The notes below the pieces were generated by a model. The model saw only the letters and a program-made list of their open reading frames with translations. It was not told the DNA's origin and ran no database searches. A program made the translations under genes and the position numbers. This document shows positions 1 through 64,000 of a DNA stretch of 64,000 nucleotides, piece by piece (within the stretch, counting starts at the first letter, position 1; every line of letters starts with the position of its first letter). The DNA lies in NCBI RefSeq assembly GCF_004010195.1, contig NC_057731.1, positions 13,106,145 to 13,170,144 on the forward strand. Direction: 5' to 3'. The DNA is from Chiloscyllium plagiosum (taxonomy: Eukaryota).

Positions 1-750
1 CAATACTCACTGAGATGCTGCGTACATTCCCTGTCTCATGTCACTGTCAAGAAGCCTGCAGGACTCCAGCGCCATATTGACAGAGGGGTTTCTGTGGGGT
101 GTATACCTCTCCATTGAAATGATCCGTGTCTCACAATCCCAGAGGGCACTGCCCCTGCTGCCCAATACCTGCTGCAGCCTGTAACTGAGCAGCTGACCCG
201 AGGGTCTGGCCTCCCTATGAGGATTCAGCAATACTTCCTGCTAAAGACAGAAAACCACTGTGACATCTCCAGAAAGATACCCCAGTGTTCACTAGGATGT
301 GACGATAACACACGTTATTCTCAATCATCTAAACTCTGGCCATTTCAACATCACCAGAGCTGGGCCCTGTTTGAAATTGGATAAATGATCTTCGGGGAGG
401 GACAAATGAACACGTGGAATGGTCCTGCTTGATTGACGTTCACAAAGAAAGCAGCCACTCAGTGGAAGGGCTGAGCTCTGCCATGCCAGGATGAAGAGCA
501 GAGGTTTCTGGCACTGCCCGGGATGGTCTTGGTGCAGGATGGGCTGTTACACAGGCCGTGCTGGATGTAACTGGAGAAGCAGCACAGCCCCACTACAGCA
601 TCACTGCTTCCCGATAGACTACCCCCCTCACACGTGTTACAGAGCCAGACCCTGTGCTCTGTCCAATCCTCATTCATAATAAACAGTAATCAGGGGAAGG
701 CTCTTTTATCTAAGTGACACTGGAAACCTAAAACTGATGAATCACCTTCT
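1..750. repeat. Inverted duplicate of 20185-20915 (upstream regions of IFIT copies A and B)
   Basis: Bases 1-35 are the exact reverse complement of 20881-20915. Similarity continues with scattered mismatches to TGGAAAC..AAACTGATGAATCACC (~721-746). It resumes at ~1290-1495 versus ~19905-20105, covering exon 1 and the intron start. Confidence 0.95.
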
Positions 751-754
751 GTAT

Positions 755-1100
755 CGAATCCCCTCCTGTGTGGAAATAGGCCCTTTGGCCCAACAATCCA
801 CACCGACCCTCCGAAGGGTATCCCACCCAGACCCATTCCCCTATTACTCTGCATTTTCCTCTAACCTACACATCCCTGAACAATATGGGCAATTTAGCAT
901 GACCAATTCATCTGGCCTGCAGACTTTGGGTTGTGGGAGGAAACCTGCGCACCCAGAGGAAACCTGCGCACCCAGAGGAAACCCACACAGACATGGGGAG
1001 AACATGCAAACTCCGCACGGACAGATGCCTAAGGGTGGAATCGAACCTGGGTCCCTGACGCTGTAAGGCAGCAGTGCTAACCACTGAGCCACTGTGCCAC
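755..1100 (-). mobile_element. tRNA-derived SINE (HE1/V-SINE-like) inserted in the copy A promoter
   Basis: Minus strand begins GGCACAGTGGCTCAGTGGTTAGCACTGCTGCC (A box) ... GGTTCGATTCC (B box), followed by the V-SINE-like core GGAGTTTGCATGTTCTCCCC..TGGGTTTCCTC. Six further copies occur in the window. Confidence 0.9.
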
Positions 1101-1140
1101 GCTGTCATGGTGCATTTCTGCAATTGCTGAATCACTTTTT

Positions 1141-1153
1141 AGTTTCAATTCCC
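1141..1153 (+). promoter_or_regulatory. Imperfect ISRE-like element of IFIT copy A
   Basis: AGTTTCAATTCCC is positionally homologous to AGTTTCATTTTCC of copy B. A further GGAAACGAAAAC motif lies at ~1372-1383. Confidence 0.5.
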
Positions 1154-1412
1154 TGTCATTCCGTGTCATTTCATGCCTCATGTCACTATCAAGGAGTCTG
1201 CATCTGAAAGATGTGTAGGGTGTGGTTGGTGTCTGTGTATCAGAGATATAAATATGTGTGGACATCCAGCTCCTCAGACAGATTAGAAGGGTGTGGTTGG
1301 TGTGTTTATATTTGTAGCTTTGGAAACTGAGTATCCTTTATTCTGATCACCCAGCTCCTCAGGCAATAGTAGGAAACGAAAACAAACAGCTGGGGTATCC
1401 TCTGAGATCACC

Positions 1413-1417
1413 ATGAG
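1413..1417 (+). CDS. IFIT5-like: IFIT copy A exon 1 coding part (ATG AG)
   Basis: caccATGAG|GTAAGT: good Kozak context and consensus donor. Phase 2 joins to T GAC ACA at 3678, giving MSDTEKNALK. This is the typical IFIT two-exon layout. Confidence 0.85.
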
Positions 1418-1809
1418 GTAAGTGAGATATTCATGTGTCCGTACCATGTATGGTATAATCAGCTGGAGCTCAGTGTTCTCCCTCCTGTCTCTGAATTGTG
1501 AGTATCTTTTCCTAGTTTCAGGCTCATTTGCACATTCAGGAAGCATTTTCATGTGATTCATGTTAGAAAAACATAAATCCGCTGTAAGACAGAATGACAC
1601 ACATTCTTACCAATCAACTCACCATTAGAAACTGATTTGAAGTTAAGAAAGGAATTCAGTAAGTTTCCAGCTGATCTGTGTTATGAGGTAGAATTGTTAG
1701 AATTTCAATAGTACTTAAATTTACATTGAGACAATTGAATAAGGAACTTGTTTTCTGACAGCAATCATTACAGAGAAATTGAATTCCATAGAGCTGGGAT
1801 TGTTATTTT

Positions 1810-2510
1810 GATTTCTTCTTGGGATGCCAGCATCATTAGCTGGGCAAACATTTATTGCCCCTCTCAATTCCCATTGTGGTGGTGATGGTACAGCACCTCT
1901 TTATCTGCTATGTGCTGTAGTTACACCCATAGTGCTTTTACACCCATATGCTATTATGGAGGGCGCTCCAGGATTTTGGCATGGCCACAGTGAAGGAATG
2001 GCAGTTTAGTTTTAAGATAGCGTGATTTTGAGGGGTCCAATGCTATTGATGCCATTATCCTTCTGGATGGAATAGATTGCATGTTTGAAAGGGATTGTTG
2101 AAGAAGCCTTGATGTATCATTTCCCTACATGTTGTAAATGGTACACATTGTGTACTAATGGCAGAGGGTGTGAATGTTGAAACTGTTAGATGGACTGTCC
2201 ATCAAGAGGGATGCTTTATCCCGAATGTTCAGAGCATCATAGGAACTAGCACTCATCCAGATTGGAAAGTATTCCTGACTTGTGCCTTGCAGGTGGCAGA
2301 CAGTATTTGGGGAGTCAGGAGGTGAATTAATTGCCACTGCAGTCAGAGAGTTTCTATGGCTGGTCCAGTTACATTTCTCATTAATGCTAACTCCTGGATA
2401 TGTTAATAGTGAATGATTCAGTGATGGTAATGCCATTGAATATCAAAGGGAGATAGTTAGACTCTTTTTTGTTGGACACAGTCATTGATTTTGTTTAAAA
2501 ACATTATTTG
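1810..2510 (-). mobile_element. Decayed LINE (CR1/L2-like) 3' fragment in intron
   Basis: Degenerate RT-like translation (PGVSINEKCNWTSH..). The 3' end resembles the LINE tails at ~19620-19770 and ~37870-38181. Confidence 0.5.
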
Positions 2511-2529
2511 CCACATGTTAATGCAAACA

Positions 2530-3040
2530 AAGAGCATATATGTTAAGAACAGAAGCAGTCCATTCAGTTCCTTTAGTCTACTTTGCCATTTATAGCTGAT
2601 CTAATTAGGGTCTCCGATCCAAATTTCCATTTACCTGTAATAGCCATTTACTCCCTGCTGGTCAAAACTATATACGTCTTTGCCTTAAAAGATACTCGAT
2701 GATACCTTCCCCCCATCCACTTCCCAGACAGCTCTGTCGGTGATCAAATTCTAAAGGCTCATGACTCAGAAGAAGCAAATGCTCCTCATCTCCATCTGAA
2801 ACGGGAGAACATTCATTTCTAAAAAGGTGTATCTTAGTTTGAGCCCTAAGGGGAGACATCCTTCCAGCATCCAGCTTGTCAGGTCTCTCCGATCCCATAC
2901 CTTGATAAAACCACCTCCCATTCTTCTGAACTCCAGTGGAAGGAGGCCCAGCCTGACGCATCTTTCCTCAGGAGATAACCACCTGATCCAAGGTATCAGT
3001 TGAGAGACCCTCCTCTGAGCTGCTTCGCATACATTTAAAT
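2530..3040 (-). mobile_element. CR1 LINE 3' fragment
   Basis: Translation EAAQRRVSQLIPWIRWLSPEERCVRLGLLPLEFRRMGG matches the CR1 RT C-terminus. Confidence 0.8.
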
Positions 3041-3677
3041 AGTGCATACAATCTTTAATATCCAGCTAAAGCAGTATTCTATCACCTCAAGAATGATATC
3101 GTGGAAAGTTTCCATCAGGATGAGAATCAGTTCATGGAAAATAGCCTCTGACTGGTTAATGAAATGCTTTTCTGATCAGCTTTCTGTTTCGCAGATACAT
3201 TCTCTCTCAGTATGTTTGAAGCAAGGTCTGTGTGGAAGAGCAGCTTGATTGTCCAGATTAACAGAGAGATACAGGACTAGCATGAGGGAGGAGGGGTGAG
3301 TAAGAAGTTAAATGGCCAGCGTAGATTAAGTGAGGGGGCTCCATTTCAGAACGGAATGTAACATGAGACACAGAGGCACTGGGTAAATGAGAGGCAGATT
3401 GTTAACTTGTACCAATAAGTTATCTCATTGAGAGTCCATATGGGTGAGGCTTTTTTGAACACTGAGTAAGAAGATTAAATGGCCAGAGAAGATAGTAAGT
3501 ACACCAGCAAGCAAAAGCAGAGAAGTGTGTGAACAGCCAGGACTTTGTTATGCAGAATTGTTTGTTGAGATGATCTTTCTAAGGTTTCTATGATCAGTAT
3601 TCCCAGGAGTCAGGAGCAACCACTAAAGAAGTTGGGAGAAAAGAGATGAATTTTTGGTTAATTTTATTTTCTTGCAG

Positions 3678-4959
3678 TGACACAGAGAAGAATGCATTGA
3701 AAGTGAAGCTTGATTGGCTTCAATGCCACTTCACGTGGACTCCACAGACAGAAACCATCGACTGGGATGATATGAAACAAAGATTAGAAGATTCAATACA
3801 GGCTGGTGTAAAATATCAAGCCAGGTCTTACAACCATCTCGCCTTTATAAACTGTCTGCAAGGAAACTGTGAAGAGGCAATTCAGAATTTAAAGGAAGCT
3901 AAAAGGATTCTGAGGGAGAGACATGGAGATGGATTTGAGAAAAGAATCTTGGTCACCTATGGAAACTATGTCTGGGTTTATTATCACATGGACCAACTGG
4001 AGGAGGCTCAGTCCTACCTCGACAAGCTGGAGACAGTCTGTAAACTATTTCCTGAAGCCTCTCGGTTTACAGCAATGATACCTGAGCTTTATGGAGAGAA
4101 GGGCTGGTCACTGTTGACTACAGCCGCTCAATATTATGAAGAGGCAAAGAAATGTTTTACAAAGGCCCTGGAGAAAGATCCTGACAACATTGAGTGGAAT
4201 GTTGGCTATGCCACTGCTCTGTATCGTCTGGAAGGATTTTCTGGAACCCCAGGGGGTCACAAATCCACTGAATCAATAAAACAGTTTAGACGTGTGCTGG
4301 AGCTAGATCCTGATCATGCTGAAGCCATGGTGCTGTTAGCTTTAAAACTACAGGAATTCAATCAAGAGGAGGAAGCATCCACATTAGTTGAGCGAGCATT
4401 GCAGAGGTCCCGACATCATCCATATGTACGTCGATACGCAGCAAAGTTTTACAGAAAAGCCAGTAAAATAGACAAATCATTAAAGCTGCTGAGGGAATCA
4501 TTGGCAAATACCCCAAATTCTGCCTTCCTGTACCATCAAATAGGTCTATGTTACAAAAGCCAGCTATTGCATATGATCAAAGCTTCAAACAGAAATAACC
4601 CTCACAATTCTACCAATGGAAAGAAAATGGACTTGATTAATCAATGCAAGTACTATTTTAAAAAAGCAGTTAAGCTCAGGCAATCATTTATTAATCCACA
4701 ACTGGATCTTGCAGTAATATATTCAATAAATGAAGAGCTTCAAGAAGCAGAGAAGATCTACAGTGATCTACTGGAACTGGAAGATATTCGTCCCGAGAAT
4801 AAGCAAGCAATACGTTTACAGGTTGGGTTATTCGAGCTGAATGTAAAAAAATCCAAACCAAACGCTATCATCCACTTTGAGGAAGTAATGCAAGTGAACT
4901 ATGATTCACTGGAAAAGGAAAGGTGTCGAAAAATCTTGGAGCGGATAGCAAAACACTGA
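3678..4959 (+). CDS. IFIT5-like: IFIT copy A exon 2; IFIT5-like TPR protein, ~428 aa spliced, lacking the final TPR helices
   Basis: Acceptor ttttcttgcAG ends at 3677. IFIT motifs LQCHFTW, LVTYGNYVWVYYHM, GEKGW, RYAAKFYR and FLYHQIGLCY are present. The TGA stop lies ~45 codons earlier than in copies C/D, and relic coding sequence follows it. Confidence 0.9.
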
Positions 4960-5812
4960 TTTCGCTGGAATCCCAGAGACAGTAAGGCCTTTGGTCTTCT
5001 CGGGTTCAAGTATATGGGAAGCATCGTGACGCTATTGAATACCATGAAAAATGCCTTGGAGTTTGATGCTGGCAAGGAAGAATATCTAAGTGCTCTTTGT
5101 GAATTATGTCTTTCCATCGAGGTCAGAAATAACCATTCCGGTGAAATACGTCCTTCCATTTAATTTAGCAGTGACCTTTCCAGATAAAACTAAAGATGAA
5201 TTAATACTCTATTCTTCTGGTACCCACTTTACTTTCATTCTCCTTAGAACTTTCTAATTAAGGATTTTACTCGTGTTTTTAGTTTTCAAGCAATAATCTG
5301 GCTGCAATTATTCTAAACACTCACGCTTTGTTCATGAAATGCTGACCACACTGGATTCACCCAGTAGCATTTGTTTCTTTATTCTTATACATTTTGTTGT
5401 GTGTGGAAAGAGACAAAATAAAGGGGTTTGGAGGAATTTGAATATATCGCACTGATCAAACAGTCTCAAAAGATATATATAAAATATAGAAATTTTATAA
5501 AACAATTAGAAATAGTAGCTGGGCCGGATTTTAAATCCAGTTAAGTTTTGGAGCAGTGTTAATGTAAAAATTCTCTATTTGCTGCGGGTATCAGGCTCTG
5601 GGTAATAACCAAGCCTCATTCTTTGTGTCACCAGTCTATGTTCAGTACGTGCAGCATGCAGAGAGATATTTTAGTGGGATTTATAGGTCAATCTACAGTT
5701 TACTAGTCCTGATTAGTTTCAAGATCCATTCAACATACAAAGCCTTCCAAAACTGATTAAGTTTCACTAACCAAGTACAAAAAAATTACACTTACAAAAA
5801 ACAGGTTTGTAA

Positions 5813-6404
5813 GGTAACGATACTATCGCTTAAAGAGGTGTATTTTGTCCTGTTTTCTTTAATAAAGAGAGACTGAGGTAGACATGCTGAGTGGACTGCT
5901 CCAAGCCAGTAAACAATAGAAACAGCATAAATGGATGGAGTCAGGCTCCCACAGAACAAGGATTTCAGTTTTAGCTTTCAGCAGTTGCTGGAGTCTTGAG
6001 GCTGGATGTGGAAGCTGTTATTCCTCTCTATGTTACAATGAAAAGCTGGGGTTCTCTCTTAAGTGAGAATTGCAGGTGGGATAATCTGTTTTACTGAATT
6101 TGCCTTTGCCAAGGCTGTGTATATGCGATGTTACTATATTGGAACAGTTGCTGTTTGTATTTACATAATCGATTATTTTGTTAAGTTTTCCAATAGAGTT
6201 AAGTTTTGACCAATTCTTCTGTCTTTTGCTTGTATTTTAACTATATGGTATGAATAAAGTATGTTTCGCTTAAAGCCTAGTAGTGTGACCAATTGAATTA
6301 CATCTGGAACACAGCACCTTACATATGCCTTTAAATATGATAAAAGATAGGGTGCAAGTTAATTATTTAATATATTTGCAGGAGATTTTGTCCGGTCCAT
6401 AACT
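5813..6404 (+). mobile_element. Possible solo LTR
   Basis: ~590 bp with termini (G)GTAAC...CATAAC(T), resembling TG..CA ends. It has an internal AATAAA and near-4-bp flanks GTAA/ATAA. Both termini are imperfect. Confidence 0.3.
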
Positions 6405-7057
6405 ATAAGTTGATCCATTTTGGGATATGATCCCAACTGGAGACACTTGTTGACTGGTTACATGTCTCTTGTTCTATTGTGTTGACTGGAGTTCTCCTTC
6501 TGTCTTTGTTCTTTCTTGTGCACTGAACCATCTAGAATTATAATTTAATAACCTTGGTCAGCCATTTTGCCCTGTGTAAGGTCAGAGACATTCTGAACTC
6601 TAAGTAGTTTGCCAATGTATGGGTACTAGATGATCAATCTCAGATTACTTAAAATGTGTATACCAAATTCTCAGCTAGTTTCTTTGAAGATATAGGTCAC
6701 CTTATTGATATCACTTCCTATTGTCTCCTGATCAATTCATCATGTGCTATCCACTTTGTGAGATCATCCCTTTGGCAACAGGTTGTCTTTATCAATCCAC
6801 CAACATTTTCCACCTTTATTGATAAGTAGAACAATATGACTTGAGTATAGTGTGATTAACCATCACCCTAAATGATGCATCTAAAAACACTTCAAAACCT
6901 ATTAATATCATTTAACTCAAAGAACCAGATTTGATGACTCTACAATAACTGTAGCTTCCTAAAACAAACTAAAGCTCAAAATAACCATAAAACCTAATGT
7001 TTAAAGGTTTGTTGCATATTTTAAAGTTACAAAGCTAAGCCATCAAGTACATGGTCA

Positions 7058-7250
7058 GACATCACACGACACCAACAGGTTTATTTGAAATCACAAGCTT
7101 TCAAAGTGCTGCTAGGATCAGCTAATGAACGAGCTAATGTGACTTCTGATCTTGTCCATCCCAGTCCAAGCTGAAAATGTGTTGCTGGAAAAGCGCAGCA
7201 GGTCAAGCAGCATCTTCATCCCAGTCCAACACTGGCACCTCCATATCATC
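7058..7250. mobile_element. Decayed hairpin PLE derivative with a nested 47-bp PLE-end insertion
   Basis: Remnants of the CACACAACACC..CCCAGTCCAACAC family. The insert 7170-7216 is flanked by CATCCCAGTCCAA at 7157-7169 and 7217-7229. Confidence 0.7.
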
Positions 7251-8139
7251 AAGGAAAACATTGCTGGGTCTTTGTATCTTTTACCTTAAAGCATTCTCAC
7301 ATTTCTAACACAAGGGTTACATTAACATAAGTTATAAAAGCAGCAATAAATCCATTAATTCATGCCTTTATTATGGACTCAAGCCAAATAGTTATTTTTC
7401 CTTTGCAAAAATAGTTTTACAAATAACCAAAGTTAAGCAGAGTCTAATTTATAATAACTCAGTCCCACAGCTATATAAAGAGGCTTAGCTGAAAAGGTTG
7501 TTACCTGATTGGGTGAAAAGTAATAAAGTAACAGGGATAGCACACCAAAAGGGGACATAAAGACTGGAAGAAAAGTCATAGGTCACAGGCAAAGCCTGCA
7601 AGTCACTCACAGGAACAGAAAGTTGGAAATGCATCATCTGGAAGCAACTGCACAATAACTTCACAAAATGAATGGGACCATACCAGGCGTAAGTTACTGC
7701 CACTTTTTTTTTACAGGAATGGAGTATGCAACACATTTTTTGAGGCCCCACAAGGGGCAAAGGTGCAACCATGTCATCGCTCATTAACCAATGATAACTA
7801 TCTGCCCTCAATTCTCACTTCATCCAACGGTCAGGAATTGCCAAAGAACGCAAAGAACAAATTATGAGCATTCAAAGAATTATATTTTCCCCACTGACAC
7901 CTTGTAATGTGAACTTGACCAATCTTATTGTGACAAGGCACATTAAGCAAAACCTCATGTCCCCAACAATTGGCAGCAGCAATTTATAACAAGTACTGGA
8001 AAACTGCTGCCATATTCTCTCGCAGAAAACTAATTCTACAAGGACATAAGCTGTGAAGTGGAAGGGGGTTGGTGATGTGGAGAATGTTTCATGGGATAGA
8101 TTCCTACTCCCAACAGAATTGAAATGGTTTCCTTGTCAC

Positions 8140-8495
8140 AAAATCACAGAAAAGTGGAGAAAGTGGTCACTTGGCCTACTGAATCCACGCTGACCATCCA
8201 AACAGCATGCCATACAAACTCACCTCTGCACTCCCCCACTCTATCCCTCAAGATCCCAGATTTTCCATGGCCAACCCATCTAGCTTGCACATCCCTGAAC
8301 ACTATGGGAAATTTTGCATGGTTTAGCTACTTAACCTGCACATCTTGGACTGTGGGAAGAAACCGGAGCACCCAGTGGAATCCCATGCAGACACGGAAGA
8401 AGGTGCAAACTCCAGCAAACATCCGACAAAGGGTAGTATCAAACATGGATTCCTGGTGCTTTAAGGCAGCAATGCAAACCACTAAGCCACCACGT
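8140..8495 (-). mobile_element. HE1/V-SINE-like SINE (older copy)
   Basis: Same family as 755-1100, more diverged. Confidence 0.8.
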
Positions 8496-8689
8496 CCACC
8501 ATGTATTTGGAAGCACACCATAACTCAGAGATCCTTATCGTAGCATGACTGTGACCTCCTTGGGAACATTATTGCAACACTATGTGAGATCAGAACATTA
8601 AACTTGGTTGTTAAGGATCTGAGGGCTCAGGCATCCTTCAAAGTCAATCACTGTGACATTTCCCTCAGATTCTCTGCCATTGTGGCAGG

Positions 8690-8820
8690 CCATAGTGGAA
8701 TAGACCTCCTGAAGACAAGATTTCAATACCTGGGCCATCCTTGCAGGGCCCAACAGGAGAGCTCAGACAGGGTGTCTGACATCATTGTGATATGCAGCGC
8801 ATTTCACAATTTGAACTGAC
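8690..8820 (+). mobile_element. Harbinger (HARBI1-like DDE) transposase C-terminal relic
   Basis: GIDLLKTRFQYLGH...SSDRVSDIIVICSAFHNL resembles the Harbinger GLLKxRFRCL...xxIIxxCCxLHN motif. Confidence 0.55.
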
Positions 8821-9020
8821 AAAGAATGGATGTCTTGGACATGGGTGGAATGGGAGAGCAAGAGCAATCCACTGAGGATTTGAATGACACTAAGCCTCAG
8901 GGCATCACTCAGAAGAGGTATCTAAGAGGGAAAGACAGAGGAAGACAAAGAAATAATTCAGAATGTCTGAGAGGCCAGAGATAACCTTATTGCTACCTGC
9001 TTTGAGACTGCCTGAACTGG

Positions 9021-10830
9021 GTAAAAACAATGACTGCAGATGCTGGATACCAGATTCTGGATTAGTGGTGCTGGAAAAGCACAGCAGTTCAGGTAGCATC
9101 CAAGGAGCAGTAAAATCGACGTTTCGGGCAAAAGCCCTTCATCAGGAATACAGACAGAGTGCCTGAAGGGTGGAGAGATAAATGAGAGGAGGGTGGGGAT
9201 GGGGAGAATGTAGCATAGAGTTCAATAGGTGAGGTGGGGAGGAGGTTGGAATGGATCGGTGGAAAAGAAGATAGGCAGGTAGGACAAGTCATGGGGACAG
9301 TGCTGAGCTGGAAGTTTGGAACTGGGATGAGGTGGGGGAAGGGGAAATGAGGAAACTGTTGAAGTCCACATTGATGCCCTGGGGTTGAAGTGTTCCGAGG
9401 CGGAAGATGAGGCGTTCTTCCTCCAGGCTTCTGGTGGTGTGGGAGCGGCGGTGAAGGAAGCCCAGGACTTCCGTGTCCTCGGCTGAGTGGGAGGGGGAGT
9501 TGAAATGTTGGGCCACGGGGCGCTGTGGTTGATTGGTGTGGGCATCCCAGAGATGTTCCCTAAAGCGCTCTGCTAGGAGGCGTCCAGTCTCCCCAATGTA
9601 GAGGAGACTGCATCAGGAGCAACGGATACATTAAATGATATTGGTGGATGTGCAGGTAAAACTTTGATGGATGTGAAAGGCTCCTTTAGGGCCTTGGTTG
9701 GAGGTGAGGGAGGAGGTGTGGGCGCAGGTTTTACAGTTCCTGCGGTGGCAGGGGAAGGTGCCAGGATGGGAGGGTGGGTTGTAGGGGCGCACGGACCTGA
9801 CCAGGTAGTCACGGAAGGCGGAAAGGGGTGGGGAGGGAAATATATCCCTGGTGGTGGGGTCTGTTTGGAGGTAACGGAAATGTCGGTGGATGATTTCGTT
9901 TATGAGAAGGTTGGTAGGGTGGAAGGTGAGCACCAGGGGGGTTCTGTCCTTGTTACAGTTGGAGGGGTGGGGTCTGAGGGTGAAGGTGCGGGATGTGGAT
10001 GAGATGCATTGGAGGGCATCTTTAACCACGTGGGAAGGGAAATTGCAGTCTCTAAAGAAGGAGGCCAGCTGGTGTGTTCTGTGGTGGAACTGGTCCTCCT
10101 GGGAGCAGATACGGCAGAGACGGAGGAATTGGAAATATGGGATGGCATTTTTGCAGGAGGCAGGGTGAGAAGAGGTGTAATCCAGATAGCTGTGGGGATC
10201 GGTGGGTTTGTAAAAAATGTCAGTGTCAAGTCGGTCGTCACTGATGGAGATGGAGAGGTCCAGGAAAGGGAGGGAGGTGTCAGAGATGGTCCAGGTAAAT
10301 TTAATGTCAGGGTGGAATGTGTTAGTGATGTTGATGAATTGCTCAACCTCCTTGCGGGAGCACGAGGTGGTGCCAATGCAGTTATCAATGTATCGGAGGA
10401 AGAAGTGGGGAATGGTGCCGGTGTAATTACGGAAGATGGACTGTTATACGTAGCAAACAAAGAGGCAGGCATAGCTGGGGCCCATACAGGTGCCCATGGC
10501 CACCCCTTTGGTCTGGAGGAAGTGGGAGGATTCGAAGGAGAAATTGTTAAGTGTGAGGACCAGTTCAGCCAAACAAATGAGAGTGTCGGTGGAAGGGTAC
10601 TGTTGGGGATGTTGGGAGAGGAAGAAATGGAGGGCTTGGAGGCCCTGGTCATGGTGAATGGAGATGAAGAGGGACTGGATATCCATGGTGAAGATGAGGC
10701 ATTGGGGGCTGGGGAAACGGAAGTCTTGGAGGAGGTGGAGGGTGTGGGTGGTGTCTCGAACGTATGTGGGGAGTTCCTGGACTGGGGGGAATAGGACAGT
10801 GTCCTGGACTAGGGGGGATAGGACAGTGTG
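9021..10830 (-). mobile_element. 5'-truncated, frameshifted Penelope-like retroelement (Neptune-like): RT, Cys linker and GIY-YIG endonuclease, with a hammerhead-bearing 3' end
   Basis: Minus-strand fragments include MDIQSLFISI, NNFSF..FLQTKGVAMGTCMGPSYA, RYIDN, PLVLTFHP, GTFPCHRRNCKTC, CTSTNII, YIGETGRLLAERFREH, HFNSPSHS and LGTLQPQGINVDF. Confidence 0.9.
9114..9149 (-). ncRNA. Minimal type-I hammerhead ribozyme motif (PLE terminal repeat)
   Basis: Minus strand reads ATTC-CTGATGA-A-GGGC TTTT GCCC-GAAA-C-GTC-GATT: catalytic core, stem II and a palindromic ACGT stem III. Confidence 0.7.
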
Positions 10831-11437
10831 CTGGGTTCAAACCTTTGATACACATTTAGTTACTCACCTGGCAGGCAGACCCTTATTTAGTATAAAGGAC
10901 ACAATTTTGTGTCTTGTAGATTAAATGTTGCATAATCTATGTTACCTTCTTATGTTCTACCTTCAGTGAGAACGTGTCAATCGTTATGCATAAATCTGCT
11001 CCACATCACCACGAAAGCAGAAGAGACAGTAAAATCCGGCATAAAAATGATGAATGTGTCAAAGCATCTATGTGGATGTGACATGAGTGATCTGTAGACC
11101 AATCCCTCACAATAGCCACCGGATTGAACTGAATCCTGAGGAATCTCCTTTTTGGGGAATTCCTGATCTACACCCCTTCAATGCTCAGAGAGGACATAGA
11201 CTGTACTGTTTGCCTTGAAATGCATGAACACGCAGGACCTTGGAAACCCGAAGGTCCTGGCACTGTCAATTTCTCCATCTCAGTCTCCATGCAAGTAGTC
11301 AAGTGACGCACTCATCATCTCACTCACAAAATAATGAGGTGAGAAGCGTGTGCTCGCATGAGATAACTCACCCCAAATCAAAACAGAAATGACATTACAA
11401 ACCCAGTTTGTCCCCTTTTTTTTAACTTTCAAGGAAT

Positions 11438-11768
11438 CAAAGAATTCCTACAGTGTAGAAACAGGCCCTTCAGCCCAACAAGTCAATGCTGACCCTCTGA
11501 AGGGTAACCCACTCATTCCCCTAACTTATTCTCCCATATTTACCCCTGAATAATGCACCTAACTTACACATCCATGAACACTATGGTCTATTTAGCACAG
11601 TTAATTCACCTAACCTGCACATCTTTGGACCATGGGAGGACACCAGAACGCTCAGAGGAAACCCACAAAGACATAGGGAGAACGTGCAAACTCCACACAG
11701 ACTAGAATTGAACCCGGGTCCCTGACGCTGTGAGGCACTAGTACAAACCACTGAGCCACCATGCCTCC
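11438..11768 (-). mobile_element. HE1/V-SINE-like SINE
   Basis: A box TGGCTCAGTGG, B box GGTTCAATTC and V-SINE-like core. Confidence 0.88.
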
Positions 11769-13229
11769 CTGTGGGATAAATGGATAAACAATAAATGGGA
11801 TAATCTGTTCAATGCCTGAGGAACACAGGAAAGATAGGAACATTAGAACAGAAGTAGCCCATTCAGCCCCTTGAGCCTGTTACACCAATCAATGAGACCA
11901 GTGGCTTTGGCCTGTATCCCTTCATATCTTTGCTTAACAAAAAAATATCCATTTCAGATGTAAAGATTTAGAGATCAGTGAAATTGAGAATGCCTCCAGG
12001 AAGGGCAAATAAAGTGGTACAATTCCAGCCATTCTGTCAGCTTTGGTATTAGGCAGGAGAATTACCTTAGGGGCGAAAACTCAAAAGATATAATCCAGAG
12101 CAAAGCAAAACACCCAAAGGGTGTTCTGTGGTGTACATTTCTATGTTCTATGTTCTATTGCCCTGTACGGTTCCTGAAAGAACATTCAGGATGAACAGAA
12201 AGGTAACGATTTTACTGAAAGCAAGACCAGCAAATGCATGTGAGTGCCGTACAATATATGATAGGGAGAGCAGACCTACATCAACTCAATCACAGAATGG
12301 TAAAGGGTAACGGAAGTGTTAGAAGGAGTTTTCTTCAGCAATCATGTGACCCAGACCGTGGCAAGTAAGGAAAGATCCACAAAAACTGTCCATCTGATAT
12401 TTGATCTTGTAGGGAATGACATTTATGTGTTAACAACCAAGTAGTATACTGATGAGGGCTTGTTTTCTGTCTCGAGAGAAGAGATAAAGATGGGAGTTTT
12501 GCAGATATAGCAAATCAGAAACAACCAGGCTTACCCTTACTGGGACAGTCAATTCTGTAATGCTCCAACTGAACAAAACAATTTTCAATGGACACTGTGG
12601 GATTATGGTGAGCCTTGATTGAAATCTGGGAGTAATTCAGGACTTTGATGCTGCAGTTTTACTGGTAAGGCGGTCTAAAGCAAAGTTCGTTTGAAAGTAC
12701 CTTTTCCTTATTTTGGCGTGCTAGGTGATGAAAACTAACACTTAGTCTACATTGAATTTAGTTTACGCGTAAAAGAAAATCGTAAAATGTGAAATCTCGT
12801 CATTTGGTTATAACTGATGTTTCATCTCTTTTTGGAAGTATTAGTCTCCATAGAGATATATAGGAGACATTAACATACATTCAGCAGTGAGAGAACTGGC
12901 ACTTGGGCCCTCAGGCACCATCTCTTGAGTGCATAAGAGGGGGAAGCAATCATCAATTTATTCACCTTGTACAGTGTGTAACATGGGAACCTAAAGTGAA
13001 TTTGTCAGTGTGCTAGTTTGACTGTATTCACATGCCCCTAGCAGCTTCAAGGTCAGACATTAGGCTCTGTCCACAACCTTATGAGGGCCTACCAGCTGGT
13101 TTGAAAATTCATTGACATGGAACAGAGCAAGTACTGGTGCCATTGAAATGCCCATGGTATCCATGTAGTACACACAACACCTGGGAGCCAAATTTCCAAA
13201 TAATTACATCAATTTAAACCTGAACTAGA

Positions 13230-13760
13230 GGAAGAAACCAAAGGAGTAGGCATTTGGTCCTTGAAGACTGCTCCATCATGCAATAAGAAGATGGCTGATC
13301 TGATCCTGGCTGTCACTTCACTTTGCTCCCTCCCTTGTAGATCCAATTAATATATTCAATCATCCAGACAATGTCCCTCCTGAAGAGGAAACTCCTCTTC
13401 AATTTCATTTCATTTGGAGCACCCTTGTTGTGAAACAGTGTCCCTTGTTCTAGATTTCCCCTCGGGGCAAAATATCTTTCAGCATCTACCCTGTCAGTAT
13501 CCCTCAGAATTGTAAATGGTTTAATACGATCACCTCTTAATCTTTGAATCTCCAATGAGGACAGACCCAACCTGTTCAACCTTTCCTCATGTGATGACCC
13601 CATCAACCCAGGAATCTGCTGAGTGTACCATCTCCAAACTTCCTCTAATGCCAGAAAATTCCTTATTCAAGAAGGGGACCCAGACAGCATACAGTTCTCT
13701 TGATGTCATCTCACCAATATCTTTCACATCTGGTGTAAGCCCGCACTACATTTATACTTC
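13230..13760 (-). mobile_element. CR1 LINE 3' fragment
   Basis: SHEERLNRLGLSSLEIQRLRGDRI..ILRDTDRVD matches the CR1 RT C-terminus. Confidence 0.8.
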
Positions 13761-15764
13761 TCCCCACCTCTCCCATTAACATTTCCAACCCATGGTAATG
13801 AAGACCAAGAATGTAGAATGATTCCAAAGGCTGAAAGACATTAAACCCCAAGGATAAGTTGTTTGATGCATACTTCAGTTTAGTAATCCAAAGTGAAAAA
13901 CAAAATGAGAAGTTAAAATGAAAATGTAATGCAATTTGGTCGATCCTGACAATAAGAGAGGGAATGACTAAAACAAAGATAAGGGTAAGAGGCTCTAATT
14001 ATTTGGGGTGATCTTGCTTCACGTGAATTCCATTGCCCTGAGAACTAAACACTAACTGGCTGAGGAGTTGAATAGTTACCATATTGTGACTAACTTCAAC
14101 TCTTGCTTGTATGTTTGGACATATGCTCAATAGTGTATGTCTTCCTAAAAATCACTGCTGTTAGATTTCTTAGGGGTGTGCTTGCTGCCTGTCTGATACC
14201 TGAAATTATATCCTGGAGACATTGACTCCCTGGTTGGACACAAGCTCATAGGCAATGGACTCAGACCAGTCTCTCACTGAGAGTTTGATTGTTTATGTAG
14301 AGACCAGCGACTGTAGTAGGTTATTTAACCACATGCGACACCACACTACTGTCCAACCTCGTCCTCCACTAGCCAACCACAGCTACTTCCCAGATTTCCA
14401 AACCTAGGGATGTAGTAAAATCTCCTCAAAACTTCTCATAAAAACCTGAAGTAGCCGTTAGTATGGATGAGAACTCCACACCCCTTTTGGCAACCTGTTT
14501 GCTGCATTTCCTTTTGTGCGGCATTGATAATGTGATAACATTTTGTTTTAATATTTTGAATGAAAAAAAGGAAGATTGGTTCAATTTTATGTCAAATTCT
14601 TCTCTATTTCCATTTGGGAGTTGGTGCAAATTTTATATTTTCATAATCCTCAGCAGCAGCAGGGAATCTATTGCTGAGAGAAATAAAAATTTTCAGTTAA
14701 TTTCCCTTTGTCTTTAAGGAAATGCCAAAGATAGAAACAGAATTGGGAGCCCATCTCCATTGGTGGAAAATCATTGCAGTCTAGGCTCCAGGAGACAAGC
14801 CTCATTGACAAGTGGGACTTGTGTTGATGGAATCAGTGTGTGTAATGGTGAGGTTTTAATGACTCTGTACCCTTTAGATCATCACAGCTTTTGTCCCTTT
14901 ACAGAGTCCTCTTTGGCTAAAGTGGCTATAGTTTCCATTCACAGCTTTTAGACAAGTTGCCCTGTGTTGACCAGAAGGTACTGTGGTAGTTTTCCAAATG
15001 ATGACAATTGTCTGGAAACATGACAAACTGCTAGAACTGATTTTTCTAATTTAATCCCCATTATAGATTAATGCAGTGTGTACACGATTAACTGTTTTCA
15101 TTCACCCACATCGACAATGGAATGCAAGCAATTGCTGATAATACAATTACAACAAAATTCAGTTTGGCAAATCAATTTCAGCAGCATTGTGTTATATTCT
15201 TTTAAATGCATTTTTCTATCTTCTATTCTTCCCCCCCCCGTTCCTGTGTTTCCCTTCACCCAGACTGCGAGAGTCTGCAGTAAATGGCCTTTCCTCGGGG
15301 ATTGTCCCAGCTGCTCTGTGTTGGCCAATCAGGAGCTTAGATGGTTTGCTGAAGGCTTGGTGAAGCTGACAACTTCCAGGACAGGGAGACTCCCAGTGAC
15401 GGGGGCTGAGATCTGAGTGAACGCTCTGTAGGGGATGTCCCATCACCCCTCAGTAAGTCCTCAGGGACACAGAATTGAGCTGTTGGTTTATTTGAAGGGT
15501 CTGCAGTGATTATTGGCCCTCTCCCAACTGTCACATTTGGGAACCCTTTCACCCAAGGGGAGCCTTTCTGTGAAAAGGCAGCAAGTGAAGAGGGGTTTTA
15601 TTCCAGTCTCTAGAGGCTGGATTGGATATTGTTAACACACCATCATCACCATCGAAAGAGGAGCAGTCACATGCTCAGACTATCACTGAGACCAATGGTG
15701 CTTTCACCTAAAGTGTACTGCTCCTATAATAAAGTGTTCAGCATCATGATAAAGCACATATTTT

Positions 15765-15870
15765 CATCTATATTTGGGTATCAGTTTAACTCACTGTGAT
15801 CCAGACCACGCTAGAACTCAATGGGGGTGAGTTTAGACCAAGCCACCTGCGGGAAATGGGGTGAAGCTGT
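15765..15870. repeat. Unclassified dispersed repeat; inverted copy at ~36591-36690
   Basis: GTTTAACTCACTGTGATCCAGAC..GGGGGTGAGTTTAG..GGAAATGGGGTGAAGCTG matches the reverse complement of 36591-36690. Confidence 0.7.
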
Positions 15871-16624
15871 GTGGGATCCTCAATAACATCCAGAGCCTGG
15901 GGTTTGGTGATATTCATGAGCACTGACTGTGATGGTAACTCTATCTAGAGCAGGGGGGCACTGCTTTTTCTTTTCCCACTGAAGCAGCCCTGAAGAGGAA
16001 CAGGACATCAGGAGGATGAAGGGTTGTACATTCATTTGACCAGGAAGTCTGGTCCCAACTTTGAAGGGTTAAGGCTCCAGAATCTTGATGTTTTCCCCTT
16101 TCTAATCAGTGGAACCCTGCCAAAATTTCCATCAATTCACTAGCCTGGCTTTAAACATGCTTGGCCTGATTTTTACAGCAAAGGGTATGTTTTGAACTGC
16201 CCTCATAGCACAAAATCAATCTGGTGTCATATACATTATTGTTATTGTATTAGCTTCTCAAATTCAGAATAATGATTGCATTTGTATCCCATTCACTCAA
16301 CTTAAATTCCAACCTGTATTTTGTTTCTCCTCACACACAACTAAATCTCTAAAGCTGCAGAAATCAAATAATGTTTGGTTAGATCGCATGCGAGCAATAT
16401 TCCACTAAGAAGCAACAGGACTTGGAATATTTTTAACTGGAATGATTATTTATGCGTTATATATGCATGCATAATATCTTAATTTTAAAGGAAGTGCTTG
16501 CAGAATAGAAATGAAAAGGTCCCCAGCGGAAGTTCTGAGAAAATATTCACCCCTTTCAAATATGTTTGCTTGGCAAGTCATTGTTGATCTCAGTAGAAAG
16601 GTGTAATTCAAAGACAGCAGATCT

Positions 16625-18038
16625 TTATTCTTCATTGAAAAGCTCTTGCAGTTTGAGCTTCACAAAGCATGTCATAAGTCCAGGCTCCTCCCCATCTAGC
16701 AGGTACATGGCCCCAAGAATGCACAAAGCCTTTATGTCGCCTGGGTTATTTCGAAGTCGTCTCTTTGCGATCTTTTCCAAGCTGGTGCGGCAGAGTTTTT
16801 GTTGTTTTGAGTTTCTTTTGATAGAAAATCCTTCCAGAAAATGTGTGACGGCATTCGGTTCTGATCTTTTCCAATACAGTTCAAATTTCCCAGCCTTGTA
16901 AGTGACATACTGCTTATCTTCTGGACAACCATATTCCAATTTCAGTAGGTCACTGTAGATCATTTCAGCCTCATGAATTTCTTCATTTACGATGAGGATA
17001 TCTGCAAGTTTCACCTTTGCTCCTGTAAACGATGGTTTGAGCGCAACTGCCTCACTGAAGTAGTGTCTGCATTGTTCAATCAAAGTGGCCTTCTCTTGAG
17101 AAGCAGGATCATCAGGCCCATTGCTGCATCGGACTGGGCCCAGTGCTTGTAGTTTGTCATTGTAACACTGACCTATTTGATGGTACAAAAATGATGAGTT
17201 TGGTGTAATTTTTAATGCTTTCTCTAACAGCTTGAAAGCATTTTCTACATCTCCTTCTTTCCTGTAAAACATTGCTGCATATCGAAGCACATATGGATGA
17301 CCAGGAGACTTCTGCAATGCTCGCTCAACTAATGTGGATGCTTCCCCCTCTTGACTTAACTCTTGTAGTTTTAAAGCTAACAGCACCATGGCTTCAGCAT
17401 GATCAGAATCTAGCTCCAGCACACGTCTAAACTGTTTCATTGATTCAGTAGATTTGTGACTCACTTGGGTACCTGAAACTCCTTCTAGACGGGACAGTGC
17501 AGTGGCATAGCCAACATTCCACTCAATGTTGTCAGGATCTTCCTCCAGGGCCTTTGTAAAACATTCCTTTGCCTCTCCATAATATTGAGCGGCTGTAGTC
17601 AACAGTGACCAGCCCTTCTCCCCGTAAACCTCAGGTATCATTGCTGTAAACCGAGAGGCTTCAGGAAATAGTTTACAGACTGTCTCCAGCTTGTCGAGGT
17701 AGGACTGAGCCTCCTCCAGTCAGTCCATGTGATAATAAACCCAGGCAGAGTTTCCATAGGTGACCAAGATCCTTTTCTCAAATTCATCTCCATGTCTCTC
17801 CCTCAGAATCCTTTCAGCTTCCTTTAAATTCTGAATTGCCTCTTCACAGTTTCCTTGCAGACAGTTTATAAAGGTGAGATGGTTGTAAGACCTGGCTTGA
17901 TATTTCACACCAAGCAGTATTGAATCTTCTAATTTGTGTTTCATATCACCCAAGTCAATGGTTTCTTTCTGTCGAGTCCACGTGAAGTGACATTGAAGCT
18001 GATCGAGATTCACTTTCAACAAATTTTCCCGTGTGTCA
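16625..18038 (-). pseudogene. IFIT5-like: IFIT copy B exon 2; IFIT5-like, interrupted by an in-frame TGA at 17720-17722 (pseudogene or null allele)
   Basis: Acceptor AG at 18040-18039; the spliced start is MGDTRENLLK. ORFs 17720-18022 and 16625-17641 share one frame. ATG GAC TGA CTG aligns to ATG GAC CGA CTG in copies C/D. The terminal TAA aligns to the TAT (Tyr) of NEEY. Confidence 0.85.
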
Positions 18039-18714
18039 CTGCAAGAAAATAAAATCTTTTACAATCTCTATTTCTGAAGCTGCAGCTTTTCCATTTTATT
18101 TTGGTCATTTGAATTAATTCTTAGCTTGGCCTTTGGTAGTATTAGATGACAGGTTAAAGATATTTATGAATGACATAATATTATATCATTCTAAAGGATT
18201 TCATTTATTCTCACGATTGGACTCTGCTGGTGTCTCTCAATATTGAAACCACAAATGATTATTAGTTAATATTACTTGTCTAATGTATCCTGTTTATAAA
18301 CCTTCAAAATCGGCAAGATTTTAACTCAATCAAAAGCCATGTAGCTACACCACTGCATCTGAAACCTTTCCAGTCAGGCAGTCCTCTTTAGATTTGCCAT
18401 CTTTTGTGTATCTTGACCAGAGGTTTCTTTTTAAACTAACCTTATCATGGCCACTCTTTTGAAGGCGTCGCAGTCTAAAATAGTTTGATCAGGGCAAACA
18501 CCAATTGAAGGGCCATGTTTGTCATTATGGAATGCAACAGTGCCCATAATTCTCCTCCGTCTTTGTTGGTCTCTCATCGGTACTTTTGAAAACAAAAGCC
18601 ATCCAGCTATGTTTTTAAACAATGCAATGATGAAGCTTCTGGGCGATGTCTAGTGGAGGCATTTGTTAGCTGATAGATACATCAAAGGACATCTCTTCCC
18701 AGTCCAGAGAATGC

Positions 18715-18992
18715 TTCACTCAGCAGCCCCTCGTCCCAGTTGTCCCTTCCCCATCACTCACTCACTCACTCAGCAGCCCCTCGTCCCAGTTATCCCTTTC
18801 CCATCACTCACTCACTCACTCACTCACCAGCTCCTCGTTCCAGTTATACCTTCCCCATCACTCACTCACTCACTCACTCAACCAACAGCTCCTCGTCCCA
18901 GTTATGCCTTCCCCATCACTCACTCACTCACTCAGCAGCCCCTCGTCCCAGTTACCCCTTCCCCATCACTTACTCACTCACTCACTCAGCAG
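18715..18992 (+). repeat. Minisatellite, ~5 units of 48-58 bp containing (TCAC)n
   Basis: Unit CAGCAGCCCCTCGTCCCAGTTATCCCTTCCCCATCACTCACTCACT repeats at ~18721, 18771, 18827, 18885 and 18933. Confidence 0.95.
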
Positions 18993-19982
18993 TACCACCT
19001 TCCTTAATGCCAAAGTATACCCACTCCTTTGTACCTTTTGTAGCACAACTCCAGCTGGCTGGTAGCCTTGGGGAGGGAGGCCTTGCCTAACCAGCCGTCT
19101 GCTGATCTGCCGATAAATCAGGGTGCCCCCTCTCCAGCCTGAACAGTTTTTACCCAATGAGTGCTCCTCTCACAGCACCTGCTAGGCTGGTACCCGAGCT
19201 GTCATTCACCCTCCTGCTGCTCACTGCTCCTCCTCTTAAAAGCTCTTTCGCTTCCCACTGGTGCTGCTAATAGACACAACAGCCTCTCCATCACCACCTG
19301 GCATACGATCACACACTCAAAGTGCAAGACTCCAATCTCATGTTCCATGAATACAATCAGACCATCATCCTGACCAGTATCAAGGAGGAGATAATCAGTG
19401 CATAACACATCCAGCTGGCCCAATGAATGCTCCCTTTAACCTGCACCTCCTCCTGCAGCCCTGCTTTCTCCAAAGTGTTTCCTTCTTGATGGAGAAGCTA
19501 GCGTATCTATTAAGTTACACCATTCACACGTATGGGAAACACAAACCTATTTAAAGTCAGAGTGCAACAGACAGCTCCATTTTTGCAGGAGTGAGGCCTG
19601 TTTCCTGCAGTATGGTTTTGCTGGGTGAAGGTTCTGGAACTCCCTCCTAAATGGTGTTATGGGTGTATCTACACCAAATAAACTGATGGTTCAAGGTGGC
19701 AGCCCACCCCCATCTTGTTAAGAGCCATTAGAGGTGTACAATAAATGCTAGCCCAACCAGGGAATCTCACATTGTCTCTATTTTATGTCTCGGCGGAAAG
19801 CCAGCGCCTCAGACAGGGTTGAACTCCCTCAGTACTACATTAAGAGAAGGACAGGATTGTGTGATCAAATCATTGGAATATGATTCGAGCCCACATCACA
19901 ATGACTCAGAGACAAGAGGGAGAGCACTGAGCTCCAGCTGTCTATACTGTACACGGTATGGATACATGAAGATCTCACTTAC

Positions 19983-19987
19983 CCCAT
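19983..19987 (-). CDS. IFIT5-like: IFIT copy B exon 1 coding part (ATG GG)
   Basis: Minus strand caccATGGG|GTAAGT, homologous to exon 1 of copy A; phase 2. Confidence 0.8.
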
Positions 19988-20160
19988 GGTGATCTCAGTG
20001 AATACACCAGCTGCTTCTTTACTTTTCCTTCTGCTGTCTGAGGAGCTGGATGATCAGAGTGAAAGGTGCTCAGTTTCCGAAAGTACAAATATATACACAC
20101 CAACTACAACTCATGCATTATTCGGAATGCAGTGACGTTTCCTGAATTGCAGAAATTAGA

Positions 20161-20178
20161 GGAAAATGAAACTGAAAG
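20161..20178 (-). promoter_or_regulatory. Tandem ISRE/IRF-E of IFIT copy B
   Basis: GGAAAATGAAACTGAAAG has three GAAA half-sites with 2-nt spacers, ~175 bp upstream of the ATG. A second AGTTTCAGATTTCC lies at ~20189-20202. Confidence 0.8.
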
Positions 20179-21989
20179 GTGATTCATCAGTTTCAGATTT
20201 CCAGTATCACTAAATTAAAAGCGCCTTCCCCTGAATACTGTTTATTATGAATGAGGATTGGACAGAGCACAGGGTCTGGCTCTGTAACACGTGTGAGGGG
20301 GGGTGGTCTATCGGGAAGCAGTGATGCTGTGATGGGGCCATGCTGCTTCCCCGGTTACATCCAACACGGCCTGTGTTACAGCCCATCCTGCACATGGACC
20401 ACCTCGGGCAGTGCCAGAAACCTCTACTCTTCATCCTGGCATGGCAGAGCTCAGCCCTTCCAGCTGATTGGCTGCTTTCTTTGTGAACGTCAATCAGGCA
20501 GGACCATTCCACGTGTTCACTTGTCCCTCCCCGAAGATCATTTATCCAATTTCAAACAGGGGCCTTGCTCTGGTGATGTTGAAATGGCCAGAGTTTAGAT
20601 GATTGAGAATAACGTGTGTTATAGTCACATCCCAGTGAACACTGAGGTATCTTTCTGGAGATGTCACAGTGGTTTTCTGTCTTTAGCAGGAAGTATTGCT
20701 GAATCCTCATAGGGAGGCCAGACCCTCGGGTCAGCTGCTCAGTTACAGGCTGCAGCAGGTATTGGGCAGCAGGGGCAGTGCCCTCTGGGATTGTGAGACA
20801 TGGATCATTTCAGTGGAGAGGCATACACCCCTCTGTCAATATGGCGCTGAACTCCTGCAGGCTTCTTGACAGTGACATGAGACAGGGAATGTACGCAGCA
20901 TCTCAGTGAGTATTGTAATCAGTGTTCACTCATATATCACCCCATTAACATCGACAACCAAGTCCCGATACCAGAAGCTGTTTGTGGCCTCACTGTCACA
21001 TGAATGATCCACCTCATGTGGCTACAGCTCACTCAAGCCTATACCTTCAGCAGCTGCTGATCCTGTCATTAGACATAGTCTACAAGGAACACTAAGTGCA
21101 ATGATGTGAGCTGGGGCAGGGGGCGGGGAGCTATGACTGTCATGGTAAGTACTGGGACCTGTTCATTATCGCTGCGCTGTTGTTTGCTCTGCTCCCAGGG
21201 CTGGTGCAGCTGGACAAATTAGGTTTCCCTAAGCAGAGAATCAGAAGAGGCAAGCTCAGGACTGTTAATGGATTCAGTGATGGGGATGTGGTGCACTGAA
21301 CAGAATGAGAGGTTGATATTGTGTTGGCCTGAAGGCCTAAGCAGGACGACAGTGATGGATTCTCCATTGGAAGCTGGATCATGAGTCAGGAATGTTCCGT
21401 GAAATAAGTTTGTGAAAAATCAGACATGACAAGGCAGGATTTGACAGGAACCATCATTCGTACCCAAGGAGTCTTTCCTCATCATTACGTCCTGATTTTC
21501 CAGCTGCAGCTGCTCTGAGGTCTCTTACCAATAATCCACTCTTCTGGACTGTGTAATGAAACTCCCATCAACAGGTGACGACAGTGAGGGAGGGCAATAA
21601 GGAGGGTAGCTCCAGCAGTTCAGGCTGGACCTCCAGAACTAGATGCAATGGTAAGGGAGGGCAGTTAGAACAGTCAAACAGGCCCTCTCTGGAAAACAAG
21701 GTGCGTTTGGGATAGAAGGAGCAGAACTACAAAGGATTCCTCAAAAAATGTCAACCACAGATTTACTTCAAGTAAATACTTTCTTGTTTAACCTTTCATG
21801 TTTGTACTGACCTGTTGTCAGTGGAATGGAGAATCCCTAATTCATGATCTTTGGGCCATATTAAAATCTCACGTTACATTTCGTTGTAGTTGACAGGATT
21901 TCATAGCACAGGCATCAAGTAATGGCAGAAACCATGGAGAAAACAGTCAAGCAGTTGAAATTAGCATTATCCATGAGGGAGACTCAGGG

Positions 21990-22760
21990 GTTGGCGTGGG
22001 GAATCCACTTTTCAAACTAACCTAGACATAGGATTCCCATGTACTTTCCTTTGGTTCTGTGAAGGTGGAAAGTTATCCTTCTGATCAGATAGTCTACTTG
22101 TCAATGAGTAAGACATTTTGGGGGAAAGCCACAAACACTTGCTGATCTGGCAGTTGAGGAGACACTGCCAGTTATGACATCTAGGTACCTCAACGTGAGG
22201 AATCAGGCAACGGTTGTAATGGAACATTTGTATGGAACAAGTCCATTAGAAAATAGGGCGAAGAGATACAGATGTTCTAAGAAGATGGCAGTGGGTCTTT
22301 GAGGTAATGGTAAGGGTTCTGGGGGCAACAGAAGCAAGCAAGCTGAAGGAGAGGACATGGTTTCTATACTCCTGGATTCAGTAAAGTCACTTGATCGCAT
22401 CATCCTCCTGGAGTCCTCCTTTAAACTGACCAGGGACAGGCCACTGAAGGTCCATGTAGTGGACACATTGAGGAGTGGAAACATCCAGATGGACCTGAAG
22501 AGGCTTGAGTGTGAACAACATCAATTGTATTTCTTTGAGGTGCACGGTCAAGCCATCCAGATAATTGGGAGAAGCTGGACGCCCAAGATCAGAAATACAC
22601 CACCTTCATGGAGATGACTGTCAGCATAGGTGGGAAGCTTCATTCCGCGTAAATACTTCCTTGTTTTGCTCCAAGGTTGTAATGATTTGATGCCAGTGGA
22701 AAAAGATCACCTGCTTCCTGATATTTGGACCATCCATGTTAAGACAGAAATCTATATCTT
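21990..22760 (-). mobile_element. Decayed LINE RT fragment (L2-like, uncertain)
   Basis: Minus strand gives TYADSH at a YADD-like position plus other degenerate RT-like stretches. Confidence 0.35.
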
Positions 22761-23107
22761 CACCATTTATAAACTTCTTCTCTCAACTTTATTCTTCTTT
22801 AAAAAAAAAATTGTCCTGGAGCCTTTGCTTCTGTTATCATGCTATCTTTAGATTATCCAACTTGGTCACCCTATCTTTCCAAATCTCAGCTCCAGCCCCT
22901 CAGCTATGCTAAAAGCTTCTCCTTTTTTCTGTTGCTTGTCCCTGACTTACTTGACTGACAGCTTCCTGCTGTGCCTTGCATGGCACCTTTCAATCAGCCC
23001 ATTGTCACGGCTTCTTGATACAAGGCAATCCGACAAGGAGCATCCCATACAGTCTCATCCTACCCTCTTACTGACCTCCCTGTGCAGAACATTCACTGGG
23101 GGCATCC

Positions 23108-23430
23108 CTTTTTTTCTTAACTTCATTCATGGGATGAGGCCTCATTGGTTAGGCCACCATTTATTGCCCATGAGCAGTTAAGAGTCAACCACATTGCTTT
23201 GGGTCTGGAGTCATTTGTCATCCAGGCCAGGTAAGGATGACAGTTTCCTTCCCTACAGGATATCAGTGGACCAGATGGGCTTTTCCAACAATGGATTCAT
23301 GGTCATCATTAATTTCAGATATTCTTATTCCACCATCTGCCGTGGCAGGATTCAAAACTAGGTTCTCAGAATGTGCCTGTGTCTCTGGATCAACCGTCCA
23401 GTGATAATGCCACTGGGCCATTGCCTCCCC
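23108..23430 (-). mobile_element. tRNA-derived SINE, second family
   Basis: Minus strand GGCAATGGCCCAGTGG..TTTGAATCC head, 3' tail GGGCAATAAATG..CATCCCATGAATGAA (shared with LINE tails in the window) and an A-rich end. Confidence 0.7.
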
Positions 23431-24129
23431 TTGCCTGCCTTCCAATCTCCTTTCTGATCCATTGACCTCCATCCAGTATTGAGCCTGTGGGCTCTGCCTA
23501 ATGGAGGTCAGTTCTCACCCCCTGTCCACCACCCTCCAAATGCCTGTTCACTTCGCAACTGGAAACCTATTGTGAAGGATTTCGGGGAATTAAAGCCCTT
23601 AAATATAATTCATTAGAAAAAGAATGTGTACCTCATCATTATTGTTAAATATGGTGATTTTGTTTTCAAAGTTCACTGGCTGTGTTGACCTAGAATACTA
23701 CTCAGTATGGTTTCATTTCCAGATTGTTGACTCCTCAGTGTCAATAGAAACTGAACATGCAAAGGTAAAGCAATTACCAGTGTTTTAGTTTCTATGTTCA
23801 AACCACAAGAATATTTTTAGTTGAGATATTGTGGGTGTGTGAAACATTGCATTTCCTGAACAAAAGAGATAAGGACTGAAGTGGACATGGTACAAGTTAG
23901 GACAGCACAGAGAATTGGATGAGGCCTTAATTGGCAATGGCTCAATTTTAGTATACCCAAAGGGTGAGAAAGCAAACAGCTAGAACAATGGTGCTCAGTT
24001 TTGTTAACCATATCCAGTTTTATGCAGGAAACAAATACTTTAGCACTGAGAACACTTCAAGTACTGTTCTCCATTAACTTACTGTTAGAGATGAAATTAA
24101 AGAAAAATATCTGTCTCATTTGCCATCAG

Positions 24130-24990
24130 ACAATAAGATATCAGAGCAAAAGTAGACATTCAGTCCACTGAGTCTGTGCCATTATCCAATGTGATCATAG
24201 CTGATCAGATAATCCTCAACTCCACTTTCTTGCCTTTTCCCCATAACCCTTGATTCCCTTAATGATTAAAACTTGTCTATCGCAGCCTTGAATATACTTA
24301 ACAATCTGATTTCAGCAGCCATCTGCTGAAAAAATCCCATAGATTCACTGCCCTTTCAGAGAATAAATTCTTGTTCTTCTCTGTCTCAAATGTGTGACCC
24401 CTAATTCTGAGAATATGCCCTTTGTTGCTAGACTTACCTACAAGGGGTAACAAATTTTCTGCATATACCCTATCAAGTCTCCAAAGAATCTTGTATGGAT
24501 CAGTAACATCACCTTTTATTCGTCCAAACTCCAGTGTGGGACGGATTAGTTCATTAGGACTCATCCCCCACCCCCAGCCCTGCCCCTTTTATGCTCCATA
24601 CCCTTTGAAATAATGGTCAGCATTTAATTGGATCTCCGTATTACCAACTGAATTTGGATGCTAGTCTTTTTTGTGATTCATGCATAAGGGCACCTAAAAC
24701 CTCTGTTTTTTTAGCTTTCGGTAATGTTTTCTTTCCATTTAAATAATATTCAGCTCCTCTGTTCTTCCTGCCACTTTGTTTTCCATCTACAGTTTTTTCA
24801 CACTCGCTTAACCTGTCTATATCACTGTGCAAACTCCTTGTGTCATCCTCACCACTTGCCTTCCCACCAATTGTTGTGTCACCTACAAACTTGGCCTTGG
24901 TACATTCACTTTCCTCACCCAAATCATTAACAAATTGACCAGCCCCTATGGGACTCCGTTAGTATGGGCTGCCATTGTCAAAATGCCCAG
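24130..24990 (-). mobile_element. CR1 LINE fragment
   Basis: AKFVGDTTIGG (the KFADDTK motif), LHSDIDRLSE and LEFGRIKGD..YKIL. Confidence 0.85.
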
Positions 24991-25099
24991 CCCAATTAGA
25001 ACACTATGTATTTCTGATATAGATCATGGAAACTCCTTCTAAGTTTACATTTACATTTACATTTAGACAACCTGACTATAAACTGAGGATTTCCTTTGT

Positions 25100-25910
25100 G
25101 GGGTGGGGGGTGTAGGTTTGCTCGCTGAGCTGTAGGTTTGATATCCAGACATTTCATTACCTGGCTAGGTAACATCATCAGTGGCAACCTCCAAGTGAAG
25201 CGAAGCTGTTGTCTCCTGCTTTCTATTTATATCTTTCTCCTGGATGGGGTTCCTGGGGTTTGTGGTGATGTCATTTCCTGTTCATTTTCTGAGGGGTTGA
25301 TAGATGGCATCTAGATCTATGTGTTTNNNNNNNNNNNNNNNNNNNNNNNNNNNNNNNNGTGTCTTTTTGTGGCTAGCTGGTGTTTGTGTATCTTGGTGGC
25401 TAACTTTCTTCCTGTTTGTCCTACGTAGTGTTTGTGGCAGTCCTTGCATGGAATTTTGTAGATGACGTTGGTTTTGTCCATGGGTTATACTGGATTCCGA
25501 GGGGTCTTAGTAGTCTGGCTATCATTTCTGAAACTTCTTTGATGTATGGTAAGGTGGTTAGGGTTTCTGACTGTGTTTGGTCTGCTTGTCGTGGTTTGTT
25601 CTTGAGGAATCTGTGCACTGTATTTTTTTTGAGTATCTGTTCTTCTTTATACGTTGTATAGATGGTTCTCCTCTGTTTTCCGAAGTTCGTCTGTGCTGCA
25701 GTGTGTGGTGGCTCGTTGGAATAGTGTTCTGATACAGCTTCATTTGAGTGTGTTGGGATGGTTTCTGGTGTAGTTAAGTATTTGGTCAGATTTTGTCGAT
25801 TTTCTGTATACCCAGGTTTGTAGTTCTCCATTGTCCTTTCTTTCTACTGTGACGTCCAGGAATGCGAGGTTGTTATCGGTTTCTTCCTCCTTGGTGAACT
25901 TTATGCCTTG
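25100..25910 (-). mobile_element. Penelope-like element fragment (Poseidon/Penelope-type), gapped
   Basis: FLDVTV, TVHRFLKNKP and TLPYIKEVSEMIARLLRPLGI are typical of this RT thumb/linker region. A hammerhead motif sits at the 3' end. Confidence 0.8.
25145..25184 (-). ncRNA. Minimal hammerhead ribozyme motif, third sequence family
   Basis: Minus strand CCA-CTGATGA-T-GTTACCT AGCC AGGTAAT-GAAA-T-GTC-TGG: stem I CCA/TGG, 7-bp stem II and a GUC cleavage triplet. Confidence 0.65.
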
Positions 25911-26106
25911 GTATCTCCCCTTGATTCCTCCAAAAGCTCATTAAGGCACTTGTCACTGTCTCTGTACAATACATGAATCCAAAAGCCCTTCCTAACTTAC
26001 TCTGATGCTAATCCATCCCAGCTAATCCCTCGCATGCTAATGCTGACATGATGAACTCTCCCTACAAAGACCAGCTCTCACCACCTTTCAACAAGGCCTT
26101 TGTTTT

Positions 26107-26328
26107 CAAAGTTAAAAATCACACAACACCAGGTTATAGTCTAACAGGTTTAATTGGAAGCACACTAGCTTTCGGAGTGACGCTCTTTCATCAGGTGTCT
26201 ATCACCTGATGAAGGAGCAGCGCTCCAAAAGCTAGTGTGCTTCCAATTAAACCTGTTGGACTATAACCTGGTGTTGTGTGATTTTTAACTTTGTACACCC
26301 CAGTCCAACACCGGTATCTCCAAATCAT
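26107..26328. mobile_element. Fold-back (palindromic) PLE-derived mini-element, family A
   Basis: ~90-bp inverted arms around GTCTAT, each with CTGATGA..GAAAGCTA or a variant. Flanks TGTTTTCAA and TATTTTCAA are TSD-like. Confidence 0.85.
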
Positions 26329-26419
26329 TATTTTCAAGAACTTCTTTTGATAATTGCACCACGATCATGGTCTTTAAATGTAAATTCCTGCAGAAGAGTT
26401 TATGATCAGTTGGGCAATG

Positions 26420-26985
26420 TGAAAGTCATAGAGTTGTACAGCACAGAAACAGATCCTTCGGTCCAACTTTTCCATGCCAACCAGGTACCCCAACCCAACC
26501 TAGTCTCACCTGCCAGCACTTGGCCCATATCCCTCCAAACCCTTCCTATTCATATACCCATCCAGATGCCTTTTAAATGTTGTAATTGTACCAGCCCCCA
26601 CCACTTCCTCTAGAAGAAAAATGTGCCAAGCAAGCTAAGATAAAAGGTAGGGAGGAGGGACTTGGGGGAGGGGCATTGGAATTGCGATAGGTGGAAGGAG
26701 GTTAAGGTGAGCTTTTCCAGCAACACATTTTCAGCTCCACCACTTCCTCTGACAGCTCATTCCATACACGCACCACCCTTTGTGTGAAAAATTGCCCTTT
26801 AGATCTGTTTTATATCTTTCCCCTCTCACCCTAAACCTATGCCCTCGAGTTCTGGACTCCCTCACCCAAGATTTTGTATATTTATCCTATCCATGCCCCT
26901 CATGATTTTATAAACCTCTATAAGGTCACCCTCAGCCTCTGAAGCTTCAGGGAAAACAGTCCCAGCCTGTTCAGCCTCTCCCTAT
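26420..26985 (-). mobile_element. CR1 3' fragment with a nested PLE-end insertion (26612-26736)
   Basis: Reverse complement of the CR1 tail at 27720-28130. The insert is flanked by CCACCACTTCCTCT at 26598-26611 and 26737-26750. Confidence 0.85.
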
Positions 26986-27184
26986 TCAGTGGAGATCAGT
27001 GATTGGTGAGCTATCAATTCCAGCTTATTTGTTTCCTCAGCATCAGTCCAGAAACACAGCCTGGTAAATGAAACAAATCACTATTGTATTGCTTTCTGGC
27101 TTCTGCCAGTATAGGCAAATGAGCAAAGGAGTGGTGGGTGAACTGGACTTGTAACCTGTAATGGCACAGGCACCAGAAAGTTGA

Positions 27185-28130
27185 AAGATTTCCTGGTTAT
27201 GGAGGTTGGCCAGTTATGGACAGTGAAGAAAGTGGGATCTTGATCAGATGGAAAATGTGGTGCTGGAAAAACACAGCAGGCCAGGCAGCATCCGAGGAGC
27301 AGGAGAATCTCCCTCTTGATCAGATGGGCCAATGGGCCAAGGAGTGGCAGATGAAATTTAATTTAGATAAATGTGAGGTGCTGCATTTTGGGAAAGCAAA
27401 TCTTAGCAGGACTTATACACTTAATGGTAAGGCCCTGGGGAGTGAAGCTGAACAAAGAGACCTTGGAGTGCAGGTTCGTAGCTCCTTAAAAGTAGAGCCG
27501 CAGGTAGATAGGATAGTGAAGAAGATGTTTGGTATGCTTTCCTTAATTGGTCAAAGCATTGAGTACAGGAGTTGGGGTTGCAGCTGTACAGGACATTGGT
27601 TAGTTCACTTTTGGAATATTGTGTGCAATTCTGGTCTCCCTCCTATCAGAAGGATGTTGTGAAACTTAGAAGGGTTCAGAAAAGATTTACAAAGATGTTG
27701 ACAGAGTTTGAGGATTTGAGCTAAATGTTGAAAGGCTAGGGCTGTTTTCCCTGGAGCATCGGAGGCTGAGGGATGACCTTATAGAGGTTTATAAAATCAT
27801 GAGGGACATAGGTAGGGTAAATAGGGGAGGTCCTTTCCCTGGATTAGTGGAGTCCAGAACTAGAGGTCATAGGTTTAGAATGAGAGGAGAACGATATAAA
27901 AGAGACCTAAGGGGCAACTTTTTCATGCAGAGGGTGGTGTGTGTATGGAATGAGCTGCTAGAGGAAGTGGTGGAGGCTGGTACAATTACAACAGTTAATA
28001 GGAAGGGTTTTGGGGGACATGAGCCAAGTGCTGGCAAATGGGACTAGATTAGTTTAGATATCTGGTCGGCGTGGATAATTTGGACCAAAGAGTCTGTTTC
28101 CGTGCTGTACATCTCTCTGACTCTGTGACT
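27185..28130 (+). mobile_element. CR1 LINE 3' portion with a nested 62-bp PLE-end insertion
   Basis: DQMGQWAKEWQMKFNLDKCEVLHFG..EQRDLGVQV and RTRGH..NFFMQRVV..WNEL. The insert 27252-27313 is flanked by TCTTGATCAGATGG. Confidence 0.9.
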
Positions 28131-28389
28131 CTATTACTGTGCTTTACAGATAACGTAGCCACCGATGAGTGTTTCTGTAGCAGAGCTGCTGAGCCAGACA
28201 TAGAACCAGGCAATATTGTGAAGACCGAAGGAAGTGATCTTGGTCTGACAGAGTGGATATGTGGTCGGAAACTTAGGGTGGAAGGTTCCAGACACTGTAG
28301 CCTTAGGAATGCAGGCAGGACACCGGGAAGATCGAAGGATGTAATTTTGGGATGGTTGTCCATCAGACTGCTACCATTAAGAATGTCTA

Positions 28390-28725
28390 TCAGGTCATAG
28401 TGTCATTCAACATGGATCCAAATCATTTGGTCCATGCTGAACATAAACCCAAACTAAACTAGTCCCACTTGTCTGCTCCAGGCCCATATCCTTCCAAACC
28501 TTTCCCATTCACCTACTCACCTAAGGGTCTTTTTAGGTTGTAACTATGCCCACATCCACCACTTCCTCAGGAAATTCATTACATGTACAAACCATCTTCT
28601 GTGTAAAAACATTGACCTATCATATTTATTTTTCTCTCCGCTCACCTTAACAATATTCCCTCGAGTCTTGAGGTCCCCATCCTAGAAAAAGGACACCTAC
28701 CATTAACTTTATCTATATCTCTCAT
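28390..28725 (-). mobile_element. CR1 3' fragment
   Basis: Similar to the tail at 26420-26985. Confidence 0.65.
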
Positions 28726-30609
28726 CTAGGGATGGGCCGGAATGGGGATTGGCTACTTGGAGAAACCAACCTGCATATTTAAGGCTTTGATCAGGAGTCA
28801 TTCAGAGCACTCCTGGTGTTTTACTGTTGGTGGGCATCCCTGGGGCATTCCAAAGGACTGTCAGTGCTGGCAGAGGCAGTGTAACCCTGCCCTCTACTAC
28901 TGTCCTTCTTGAGTCTCTGCATTCCTCTCATTCCCAGTTGTTCCAAACCTCTGGCTTTAATCCTTGCAGCATTGCTGGCAGTCCCTTCAGCTTCGATCTA
29001 AGCTCTGATATTGCTGCCTAAACCTCAGCATCACTTTGCCAATCCTTCTTTAAGATGCTCCTTAAAAGCTGCCTTTTTTAAAAATTCAAAGTAATGCACC
29101 ATATGCTTCTGGATTCTTTACAGTGATTGATGCTGTTACTGTGAGGTCTTTGTCTCTAACTCCAAATTGTCAATATCAATGAGAAACAAAAATGATCCGG
29201 CCCTAATCCTTCTTCAGCACTGAATTTAATCCTATTCCATTCTGAATAACTTGGCCCTTATCCAGACTCTGCTTTTTATATTTCTTTAAGCAATGTGGCC
29301 TCCACACAGTTATTTATTCTGTATCCTCACACCTTACACTTCATCATGAACGTATGATGTGGAACTTAATGAAAGGCAGTTAGAAGATCCAAGTTTCTGA
29401 CATTTTAAAGCTTCTTTAATGTAACAAACCATCCCAAAAGTCAGAAGCATTACGAAGCAAATTGAACATCAAGCCATTTTGACACAAGAGCATACTTGGC
29501 TAATGAGAGTGGTTTTAAGGAGAATTTTAGAAGAGGAAATGGAGTTGAAGAGAGAGGACAAAGTATTGGGAGGGAATTCCAACACATAGGAATGAGGCTG
29601 CTAAAGATTCAGGCAAAGACTTTCCAATGTTCAGTAAAAGAAAGGCAGCGAGTGAGCTGTGTATCATTGTATCGCCCTGGCATGGGGCAAACTATTCCAT
29701 ACAATCACATGCTTCTCAGTTATACAGCAAGCGATTGTGTAAGTTACTCAACAATTCACGTAGTGAGTGTGACAGAAGTTCTCACCGTTGGCTGGAATCT
29801 ACAGGCTTCCAAAGGGCATCCAGTCTCCATACCTGATGCTGCGGCCCCACACTGTGCTAGTTACCCCATAATATCAGGCACAGAAGAAAAACACAGAAGG
29901 ACTCTCCTTCTCAACTTCACCCCTTGCCTGAGGAGTGCTAACCCTTAAGGTAACCCAGTCGTAGGACTGTGGCAACTGTATTGTTGGCGTTTCTACCTCA
30001 TTTTTCTTTTTAGACTGATTTCATGATCACCTCCTTCTGCACTTCATCATTATTCTCTTCTCATTCTATCTTTCTTGCCTAAAACTGCCCTTCTACATTG
30101 TTCATTTGTCTGTAATTTCCCTGACAATTTAATTGCTTAATTTCTAATACAACTGAAATATTTTCCAGTTCTGATGCACGATCACTGATCTGAAACAATG
30201 TCCTCTCCACAGAACCTGCCAGACCACCTTAGCAACGTTGCCTCTGCTTCTGCGACTTGCTTTTTGAACCCACTGGTTGGTTTAAGGACTATCATTGGAC
30301 AAACGTTGCTCCATGTTGCAACGTGTGTCTCTATTTTAAATCCTTGACTTCCTTACAATTCAAAGTGATCCCTAGAGATCTAATTGAGTCAAAGATTAAA
30401 CACCAAACCTAGAGCCTTCTCTGGGTTTATTTGGCCCATGGGAGATTGTAAACAGTGCTTCAGTGATCTGAAAGGAATGTGGCAACATCCCACCGTGAGG
30501 GAGGATGCTGTTTTACTGCAGAATATCACCATTCTTGGTTTTAACTGGGTCCTGATCTCGGCTTCATGTTAGCCCCTTGCAGCTGGATGTCTCCCTGTTG
30601 GAGGTTTAA

Positions 30610-31050
30610 CGCTGTACAACATGGAAACAGATCTTTCAGTTCAACTCGTCCATGTTGACCAGACATCGTAAACTGATCTGGTGCCATTTGCCAGCATTTG
30701 GTTCATGTCCCTCAAAACCCTTCCTATTCACATACCCATCGAGGTGCCTTTTAAATGTTGGAATTGAACCCATCTCTGCCATCTCCTTTGGCAACTCTTC
30801 TGAAATGTGAACTCTTTTCAAGGTTATTTAATTCCCTAAGTTCCCTAGCTTCCATATCCTTCTCCACAGTAAATACTGATGTGACATATTTGTTTAGTAT
30901 CTCACCCATCTGCTGTGGTTGCACACATCGATAGCCACATTGATTTTTAAGTGGCCCTATTCTCTGCCTAGTTACTGTTTGTCTTTAATGTGTTTATAGA
31001 ATCTCTTTGGAATTCTCCTTGACTCTATTCACCATAGCTATCTCATGTCC
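30610..31050 (-). mobile_element. CR1 fragments
   Basis: ELPKEMAEMGSIPTFKRHLDGYVNRKGFEG matches the CR1 ORF2 terminus. Confidence 0.7.
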
Positions 31051-31369
31051 CGTATCCTGATGGCAGGGCCCACCTTGTTATGTCAGATAACCTTTCCAGC
31101 TATGATCGGCTATTCACAATTCAAATTAATTTCAATATTCATGATCATTTCAGTGGTGATGGTTATTTATATGGCAACAAAGCCTAGCCCTGTGTGTCAG
31201 TGGAAAAATATATTTAAGTGAAACGAGAAATAGTTAAAGGTAGAATATACTCCTTATAACTGGCCTGCATCTGTTAAAAGTGAGGTACATTCTGATGCCA
31301 GAAATCTCTCTGAGAGGATAGGGAAGAGGAAGTGGCACAAAAGGGCAGATTGTGTACTCAATACTGGAG

Positions 31370-32660
31370 CATTGCTTCAGGCTGTGCAGAGGACGAAAGA
31401 GGTCCTGTTTTTACAGAGGGCTGGGAGGCTCCCCAGACAGACACACAGACAGATTAACTCATTGGATGTAAATAGCCCAAGCAGTCAATGGTAGCAAGGA
31501 CAGGGACATGGAGGTCCTGGTCAAGAGGAGAGGAGTCCTCTTCTTGGAGAATCAGCAGAGGAGGCCATGACACCAGCTCCTGCCAAACTGGTTGGAATTA
31601 ACTGGGTCAGTGCCATCTTGATGGTCTGAAGGGACAGCCAGCAGTGTTATAAACAGGTTAATGACATTCTCCGCACTGTCAGGGTAAGCAGCATACTTTT
31701 CTCGCTGTCACCTTACAGTCATTCTGTCTTGTTATTGCACTCACCTCACACATCCCCACCATTCTCACTGTTGCATGTAACATCTTCCCTCACTTGCTCT
31801 CCCTTCAACCTCCCACACCACTAACAGTGCATGCCCTTTGGACTGTCTCCACAGTGCTCTGTTACATCTCACCACCTTTCCCTACGTGCACCAGAATGAA
31901 CAGATTTACCATGCACTATCATCTCACTTGTTTTCCTCCTGTTTCTCATTCCAGGGAGACACAGGGCAGACAGAGCTTGTATGGGTGACGAGTGCCAACA
32001 GCTGTGTCCTCACCCCCAACAAAGGGAAAACCATGGCCCTCGCAGGACAAGGGAGGGACTGCTCCTGTGAGGAACATACAACTCTCAATACCTGAGTAAA
32101 TGCCTCTCTGTGTACCACTGCCTCTCTCCTATTGACCCTGCTGTCATCCTCAATCAGTCCATACCACTTCTAACTACTGGTCACGACACCCTCTCTCTCA
32201 CTTCTGTCTTGCCGGTTCTGCAAGGTTCCTGACAATGTCTCTAGAGAAGCAGCCAGCTGTGGGTGAACCCCCTGCTCCTAGATTTCCTTGGCTGAGAGTT
32301 TGGAGGCCTCAGAGGAAGCATCATTAGCAAGGCTGCCCCATCAGCTCAGACACTGAGACCTGTAGATGGAATGTGAGGGTACTCAAGCTGGTGAGCACCT
32401 CACAGTGACAGCCCTGCAGCTGGCCAAGGGGGAAACGGTCCAGACCACTGGTACTCGGAGGGCTCAGGCAGGAGGGACCAGTGGTGTCAGCGATCAGGGA
32501 TTGTGTTCTAATGTACAGGGAGGGTCAGGAACAGCAGGCAGCTATCTGGGAGGCACTGGCTGTCATTGCCCAGAAACTACAGCTGTGCTGCAACATTAGA
32601 GTTTGTCTGGCTGTCTCGATGGACAAATTGGCAGTTACTATGGATACTAGGTCCAGTATC
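31370..32660 (+). mobile_element. Decayed Harbinger-type Myb/SANT-like (NAIF1-like) gene relic
   Basis: DMEVLV-KRRGVLF...RRP..LPNWLE..SAI..RDSQQCYKQVNDILRTVR, with stops and a frameshift, followed by a GTAAG donor at 31684. This resembles the trihelix W..(R)..QCRKR.NDL motif. Confidence 0.5.
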
Positions 32661-32794
32661 CTCNNNNNNNNNNNNNNNNNNNNNNNNNNNNNNNNNNNNN
32701 NNNNNNNNNNNNNNNNNNNNNNNNNNNNNNNNNNNNNNNNNNNNNNNNNNNNNNNNNNNNNNNNNNNNNNNNNNNNNNNNNNNNNNNNNNNNNN

Positions 32795-33648
32795 CACATA
32801 CTCTCTTTCTCTCACACACACGCACACTTTCTCTCTCACACACATACATACANNNNNNNNNNNNNNNNNNNNNNNNNNNNNNNNNNNNNNNNNNNNNNNN
32901 NNNNNNNNNNNNNNNNNNNNNNNNNNNNNNNNNNNNNNNNNNNNNNNNNNNNNNNNNNNNNNNNNNNNNNNNNNNNNNNNNNNNNNNNNNNNNNNNNNNN
33001 NNNNNNNNNNNNNNNNNNNNNNNNNNNNNNNNNNNNNNNNNNNNNNNNNNNNNNNNNNNNNNNNNNNNNNNNNNNNNNNNNNNNNNNNNNNNNNNNNNNN
33101 NNNNNNNNNNNNNNNNNNNNNNNNNNNNNNNNNNNNNNNNNNNNNNNNNNNNNNNNNNNNNNNNNNNNNNNNNNNNNNNNNNNNNNNNNNNNNNNNNNNN
33201 NNNNNNNNNNNNNNNNNNNNNNNNNNNNNNNNNNNNNNNNNNNNNNNNNNNNNNNNNNNNNNNNNNNNNNNNNNNNNNNNNNNNNNNNNNNNNNNNNNNN
33301 NNNNNNNNNNNNNNNNNNNNNNNNNNNNNNNNNNNNNNNNNNNNNNNNNNNNNNNNNNNNNNNNNNNNNNNNNNNNNNNNNNNNNNNNNNNNNNNNNNNN
33401 NNNNNNNNNNNNNNNNNNNNNNNNNNNNNNNNNNNNNNNNNNNNNNNNNNNNNNNNNNNNNNNNNNNNNNNNNNNNNNTCACATACACACACTCTCTTTC
33501 TCACACACACTCTCACACACACTCTCTCACACACACACTCTCTCTCACACATACACACTCTCTCTCACACATACACACTCTCTCACACACATACACTCTC
33601 TCTCTCTCACACACACACACATTCTCTCTCACACGCACACACACAAAC
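32795..33648 (+). repeat. (CA/CT)n compound microsatellite bordering assembly gaps 32664-32794 and 32853-33478
   Basis: Direct inspection. Confidence 0.95.
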
Positions 33649-35027
33649 ACCTCCTCAGGACTGAAGGCATGGTGACAGGGGCATGGGGTCCTTGAGCCCC
33701 ACTCCTGTGCCATCCATCCTCACAAAGAGACATGGCAATGCCAGGAGGCACCCAGCTAGCGATGGACCACACACAGATCTTTCGCCAGTTTCCACTTGGG
33801 GCACTCCACTTCCACTCTACCTGACACTTTCTCCCCCCCCCATGGGCATTCAAGGAGAGGAGGGGCAGCTTGCCTCTAGCAAGAGGACACCTGGTGTGTG
33901 TGGGACATCTAGATACAAGACATCTCCACACCCCACCCGCGTCAGCCCTCCAAACCTTCAAGGCCAAGGTGTTTCACATCAGAGCAGACTGCCTCAACCC
34001 AGGAAGTGAACTGAGGTTTGGTGGGAGGGAGAGAATATAGCAAGCTCATTGAGGGCAAAATGGAGGCACGGGGGAAGAACACTTTGGTGTAAACAAAAAT
34101 GTGCACAGGAATGTTGATGACATTAATTTGCATGGATCTGCTTTTGAATATGTTTGCGTAGGCACTGAATCTCTCTAATGCTTGTTTCGATCTGTGTGTG
34201 AATGTAAGCTGATAGACATTTGTTCAGCAGTGGCTATGCCAGGGAGGGGCCCCGCACAGAGAGAGTCAGTGCTGTAACATAGAGTCAACAATCTGCCGTG
34301 CCTGCCAACCTAATTCCCTAATCTCTCCCTCACCAACACTCTAACTTTGTTTAATTTTAACTGATTGACTTTGTTAAATTTTCAGAAAACAGTTTCATAC
34401 TGAGCCACAACATTCCCAAACTCAACTTGAAATTCTCCAAATTACAACCAATCTATGCACAGATCCTTAAATCTGATGTTATTAATTAACTCTGTTTACT
34501 AGATCTAAAATAGCCTGTTCCTAGTAGTTTGAAAATACATTCTTACAGAAAACTACTTCAACTGTATTAGATAAATGCAAACCAATCCTGCTAACTTGTT
34601 TTGCCTAGTCTCACTGAAGGTTAAAGTCCCCTATCATTATTCTACTACCCTGATTACATGCTACTCTCACTTGTTCTGCTCAACACTACCATTCCTAATG
34701 GGGACCCATAAACCAAGATTTCTTGGCCTTTGTCATTATCTTCACCTGTAATGAATCTACTTCCAGATTTTCAGGTCAAGCTCCTTTCCCACTGCTGTCT
34801 TTATTTCAGCTTTTATGATCAGCATTCCCCTTTTATGATCAGCATTCCCCTCAACCGTTGCTAGGTAAAAGCATGTATCTCCATTTTAGCCATTCATTTA
34901 CCTACCTTGTTAGGCATGTCTTGTACATTCAGGGATAGTGCCTATAACTTTATTTTTCCGATAATTTTCTGTGATTGGGCATTAATCATTAATAATTGCT
35001 CTTTACTTTGGTTAAGCTCACTTCATT

Positions 35028-35140
35028 CTGGTGGTGCAGTGGTAGTGTCCTTACCTACAAGCCAGGAGACCTGGGTTCAAGTCCCACCTGTTCCAGAGGT
35101 GTGTAATAACATCTCTAAGCAAGTCAATTAAAAAAAAATT
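35028..35140 (+). mobile_element. Short tRNA-derived SINE
   Basis: GGTGGTGCAGTGGTAG (A box), GGTTCAAGTCC (B box) and an A-tail. Confidence 0.65.
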
Positions 35141-36829
35141 AAAACTCTTTCACAGCTGGCTAGATTTGATCCAAATTAATACTCTCTTCATCAGCATTGA
35201 CACTTGTCTTTAGGTTTGTAAAGGTATCCTTACTTCAGCCCTCCCCATCATGTGCCCTATTTTTTTTAAAGCTCTGAACATCACACCCAACTACTGGATT
35301 TGGGCCGATAATGCTGGAACCAATCTGCCAGAATATCTCCCTCTTTTGCCTGAAGAGATCCCATTAACTCCAGGCTTTTAATCTTTCATGCTACATGAAT
35401 GTTGCTGCCAAGAGCAGCTCTTGTTGCCCATCTCTAATTACTCTTGAGTTGGGTGGGTCATCAGCCCCGTCAGAGGGACACGAGGAGTCCCCACTTTGCT
35501 GTGTCTCTGGAGTCAGGAGAGGACCAGCAGATTTCAGGAGGAGCGAACCCAATTGGGGTTTATGATAATTGGTGATAGTTGTTATTGTCACTATTACTGA
35601 GATGCTTTCTATTCCAGATTTATGAATTTAATTTAAAGTCTGTGAATCCATGTTGAAGGGAAACATCTGTGGATTCCTAGTCTAGTGACACTTCTACCAC
35701 TTCCTGTCCTTTGTATTGAAGCACCAGCCCCCCATATCACTCTCACAGTCATGTATTTAACCCTCGACTCTTGATTCCTGACTGTGACTCAGATATCATG
35801 CAGAGGATGCTATTTTTTAAGGTTTTGCTTTCAAATTTGGATTCCAGCTCCTCAAGCTACCTCATTCGAGATTACTTTTTAAATATGTCAATGTCATTAC
35901 GAGACCAATGATTACATTTCCCTCCTCATTGACCAACTTCCTCTCCAGTCACAAGTCCCTAAGTCTGACAATGCTAGGTAATATGCTGACAGATGATTGG
36001 CTGGCAGATCCCTGCAGAGAACTACAAACAGTCTCCAAAGAAGAGGAGGTTCCAGACTAAAGGCAAATATAGGCTATGGTGGGATCTGGATGACCGGTGA
36101 TCCTCAAAGGAGGTATGGCCACCCCTTACCTGATACCAGCTTTTGCAGCTAAACAAGTGGGATCAAGCCATGAAGTGACCAGTTAAAAGCCTCAGTAGGC
36201 CCAAGTATAGGCACACCATCCAATTCCTCTGGCATTGTTCATCAAATAAGAGACAGGTTAGGCACAGGATGAGTTTGCTGTATTGTAAGGGCTGCACGGA
36301 GCTTCATACCCAACAGCAAGGAACTGTCAAGTTCTGCCCTTCCTTCCAAATGTGCACTCTCCTAATGGGTGTCGAATGTTCTCATATTAATCTTAATGTA
36401 ATTAAGCTACATCCTTGAGTTTCAATTGAATTGAATTGAATTTATTGTCACGTGTGAGCAAAACAGGCAGATCACAGATTTAAGGAGCATAGATAGTAAA
36501 TAATAGGTAAACAACAGTAAAAACAAAAACACAGGCACAGGCAAAGGTTAAGAGTTTGTGAGTCCATTCAGTATTCTAACAACAGAGTGGGCAGCTTCAC
36601 CCCCATTTCCAGGCTCGGCCTAAACTCACCCCCATTGAATTCTAGTGTGTCTGGATCACAGCGAGTTAAACAGATATCCAAATATAGATGGCCTGTTGTC
36701 ATCACTGATTAACATTTCAATTCGGTAAACATGGAGCAGCTTGTGCAAGAAGCAGCAAAATCTTTTCTATAGACACTGGCACTGGAAATCAGTGAGAAAA
36801 ATAAATAACAAAAATGCTGCAGAAACTCA

Positions 36830-37050
36830 GCAACCATTTAGGACTGAGATGAGGAGAAATGTATTCACCTAGAGAATTGTGAGTGTGGAATTCATTGTCA
36901 CAGAATGCACTTGAGGGCAAAACATTGAGGGTTTTTAAAAAGGCATTTGGATATGGTTCTTAGGGCTAAAGGGATCAAACGGTGTGGGATGAAAGCAGGA
37001 ACAGGGTACTGAGTTGGACAATCAACTGGCCTTCTCCTGCTCTTATTTTC
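36830..37050 (+). mobile_element. CR1 3' fragment
   Basis: AGGAGAAATGTATTCACCTAGAGA..TGGAATTCATTG..GGGATCAA, the CR1 tail pattern. Confidence 0.65.
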
Positions 37051-38181
37051 TTTATCATTGTAAATAAGCTTTAATGAGAACATAGCATAGATTTCACCTG
37101 GGAAACCCATTATCCAAATTGCTGTAAACAATATTAAATATTGCAGTGCCAAAATATGAGACAAAAATATGCCCACGATCTGAGTGGGCTAAGAACACAG
37201 ATGCTAAGGTGGACAGATTTGCTAATAAAACATTTAATTAAACCTAGACTTTATCTTCTCTAGCCTGGTAACTGAACCTCAGCATGTCACATTTGCCAAG
37301 TAGTCCCAATTGTCCCTTATGTTGTTATTTACTTATTTTTAGAAGTCTATATAAATTTACACCTAAATGAGTTCAGCGGCTGTGTTAAAATATCAAAATA
37401 ATATTCAGGCTTTTTGACGGTGGGAGCCTCCTATGTTCAACATCGTTCTGCTTCTTTCAGGTTTTCCCATGTAACATGGGTCTGCGATATTGCTGGTTGT
37501 TATCAACTGCATTCTATCAATAATAGCAGAACGAGAATGGATTTGATAACAGGATGATGCTGTACATTGTGATGGAGCAGGACAGCATCAGGGCTATGCA
37601 AGAGACTATGGGGAAAGGACAGAATAATCTGTATGAGTGAGATGTGATTGCAGAGAGCAGTAACATGTACAAAAGTGTAAATAAAAAAGTCAGCAGAGTC
37701 AGGTTAGAGTTATTCATAGGGAGAGGGAACCAATTTAGAACATCGCTCTTCTCAAATATCTTTTCAAAATAAACAAGGCAGAAGAATTTAAAAATCACCG
37801 ACTTTCTTTAGCAATCTTGTTGCTCCGGCCACAATTCCCAAACTATTAATTTCAATGAAAAGCTGCATTCACAATAGTTCCTCCGACAGCACCTTCCAAA
37901 CTCACCAATCTCTACCATCTAGAAAGACAAGGATGCAAGGGAACACCACCTACTGCAAGTGCTCCTCTCGACCGCTCATTATTCTTTCTTGGACCTACAT
38001 TCTGTTTGCTTCATTGTTGTTGTCAAAATCTTGGAATACCCTTCCTAAGAGCACAGAAGGTGTACCTACAGCACATGGACTGTCCCAGTTCAAGAAGACA
38101 GCTCACCACCATCACCTTCTCATTGGTCATTCAAAATGGGCTGTAACCTTTGCCTTAGTCAGTGATGCCCAGATCCCATGA

Positions 38182-38589
38182 AATGGAGATGCCAGTGTTG
38201 GACTGGGGTGTACAAAGTTAAAAATCACACAACACCAGGTTATAGTGCAACAGGTTTAATTGGAAGCACTAGCTTTTGGAGCGCTGCTCCTTCATCAGGC
38301 AGTTGTACCACAACTACCTGATGAAGGAGCAATGCTCGAAAGCTAGTGCTTCCAATTAAACCTGTTGCAATGGAGATGCCGGTGTTGGACTGGGGTGTAC
38401 AAAGTTAAAAATCACACAACACCAGGTTATAGTGCAACAGGTTTAATTGGAAGCACTAGCTTTCGAGCGTTGCTCCTTCATCAGGTAGTTGTGGTACAAC
38501 TGCCTGATGAAGGAGCAGCGCTCCAAAAGCTAGTGCTTCCAATTAAACCTGTTGGACTATAACCTGGTGCTGTGTGATTTTTAACTTTG
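38182..38589. mobile_element. Dimeric fold-back PLE mini-element (family A) with four hammerhead-like cores
   Basis: Two hairpin units (38182-38367 and 38368-38589) sit between a single TSD, CAGATCCCATGA, at 38170-38181 and 38590-38601. Confidence 0.9.
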
Positions 38590-38689
38590 CAGATCCCATG
38601 AGGACATTTTAAAAATCCAAACTGGTTCATATGCCTTGTGTTGAAGTTCAAATTTGCTCTTTATTTACACCAGTTTTAATAAAAACAAT

Positions 38690-39260
38690 TAAGATGTCAA
38701 ATTTATAAGACACTTGTTACACCACAGCTGGAGTGATTGTGTACAATTCTGGGCATCACATTATTAAGAAGGAGAGGAACACAGTGCAGAAAGTGCAGAA
38801 GCAGCTTACTAGAGTGGTAATAAATCTCAACTATGAATTAGATTGAAAGTGCTGTGGCTGTTTTCTTTGGAATGAAGAACGCTATGACCCGATTTGGTAG
38901 AGGTTTTCAAAACCATGAGCAGCCTAGACAGAGTAGATGGGGAGAAACTGTTCCCACTTGTGAAGGATCAAGAACAAGAGGGCATAGATTTAAATTGATC
39001 TGCTAAAGAAGCAAAGGTGAAGTGAGGAAAAGCTATTTCACTCTGCAAGTAGTTAGGGCCTGAAAGTGTGTTAGAGACATGTTCAACTGAGGCATTCAAG
39101 ATGGCATGAGGTGATTATTTGGATAAAAAATAATGTGTAAGAGAATGGAGGGAGGGTAGATGCAGGAGATTGGCACTGGGTAATGATGCTCAGTTGACAG
39201 ACTGGTGCAAACACAAAGGGCAAAATGGCCTCCTTCTGCAGAGTAACAATTCTGTGATTC
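38690..39260 (+). mobile_element. CR1 3' fragment
   Basis: ATTTATAAGACACTTGTTACACCACAGCTGGAG (YKTLVxPQLE) and a downstream CR1 tail. Confidence 0.75.
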
Positions 39261-39967
39261 TCCAAGATTCTGAGAAATGCAGCACTGCAAACGCAGCACA
39301 ACTTGGTGACTCACTATGTCAGTATACTGCCTGAATAACACTTGCAGCCACACTGTACCGGTATAATTGCCATTGAGAAATTCATGGAGAAAGTGAGAAT
39401 GAGATTGGCCTAATACTGATTATTTGGGATTGTATCCCACATCTGAATTTTCCAAGAGCATGGCTGTAATTCACAACAAGAAGAGTGGTGATTTGTTTTG
39501 ATAGACTTCATGCTCCACTGACCATCTCTGTCTTCAGAAACATTCACCAGTGCAATTTGCCAGTCAGGACGCAATGGGGGGAAAAGTAGAAATTTAAGAA
39601 TGTCTCATAGGCCTCTGTTAATTAAAAAGAGTTACAGATTACTAGGGTCATCCATCTCATTATGTCTTTATCCCCTGCCGAAGTTTCTATTCCCTTGAGT
39701 ATAGAAGATTAAATGGTAAGGTAGTCAAGATGTTTCAAATGATTTAAGAATTTGATGGGGTAAATAGTGAGGGACGGTTGGGAAAATCCTTGACAAATGG
39801 CATAGTCTTCACATTAGAGCAAAGACGTTCAATGGTAATTTCAGAGACAGCACTTCTGCACACAAGTAGCCATGGAAATCTATCTCTGTTTCTCGGTGTC
39901 AATTGAAAGCTTCAAAACTGAGATTATTGGATTATTAGTAATTGTGTAAAGGGATATAAGAGATCTT

Positions 39968-40418
39968 TGAGGAGAAAGTGAGGTCTGAAGATGCTGGAGG
40001 TCAGAGCTGAAAATGTGTTGCTGGAAAAGCGCAGCAGGTCAGGCAGCATCCAGGGAACAGGAGAATCGACGTTTCGGGCATAAGCCCTTCTTCAGGGCAA
40101 CACCTTGTCCCAGAGGTGTTGCCTACTTGCGGAGCGTTTCAGAGAACACCTCTGGGACACCCGGACCAACCAACCCAACCATCCCGATCTTCTTCCCGAC
40201 CTCTCCGCCCCCACCCCAGTCTGACCTATCACCCTCACCTTGACCTCTTTCCACCTATCTCATTTCCGACGCTCCTCCCCCAAGTCCCTCCTCCCTACCT
40301 TTTATCTTAGCCTGCTGGACAAACTTTCCTCATTCCTGAAGAAGGGCTTATGCCCGAAATGTCGATTCTCCTGTTCCCTGGATGACCTGCTGCGCTTTTC
40401 CAGCAACACATTTTCAGC
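39968..40418. mobile_element. PLE-derived element (family B) with inverted hammerhead-bearing termini and an internal GIY-YIG fragment
   Basis: CTGAAGA-A-GGGCTTATGCCC-GAAA(C/T)GTC occurs on both strands (40064-40096 minus, 40332-40367 plus). Internal translation LLAERFREHLWDTR. TSD TATAAGAGATCTT at 39955-39967 and 40419-40431. Confidence 0.88.
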
Positions 40419-42110
40419 TATAAGAGATCTTGTAGTGTAGTGGTAGTGTCCTTATCACTAGGCTAGGAGGCTAGAAAGCCAGTGCAAATGATTTTGAGCA
40501 ATAGATCAGTTCGGGACAAGTTTAAGGGGAATGACCTATTCCTGTTCATACAATTGCCAGCAGTTATTGTTCAACTTGTATTACTTTTAGTATAAATAAC
40601 AATAATAATAATAAATGTCATTAGTTCTACAGATATTCAGTTATACCTGCTTCAAGCACTCAAGAACAATAACTGAATATTGTTCTCCCAGTTTATATTT
40701 TAAAACATTCCATCGTCCAAGTGAAGCTCCTCTTCCCTGACCCATCCACTGCCACCTTTCTTGCTAAAATGGTTACTTCATATCTCTCAAATTGTCATGA
40801 AGCCTGACGTTACTCTTTCAACTGATAGTGCTCCAAATGAGCCCATCCTCGTCCCTTCGCTCCTCTGAATGTCACTCATAAATAAGGTGGCAACCCACAG
40901 CATTGTATCTATTCTTTATTGAATTACACCATCAATAAGAACTGTCCCTGATTAACTGGTTCTAAGATCACCATCTTTGGTGTGTTCTGGAGTGGGGAGG
41001 GAATCATGGCTGAGCTTTCTGACCAAGCTGGCTACCTCCTCCTCTTCCTCAGAAAGCACACATTCAAGGTGTATTCCCATTTCTCTTCATTCATTCACAG
41101 CATGTGGGCAATGCCAACATTTATTGCCCAAACAGATTTGCCCTTGAGATGGTGGTAGTCTCCTCACTGCTAACGAAAGCAGCATTGATTCACAAGAAGC
41201 TTAGAAAAATAAGAATTGCATAAAGCTTCATTCAGGTTCCTTGTGGCACTGGAGGAAGAAGAGCATTCGGGCCTGCACTACTGTCACACACCACAAACGT
41301 ACGTGGCTGCACCCATCTCACATCCACACTGCCGGCTGCTTTACCCTGCCTCGGGCTGGTTTTTGGCTTCCACCGATTGGTCACAGCATCACTCACACCA
41401 GTTTCAGTCAGAGCTGAACTACAGAGAAGCCCCTCCTCCCCTTCACCCTGGTCTCATTCCAGCATTGCGTGAAAACAACTTTTCTAATCGAAACCTGTCA
41501 GAAGCTTGTACACTTCTATGAAAAAGCTCCTCAATCTCCTTTGATCCAAGTAAAATTACCCCAACTTCTTCAGCCTCACAGCAACTGAATTACTCCAGTC
41601 AAAGTTTATTGCCTAAATTCTAAAGACAACATTGTGGAATGGACTGCAAAAGATCAGGATCAAGGTCCTTTGCCCCGCTGTCACACTGAGGAGTTTATCC
41701 AGGATTTCTCTTGCACGTCCTATCATAGGTCTCATATTATAAACTGGACTCCATTTTCTAATCAATCTCCAGATGGAGAGATATTGGATGGTCCTTGTTT
41801 CAGATCAAGTTCCTAAACTCAGGTTGTTAGCTCTGGTTGGAGGCATTGATCATGTGACAGTCTGATCACATGTCACCTGACCATTTGATGAATCCCATCT
41901 GATCGTATGGCACAAGTTGCCAGAACTTCTTTCATGTTTCTAGGCCTACACAATGAGTCCCTGTTTGTCAGGAGATAAAGGCCCTCTCAACAAGGCATCA
42001 TTCAAGAGGTCAATAGCAGGAGAGTGGTGCCACACTCCTGAATATGATGCTGCAGAAGATTAATGATGTATCAAAGGCAGGAAAAATGAATGGCATGGGA
42101 TATTCAACCA

Positions 42111-42311
42111 AGCTAAAAATCACACAACACCAGGTTATAGCCCAACAGATTTAATTGGAAGCACAAGCTTTCGAGCGCTGCTCCTTCATTAGGTAGTTGT
42201 ACCAGTGTTCCGAAATATAGTGCTTCCAATTAAATCTGTTGGACTATAACCTGGTGTTGTGTGATTTTTAACTTTGTACACCCCAGTCCAACGCCGGCGT
42301 TTCCAAATCAT
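42111..42311. mobile_element. Fold-back PLE mini-element, family A (internally deleted)
   Basis: Inverted arms; TSD GATATTCAACCA at 42099-42110 and 42312-42323. Confidence 0.85.
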
Positions 42312-43189
42312 GATATTCAACCACATTTTGATGTAGAATCTCAAGTCACCTCACAGTGCCTGTCGAATCCTTCACTGTTGCAGAGAGTCATCAAACAAAC
42401 ACATCTTGCAGGTCACCCTATCTCACTCTGTCTGGGCATTCATTCACAGCACCATCTGATCACCCATCATTGACACTGATCATCATCATAATCCACACAA
42501 CTCTCCTTGAATGTTCTCCTTGTAAGCCTCCATGAATGTTCTCCATCCATCCTTTCAGTCCATTCATTTCACTAACTCAGAAAGCCTCTGTTTCCACTCT
42601 TGCAGGAGAAGAGATCGGAGAACACACAGCAGAGCAGAGAACCAGAGCTGATCTTGCCACCATCTGCACACTGACATTCATGGAGAGAGAAATGTGGAAG
42701 TGGAGTCAAGTCACTTTGTGCCTGGCCATTGGACGTAGAGATCTGCTGCTGTCTTAGTGATAAAATAAAATGTCAGACAGCGACATGGTTGACAACACTC
42801 ACTCTTGTTGAAATGATGGTAGCAGCCATTGAAATAGGATAACATTGTAGCACAGAAGGAGGTCAATCAGTCTTTCAAGTCTTGTCAGATATCTGGGCAG
42901 GAATCCAGTCAGTCCTTTACCCCTGCCACGATTTTAAAATGTTTACTTCCTTCGAGTGTCCTTCCAATTTCTTTTCAAAATTGTTCAGGATTTTTCCTTT
43001 CATCATTGTCATAGGAAACAGGTCATAGGTCATTACTGCTACCCATGTAAAAATAGTGTACCTCTTCATTGCATCTCTCACCCAAAATGGTAAATCTCTG
43101 CCCCTCCCCCAACCCCGCTACCTTCCTCTGTACCATTACATGGGAAGAACTTATCCTTGTCTACCGTATTGAAACCTGCCAAAAACTTG

Positions 43190-44074
43190 TGGAATGGACT
43201 GCAAAAGATCAGGATGAAGGCTCTTCGCCATTAACATGAAGGGAACGACTGGGGGAGAATATTCTGGAAGTGTCCACCCACTTATTGCCCAGGACTGGTT
43301 GAGGTATCCATGGTCTGGTGGATGGGTGGTGATGCTCCAGGCCAGTCCCAAGGATTGAGCAGCTTAGAGATGCTGAGATCAATTTATCATGGGAGAGCTA
43401 CTGAAGTAGCTCACATCAATGGATTCCAACGAAGGGTCTGAGGAATATGGTAAACAGGTAAAATGGAGATTCGTCAAGCAGTTTGTGCTTGTTGTGTGTT
43501 TCTATGTGAGTGAACATAATTGGAACAATAGGCACCTATAACATTATGCACACCCAGGTTCTAGCACCTCTCTCCCTGGAGATAAACTGGGCTGGTTGTT
43601 TTGGTTGAACGGTCTCAGCTGCTAGTTTCACAGTCAGGGAAGAAAGCACATTGAGCGCAGTTCTCTCTCAACTCACTGCTGGACGTTTTGGTGGAGCACG
43701 AACTTGCCATTTGATCAGCATAATGAGGTAAAGAAATTATTGAAATTCTACCTGTTTTAGACAGGTAAATTTGTAGGTTATTGAAAAAGGAGCTCATTTT
43801 CAGAATTATTTTGCTATAAATGACAAAGGAACTAATACACTTAAAGCAGGATTACTTGTCACAGTGAGGCATACAGGTAAATGTTTACTGTTGCACTGGA
43901 ACTAGTGAGTGTCAGAAGAAATAAGAGTCAAAAGGCAATTTATAGTGTTTTGTCAGGTACTCTTTTAAGGAAAACCAACCTTGAATGTCTGAATGAAAAT
44001 TCAAAAACACACAAATTAAACTTTAATTAATCTCCACACTGTCATAATGTTGAATCAAATATTTTGTAAATGTT
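43190..44074 (+). repeat. Direct duplicate of ~56997-57900 (promoter, exon 1 and intron start of IFIT copies C and D)
   Basis: Colinear shared blocks: GCAAAAGATCAGGAT, GGAATATGGTAAACAGGTAAAATGGAGATT, TTGCCATTTGATCA.CATAATGAGGTAAA and CTGTCATAATGTTGA. A further block at 41490-41680 matches 56860-57040. Confidence 0.9.
43723..43727 (+). CDS. IFIT5-like: IFIT copy C probable exon 1 coding part (ATG AG)
   Basis: ataATGAG|GTAAAG is conserved with copy D. Phase 2 fits the acceptor ending at 51802, giving MSATQKDALK. Confidence 0.65.
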
Positions 44075-44187
44075 GAGAGAAAGTGAGGACTGCAGATGCT
44101 GGAGATCAGAATCGAGAGTGTAGTGCTGGAAAAGCACAGCAGGTCAGGCAGCATCCAATTCTCCCATTTTTCCAGCACCACATCTTG
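44075..44187. mobile_element. Family B PLE-end micro-insertion with a partial inversion
   Basis: GAGAAAGTGAGGACTGCAGATGCTGG... TSD ATT(T/C)TGTAAATGTT at 44061-44074 and 44188-44201. Absent from the paralogous intron of copy D. Confidence 0.8.
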
Positions 44188-44304
44188 ATTCTGTAAATGT
44201 TCTCAAACAGATGTGATGAAACATGACTATCTGGAGTGATAAACTTACATAAAACTGTGAATTGTGGCTCCTCCTGATGAATGAACTTAATCTCATTCAG
44301 GACT

Positions 44305-44519
44305 AAGAATAACACAACGCTAGGTTATAGTCCAACAGACTTATTTGGAAGCACTAGCTTTCTAAGCACTGCTCCTTCAGCAGATGGTTTAATCACAACC
44401 ACCCGATGAAGGAGCAGCGTTTGGAAAGTGAGTGCTTCCAAAAAACCTGTTGGACTATAACCTGGCGTTGTGTGATTTTTAACTTTATCCACTCTGGTCC
44501 AACACCGGCTCCTCCAAAA
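44305..44519. mobile_element. Fold-back PLE mini-element, family A (older)
   Basis: Inverted arms; TSD CATTCAGGACT at 44294-44304 and 44520-44530. Confidence 0.85.
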
Positions 44520-45004
44520 CATTCAGGACTGTAATTCCCAGGATAACAGAAAACACATAACATTGCAGAATGTAACTGGCTATCTCTGATGTGAATTTGG
44601 TTGCAGTGGTCACTGAGCTGGTAAGGAGAAGGTGGGATTAAAAACTTGCTGCAGTCACTCCTGCGAGGTACCATCGCTCCAGAGCAGCTTAATCCTGCTC
44701 TCTGCTCCAGTAACTGTTCAATCTCCATGTCTCCCCTTCTCTATTCATTAATAGGCGTCATAAATAGTCATAAATATTATTCAGATGCAAAACAAATTTA
44801 CCTTTAAAATACAATTTGAGTTATTCCTAATTTTATTATCCTAATATTGTGTGTCTGTTGGTGTTTGAAGTTACTAACAATTAAATAAAAAGATAGACCT
44901 ATATATAACATGTTTCACAACCTCAGAAAAGCCCAATGCATTTTGCAATCAGCAAAGCGGCTTTAAAGTGTAGTCACTGTTGTATTTTAAGAGGTAATTA
45001 TAAA

Positions 45005-45322
45005 ATGCTGCCTCACAACACCAGGGACCCAGGTTTGATTCCAGCCTCAGACAACTGTCTGTGCGGAGTTTACATGTTCTCCCCGTGTCTGCATGAGTTT
45101 CCTCTGGGTGCTCCGGTTTCCTCCCACAGTCCAAAGATGTGCAGGTTAGGTGGATTAGCCATGCTAAATTGTCCATAGAGTCTAGGGATATGCAGGTTAG
45201 GTGGAGTAGCTGTGGGAAATGCAGGGTTACTGGGATAGAGTAGATCTGGGAGGGCTGGTGTTCAGAGGGTTGGCGTGGATCTGATGGGCTGAAAGGCCTG
45301 ATTCCACAGTGTAGAGATTCTA
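45005..45322 (+). mobile_element. HE1/V-SINE-like SINE, 5'-clipped
   Basis: B box GGTTTGATTCC, V-SINE-like core and GATTCTATG tail. Confidence 0.85.
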
Positions 45323-47411
45323 TGAAGCACACATGATTTGCACATGCCAAGTTACACAATCTGTTTTGGCGATGTCTGCAAAGGGCTTACATATCAGCCG
45401 GGGCAATGTGAAGATCTCCCTTGTTCTTCCAACAGCACCATCGGAAACCTCACACCCACCTAAGAGGCCAGAGTGAGCCTTATTTGAATATCTCACTCAA
45501 ATGCTGATGTCCCTACCGTGAGACACCTCCCTCAGCATCGGCAGTGCCAACCTCAGTCACAAGGCCAGTTGTGTGGAGTGGGGATTGAACCCGCAATTTG
45601 CCGACTTAGACTTAACAAATGCATGAGGTATGATAATGGCTAAGACCAGCTGGAAAAAGTTTGAAAATATTGCTCTGAAGTATCAGGGTGAACACAAATA
45701 AAGAGTGTTTTTCCCAAATTATAATGAGCAGGAGGCCACCAGAGTAAACAAAAAGCCTTAATATGGGTGCACAGTCAGCTGGGACACTGAAAAACACAAC
45801 ATCTGACTTTGTTTTCTGGGCCTCTGGGATGTTTGGCCAAAGGATCTCATCGCAGGCTCTCTGAGCTAGCATTGCAGAGACTAATACTTCATAGTTTTAA
45901 CAAAAAACGCACAGAATTTCATACTGCACACTGCGCCTTAACCTTAGTACAGTGCAGGAAAAGCAAACTCATTTACCCGCAGGAAAAGCCAGGTGTAGTC
46001 GTTTGAAGTGAAAGGCAAAGGCTGGAAATTCACCAGGAACTGGTTGGGAATTACAGAAAGGATGGGGGCGGGGTGGAATTGGAAGAGAATGGCCACAGGC
46101 ACATGGGGTAGATGGAGCAGAGAAAGAGCTGGGCTGGCTGAAGGATGAAGGATTGGACAGCAAGAAAGCATGAAAAAATTTGCATTGAACTAACACCTCA
46201 TCACATCTTGTAGGAATGTCCCCTCTACCATTCCGGTGAAATTATTTATTTTGAAATACATTCATTGTAGATTTGAGGGGAAATATGATAACTCAGTTGT
46301 GTGACAATAACTTGCATTTATGTAGCACCTTCTGATATGATGTGGTTCTCTCTATGTTAGTGCTTGTAACACATACTGCAGAGAGTTGTATTGTTTTTGA
46401 AATAAATATAATTGGAGTTTATTAACAAATAACAATGAACATAATATGATACTTTAAACTTGCATACGCAGTCTGGGTTATATGCCCACTTAGATTGTTG
46501 CTATATTCCATATATTGTTGACTTTCTGATTCTCAGAATAACCAGCAGAATGGCTGGTAGTTTAGCTATCAGACTAACTGTATGACTGGACAGAGAATAA
46601 AATATAGACCGCTGTGTTATCAAGCTGCTTTAAAGATATACCATTTTTCTTAATTTAGTGTATTACAGCGGCACAGGAATGTAATCAGACAAAAACTGAG
46701 GCAAGAACTGATACAAAGAAAAAGAAGGAACTGCTTAGAGGGTGAAAATAAGTTGAATAGAATGGGTAATTTTTAAGGAGAGGTTGTCTTGAATTCTGAG
46801 ATTTTGGAACTCTCGGGGCTGAACCCAACAGTGGGTGAGAGGGGGATGGACACAAAGCCAGAGATTGGTGAATGCAGAGCCCCCAGCGAATTCTAGGGCT
46901 GAAGGAGATCACAGAGACAGGCAAGGGTGAGATCATGAAGGGACTTGAACACCAGGGTGACATTATTCCTTCTGTGATATTTGCGAACTGGAGCCAATGG
47001 AAGTCAGAAAGACCAAACGTAATGGATGATGGAGGAGAGGAACTTATGCATGTCACAGAACTTTGTGAAATGCAGCAGATTGAGAAACTGGCTGGGAAGT
47101 CGTTTAGGTAATTGAGTCTAATGTGTGAGGGGTTCAGTAGAAGATGGGCTGCTGCACTTGCAGACAAGGTGATGCTAGAGGGATAGATCTAGATGGTCTT
47201 TGTGATGGCGAGGATCTGATGCTGCTTAACTTACAAAGGTGTTCAAAGGTAGCAACACAATGAATGGCCACCAGCTGTTTTCGGTGGTGTAGCTCAGGGA
47301 AAGGAAGATTGTTGGAAAGTGCAACTTTTTCTTTTGCTTCAAATAATGCCCTAGAAACCTTAACTTCATCTGAATCACCAGAACAGCTCAAGTCTGCCTT
47401 GCTGAAGAATG

Positions 47412-47635
47412 ATTTGGAGATGCCGCTGTTGGACTGGGGTGTACAAAGTTAAAAATCACACAACACCAGGTTATAGTCCAACAGGTTTAATTGGAAGCAC
47501 ACTAGCTTTCGGAGGGACGCTCATTCATCAGGTGATAGTCCGGCTATCACCTGATGAAGGAGCGTCGCTCTGAAAGCTAGTGCGCTTCCAATTAAACCTG
47601 TTGGACTATAACCTGGTGTTGTGTGATTTTTAACT
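47412..47635. mobile_element. Fold-back PLE mini-element, family A (near-perfect ~95-bp stem)
   Basis: Arms at 47444-47538 and 47544-47638; TSD TTGCTGAAGAATG at 47399-47411 and 47636-47648. Confidence 0.9.
47548..47582 (+). ncRNA. Minimal hammerhead ribozyme motif (family A)
   Basis: CAC-CTGATGA-A-GGAGC GTC GCTCT-GAAA-G-CTA-GTG: stem I CAC/GTG, stem II, palindromic AGCT stem III and a CUA cleavage triplet. Confidence 0.65.
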
Positions 47636-47941
47636 TTGCTGAAGAATGCGCACTGGATGATATTCATCCAGATTAGAATAAGTTTACTAAATGTAGGGCA
47701 GGATTTTATGCAGTTCTTTGGACTCTACACACTCCTCATTCTCACAAAAAGTGTCAAAGGGAGTCCACTCCAGATACAGGCAGCTGCTGCCCTTCATTAA
47801 TATTTCTGGGAACAGCAGAAATTGCTTTCAAAAAAGACTTTCTCACATATCTCAGGAGTAAGGCCCTGCCTTCGAGAGCAACTGGCCATTTTTGTCAGGC
47901 AGCAGCTCTGTTGTCCCAGCAGCACCAAGGTTGGGACTGCA

Positions 47942-48103
47942 CGAAGGTGGAAGTGGGTACTGCAGATGGTGGAGATTAGAGTCAATCCTCATTGTGGCCT
48001 CATTCCTGATGAAGGACTTTTGCCCGAAACGGTGATTTTCCTGCTCCTTGGATTCTGCCTGACCTGCTGTGCATTTCCAGCACCACTCTAATCTTGTCAC
48101 TAC
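47942..48103. mobile_element. Family B-like PLE-end insertion
   Basis: CTGATGAAGGACTTTTGCCCGAAAC core with a mutated cleavage triplet; TSD TGGGACTGCA at 47932-47941 and 48104-48113. Confidence 0.75.
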
Positions 48104-48189
48104 TGGGACTGCAGGCAGTCCCCAAACAAGGTGGAGCCTTGGGGTCTGGGAGTAGGCTTTGAGAAGCTGGTGTTGGGGAGGAAACATAA

Positions 48190-48577
48190 TAATGTAAGAA
48201 ATAGGAGCAAGAGTAGGCCAATATTTAAAATCATGGCTGAACTGCCCCTGGCCTCAGATCCTCTTTAGTGCCAGCTCCTCATAGCCCTCAATTCCTTAAT
48301 ATTTCAAAACTCTACCTCCCTCCTCTTTAAATCCTTTCAATGATGCAGCCTCCACAACTCACTTGGATAAAGAATTCCAGACATTCACAACCCTCTGAGT
48401 GGAAGCATCGTCACAGCATCTACCCTGTCAAGTCCACTCACAATCCTGTATGTGTCAATAAGATCATTCCTCATTTTTCTAACTTGTAACAAATAAAGGC
48501 TGAACCTGATTAGCTGTCCTTGATAAGTCAACCCTTCATCCCAGCTGAGTGAATCTCTTTTGAACTGTCTCCAATAC
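48190..48577 (-). mobile_element. CR1 3' fragment (probably continued at 50400-50730)
   Basis: CR1 tail on the minus strand. ORF 50567-50779 (NLQRDIGRLSEWTKLW) is upstream RT in the same orientation. Confidence 0.75.
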
Positions 48578-48579
48578 AG

Positions 48580-48985
48580 GGAGAAAGTGAGGATTGCAGA
48601 TGCTGGAGATCAGGGTCAAAAGGTGTGGCACTGGAAAAGCACAGCAGGTCAGTCAGCATCTGAGGAGCAGAAAAGTCAACATTTAGGCCACACATGTACT
48701 CAACAACCCCACCACCCCATGGCTGACCACTTCAACGCCCCCTCCCACTCTGCCAAGGACTTGCGAGTCCTGGGCCTCCTCCACCACCAAATCCAAGTCA
48801 CCTGATGCCTGGACAATGGACGCCTCATATTCTGTCTTGGAACCCTCCAACGACATGGCATCAACATTGACTTGACCAGTTTCCTCATTTCCCCTCCCCC
48901 CCCACCTTATTGCAGATCTAACCCTCCAATTTGGCACCGCCCTCTTGACCTGTCCTACCTGTCCATCTTCCTTCCCACCTCCCCG
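48580..48985. mobile_element. PLE fragment: inverted terminus plus GIY-YIG C-terminus on the plus strand, running into gap 48986-49437
   Basis: GGAGAAAGTGAGGATTGCAGATGCTGG terminus, then MADHFNAPSHSAKDLRVLGLLH..LIFCLGTLQRHGINID. Confidence 0.8.
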
Positions 48986-49437
48986 NNNNNNNNNNNNNNN
49001 NNNNNNNNNNNNNNNNNNNNNNNNNNNNNNNNNNNNNNNNNNNNNNNNNNNNNNNNNNNNNNNNNNNNNNNNNNNNNNNNNNNNNNNNNNNNNNNNNNNN
49101 NNNNNNNNNNNNNNNNNNNNNNNNNNNNNNNNNNNNNNNNNNNNNNNNNNNNNNNNNNNNNNNNNNNNNNNNNNNNNNNNNNNNNNNNNNNNNNNNNNNN
49201 NNNNNNNNNNNNNNNNNNNNNNNNNNNNNNNNNNNNNNNNNNNNNNNNNNNNNNNNNNNNNNNNNNNNNNNNNNNNNNNNNNNNNNNNNNNNNNNNNNNN
49301 NNNNNNNNNNNNNNNNNNNNNNNNNNNNNNNNNNNNNNNNNNNNNNNNNNNNNNNNNNNNNNNNNNNNNNNNNNNNNNNNNNNNNNNNNNNNNNNNNNNN
49401 NNNNNNNNNNNNNNNNNNNNNNNNNNNNNNNNNNNNN

Positions 49438-50257
49438 ATTTAAATTGATTGGCTAAATTCGGGCTTGTTGTCTTGGCAGCAAAACAAAGCTTATACCTGG
49501 GTTACAAACCTCACAGCTCTTGTGTTTTCTCATTGATTTTCTATCAGGAACGCCTTCTCCTTCGAATTCTTGTGTTAGGAATTTGGACGGTGTGCCGCAA
49601 TACCATGGTAAATAGATGGTGCTTACTCTAAGAGCTGAGAGCTAATATCTCTTGGGAAGATGGCAGTTGGTTCTCCTATTAATTTTCAAATGCCCTCTTC
49701 TTTTATACTTTTGATGATCTATCAACATTTTTACAATTGGATTGGTCCTTGGTTGTCAAAACCATCAGATTTAAATTTAATAGGTTTTTGTTAGTTCAGG
49801 GTCTGATTTAAATTGATTGGCTAAATTCGGACTTGTTGTCTTGACAGCAAAACAAAGCTTATACCTGGATTACAAACCTCACAGCTCTTGTGTTTTCTCA
49901 TTGATTTTCTATCAGGAACGCCTTCTCCTTCGAATTCTTGTGTTAGGAATTTGGACGGTGTGCCGCAATACCATGGTAAATAGATGGTGCTTACTCTAAG
50001 AGCTGAGAGCTAATATCTCTTGGGAAGATGGCAGTTGGTTCTCCTATTAATTTTCAAATGCCCTCTTCTTTTATACTTTTGATGATCTATCAACATTTTT
50101 ACAATTGGATTGGTCCTTGGTTGTCAAAACCATCAGATTTAAATTTAATAGGTTTTTGTTAGTTCAGGGTCTGATTTAAATTGATTGGCTAAATTCGGAC
50201 TTGTTGTCTTGACAGCAAAACAAAGCTTATACCTGGATTACAAACCTCACAGCTCTT
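49438..50257 (-). repeat. 368-bp tandem repeat (at least 2.2 copies), probably a multiplied U3 region of an LTR starting TGTAAAAT at 50383
   Basis: Near-identical units start at 49438, 49806 and 50174. Each full unit has CCAAT boxes and TATAAAAG on the minus strand. Confidence 0.85.
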
Positions 50258-50849
50258 TTAATACAAATGCTTCAATTCAGGGGCTCTGTGTACCTGCAAA
50301 CCCACAGACGTCCTTTTTGAATCACGAAGCACAGAGAAAAAACATCTTTTAAAGGGACCACGCAATGCTTTCCCCATTTTACAATTTTATACCCACTAAC
50401 TTTGCAATAACTTACATGATAACTTTTGGTGTTTCATGCACAAGAACACCCAGGTCTCTCAGCACTTTACTTTTTTTAGAGTTCTGTCTCCATTTAAATA
50501 TTAGTCTGCCTTTGGATTCCTCCTACTAAAGTGCATGCGCTCAAATCTCCCTATATTAGAGTCCATCTACCAAAGTTTTGTCCACTCACTCAACCTACCT
50601 ATGTCCCTTTGCAGATTCCTCATTTCCTGGTTACACCATGACCTCCCAGCTAATTCTTTTACTATAAGCAAATTTGGATACATTGCTCTCTGCTCTCCGC
50701 TCCACGTCATTAATATAGATGATAAATAGTGAAGAGAAAAGAGAAGTTGGATCTTGGAAAAGAAGGCTCCAATAGACAAACAAAACCCTAAGGGCCTTGG
50801 CTAACACCAGCCAATGCTTCCCCCAGCCCCATTCAATTTGAAATACATA

Positions 50850-51212
50850 AGGGCTGGGGAGGGTGGATGCTAGGAAATTGTTTCCGTTAGGCGAGGAGAC
50901 TAGGACCCGTGGACACAGCCTTAGAATTAGAGGGGGGTAAATTCAGATCAGAAATGCGGAGACATTTCTTCAGCCAGAGAGTGGTGGGCCTGTGGAATTC
51001 ATTGCCACAGAGTGCAGTGGAGGCTGGGACGCTAAATGTCTTCAAGGCAGAAATTGATAAATTCTTGATGTCACAAGGAATTAAGAGCTACGGGGAGAAT
51101 GCGGGTAAGTGGAGTTGAAATGCCCATCAGCCATGATTGAATGGCGGAGTGGACTTGATGGGCCGAATGGCCTTACTTCCACTCCTATGTCTTATGGTCT
51201 TATGGTCTTATG
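50850..51212 (+). mobile_element. Young CR1 3' end with (TCTTATGG)n tail
   Basis: FRSEMRRHFFSQRVVGLWNSLPQSAVEAGTLNVFKAEIDKFL; CpGs retained; terminal octamer repeats. Confidence 0.9.
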
Positions 51213-51802
51213 GAGATCAAATAAGCAATGTTAATGCCTCATGCTGAATTTCATGAACACATGCACCTCCCCAAAACACCCAGATGCAGACAATCCAGTA
51301 AGGGAGGGAAATGAATATCTATCCAACAGTGCTGTAAAATGCTGAGGATATTTCATGATGACCTATCTTTCCTGTTTTAAAGGTATGTACATATGCTACA
51401 TGTTAGGTTGGAGAATGAACATTCCCATAGTCACTCCGAGAGAGAGTCACTGAGACTGATATTGTAGGAGTGAACTACTTTTGAAATAGCACTTAGGATT
51501 TGGCAATGAGACACCTCCTGGTGAGAAGTAGACATATTTGAAAAAAAAACAGGCAGATGGAGTGCTTGAAAAATGCTCCTGTTCCTGAGATGTCGCTGTG
51601 CATTTGATGAGAAAACAGCAGGAAGTAGGTCAGCCATTAGAAAGGATACAGATGCAAAACCAGCCAAGGGAATCCTTCTCAGTTTCTGGGCTGTATAACC
51701 CGTGGTTTCATTGTCAATGAGTTTGCAGAGGTTAGGTGTTGATGGAGGGGAAATGCATAAGCTGGCATGAGCTAAATTGTGATTAATTTTATTCTCCTGC
51801 AG

Positions 51803-53255
51803 CGCCACACAGAAGGATGCGTTGAAAGTGAATCTCGATCAGCTCCAATGTCACTTCACATGGACTCCGAAGAAAAAAATCATCGACTTGGATGATATGA
51901 AACAAAGATTAGAAGATACAATACAGACAAGTGTGAAACCTCAAGCCCGGTTTTACAATCACTTTGCTTTTATAAACTGTCAGCAAGGAAAATATGAAGA
52001 GGCAATTCAGAATTTAAAGGAAGCTGAAAGGATTCTGAGGGAGACACATGGAGATGAATTTGAGAAAAGAATCTTGGTCACCTATGGAAACTATGTCTGG
52101 GTTTATTATCACATGGACCGACTGGAGGAGGCTCAGTCCTACCTCGACAAGCTGGAGACAGTCTGTAAACTATTTCCTGAAGCCTCTCGGTTTACAGCAA
52201 TGATACCTGAGGTTTACGGGGAGAAGGGTTTGTCACTGTTGAAATCTGCTGGCCAATATTATGAAGAGGCAAAGGAATGTTTTAAAAAGGCTCTAGAGAA
52301 GGATCCTGACAACATTGAGTGGAATGTTGGCTATGCCACTGTTCTGTATCGTCTGGAAGCGTTTTCTGGAACCCCTGAGAGTCATGAACCCACTGAATCA
52401 ATGAAACAGTTTAGACGTGTGCTGGAGCTAGATCCTGATCATGCTGAAGCCATGGTGTTGTTAGCTTTAAAACTACAAGAGTTAAGTCAAGAGGGGGAAG
52501 CATCCACATTAGTTGAACGAGCATTGCAGAAGTCTCCTGATCTCCCACACGTGCTTCGATATGCAGCAAAGTTTTACAGAATCAAAGGAGATGTTGAAAA
52601 AGCTTTGAAAGTGTTGAAGACAGCAATGGAAATTACCCCCAACTCTACCTTTTTACACCATCAAATCGGTTTGTGTTACAGAAAGAAACTAATGCCATTG
52701 CTCAAACATCCACTCAGCAAAAACCCTAAAGATCCTGCTTTTCAACAGAAAGTTGAACTGATCAAACTTTGCAAGTCTCATTTTAAAAATGCTTTCAAGC
52801 CTCGACCATTAACCTTTATTAGGGCACAACTGGATTTTGCAGGAATATGTTCACTAAATGAAGAGTTTCCTGAAGCAGAAAAGATCTACAACAATCTCCT
52901 GAAACTGAAAGATATCCGTCCAGAGAATAGGCAAGCAATATGTTTACAAGCTGGATTATTTCAACTGTTCCAGAAAAGAGCAGAATCAAAAGCCATCGCC
53001 CATTTTCTGGAAGGAATGAAAGTCAATTACAATTCCATAGAAAGAAAAAAATGCCGTGAAAATTTGGAGAGGACCGCAACAGGACGGCTTCACAGGAATC
53101 CACGAGATAGCGAGGCCCTTGGTGCTCTTGGCTTCCTGCATCAACTGGATGGGAAGAAGCGCAAAGCTGTCGAATACTTTGAAAAGGCCTTGCAATTTGA
53201 TCAAGGCAATGAAGAATATCTCAGTGCCCTTTGTGAATTACGTCTTTCTATCTAG
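51803..53255 (+). CDS. IFIT5-like: IFIT copy C exon 2; intact IFIT5-like protein, ~485 aa spliced
   Basis: Acceptor ttctcctgcAG ends at 51802; uninterrupted ORF. Motifs CHFTW, VLRYAAKFYR and FLHHQIGLCYR. The C-terminus ALCELRLSI matches the end of mammalian IFIT5 as I recall it. Confidence 0.95.
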
Positions 53256-53899
53256 CTCAGTAATGAACTTGCCAGCTAAAGTTCAGCTGAAAGATGAATT
53301 AATACTCTCTAAGCTATAATCAGCTTTTACCTGGTATCCACTTCACTTATATTTTGCTTAGATATTTTTCAATTGAGCATATTATTCATGCGTATAATTT
53401 TCAGATGGCTAGTTGGATTTTAGTTATTCTAAACGTCTGCTTTATTCAGGAATGTTGTCCTCACTGGTGAACTAACCATTAGTTTCTGACACCTAGGAGT
53501 TATTGCTCTGTGTGGAAAGAAACAAAAACATTTGAGTTTTTTGGGATTTGAGTTAATTGATCCAATTGGACACAGCTGAAAAGAAACTGTTTTTAATTCA
53601 ATTATGAACACTTAATGAGCCTGATTTAAACTCCAGTTTGGTTTTAGGTGTGTGGTGAAGGAGTTACAAAACTGACACTTTGCTGCTAAGGTCTGTCTCG
53701 GGATATTTTAAATTCTAAACTGCATTCATGTGCTTGGCCATCAGTGTTCAGGTGGGTGTTTTGAATTAGATTCTGGGTCCATCACATAGAATGGAAAAGG
53801 GATATGTCAGGAGACAGTGTGGGGAAGCCCCAAGTTATTATATTGGGGCCTGGTGGGGGAATTCATGTGCAAAGAAAAATAAACATTTCCCTTTGTGTC

Positions 53900-55560
53900 A
53901 CTTCAGAGTTCCATCATGGACTCTACCAAAATCTGCGCCAGAAAACCATTTGGTAGACATTCCACAAATTCCTTTCCTTGGGATCCATGACCAACCTGTA
54001 CATTGAAGTCCCCCATGATTATTGGAATAGAGCTTTTCTGATCTCCTGATTTATTTTCTTCCCAAATTCTGACTATTGGCAGGTGGCCTGGACATAACAC
54101 CTATCAGGGTCTTTTTCCCTTTGTGGTTCCTCTACACACACAGGTCCTACACTTTTTGGCGATTGATTTAATTTAATTTCTTACGAACAAAGCAACCCAC
54201 CCCCTCTGTCTATCTGCCTCTTCCTTTGATAGGACCCATATCATTGGATACAGGTTCTGATCCCAGCCCTGAGTGCCTTGTAGCCACACTTCTGTGATAC
54301 CCACAACAACCAATTTCAATCTGCGTAACAAGCTCATTTGGAGAAAGTGAGGACTGGAGATCAGAGTCGAGAGTGTGTGCTGGAAAAACGCAACAGGTCA
54401 GGCGGCATCCGAGGAGCAGGAAAGAAAAATCTACGTTTTGGGCATAAGCCTTTCATCAGGATGTCCTCCTGATGAGAGACTTATGCCCAAAACGTCGATT
54501 CTCCTGCTCCTCAGATGCTAGAACATTATTTACCTTGTTTCATATGCTGTATACATTTAATTACAAACACCCTCATTGACTGTCCAAATTCTTACTATTG
54601 TCCCTTTATCTGCTATGCCTGAAGTTACATTCCTGATGCTTTCCATACTCTCTCTCCTATTTCTTACTCTGGAAACTTTAATCGCCTCTGCTCAGCTTTC
54701 ACACCACTTAATTTTTTTCCATGCAACTGAACCCTATCCCCACAAGGCTAAAGGATTTTGGTGCCAGCATAGTTCAGGTGGAGCCCATCACATTGCTACA
54801 GCTCCCTCCTTCCCCAGGGCTGGTGCCAATGTCCCATGAATTCAAACCTGTTTCTCCCACATCAATCACACGTCTATCTCTTTGAGATCATTGACCCTGT
54901 GCCAATTTGCTCGTGGCTTAGGTTGTAGTCCAGAGATTATTAATACCTTTTTTGGTTCTGCTTTTCAATTTTGCCCCAAGCTGCTAATATTCCCTCAGCA
55001 GAATCTCTTTCCACCTGCGTCATTGATACCTCTGTGGACCACAACAATGGGATCTTCCCCTCCCATTCCAGGTTGCTCTGCAGCCCAGATGAGATAACTT
55101 GAAGCCAGGCAATACAGCATCTGGAACTGTCCATCCTGTTTATTCCCCTGCCTATACTATCCCTAATTGCGACTACATTTCTCTTTCTCCCCCCCCCAAC
55201 CGAATGGTACCACAGTGCTATGGTCAGTTTGCTTATCTTCCTTACTCTCACCCACATAGGGAGCAAGAATCTCAACTCTGTTAGACAAGATCAACAGCTG
55301 AGGCTCGTTCAGCACTACCTCCTGGTCCTGTCCACTTGCCTCACTGACCGTCACCCTCTGTCCCTGTCTGCTGACTGAATTCAAGGGAGTTAAACTGAAG
55401 GTGTGACTGTCTCCTGAAACAGGTAACTCTCTGCTTCCTTGAAATATCGCAGTGTTTGAAGCTCAGACTCCAGCTCATCAACTCAGTTGGACTTGCTACA
55501 GACGTGGTCATTATGAACAACAAAGGAGTTCACCACCTCCCACATTATGCAGGTAAAACA
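53900..55560 (-). mobile_element. Decayed CR1 5' region (ORF1 esterase-like and endonuclease fragments) with a nested PLE end at ~54340-54520
   Basis: VVAIRDSIGRGINR (GDS esterase-like motif) and IIMGDFN..GKEFVEC..FLAQ. Confidence 0.7.
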
Positions 55561-56472
55561 CATCACCTGGCCCTGTGTATTGGTAGGATTAAAAATGATA
55601 TGGTCAAACCAAATCTTTAAGGGTTTATTATTAAGAGTTCATTGAACATAACAATGAGCAATTGAAAATCACTGGTTTAGTATGAGACAGTTGTTTCAGC
55701 TGTTGGGAAACCATGTGACACAACCACTTGGAGGATGGTTGTCTGAGAAAGTACTGAAAGCATGCAGAATGGTAGCAACATCAAGGACTAGCTAGCACTC
55801 GTTGGACACCACTTCGGACAGAAATTGCAACTGTGTCAGGAACCCTGAATTCTTCAGCCGTTCCAAAACGGGGTCCCTAATGGGCAGAAGGCACTGAGAT
55901 TCATTGTTAGATATCTTGAGCATGTCTAAAGTAGATTAATAGATCTACTCATTAGTTTGCATATGTTTCTAATCTACTAAAGATATCATGTAGATCGTTA
56001 AGATGTCTTTACAACTTAATATACACTTGTTGCTTAATATATTTACTGACCAATAAATATATATATCTAATAAAGGTGTTAATTTGGATCACCTGACCTG
56101 GAGAGTTATTTTTGTGACCTCCCACCGAATTCACAATACACCCTGCAGCTCTATTTTATCTACTTAGTTCTTAATTTGATTTTTAACAGTTTCCAACTGG
56201 TCTTTTAGTTTGCAATATGTAAACATTTCTCCCATTTACCTTCAATCTGAAAGTAACCTATGAAAGTCCAATTATTTCCTGCAATGTCACTCTTTCCTTT
56301 CTGCTGCCCCCGCCCCAATCCTGGGCTTCAACTTATCCTATAAAAAGACCTTACAAAATGCAAAACAAATCTCATATTTTGTACCAAAATCCCAAGCTGC
56401 TTCCAAATTCTCAGAACTATACAGTGCTGAGCTTACTGGTCATTACTGCGATTTGTGTAAGTGTTCTTCTCC

Positions 56473-56782
56473 GGGACAGTGCAGCAGCTCAGTGGTTAGC
56501 ACTGCTGCCTCACAGCAACGGGTTTGATTCCAACCTCGTCAGTGTGGAGTTTGCACATTCACCCTGTGGGGTTCCTTCGGGTGCTCCGTTTTCCTTTCAC
56601 AGTCCAAAGACGTGCAGGTTGGGTGGATTGGCCTGTAATGTCCAGGGATGTGCAGGCTGGGTGAATTAGACATGGGGGATGCAGGGTTACAGGGACAGAC
56701 TGGGCCTAGGTGGGATGCTCTTCAGAGGGTAGGTGTGAACTCAATGGGCTGAATGGCCTGCTCCCACACTGTAGGGATTCTA
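56473..56782 (+). mobile_element. HE1/V-SINE-like SINE
   Basis: GCTCAGTGGTTAGCACTGCTGCCTCACAGC head, core, and GGGATTCTATG tail. Confidence 0.85.
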
Positions 56783-57443
56783 TGCTTCTGCACTGCATTT
56801 CTTGCCCAAAATGTTAAATCTGTGCCCCCCTCAGCGCTCATTGTATCATTACGTCTACCTTGAAACCTGTCACAAGCTTGTGCACCTCCATTAAATAGCT
56901 GCTCAATCTCCTTTGCTCTAAGTAAAATTGCCCCAACTCTACAACCTGATTTACTCCAACAAACGACTATTGTATAAAATCTGAAGCCACCATTAAGGAA
57001 TGAAGTGCAAAAGATCAGGATCAAGGCTCTTTGCCATTAGCATGATGGGAAAGGCTTGGGGGGAATGTTCTAGAAGTGTCCAGTCCCTTAATGCCCGGGA
57101 GTGGGGCAAAATGTCAGTGCTCAGGTGGGAGGGTGGTGCTGCCCTAGTTAAAGGGACTGAGCAGCTTAGAGTTTCCAACTCCAGGTGTTGGAGATGCTGA
57201 GGTCAATTCATCATGGGAGAGCTATTAAAGCATCTCACATCAGGGGATTCCAACAAAGGGTCTAAGGAATATGGTAAACAGGTAAAATGGAGATTCATCA
57301 AACAAGTTGCGCTTGTGTGTTTCTGTGTGAGTGCACAGGTCTGTGTGGATAATTGGAACAATAGGAACCTATGATATTATACACGTCCATATTCTAGCAC
57401 CTCTTTCCCTGGACATAAGCTGTTGTAGTTACATTGATGAAAT

Positions 57444-57456
57444 AGTTTCAGTTTCT
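57444..57456 (+). promoter_or_regulatory. Consensus ISRE of IFIT copy D
   Basis: AGTTTCAGTTTCT matches AGTTTCNNTTTC, ~115 bp upstream of the exon-1 ATG. Confidence 0.8.
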
Positions 57457-57571
57457 AGTTGCATAGTCACGGAAGAAAACACCTGGAAATTGTGGCACAT
57501 CGAGCATTACTTCCAATCATCTGACCAGTGAAGGTTTTGCTGTAGCAGGAATTTGCCATTTGATCAACATA

Positions 57572-57576
57572 ATGAG
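57572..57576 (+). CDS. IFIT5-like: IFIT copy D exon 1 coding part (ATG AG)
   Basis: ataATGAG|GTAAAA downstream of the ISRE. Phase 2 fits the acceptor ending at 61337, giving MSDTEKDLLK. Confidence 0.75.
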
Positions 57577-58844
57577 GTAAAAATCATTGAAATTCTATCT
57601 GCTTTCGACAGTTAGACACATAGACTATTGAACAAGGAGTTTGCTTTTACAAATACTTCGGTATAAATTACAAAGGAGTTGAAACCCTTAAAGCAGAGTC
57701 ATTTGTCACAGTGAAGCGTACAGGTAAGTGTTTACTGCTGCACGGGAGGAACTGCAAGGCAAAAGGCCGATCTATTTATAGTATTCCATCAGGTAATCTT
57801 TTAAGTAGAGATCGACCTTAATTTCCACTCAGATTTTGCAGAAAATACAAAGCGAAGCTTCAACTGTCATAATGTTGAGTAAAACATTCTACACGTGTTG
57901 TCAAGCAGATATGATCGGTCAATCCCAATCCCAAATCCCTGTTCTTCATCATTTCAATTTTACCCCAAATGTGTCTAGTTGAAACCTCCTCATTCTTTTG
58001 ATTCCTGGCTGTTGACCAGTTTGCCAATTTGATCAGCTCCAAGATGGAGAACGCCACAATGAAATAATGTGATGTACCTGCTATTAATTTCCACAAAACT
58101 ACAACTTCCCAGGGCAGATTCTCCAGGAATCTTTAGCCCACCTCTCTTGAAAAATTGGGTGTTTGAGGAGGGCAGAAAGATGTGTGGTTTAGTAAGATAT
58201 TATGCTTCAGGACATTGGAACGAGCTAAGGGGAACGTTGAAAGTGAGTACTGATGGAAGGGTTCAACATAACAAGATGGAGGACTAAGGCAGCTCAGGGA
58301 GGGAGGTATAGGAAGGACATTGTAGGAGCAGCTTGAGGGCGAAAGGACCATTGTGGAATGGGGGTCAGGTAGTTATATTTTGAGCAGGAAAGGGACAGGA
58401 AATCTGGAACTGATAAATTGTTTCTGAACATCTTGAATATCTGTATCATTTGAAGGGCCTTGATTAAATCACTGTTTCAAAAGTAAATGAATTCAAACCA
58501 AGTTAATTTAACCTAAGCAGTTAATTTAACCTTTTAAGGGTTGGTATGCTTCTCATCGGTTTGTGCTGTAACCCCTCTCAAACCAATTTATCTTTCCTGG
58601 GTCTTGCCATGATTTTAATGCATTAGCATTATTGAATCTTCATGTTTCATGAGTAGAATGCTTGGGGCACACATCCCAACAAACTTGTGTTGGAGACAGG
58701 AAGCAAAGTAGGAAGTTTCTATTTCAGCTTATTCTGATTCCAAGTTGACAGTGTTACAAATCAAAAGCCAGAGTGAAACCCAGCTTGATAGACCACAACT
58801 TGTATTCTTCTTCCCTTTCCTATGGAGGTCAGATACTGAAAATA

Positions 58845-59132
58845 TTAGATTAGATTCCCTACAGTATGGAAACAGGCCCTTCAGCCCAACAAGTCCACAC
58901 TGACCCTCCGAAGAGCAACCTACCCAGACCCCACATTTACCCCTGACACTATGACCAATTCATCTGGCCTGCACATCTTTGGATTGTGGGAGGAAACCAG
59001 AGCACCCGGAGAAAACCCAGACAGACACGGGGAGAATGCGCAAACTCCACACAGTCACCCAAGGTGGGAATTGAACCTGGGTCCCTGGCGCTATGAGGCA
59101 GCAGTGCTAACCACTGAGCCACCATGCTGCCC
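58845..59132 (-). mobile_element. HE1/V-SINE-like SINE
   Basis: Same family as 755-1100, with a (TCTAA)n tail. Confidence 0.9.
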
Positions 59133-59661
59133 AAAATATTGTCAAGAGATGGTCAGTGTACTTTTAACAAAAGCAAATAAACGTTTACTACACAAAAGGT
59201 AAAAAAAAACCACATCGTATATTAAACTATATAAAAATCATTGGAATGATTTCATTACAAAAATCAGAAAGAAAGATTCATCTCTTTTACCCCAGCAATA
59301 ACTTGATAAACATGCATACCTCATTGAGTGTTTCATTTTTGTCTCCATGATAAAGTCTCTCACTCGGCTGCCACAGCTAGAGTTGGTTTCCTTTTGGCAA
59401 ATTTCTGCTGCTCATTCATTCAATGCTATTTTCTTCAGTTCATGTCCCCCTCTGTGACAAAATAAATATCTAACTCAAATTACCAATTTATTTTTCATAT
59501 GAAGCACCAAGAAGTTCATTTCAACTTTCTATTGTTCAGTCATTTCTATTGAAGCCTATAAGAAGCTGGGAGAATCCAGCCATTGTTATTTCACTAGCAT
59601 TCTCAATCTGACTACCCTCACCAGGAGGGAGGCAAACATGACAGCTGTCAGTTGTGTTAGA

Positions 59662-60015
59662 CAGAATCAGAGAAAGCCCAGAATGTGGAAGCAGGCCATT
59701 CAGCCCATCACGTCAACAGCGACCCTCTGAAGAACATCCCACCCAAACCCACACCCAATACCCTATCCCCTTAACCCCACATTTATTATGACTAATACAC
59801 CTAACCTACACATCCTTGAACAGTATAGGAATTTAGCATGGCCAATCCACCTACCTACACATCTTTGGTTTGTGGAAGGAAACCAGGGCATCCGGAGGAA
59901 ATCCATGCAGACACTGGGAAAATGCGCAAATTCCACAAAGGCAGTCACCCGAGGGTGCAATCAAACCTGGGTCTCTGGCGCTGTGAGCAACAGGGCTAAC
60001 CACCAAGCCACTGTG
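59662..60015 (-). mobile_element. HE1/V-SINE-like SINE (older)
   Basis: Same family, diverged. Confidence 0.8.
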
Positions 60016-60210
60016 AAAGCTTGCAGATCACACCAGCAGATTTCCGGAGGAAGCAGGACGTAAAGATATCCAGATGATGACTTTGACAACCTCTGGCCAC
60101 CAGATAAAGGCTGCAGAGGTCAGCAATGACTAACAGAATTTTTCCCAGCCTCCTCAGGAGGCTTAGTGCCATGGACAGAAAGCTGAGCCATCTTCTTGTG
60201 AAATCTTCTA

Positions 60211-60330
60211 GAGGAGAAAGTGAGGTCTGCAGATGCTGGAGATCAGAGCTGAAAATGTGTTGCTGGAAAAGCGCAGCAGGTCAGGCAGCATCCAGGGAAC
60301 AGGAGAATCGACGTTTCGGGCCTAAGCCCT
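60211..60330 (-). mobile_element. Family B PLE 3'-end insertion truncated inside the hammerhead
   Basis: Near-identical to 39969-40088 and flanked by CTAGAGGA. It stops after stem II, so CTGANGA is missing. Confidence 0.85.
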
Positions 60331-61337
60331 AGAGGATTCTGCTTCAAGCCATCTAGAATGCTGTCTTTAACTCCTCGGTCCCGTTTAGTGACATGTAGAT
60401 CAGAAGCAGGCAGCTCCTGCTCCTGTTGTCCCTGACACTGTTGTTACTGCCCCTCTTGTTGTTCATCAGAGGACCAGGATAAAGCTGCTTAAATTGTTGG
60501 TCTTCTTCAGTGAAGGGAGACAGCATGACAGTGCAGATCAAAGTGAGAAATGCCCAAAGGAGCAGACATGTTGGCAAAGTGGTGGATGTCACCTAACAAT
60601 TAGTGAAGGCGAACTCCCAGCACAAATCCTGGTGTACATAATGTATTGTGCACACAAGTAAACATCATAGGCAATGTTTTATATACATAAGTATACATCC
60701 TAGGCAAAGAGGCAATTGTCTTGAATCAGTATTTGCGGTTTTTATAAAGCATCGGGTTCACCACCCTGTTCATCTTCACTGTGATCTTGCTTTATTGACC
60801 CCAGGGATCTTCCACAGTTTGAGGAACCAGGCACAGGCACTTATAGTCACAATGCAGGATTAACTCTGCAGACAGCTAACCTTTAGCATAGTTTAATTGT
60901 TCTCCGGCCTGTCTCAATGGGTTATCTCACACCTTTCCAGAAGAACAGGTCTCTGGTAATTTCTCAGCCTGCTGGCATATTGATTTTCTCCTGCACGCAC
61001 TGATCTATCCCAAGGTCGATCAGGTTAAAACATTACCTTTGGAGCCCCCTTACCTGAAGTCACCATGAGAAACTTGCTAGTCCACTTGAAGCAATTTTTA
61101 GATAGGGCCTGCTGAGATTCTACGATAAGACCAAGAAGGTTCAGTGGAACACATTATTCAGGAGAGAATCCAAAAATGTTTATGTTGGAATTAATGGTGG
61201 GACATTGGTAAGTATCTTAGCTGTATCAAATGTTTATCAAAGATGTGTGTTAGACCAAATTCCAAGAATAAATATGGAAAATTGTAAAAGAAATGAATCA
61301 CAGGCTCACTTTTAGGAGTGCTTTTATTTTCTTGCAG

Positions 61338-62772
61338 TGACACAGAGAAGGATTTGTTGAAAGTGAGTCTCAATCAGCTTCAATGTCACTTCACGTGGAC
61401 TCCACAGAAAGAAGCCATCGACTTGGATGATATGAAACAAAGATTAGAAGATTCAATACAACTTGATGTGAAATATCAAGCCAGGTCTTACAACCATCTC
61501 GCCTTTATAAACTGTCTGCAAGGAAACTGTGAAGAGGCAATTCAGAATTTAAAGGAAGCTGAAAGGATTCTGAGGGAGAGACATGGAGATGAATTTGAGA
61601 AAAGGATCTTGGTCACCTATGGAAACTATGTCTGGGTTTATTATCACATGGACCGACTGGAGGAGGCTCAGTCCTACCTCGACAAGCTGGAGACAGTCTG
61701 TAAACTATTTCCTGAAGCCTCTCGGTTTACAGCAATGATACCTGAGGTTTACGGGGAGAAGGGCTGGACACTGTTGACTACAGCCGCTCAATATTATGGA
61801 GAGGCAAAGGAATGTTTTACAAAGGCCCTGGAGGAAGATCCTGACAACATTGAGTGGAATGTTGGCTATGCCACTGCACTGTCCCGTCTAGAAGGATTTT
61901 CAGGTACCCAAGTGAGTCACAAATCTACTGAATCAATGAAACAGTTTAGACGTGTGCTGGAGCTAGATCCTGATCATGCTGAAGCCATGGTGCAGTTAGC
62001 TTTAAAACTGCAAGAGTTCAATCAAAAGGAGGAAGCATCCACATTAGTTGAGCGAGCGTTGCAGAAGTCCCCTGATCTCCCATATGTGCTTCGATATGCA
62101 GCAAAGTTTTTGAGAAGAGAAGGAGATGTGGAAAAATCGTTGAAGCTGTTGAACAGAGGGCTTGAAATTACCCCGAACTCTGCCTTCCTGTACCATCAAA
62201 TAGGTTTGTGTTACAAAAACAAATTGCTTCAACTGAACAAATATCCAGGCTGCAGAAACCCTCACAGACAACAGAAAGCTGAATTAATCACAAAATGCAA
62301 GTACTATTTTGAAAAGGCTTTTGAGCTCCGCCCACTAACATTTATTAATGCACAGCTAGATTTCGCTGTGATTTGTTCATTAAATAAGGAGTATCATGAA
62401 GCTGAGGTGACCTACAACAATCTACTGAAATTGGAAAATATTCATCCAGAAAATAAGCAGGCGATACGTCTTCAGGCTGGGTTATTTGAACTGTATTCCA
62501 AAAGATCAGAATCAAATGCCATCATCCATTTTCTGGAAGGACTCAAAATCAAATATAACTCAAATGAACAGAAAAGATGTCGGAGCCAGCTAGAGAGGAT
62601 AGTAGAAAGACAACTTCTCAGGAATCCAAGAGACAGCAAAGCCCTTGGTCTGCAGGGGTTGCTTTTTCAGTTGAATGGGAAGAAATGCAAGGCTATTGAA
62701 TACTTTGAGAAAGCCTTGGAGGTTGATTCTGACAATGAAGAATATCAAAGTGCTCTTTGTGAATTAAAATAA
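61338..62772 (+). CDS. IFIT5-like: IFIT copy D exon 2; intact IFIT5-like protein, ~479 aa spliced
   Basis: Acceptor ttttcttgcAG ends at 61337. Uninterrupted ORF with all IFIT motifs, ending EEYQSALCELK. Confidence 0.95.
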
Positions 62773-63429
62773 TTCATTATTCATTACAAAGATGGGCTGA
62801 GTAGCCCAAAGCTTGAATATTGACAAGAAGAGAGACATGTTGCCACAGCTTTTGTCTTGCACTCGCCTGTACAAATGCAAGTAAAGTGCAGTTTTAAAGA
62901 GAACAATAATTTGTCACAGATAAGGGGTATGTTCAAGCCCTGAGCCTTGTATAAATTACCTGGGAGCTCAGCGAGCGTACAGTTTCCCTTTGTTTGTTCC
63001 ATAGCAATGCCTCAGTTAATCTGACTGGCAAACCGATAAGCACCTTTTTTCCTTTAGTGTAGCTCAGGTTAAGTTGTTTACATCGTTAAAAATTTAGAAT
63101 TCAATTATTGCTTAAATGAGTGTAAAATGAGAAGCTGTGAAGGTTCTGTTGTTTCAGTAAAATACCATGAAATGAAATTCTGCTTTACCTGAATCAGTGG
63201 TTCTCAACTGTTCTGGTTCTGAGAGCCTCTTCCATATTATAATATTGCTACGGATCTTCTGTGGAATGAAAGCATCACCTTTTCTACATAAAGTGTAGTT
63301 ATGCACTTAAGCATATGATTTTAATATTAATGGATTACGACAGAGACATATCACTTCTGTGCATTTTGTGAAGATTGTTGTAGAAAATTCTCCTGAATAG
63401 CTTCCCCATCAGGGACGGCATCTTTCCAG

Positions 63430-63660
63430 ATGTCCAGTGAGGTTTCCCATTATCCAAGGGAACCATAAATGTATCACTCAACAAATCCAGGGAAAGCCTA
63501 TGGAACAAAGCAAAGAGACCTGCAGGGCTTTCATTGAACTTTTAAAGGCCTTTGACACTATCAACCAGGAAGCATTTTGGGAATTCCTCCAGAAGCCTAG
63601 ATACCCAGGAAGATTCCTTACTATTCTACAACTCCAGCAACATGGCATGATGGCAACTGG
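63430..63660 (+). mobile_element. RTE-clade LINE RT fragment
   Basis: QIQGKPMEQ..AFIELLKAFDTINQEAFW..P.RFLTILQ resembles the RTE QEKCREQ..AFIDLTKAFDTV motif. Confidence 0.6.
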
Positions 63661-64000
63661 CTTTTCACTACTCCTCCTCCTGTTTCTATGAGCAGCAAAT
63701 CCTGTCAGGTCCAAAGGATCATCTCAGTGAACCCTGTGGATAGGAACTGCCTTCCCAGTTTTTCCCTCCACCCATAATACCCAGACTTTTTCCTCCTGAC
63801 TCTATGTGTGTGAAGGGACATTTACAAGGGGCTTAGAGTTTTAACCAGTAAAGTTATATGTTAATAGTTTATAATTGTTTCTCAGTAGTTAGAATCTATT
63901 GATATGTAATAAGCAGCAATCCTAGCTATGTACAGAAACCTGATCCGTGCTTTCTGTCAATCTCAGTCTGAAACACATTGCTGAATTAGAAGTAAGTTTT

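Follow-up and report, generated by a model that had tools for sequence, protein, structure and literature searches.

Recurrent gene conversion has been described in the mammalian gene pair IFIT1/IFIT1B (Daugherty et al. 2016, PMC4887208). That study places the origin of the pair in mammals and treats duplication of the fish IFITs as a separate event. A "lineage-specific expansion" of vertebrate IFITs was described by Liu et al. (2013, PMC3688568), whose main text makes no mention of conversion, recombination or concerted evolution. Sharks do not appear in the main text of PMC4887208, nor did any of five fish or amphibian terms occur in two of its supplement files, where species may be named in another way. 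Among the literature matches listed, in a search that had most subscription journals outside it, none dealt with conversion of IFITs in cartilaginous fish. Here we describe ancient shark IFIT paralogs in which a shared, species-marked 5′ stretch sits on divergent 3′ halves, a pattern that has very probably arisen by recurrent non-allelic gene conversion. The mechanism itself is already well known; what is new is that conversion is cluster-wide and found across elasmobranchs, with an earlier boundary than in mammals.

The IFIT cluster of the bamboo shark

IFIT genes have a tiny coding first exon, a single large second exon and an ISRE-like promoter. The window, meaning the whole 64-kb stretch of DNA that was analysed, is an IFIT cluster of the bamboo shark (Chiloscyllium plagiosum) with four copies of exon 2, named A to D. 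The initial annotation had recognised four IFIT paralogs and had placed them correctly; tblastn of the window gave no fifth copy. The features are as follows:

1413..1417, + strand: coding portion of IFIT-A exon 1 (the ATG and two further nt); the stored protein P0073 begins MSD, in agreement with this splice
3678..4959, + strand: IFIT-A exon 2, cut short by a TGA (codon 427), frameshift downstream
3865..4413, + strand: IFIT-A homogenised tract, codons 63-245; universal core 3904-4116
16625..18038, - strand: IFIT-B exon 2; nonsense codon 106, spliced, transcribed
17303..17851, - strand: IFIT-B homogenised tract; core 17812-17600
19983..19987, - strand: IFIT-B exon 1 coding part; at 18039 the spliced loose ends of X4, X9 and X15 match it
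43723..43727, + strand: IFIT-C candidate exon 1, paralogous to IFIT-D exon 1; no splice evidence
51803..53255, + strand: IFIT-C exon 2, intact; 100% to P0001
51990..52538, + strand: IFIT-C homogenised tract; core 52029-52241
57572..57576, + strand: IFIT-D candidate exon 1; no splice evidence
61338..62772, + strand: IFIT-D exon 2, intact; colinear with Hemiscyllium ocellatum P0037
61525..62073, + strand: IFIT-D homogenised tract; core 61564-61776

The product is an all-TPR protein of ~480 aa, closest to IFIT1/2/3/5 (IFIT-D against 3zgq_A, in the comparison with human IFIT5/IFIT1: E 3e-106). In the model of IFIT-C (pLDDT 86; TM 0.91 to 4hor_A, IFIT5, at 41% identity), the one copy modelled, three TPR subdomains and pivot helices are found. 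Gene structure follows the family as well: the splice is seen for B, and ISRE-like motif matches lie upstream of exon 1 in A (~40 and ~90 nt from the coding part), B and D (~126 nt from the candidate exon), unlike C, whose candidate exon 1 has no such match upstream. The named record P0001 takes a different first exon from this candidate. Promoter and exon-1 identity pairs A with B (82-85%) and C with D (73-77%), and the 3′ ends of the introns have about 17-20 nt in common; both had been read correctly in the initial annotation, which gave ~20 nt.

Two of the four copies are damaged, which had been missed earlier. IFIT-B has a TGA at codon 106 (17722-17720), inside the homogenised tract; IFIT-A has a stop at codon 427 (4957-4959) followed by a frameshift, and the truncation removes the helices past ~residue 430. 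The orthologue of IFIT-B in H. ocellatum (P0125, 472 aa) is intact, and the stop allele of B is absent among the listed contigs of X1, X9 and X15, an uninformative absence, since contigs drop rare variants and 97 further pieces lay outside the listing.

Front and back halves of exon 2

Nucleotide identity among the six pairs of A-D is 91.6-97.4% in codons 63-245 vs 60.4-73.9% in codons 261-425. Pairwise dS rises from 0.024-0.198 to 0.74-1.10 in every pair, so that dS is not uniform along exon 2, and the strong divergence claimed past the front half holds. At four-fold sites the contrast is significant in 6/6 pairs (Fisher p 0.0014-0.018). Near-identity had been proposed from EEAIQNLKEA to STLVERALQ. 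This stands for about codons 63-140, and the 216-nt example given for it differs at only 2-7 of 216 sites in all six pairs; it does not stand for codons 151-245, where pairs with C reach dS 0.21-0.31. The core common to all is narrower still, at about codons 76-146 (~210 bp). C and D are identical over 158 bp (52071-52228 in C). Breakpoints among A-D fall at codons 243-268 when all sites are used and scatter from codon 55 to 333 with silent sites only. In a GENECONV-like run test four of the six pairs had an uncorrected p<0.05 (B-D 1e-4, A-B 0.008, A-D 0.015, B-C 0.038), but A-C (0.73) and C-D (0.71) did not.

The private variants noted earlier for B and D are real: all 12 listed informative sites in codons 42-196 group AC|BD, and at the next four (codons 227-244) the grouping switches to AD|BC. 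Within its tract IFIT-B is D-type at codons ~150-200 and C-type at ~227-231, and in codons 63-150 it has no synonymous difference from D. IFIT-B is inverted relative to D and retains its own N-terminus, intron and 3′ half; such silent identity therefore needs a two-ended tract. Pairwise dN/dS in the 3′ halves of A-D is 0.28-0.45, with no sign of positive selection by this measure. On these ratios, and with two of the four window copies damaged, the diversified antiviral repertoire proposed in the initial annotation would be no more than a hypothesis. Nor is there a clear GC3 rise in the tract among A-D that would indicate GC-biased conversion (0.48-0.51 in codons 63-150, 0.35-0.40 in 151-245, 0.35-0.41 in the 3′ half).

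The comparison across sharks and rays used protein sequences, namely the best 120 of 787 matches, ranked by likeness to IFIT-C and clustered at 90%. P0001 and P0073 (window duplicates) and P0004 (779 aa) were left out of alignments, trees, window and column statistics, and two rows out of the between-order statistics. The tree set has 35 rows (28 orectolobiform, 7 outgroup; P0126, a fragment, and P0140, the same gene as P0051, were left out), and P0130 replaced P0065 in the orthogroup and identity comparison. In the tree of the core (codons 63-142) all 20 Hemiscylliidae rows stand on one branch (support 94, unstarred) with 2 host changes; this core is a short segment, and weak branches make up most of its tree. 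It rejects two of three orthogroups, C (p-AU 0.006) and E (p-AU 0.001), but not F (p-AU 0.07). The 3′ tree rejects the Hemiscylliidae host clade (p-AU 6e-6); the orthogroups were defined from this tree, which makes their monophyly there circular. Congruence of front and back is thus contradicted at the protein level.

Single residues behave alike. V98 instead of A98 occurs in 7/8 C. plagiosum paralogs and 0/20 rows of four related species, and L91 in 20/20 Hemiscylliidae rows and 0/8 Rhincodon/Stegostoma rows. Host-sorted variable columns number 12/23 in 51-150 vs 1/151 elsewhere. In the 16 species with at least three copies among the best 120 of 787, the ratio of within-species to between-order distance stands at 0.70-0.77 in 1-75, at 0.28-0.34 in windows 76-135 and at 0.65-0.88 from 166 on. 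The front-converted pattern is found in 15 species besides C. plagiosum, copy number varies among species, and the breaks in 245 within-species pairs range from 146 to 296 (10th-90th percentile), all within the same 120.

At least seven IFIT lineages are defined by the 3′ half. IFIT-C has orthologues in C. punctatum, H. ocellatum, R. typus and S. tigrinum; its 3′ half is 93% identical to that of H. ocellatum and 87% to the whale shark, vs 47-65% to its neighbours. IFIT-D and H. ocellatum P0037 share 92/94/88% in core, middle and 3′ half. For IFIT-A no orthologue was found among the 45 matches listed (best non-self 3′ half 53-55%), in a word search that also missed D. As judged from these sequences, we have shown that the 3′ halves form orthologous groups predating the carpet-shark family split and that the core sorts by host.

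Gene conversion and the alternatives

Gene conversion, as proposed at the outset, is borne out by the dS contrast and the discordant cross-species protein trees, and reaches far beyond the window; a double crossover would leave the same sequence pattern. Tracts would begin where conservation is highest, over ~210 bp (codons 76-146) that may be similar enough to recombine, and would extend a variable distance, in the window to codons 243-268, short of the pivot helices. Unrelated introns could set their 5′ limit and accumulated divergence their 3′ limit. In the IFIT-C model the core is predicted to run from the end of helix 4 through TPR2 and the linker into the start of helix 7; the window breaks fall in helices 12-14, before the pivot predicted at 282-331. 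The core edge directly precedes residue 147, the equivalent of IFIT5 K150, where within-species heterogeneity is 0.69 vs ≤0.09 at 137-143, 145 and 146. Because 146 is the last core position and the next residue, 147, differs by paralog, selection probably also retains paralog-specific residues predicted to contact RNA. The proteins would be predicted to share a scaffold and to differ by paralog in their RNA-tunnel residues, in the pivot and in subdomain III, with occasional chimeras.

It might also be that conversion is real but that selection mainly sets tract position, the core being an IFIT partner surface kept matched within species; we regard this as possible, though rather unlikely. The same polarity occurs in mammals, for which Daugherty et al. 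put forward hetero-oligomerisation (PMC4887208), IFIT2 swaps helices 7-9 (bioRxiv 152850), and the edge at 146/147 is sharp. However, the universal core consists mostly of helices 4-6, upstream of the swapped ones, and conversion has gone furthest in B, a damaged copy. C and P0123, alike in their 3′ halves, are identical there too, and therefore likeness alone predicts where copying occurs. Only tentatively can the elasmobranch cluster be seen as a constant/variable system, arrived at independently by mammals and by cartilaginous fish, in which conversion keeps a lineage-specific putative partner-binding scaffold (TPR2 plus linker) and selection guards the RNA-reading residues from 147. The "constant N-terminal module" of the initial annotation fails over time: the core turns over with the lineage, and in windows 76-135 it differs at 19-28% of residues between orders vs 6-9% among the copies of a species.

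Shuffling of fronts and backs between copies by single unequal crossovers within the core is an improbable source of the pattern. P0123, a copy outside the window, resembles a D front on a C back, and copy numbers differ among species; but a crossover would bring promoter, intron and N-terminus along, and B, itself inverted, has its own. Crossovers may have added chimeras without explaining the internal tracts.

Still less probable is an assembly artefact, with short reads of paralogs collapsed or cross-polished into false identity or chimeras. The published assembly was made from paired-end, mate-pair, stLFR and Hi-C data (PMC7677710), the window contains 4 N gaps, P0123 (like the other copies outside the window, known as a protein) looks like a chimera with its D-type front on a C 3′ half, and the runs contain a C-type exon-2 start absent from the window. 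Against this, mis-assembly between paralogs is refuted for IFIT-B, the copy covered by the contig check. Contig X4 record 17, whose source animal may also be that of the assembly, shows 2 differences over 16200-18039, crosses the junction and splices to exon 1 of B; splicing of their contigs is the one ground on which X4, X9 and X15 are taken as RNA. Three short X9 contigs at B-level depth (180-204) match the B tract with 0-1 differences. In X1 a contig of single-copy depth (10.8) passes the tract boundary (17187-17336) without a difference. Summed depth, 9-14 outside the tract, goes up to 31-101 within it, which fits several near-identical copies. The pattern in 15 further species (best 120 of 787) also speaks against an artefact. 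That no recombination took place, with a more constrained N-half or young copies with fast C-halves, is the least credible reading: between orders, too, conservation is higher in the N-half (core 77%, middle 69%, 3′ half 55%), but constraint neither lowers dS nor gives paralogs common host-specific residues, 3′ dN/dS is below 0.5, and the 3′ half of IFIT-C is nearer to its counterparts in other species than to its neighbours.

Comparison with known IFIT systems

Sharks provide a second, distant case of the 5′-converted, 3′-divergent IFIT pattern, which would be independent of mammals on the published view of a mammalian origin of IFIT1/1B and separate duplications in fish (PMC4887208). This suggests that the polarity follows from protein architecture or conservation profile and is not a quirk of IFIT1/1B. 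Whole-gene trees and labels such as "IFIT1-like" or "IFIT5-like" mislead for shark IFITs; the 3′ halves recover the old orthologous groups. Natural near-isogenic pairs (D vs the H. ocellatum B orthologue; C vs P0123) could show which part sets cap/triphosphate specificity.

Sharks resemble human IFIT5/IFIT1 in fold (IFIT-C model) and in nearly invariant equivalents of R186, R253, R260 and Q377 (121 rows, from the best 120 of 787 homologues). They differ from IFIT5, in the same rows, at the K150 equivalent (S/K/R/T), at T37 (R in 110/121), at E33 (D) and at Q41 (mostly S). The R at the T37 position corresponds to IFIT1 R38.

Liu et al. (PMC3688568) also reported multi-gene IFIT sets in cartilaginous fish (eight in elephant shark), grouped by lineage; in our data part of that grouping comes from conversion among old paralogs. 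As in mammalian IFIT1/IFIT1B (PMC4887208), the 5′ part is homogenised within species, at silent sites in A-D, the 3′ part retains orthology, with discordant 5′ and 3′ protein trees across species, and the boundary lies near the pivot. Cat IFIT1/IFIT1B show 97% vs 63% and shark B-D 95.5% vs 65.2%. However, mammals have one such gene pair, and sharks, known from sequence, at least seven 3′-defined lineages and an inverted partner. The mammalian break (~nt 907-948) lies inside the pivot (PMC4887208), whereas the shark copies have no common breakpoint there, with breaks in the window at codons 243-268 and a core at 76-146.

A homogenised front and a divergent back

The window carries four IFIT exon-2 copies:

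3678-4959, + strand, IFIT-A exon 2
18038-16625, - strand, IFIT-B exon 2
51803-53255, + strand, IFIT-C exon 2
61338-62772, + strand, IFIT-D exon 2

C is 100% identical to a named protein of the bamboo shark Chiloscyllium plagiosum, D matches human IFIT5 (E 3e-106) and a structural model of C aligns well to IFIT5 (TM 0.91). Two features were overlooked in the initial annotation: B has a nonsense codon (codon 106, TGA, 17722-17720) and A is truncated at codon 427, with a frameshift 3' of the stop, the last helices lost and relics of the usual C-terminus in another frame (3678-5120). The 3' half of A forms a long branch and found no orthologue among the matches listed. The short C-terminal end of B is common to its clade and is not damage.

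Identity among the four copies is 91.6-97.4% over codons 63-245 versus 60.4-73.9% over codons 261-425, and dS, far from uniform along exon 2, is 0.024-0.198 versus 0.74-1.10. This contrast at silent sites holds in all six pairs (Fisher p 0.0014-0.018) and bears out the claimed near-identical 5' tract, silent sites included, and divergent 3' part. The claims that intron 3' ends are alike only at the acceptor (~17-20 nt common) and that promoters pair as A-B and C-D were likewise confirmed. The breakpoint check held in part: all sites placed the breaks at codons 243-268 and a GENECONV-like test was positive in 4/6 pairs (p uncorrected), but breakpoints from silent sites only were scattered. Pairwise dN/dS in the 3' half (0.28-0.45) gave no sign of diversifying selection.

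Upstream of the promoters of A (1-748, +) and B (20915-20176, -), 750 bp are 93% identical with no long open frame, more alike than the A/B core promoters (82-85%); a conversion tract of its own or a recently duplicated block may underlie this. Overlapping open stretches of 270-302 aa at 9634-10808 (-) look like retroelement remnants, presumably Penelope-like.

The mosaic copy B and the assembly

B has a promoter, an intron, N-terminal residues and a 3' half of its own. Over codons 63-150 it shows no synonymous difference from D; residues ~150-200 are D-type, found in the orthologue of D and absent from that of B, and residues ~227-231 are C-type. Since B is inverted relative to D and 44 kb away, the exchange was two-ended. 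D-type residues are likewise followed by C-type ones in P0123, a C. plagiosum protein from outside the window, which may be donor or recipient of the tract. P0123 is D-type up to about residue 218, has a C 3' half and is a natural chimera or a mis-join.

PMC7677710 describes the published C. plagiosum assembly as short-read based, so near-identical tracts might be collapsed or mis-joined paralogs; B was therefore compared with four public runs (X1, X4, X9, X15), the read and contig check covering this copy. In X4, possibly from the same animal as the assembly yet a separate molecule type and assembly, one 2,554-nt contig spans 16200-18039 with two differences and no gap, carries the B stop and is spliced to B exon 1; B is the only IFIT contig placed there at >=93%. 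X9, from a different study, has short contigs at B depth with 0-1 differences to the tract. In X1 a contig of single-copy depth crosses the tract boundary and summed depth rises several-fold across the tract. The Val98-type base predominates at 17745 in X1, X9 and X15. The identity of the B tract is thus not an artefact. C and D are backed by colinear orthologues.

B is transcribed and spliced despite its nonsense codon, which lies in the last exon, so that escape from nonsense-mediated decay is likely; the Hemiscyllium ocellatum orthologue is intact. The B intron contains a tandem repeat (18716-19003). X1, X9 and X15 also show a C-type exon-2 start whose acceptor or first exon was not found in the window. 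A 452-bp tandem duplicate (49438-50257, 99.3%) immediately after the N gap 48986-49437 is likely a scaffolding artefact.

A core sorted by host

Homologues were the best 120 of 787 matches, from ~20 named sharks and rays, with carpet-shark orthologues added through cluster look-ups. Orthologous groups emerge from the 3' half: identity is 87-96% between C and its counterparts in C. punctatum, H. ocellatum, whale shark and zebra shark, 91% between B and P0125 of H. ocellatum, and 88% between D and P0037 of the same species. In the core (codons 63-142 for this tree), 20/20 Hemiscylliidae rows fall on a single branch. The core tree rejects orthogroups C and E (p-AU 0.006 and 0.001) and does not reject F (p-AU 0.07); the 3' tree rejects a Hemiscylliidae host clade (p-AU 6e-6). 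The separate protein trees are thus discordant, as anticipated, with the core sorted by host and the 3' half by orthology.

Constraint alone, with no recombination, could keep a front alike but cannot explain core residues that are host-specific across paralogs: A98V is found in 7/8 C. plagiosum copies versus 0/20 others, G83 in 7/8 versus 2/20, and L91 in 20/20 Hemiscylliidae versus 0/8 others. Host-sorted variable columns number 12/23 in 51-150 versus 1/151 elsewhere. Within-species/between-order distance ratios (16 species, at least three copies each) are 0.28-0.34 in windows 76-135 versus 0.65-0.88 from 166 on, a dip for which constraint is likewise insufficient.

Several stingray IFIT records are long (540-780 aa; P0004, P0034, P0055, P0064 and others) and families are large (at least 16 in Hemitrygon and 12 in Hypanus among the 120 matches listed), which suggests extended or fused forms.

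Probable gene conversion and known IFIT systems

The dS contrast, host-sorted core and discordant trees make us rather confident that recurrent non-allelic gene conversion explains the mosaic, as the initial annotation proposed. Conversion would most likely be seeded in the best-conserved ~210 bp with variable extension, and unrelated introns and accumulated divergence would limit the tracts. Two findings speak for an effect of likeness by itself: the damaged copy B is the most converted, and there is no difference between C and P0123 over 261-425. The abrupt edge at 146/147 points to selection, which would probably guard some RNA-contact residues. In the model the universal core (76-146) runs from the end of helix 4 through helices 5-6 and the linker into the start of helix 7, and the window breakpoints lie in helices 12-14, ahead of the pivot (282-331). 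Residue 147 corresponds to IFIT5 K150 (numbering from the D/IFIT5 alignment), the strongest triphosphate contact in PMC9677429. It is K in C and T in A, B and D, with a within-species variability of 0.69 right after a run of near-invariant columns; equivalents of R186, R253 and R260, like most other basic contacts, are nearly invariant. From these residues we infer that RNA preference may differ among paralogs, and, as a hypothesis, front and back could act as functional modules.

Liu et al. 2013 (PMC3688568) described 8 elephant-shark IFITs, took lineage grouping as expansion and, in its main text, did not mention conversion; PMC12543323 chose C-terminal trees because of conversion. Among the literature matches listed we found no report of conversion in cartilaginous-fish IFITs. 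In mammals, Daugherty et al. 2016 (PMC4887208) report that IFIT1 and IFIT1B are homogenised in their 5' part, the break lying in the pivot; they describe at least 13 conversion events and, in cat, specificity under C-terminal control. The shark pattern is a real, well-supported variant of this known process; new are its cluster-wide extent, its occurrence across elasmobranchs and, compared with what is described for mammals, a narrower core with an earlier boundary.

Follow-up and report, generated by a model that had tools for sequence, protein, structure and literature searches.

The short self-complementary insertions of the window (the whole 64,000-nucleotide stretch of the Chiloscyllium plagiosum genome analyzed here) are each probably a TSD-bounded, head-to-head pair of hammerhead-bearing, PLE-like end stubs, made anew at every insertion by the enzyme of an autonomous element. 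Such hairpins are likely a known kind of insertion product, a miniature PLE insertion unit that is ordinary as an element class. An earlier note on this DNA had described them as non-coding derivatives of PLEs that depend on an autonomous element and fold back just 5′ of the ribozyme core, all of which was borne out; it had also suggested an under-described system, which does not hold, as this layout has already been published as a PLE insertion unit in the available portions of PMC8557442, PMC3846280 and PMC4209133.

Results

All five inverted-repeat loci first noticed (26107, 38182, 42111, 44305 and 47412) are real and bounded by exact TSDs of 7, 12, 12, 11 and 13 bp respectively, the length thus varying from 7 to 13 bp. 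Their arms measure about 70–95 bp, and a fixed terminus of 32–35 bp, the tail, extends one arm only of each hairpin, as had been proposed. The proposed size of about 220 bp applies to the single hairpins but not to 38182, which is a double hairpin. The features of the five loci are as follows.

26107..26328, + strand: hairpin insertion; inverted arm 26107-26197, centre 26198-26202, direct arm 26203-26293, tail 26294-26328
26103-26109 / 26331-26337: TSD of 26107, exact; 9 bp by eye with one mismatch
38182..38589, - strand: double hairpin of 408 bp with two tails and one 12-bp TSD, 38170-38181 / 38590-38601
42111..42311, + strand: asymmetric hairpin; tail 42277-42311; 12-bp TSD 42099-42110 / 42312-42323
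44305..44519, + strand: older, decayed hairpin; tail 44486-44519; 11-bp TSD 44294-44304 / 44520-44530
44377-44383 (minus) and 44403-44409: cores of 44305, CTGCTGA and CCGATGA
47412..47635, - strand: young hairpin; tail 47412-47443, tailed arm 47444-47539, inverted arm 47544-47635
47540-47543: private 4-nt centre of 47412; 13-bp TSD of this locus 47399-47411 / 47636-47648
47525-47531 (minus) and 47551-47557 (plus): cores of 47412

Inverted repeats were located at 26102-26298 (96 nt, 92%), 38204-38598 (166 nt, 96%), 42107-42277 (67 nt, 91%), 44304-44481 (49+42 nt, 82–86%) and 47444-47638 (95 nt, 96%). Exact inverted 20-mer pairs less than 300 bp apart numbered 186 in the window, all repeat families counted, vs 0 in 20 of 20 base shuffles, and folding of copy 47412 gave z = -24.5. 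The TSD starts with CAT, the last letters of the tail, at three of the five loci.

A relic reported at 7058 is indeed related and has an exact 7-bp TSD, but its outer arm is different, its second arm is strongly unequal and another PLE family lies in its tail. This second family (family 2), used here as a control, has its RT/GIY-YIG parent within the window and the layout of the hairpin family, with unequal arms.

7048..7246, + strand: relic belonging to a related subfamily; inverted arm reaching about +10, direct-arm remnant; 7-bp TSD 7041-7047 / 7247-7253
9022..10836, - strand: broken coding PLE of family 2, not the parent of the hairpin family; RT remnant, CxxC linker, GIY-YIG remnant, tail
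39968..40419, no strand assigned: family-2 head-to-head insertion; 13-bp TSD; tailed arm stops 1 nt before the core

The relic's tail is split by a family-2 arm (7169-7214), itself with a 12-bp TSD. The broken coding element has a hammerhead motif at 9145 and Pfam matches to RVT_1 (E=3e-4) and GIY-YIG (E=0.04), both below curated cut-offs, and at 39968..40419 the non-tailed arm exceeds the tailed one by at least 236 nt and extends into that parent's endonuclease-coding end. Family 2 comprises five TSD-bounded insertions of differing layout, with four arm ends at -1, -2, -2 and -8 and arm lengths that form a continuum.

Arms of the same locus were separated by 3–12 differences, similar to the distances between loci, and no variant tracked arm role across loci. 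Within 26107, 38182 and 42111, arms differed at variants recurring in other loci; at 26107 this included a 2-nt variant with one state as in 47412 and the other as in the remaining loci. Such differences bear on self-priming, in which one cDNA (or antisense RNA) would fold back near the template end and the enzyme would then copy the inverted arm, as has been proposed for palindromic junctions of rotifer Penelope in the available part of PMC3846280. Consistent with self-priming, both arms carry the same subfamily marks at four loci (a 2-nt insertion in 26107 and 47412, +46 in 42111, +66 in 44305), and there is a 24-nt micro-fold-back at the junction of family-2 locus 40005. However, a self-copy would not give arms that differ at variants found elsewhere, and self-priming alone leaves unexplained that the inverted arm ends at the tail start, a position matching the second RT start site described for PAc (Poseidon of Anolis carolinensis; PMC11167929, Frangieh et al. 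2024). We regard self-priming as unlikely.

Centre sequences differed among the five loci, as first described. Copy 47412 was compared with contigs from three DNA runs representing three organisms (61,166, 63,291 and 106,964 contigs aligned, about 231,000), a comparison biased in that symmetric hairpin centres assemble poorly, that best-supported rows only were considered, and that the runs are possibly not from the species of the window. Summed depth was 31,000–127,000 at 47534-47538 and fell to 5.85, 4.44 and 0 at 47544-47546, just beyond the centre, in the three assemblies. This collapse indicates that the 47412 centre is private, being essentially unshared among these contigs, and disfavours the earlier suggestion that the hairpin replicates as a unit. 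The family itself is very abundant. Flanks were heterogeneous (agreement about 0.35) at two junctions in the three runs, 47410/47411 at the tail end and 47445/47447 at the arm end, these points lying about 35 bp apart in every run. There were 73 X13 contigs that run on past 47539 in a non-palindromic consensus, indicative of a linear parent and longer linear copies. Unequal head-to-head joints (+35/-10, +31/-3, +72/0) made up at least 3 of the best 15 of 25 joints; a subfamily indel lies where the joints at 47498-47501 fall.

The double hairpin consists of a complete unit (38370-38589) and a partial second unit (38182-38369), the inner part of which matches the first unit in reverse complement, with its centre flipped, so that the two centres are mutually reverse complementary. 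Specifically, 38204-38369 repeats 38433-38598 in reverse-complement orientation, with the centre and four arm-specific variants carried along, and the duplicates differ by only two CpG changes. A later partial duplication via two DNA-level template switches could have produced this structure. On sequence grounds, an assembly artefact is made less likely by the novel junction and the two CpG differences between duplicates.

This locus also bears on the possibility that the hairpin is a non-autonomous retroposon, whose RNA (inverted arm, centre, arm, tail) would be copied by a PLE enzyme, with an inherited fold-back and with centres varying by flip/flop orientation and imprecise joining. The flipped duplicate, with its centre and variants, would be expected under such copying; 38182 and 42111 have the centre letters GTTGTACCA in common, and the same 1-nt indel separates the two arms of each; and at least three joints, among the joints listed, connect the tail end to the start of the inverted arm as in tandem hairpins. 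Against it, the phase of the indel relative to the centre is opposite between 38182 and 42111, so that these are not copies of one master, and role-specific variants are lacking. Further, the duplicate is explicable by the two template switches and two CpG changes, the 47412 centre is almost missing from the aligned contigs, and family-2 arm lengths are continuous. Both the copying of a hairpin RNA and the inheritance of its fold-back are therefore judged quite improbable.

The hammerhead motif is of minimal type I anatomy, exemplified in 47412.

47495..47539, - strand: predicted minimal type I hammerhead motif, with predicted cut between 47503 and 47502

It comprises a short helix I (CAC/GUG), CUGAUGA, an unpaired A, helix II, GAAA and a palindromic AGCU, about 120 nt from the element end, and the same anatomy is present in three PLE families of the window whose helix II letters differ yet pair. 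No hammerhead family was matched in an Rfam search, which returned solely sub-threshold miRNA and snoRNA look-alikes. A core on each strand, as the earlier note had it, was found as exact CTGATGA in three of the five loci (26107, 38182, 47412) but not in 44305, with both cores altered, or in 42111, with a single core, CTAATGA (42186-42192, minus), on one strand only; where two are present this is automatic because the locus is a palindrome. Of 11 cores listed, three have AAAA instead of GAAA. Most are decayed, those that look plausibly intact being confined to 47412(+) and the two ‘Y’ arms of 38182.

Arms end 3–8 nt before CUGAUGA in 9 of 12 cases; finding nine ends inside 11 of 101 positions has P of about 3e-5 after scanning windows, with the two arms of each insertion taken as independent. 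The claim that fold-back points always fall a few bases 5′ of CTGATGA is accurate for four loci and not for 42111, where the inverted arm runs up to 8–12 nt before the decayed core while the tailed arm begins within stem II, at about +12, and lacks the core. At 26107 the arms stop 3 nt and 7 nt short of the core, with loop-II variants GTC vs AGC.

It had also been suggested that reverse transcription halts and folds back at an RNA end created by self-cleavage. Fold-back does occur near the ribozyme, and several joints, among those listed, lie close to the predicted cut, at +30 to +33. That cut, however, is at +29 from the first C of the core, about 35 nt from the arm ends, and cleavage there would remove the core, which 9 of 12 arms retain, ending at -3 to -8 with the uncut motif kept; this distance argues that cleavage does not set fold-back. 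The +30 to +33 joints coincide with the subfamily indel, where alignments break anyway, and in PAc the dominant substrate was uncut RNA and ribozyme mutants inserted normally (PMC11167929). A ribozyme-set end is thus very doubtful. The related proposal of a two-polarity ribozyme element, i.e. a viroid- or delta-like rod RNA, is rejected, the rod being a plain inverted repeat in which stem II has a predicted pairing probability of at most 2.5e-4 in 11 of 11 cores within the full hairpin RNA, with most cores decayed. The hammerhead motif is likely a passenger in these inserts.

A MITE moved by a cut-and-paste transposase would likewise be palindromic, about 220 bp, TSD-bounded and of high copy number, but is scarcely credible given TSDs of unfixed length, asymmetric ends with a tail on one arm, unequal arms in 42111 and the relic, and a PLE-type hammerhead motif in the centre.

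As the earlier note observed, the window has no coding parent of the hairpin family, and BLAST likewise found no further copies there; a motif lying upstream in the linear parent was missing from the window with up to 3 mismatches allowed. Scans of viral contigs and of metagenomes for hairpin copies or a parent gave 0 matches. A later 19-mer query gave 68 matches in metagenomes, the prokaryote genome scan gave 2, and none of these 70 retrieved loci aligns over more than 30 nt. No reads of RNA run X22 aligned to the hairpin, a single run with no bearing on expression either way.

Discussion

The available text of PMC8557442 (Craig et al. 2021) describes a PLE insertion unit with a pLTR, an adjoining inverted 5′-truncated copy and a one-sided tail of 30–40 bp, and that of PMC3846280 (Arkhipova et al. 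2013) describes head-to-head palindromic junctions and TSDs of 8–10 bp. The present loci resemble such EN+ PLE units as far as these texts describe them, with a head-to-head inverted 5′-truncated copy, a palindromic junction, a tail at one end, a variable TSD near 10 bp and a minimal type I hammerhead motif, and differ in being just two terminal stubs of about 220 bp without an ORF. The clustering of arm ends just before the core is a further difference, a fixed stop or a mostly-stub family being absent from the available portions of those two papers. In PAc, both target strands were nicked and extended in vitro (PMC11167929). As in PAc, the tail here would span the interval separating two RT start sites, the start region is AC-rich and about 120 nt after the hammerhead, the predicted cut follows the core C by about 29 nt, and uncut RNA would be used. 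Unlike in PAc, TSDs often start with the last letters of the tail and no ORF begins in the core, a PAc-like core ORF being rejected because the ATG in CTGATGA meets an in-frame stop after 8 codons.

For the min-HHR of metazoan PLEs, opposite-strand motif pairs 100–700 bp apart are reported and ascribed to truncated PLEs (PMC4209133, Cervera and de la Pena 2014). The predicted motif here is similar in its short helix I, the unpaired base that follows A9, a G10.1-C11.1 pair and palindromic letters replacing helix III; it differs in that opposite-strand cores lie only about 10–20 bp apart within a perfect hairpin. Non-LTR retrozymes are also non-coding, pLTR-derived from PLEs, endowed with a type I hammerhead and found in vertebrate hosts (PMC7229834, Cervera and de la Pena 2020; bioRxiv 10.64898/2026.07.22.740005, Li et al.), but they are head-to-tail tandem units allowing dimeric cleavage and circles, whereas here the ribozyme would be buried and all loci are head-to-head, with 38182 an inverted duplicate. 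In the accessible parts of the literature searched, there was no report of the hairpin family, of a fixed stop before the hammerhead or of PLE twin priming.

Formation of a stub pair could proceed as follows. A PLE protein would nick both target strands 7–13 bp apart, as the TSDs and the PAc data suggest, and each nick would prime a separate cDNA copied from element RNA, one cDNA beginning at the tail end and the other at the tail start about 35 nt upstream. Two such starts would leave a tail on one arm only; they correspond to the two flank-junction points seen in contigs, with the priming itself suggested by PAc. The template would be uncut at the ribozyme, and most cDNAs would extend only 90–125 nt, reaching a limit that lies about 8 nt short of CUGAUGA, some stopping earlier. 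There is perhaps an even chance that this limit, evident as clustering, is the 5′ end of the element transcript, starting in the upstream pseudo-LTR, the alternative being a structural or protein block. The two cDNA ends would then be joined with 1–5 extra letters or short microhomology, which could yield the private centres seen. The finished hairpin would be a dead end, its RNA predicted to bury the ribozyme, and would decay mainly at CpGs.

Several observations run counter to the stub-pair model. The single centre in both orientations at 38182, whose letters recur in 42111, would be expected from a hairpin template; variants common to both arms of a locus also fit single-template snap-back or arm conversion; no autonomous parent of the family was found within the window; and TSDs begin with the tail letters in three of five loci, while PAc primed without homology in vitro.

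How PLEs form inverted copies is stated as open in the available part of PMC8557442, and PMC11167929 neither addresses nor settles the matter. If the hairpin were a retroposon after all, it would be a fold-back non-autonomous PLE derivative, and 38182 together with the centre it has in common with 42111 might record it. Hairpins of this kind can be mistaken for microRNA precursors, as in the sub-threshold Rfam matches, and can seed local inverted duplications, e.g. 38182, which here lies in an IFIT gene cluster. An abundant family with arms mostly stopping about 8 nt before the ribozyme is a natural experiment on PLE inverted-copy formation, in which private centres and sometimes mixed-variant arms make two-primer insertion and a run-off end testable by counting in one genome.

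Results

Inverted repeats occurred at all five hairpin loci (26107, 38182, 42111, 44305 and 47412), far above chance expectation, and all five had exact target-site duplications (TSDs), of 7, 12, 12, 11 and 13 bp, with 7 bp at the relic 7058; the TSD-bounded inverted-repeat loci of the earlier note are therefore real. Twelve arms from the five loci aligned as a single family with two main variants and a common arm end 88 nt past the first C of the hammerhead core CTGATGA, from which signed positions are counted here; a tail of 32–35 nt stands on one arm of each hairpin. BLAST, which arms shorter than about 25 nt would escape, placed family members in the window at these six loci only, so the sample was not hand-picked. 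The window, 64 kb of vertebrate sequence interrupted by N gaps, contains a TPR gene cluster in which four IFIT-like genes surround the hairpin elements.

IFIT-like TPR genes around the hairpin elements
3583–4959, plus strand, IFIT-like TPR gene
16625–17719, minus strand, IFIT-like TPR gene
51783–53255, plus strand, IFIT-like TPR gene, ORF match to IFIT5 (E=9e-114)
61297–62772, plus strand, IFIT-like TPR gene

At three of the five loci (TSDs 38170–38181, 44294–44304, 47399–47411) the TSD opens with CAT, the letters that close the tail, and at the other two with a near-match; this suggests primer pairing or a cut-site preference, whereas priming by PAc, a lizard Penelope-like element (PLE), is reported as homology-free in vitro. 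An arm of the window's second PLE family (7169–7214, 12-bp TSD) was lodged as a stub inside the tail of the 7058 relic. Hairpins 47487–47595 and 38342–38528 gave sub-threshold Rfam microRNA-precursor matches and could be wrongly annotated as novel miRNAs.

Judged by its sequence, the hairpin motif carries the minimal type I hammerhead features described for metazoan PLEs (PMC4209133), namely a short helix I, an unpaired base after A9, G10.1-C11.1, and palindromic letters replacing helix III. Helix II letters differ yet pair in three PLE families of the window; Rfam did not score the hairpins' motif, and in predicted folds of the full hairpin the pairing probability of stem II was at most 2.5e-4 in 11 of 11 cores. 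Intact cores are few, and the expectation of one on each strand was borne out by exact CTGATGA in three of five loci but not by 42111, which has a core on the minus strand only.

Arms ended at -3 to -8 in nine of 12 cases (as far as -13 if centre letters are parental), counting one unit of 38182 and entering two relic arms as misses; with arms taken as independent, P for this clustering is about 3e-5 relative to ends spread evenly across 101 positions. Fold-back just 5′ of the core thus describes most arms but not the tailed arm of 42111, which begins within stem II. The proposed cause, a ribozyme-made RNA end, is not supported, since the predicted cut at +29 would leave RNA without the core.

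Short words from copy 47412 occur in sequencing runs of four organisms. The query 47409–47546 (tail, arm and centre of copy 47412) aligned to 61,166, 63,291 and 106,964 contigs in three sets, and these numbers, although not copy numbers, together with six loci per 64 kb show a very abundant family; one RNA run gave 0 aligned reads, which is no test of expression. Dissimilar flanks meet at 47410/47411, where the tail ends, and at 47445/47447, where the arm ends. Depth falls from 31,000–127,000 at 47534–47538 to 5.85, 4.44 and 0 at 47544–47546 across the three sets, while the opposite end bin remains at 160,000–857,000, so that edge loss alone does not explain the fall, with the caveat that hairpin centres assemble poorly; the centre of copy 47412 is private and not a replicated unit, and the loop recurrence that the earlier note had wished to check did not appear for this copy. 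In contig set X13, 73 contigs run on beyond 47539 (position -8) with a non-palindromic consensus and so reveal a linear parent of the family. Hundreds of contigs in X2 and X13 diverge inside the tail, before 47427, with another consensus, indicating a second tail variant. Among the 15 of 25 joints listed, with 483 loose-end rows outside the listing and joints at 47498–47501 falling on a subfamily indel, nine were opposite-strand joints within the arm; three (+35/-10, +31/-3, +72/0) can only be head-to-head pairs with unequal arms, and three linked the tail end to the inverted-arm start.

No variant tracked arm role, tailed or inverted, across the five loci; +82 was rejected as a role-linked variant because the site falls in the TSD of 44305. 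Arm-to-arm distances within loci (5, 5, 7, 12, 3) were akin to those between loci (2–16). The arms of 26107 disagree at a 2-nt loop-II variant, of which 47412 has one state on each of its arms and the remaining loci have the alternative, and this sequence pattern points to two templates for its two arms, although several variants are common to both arms of one locus.

Locus 38182, described earlier as a single ~220-bp element, proved to be double.

Double hairpin
38182–38589, within one TSD, centre in both orientations

The first part of 38182–38369 repeats unit 38370–38589 forward across the tail and outer arm, and the remainder reads in reverse complement across that unit's two inner arms and its centre. 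The two copies differ at two sites, CpG-type, and the unit's own arms at six; the duplication is later than arm divergence. It is best explained by two template switches, by which an existing DNA hairpin would have become double, and shows one whole-copying of a hairpin, most simply in place. Centre letters common to 42111 and 38182 lie in opposite phase relative to a 1-nt indel, so the two do not come from one master, and a parent carrying these letters upstream, joined through 2 nt of microhomology, would account for 42111 equally well.

The second family, which has a coding parent, serves as an internal control.

Other PLE sequences in the window
9022–10836, minus strand, broken family-2 coding PLE: RT remnant (RVT_1 E=3e-4) and GIY-YIG/YIG motif (E=0.04), both under the Pfam cut-off, CxxC linker, hammerhead 9145, tail
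39968–40419, family-2 stub or unequal head-to-head pair
47942–48100, likewise
54340–54519, likewise
26615–26737, likewise
44078–44180, likewise
48580–48979, likewise
60213–60330, likewise
27251–27309, likewise
25138–25843, minus strand, third PLE-like remnant: hammerhead motif at 25181, 6-bp helix II, ORF fragment on the far side of an N gap, no match in Pfam

TSDs of 10–14 bp bound five of seven short family-2 derivatives checked. Arms of this family start at -236 or beyond, -8, -2, -2, -1, +7, +28, +47 (three) and +55, and in 39968–40419 the tailed arm, which stops at -1, is fused to one that extends to the endonuclease-coding end; a long coding template thus yields this layout and this hot spot of arm ends as well. 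A 24-nt micro-fold-back lies at the junction of locus 40005, and at 26615 an internal inverted piece is joined to a short arm.

Discussion

The hairpin family is real, abundant and probably new as a family, while its layout class is known. Inverted truncated copies with a tail have been described for PLEs (PMC8557442 and PMC3846280), and hammerhead pairs on opposite strands were recorded earlier (PMC4209133). Retrozymes, as described in bioRxiv 10.64898/2026.07.22.740005 and PMC7229834, are arranged head-to-tail, unlike the hairpin loci. Searches of literature listings yielded no paper on the hairpin family or its fixed stop.

According to PMC11167929, PAc nicks and extends both strands and uses uncut RNA, two RT start sites delimit its tail, and RT starts 111–118 nt into an ORF that begins within the hammerhead; the spacing at the hairpin loci is the same. 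TSDs, two ends, clustered arm ends, a private centre and unequal arms are observed directly; for priming, the limit at -8 and joining, we infer that two primers would copy a short stretch, from the RT start sites to a transcript 5′ end immediately upstream of the ribozyme, with the run-off cDNA ends then being joined. The family is useful mainly as material for testing how inverted copies of PLEs form.
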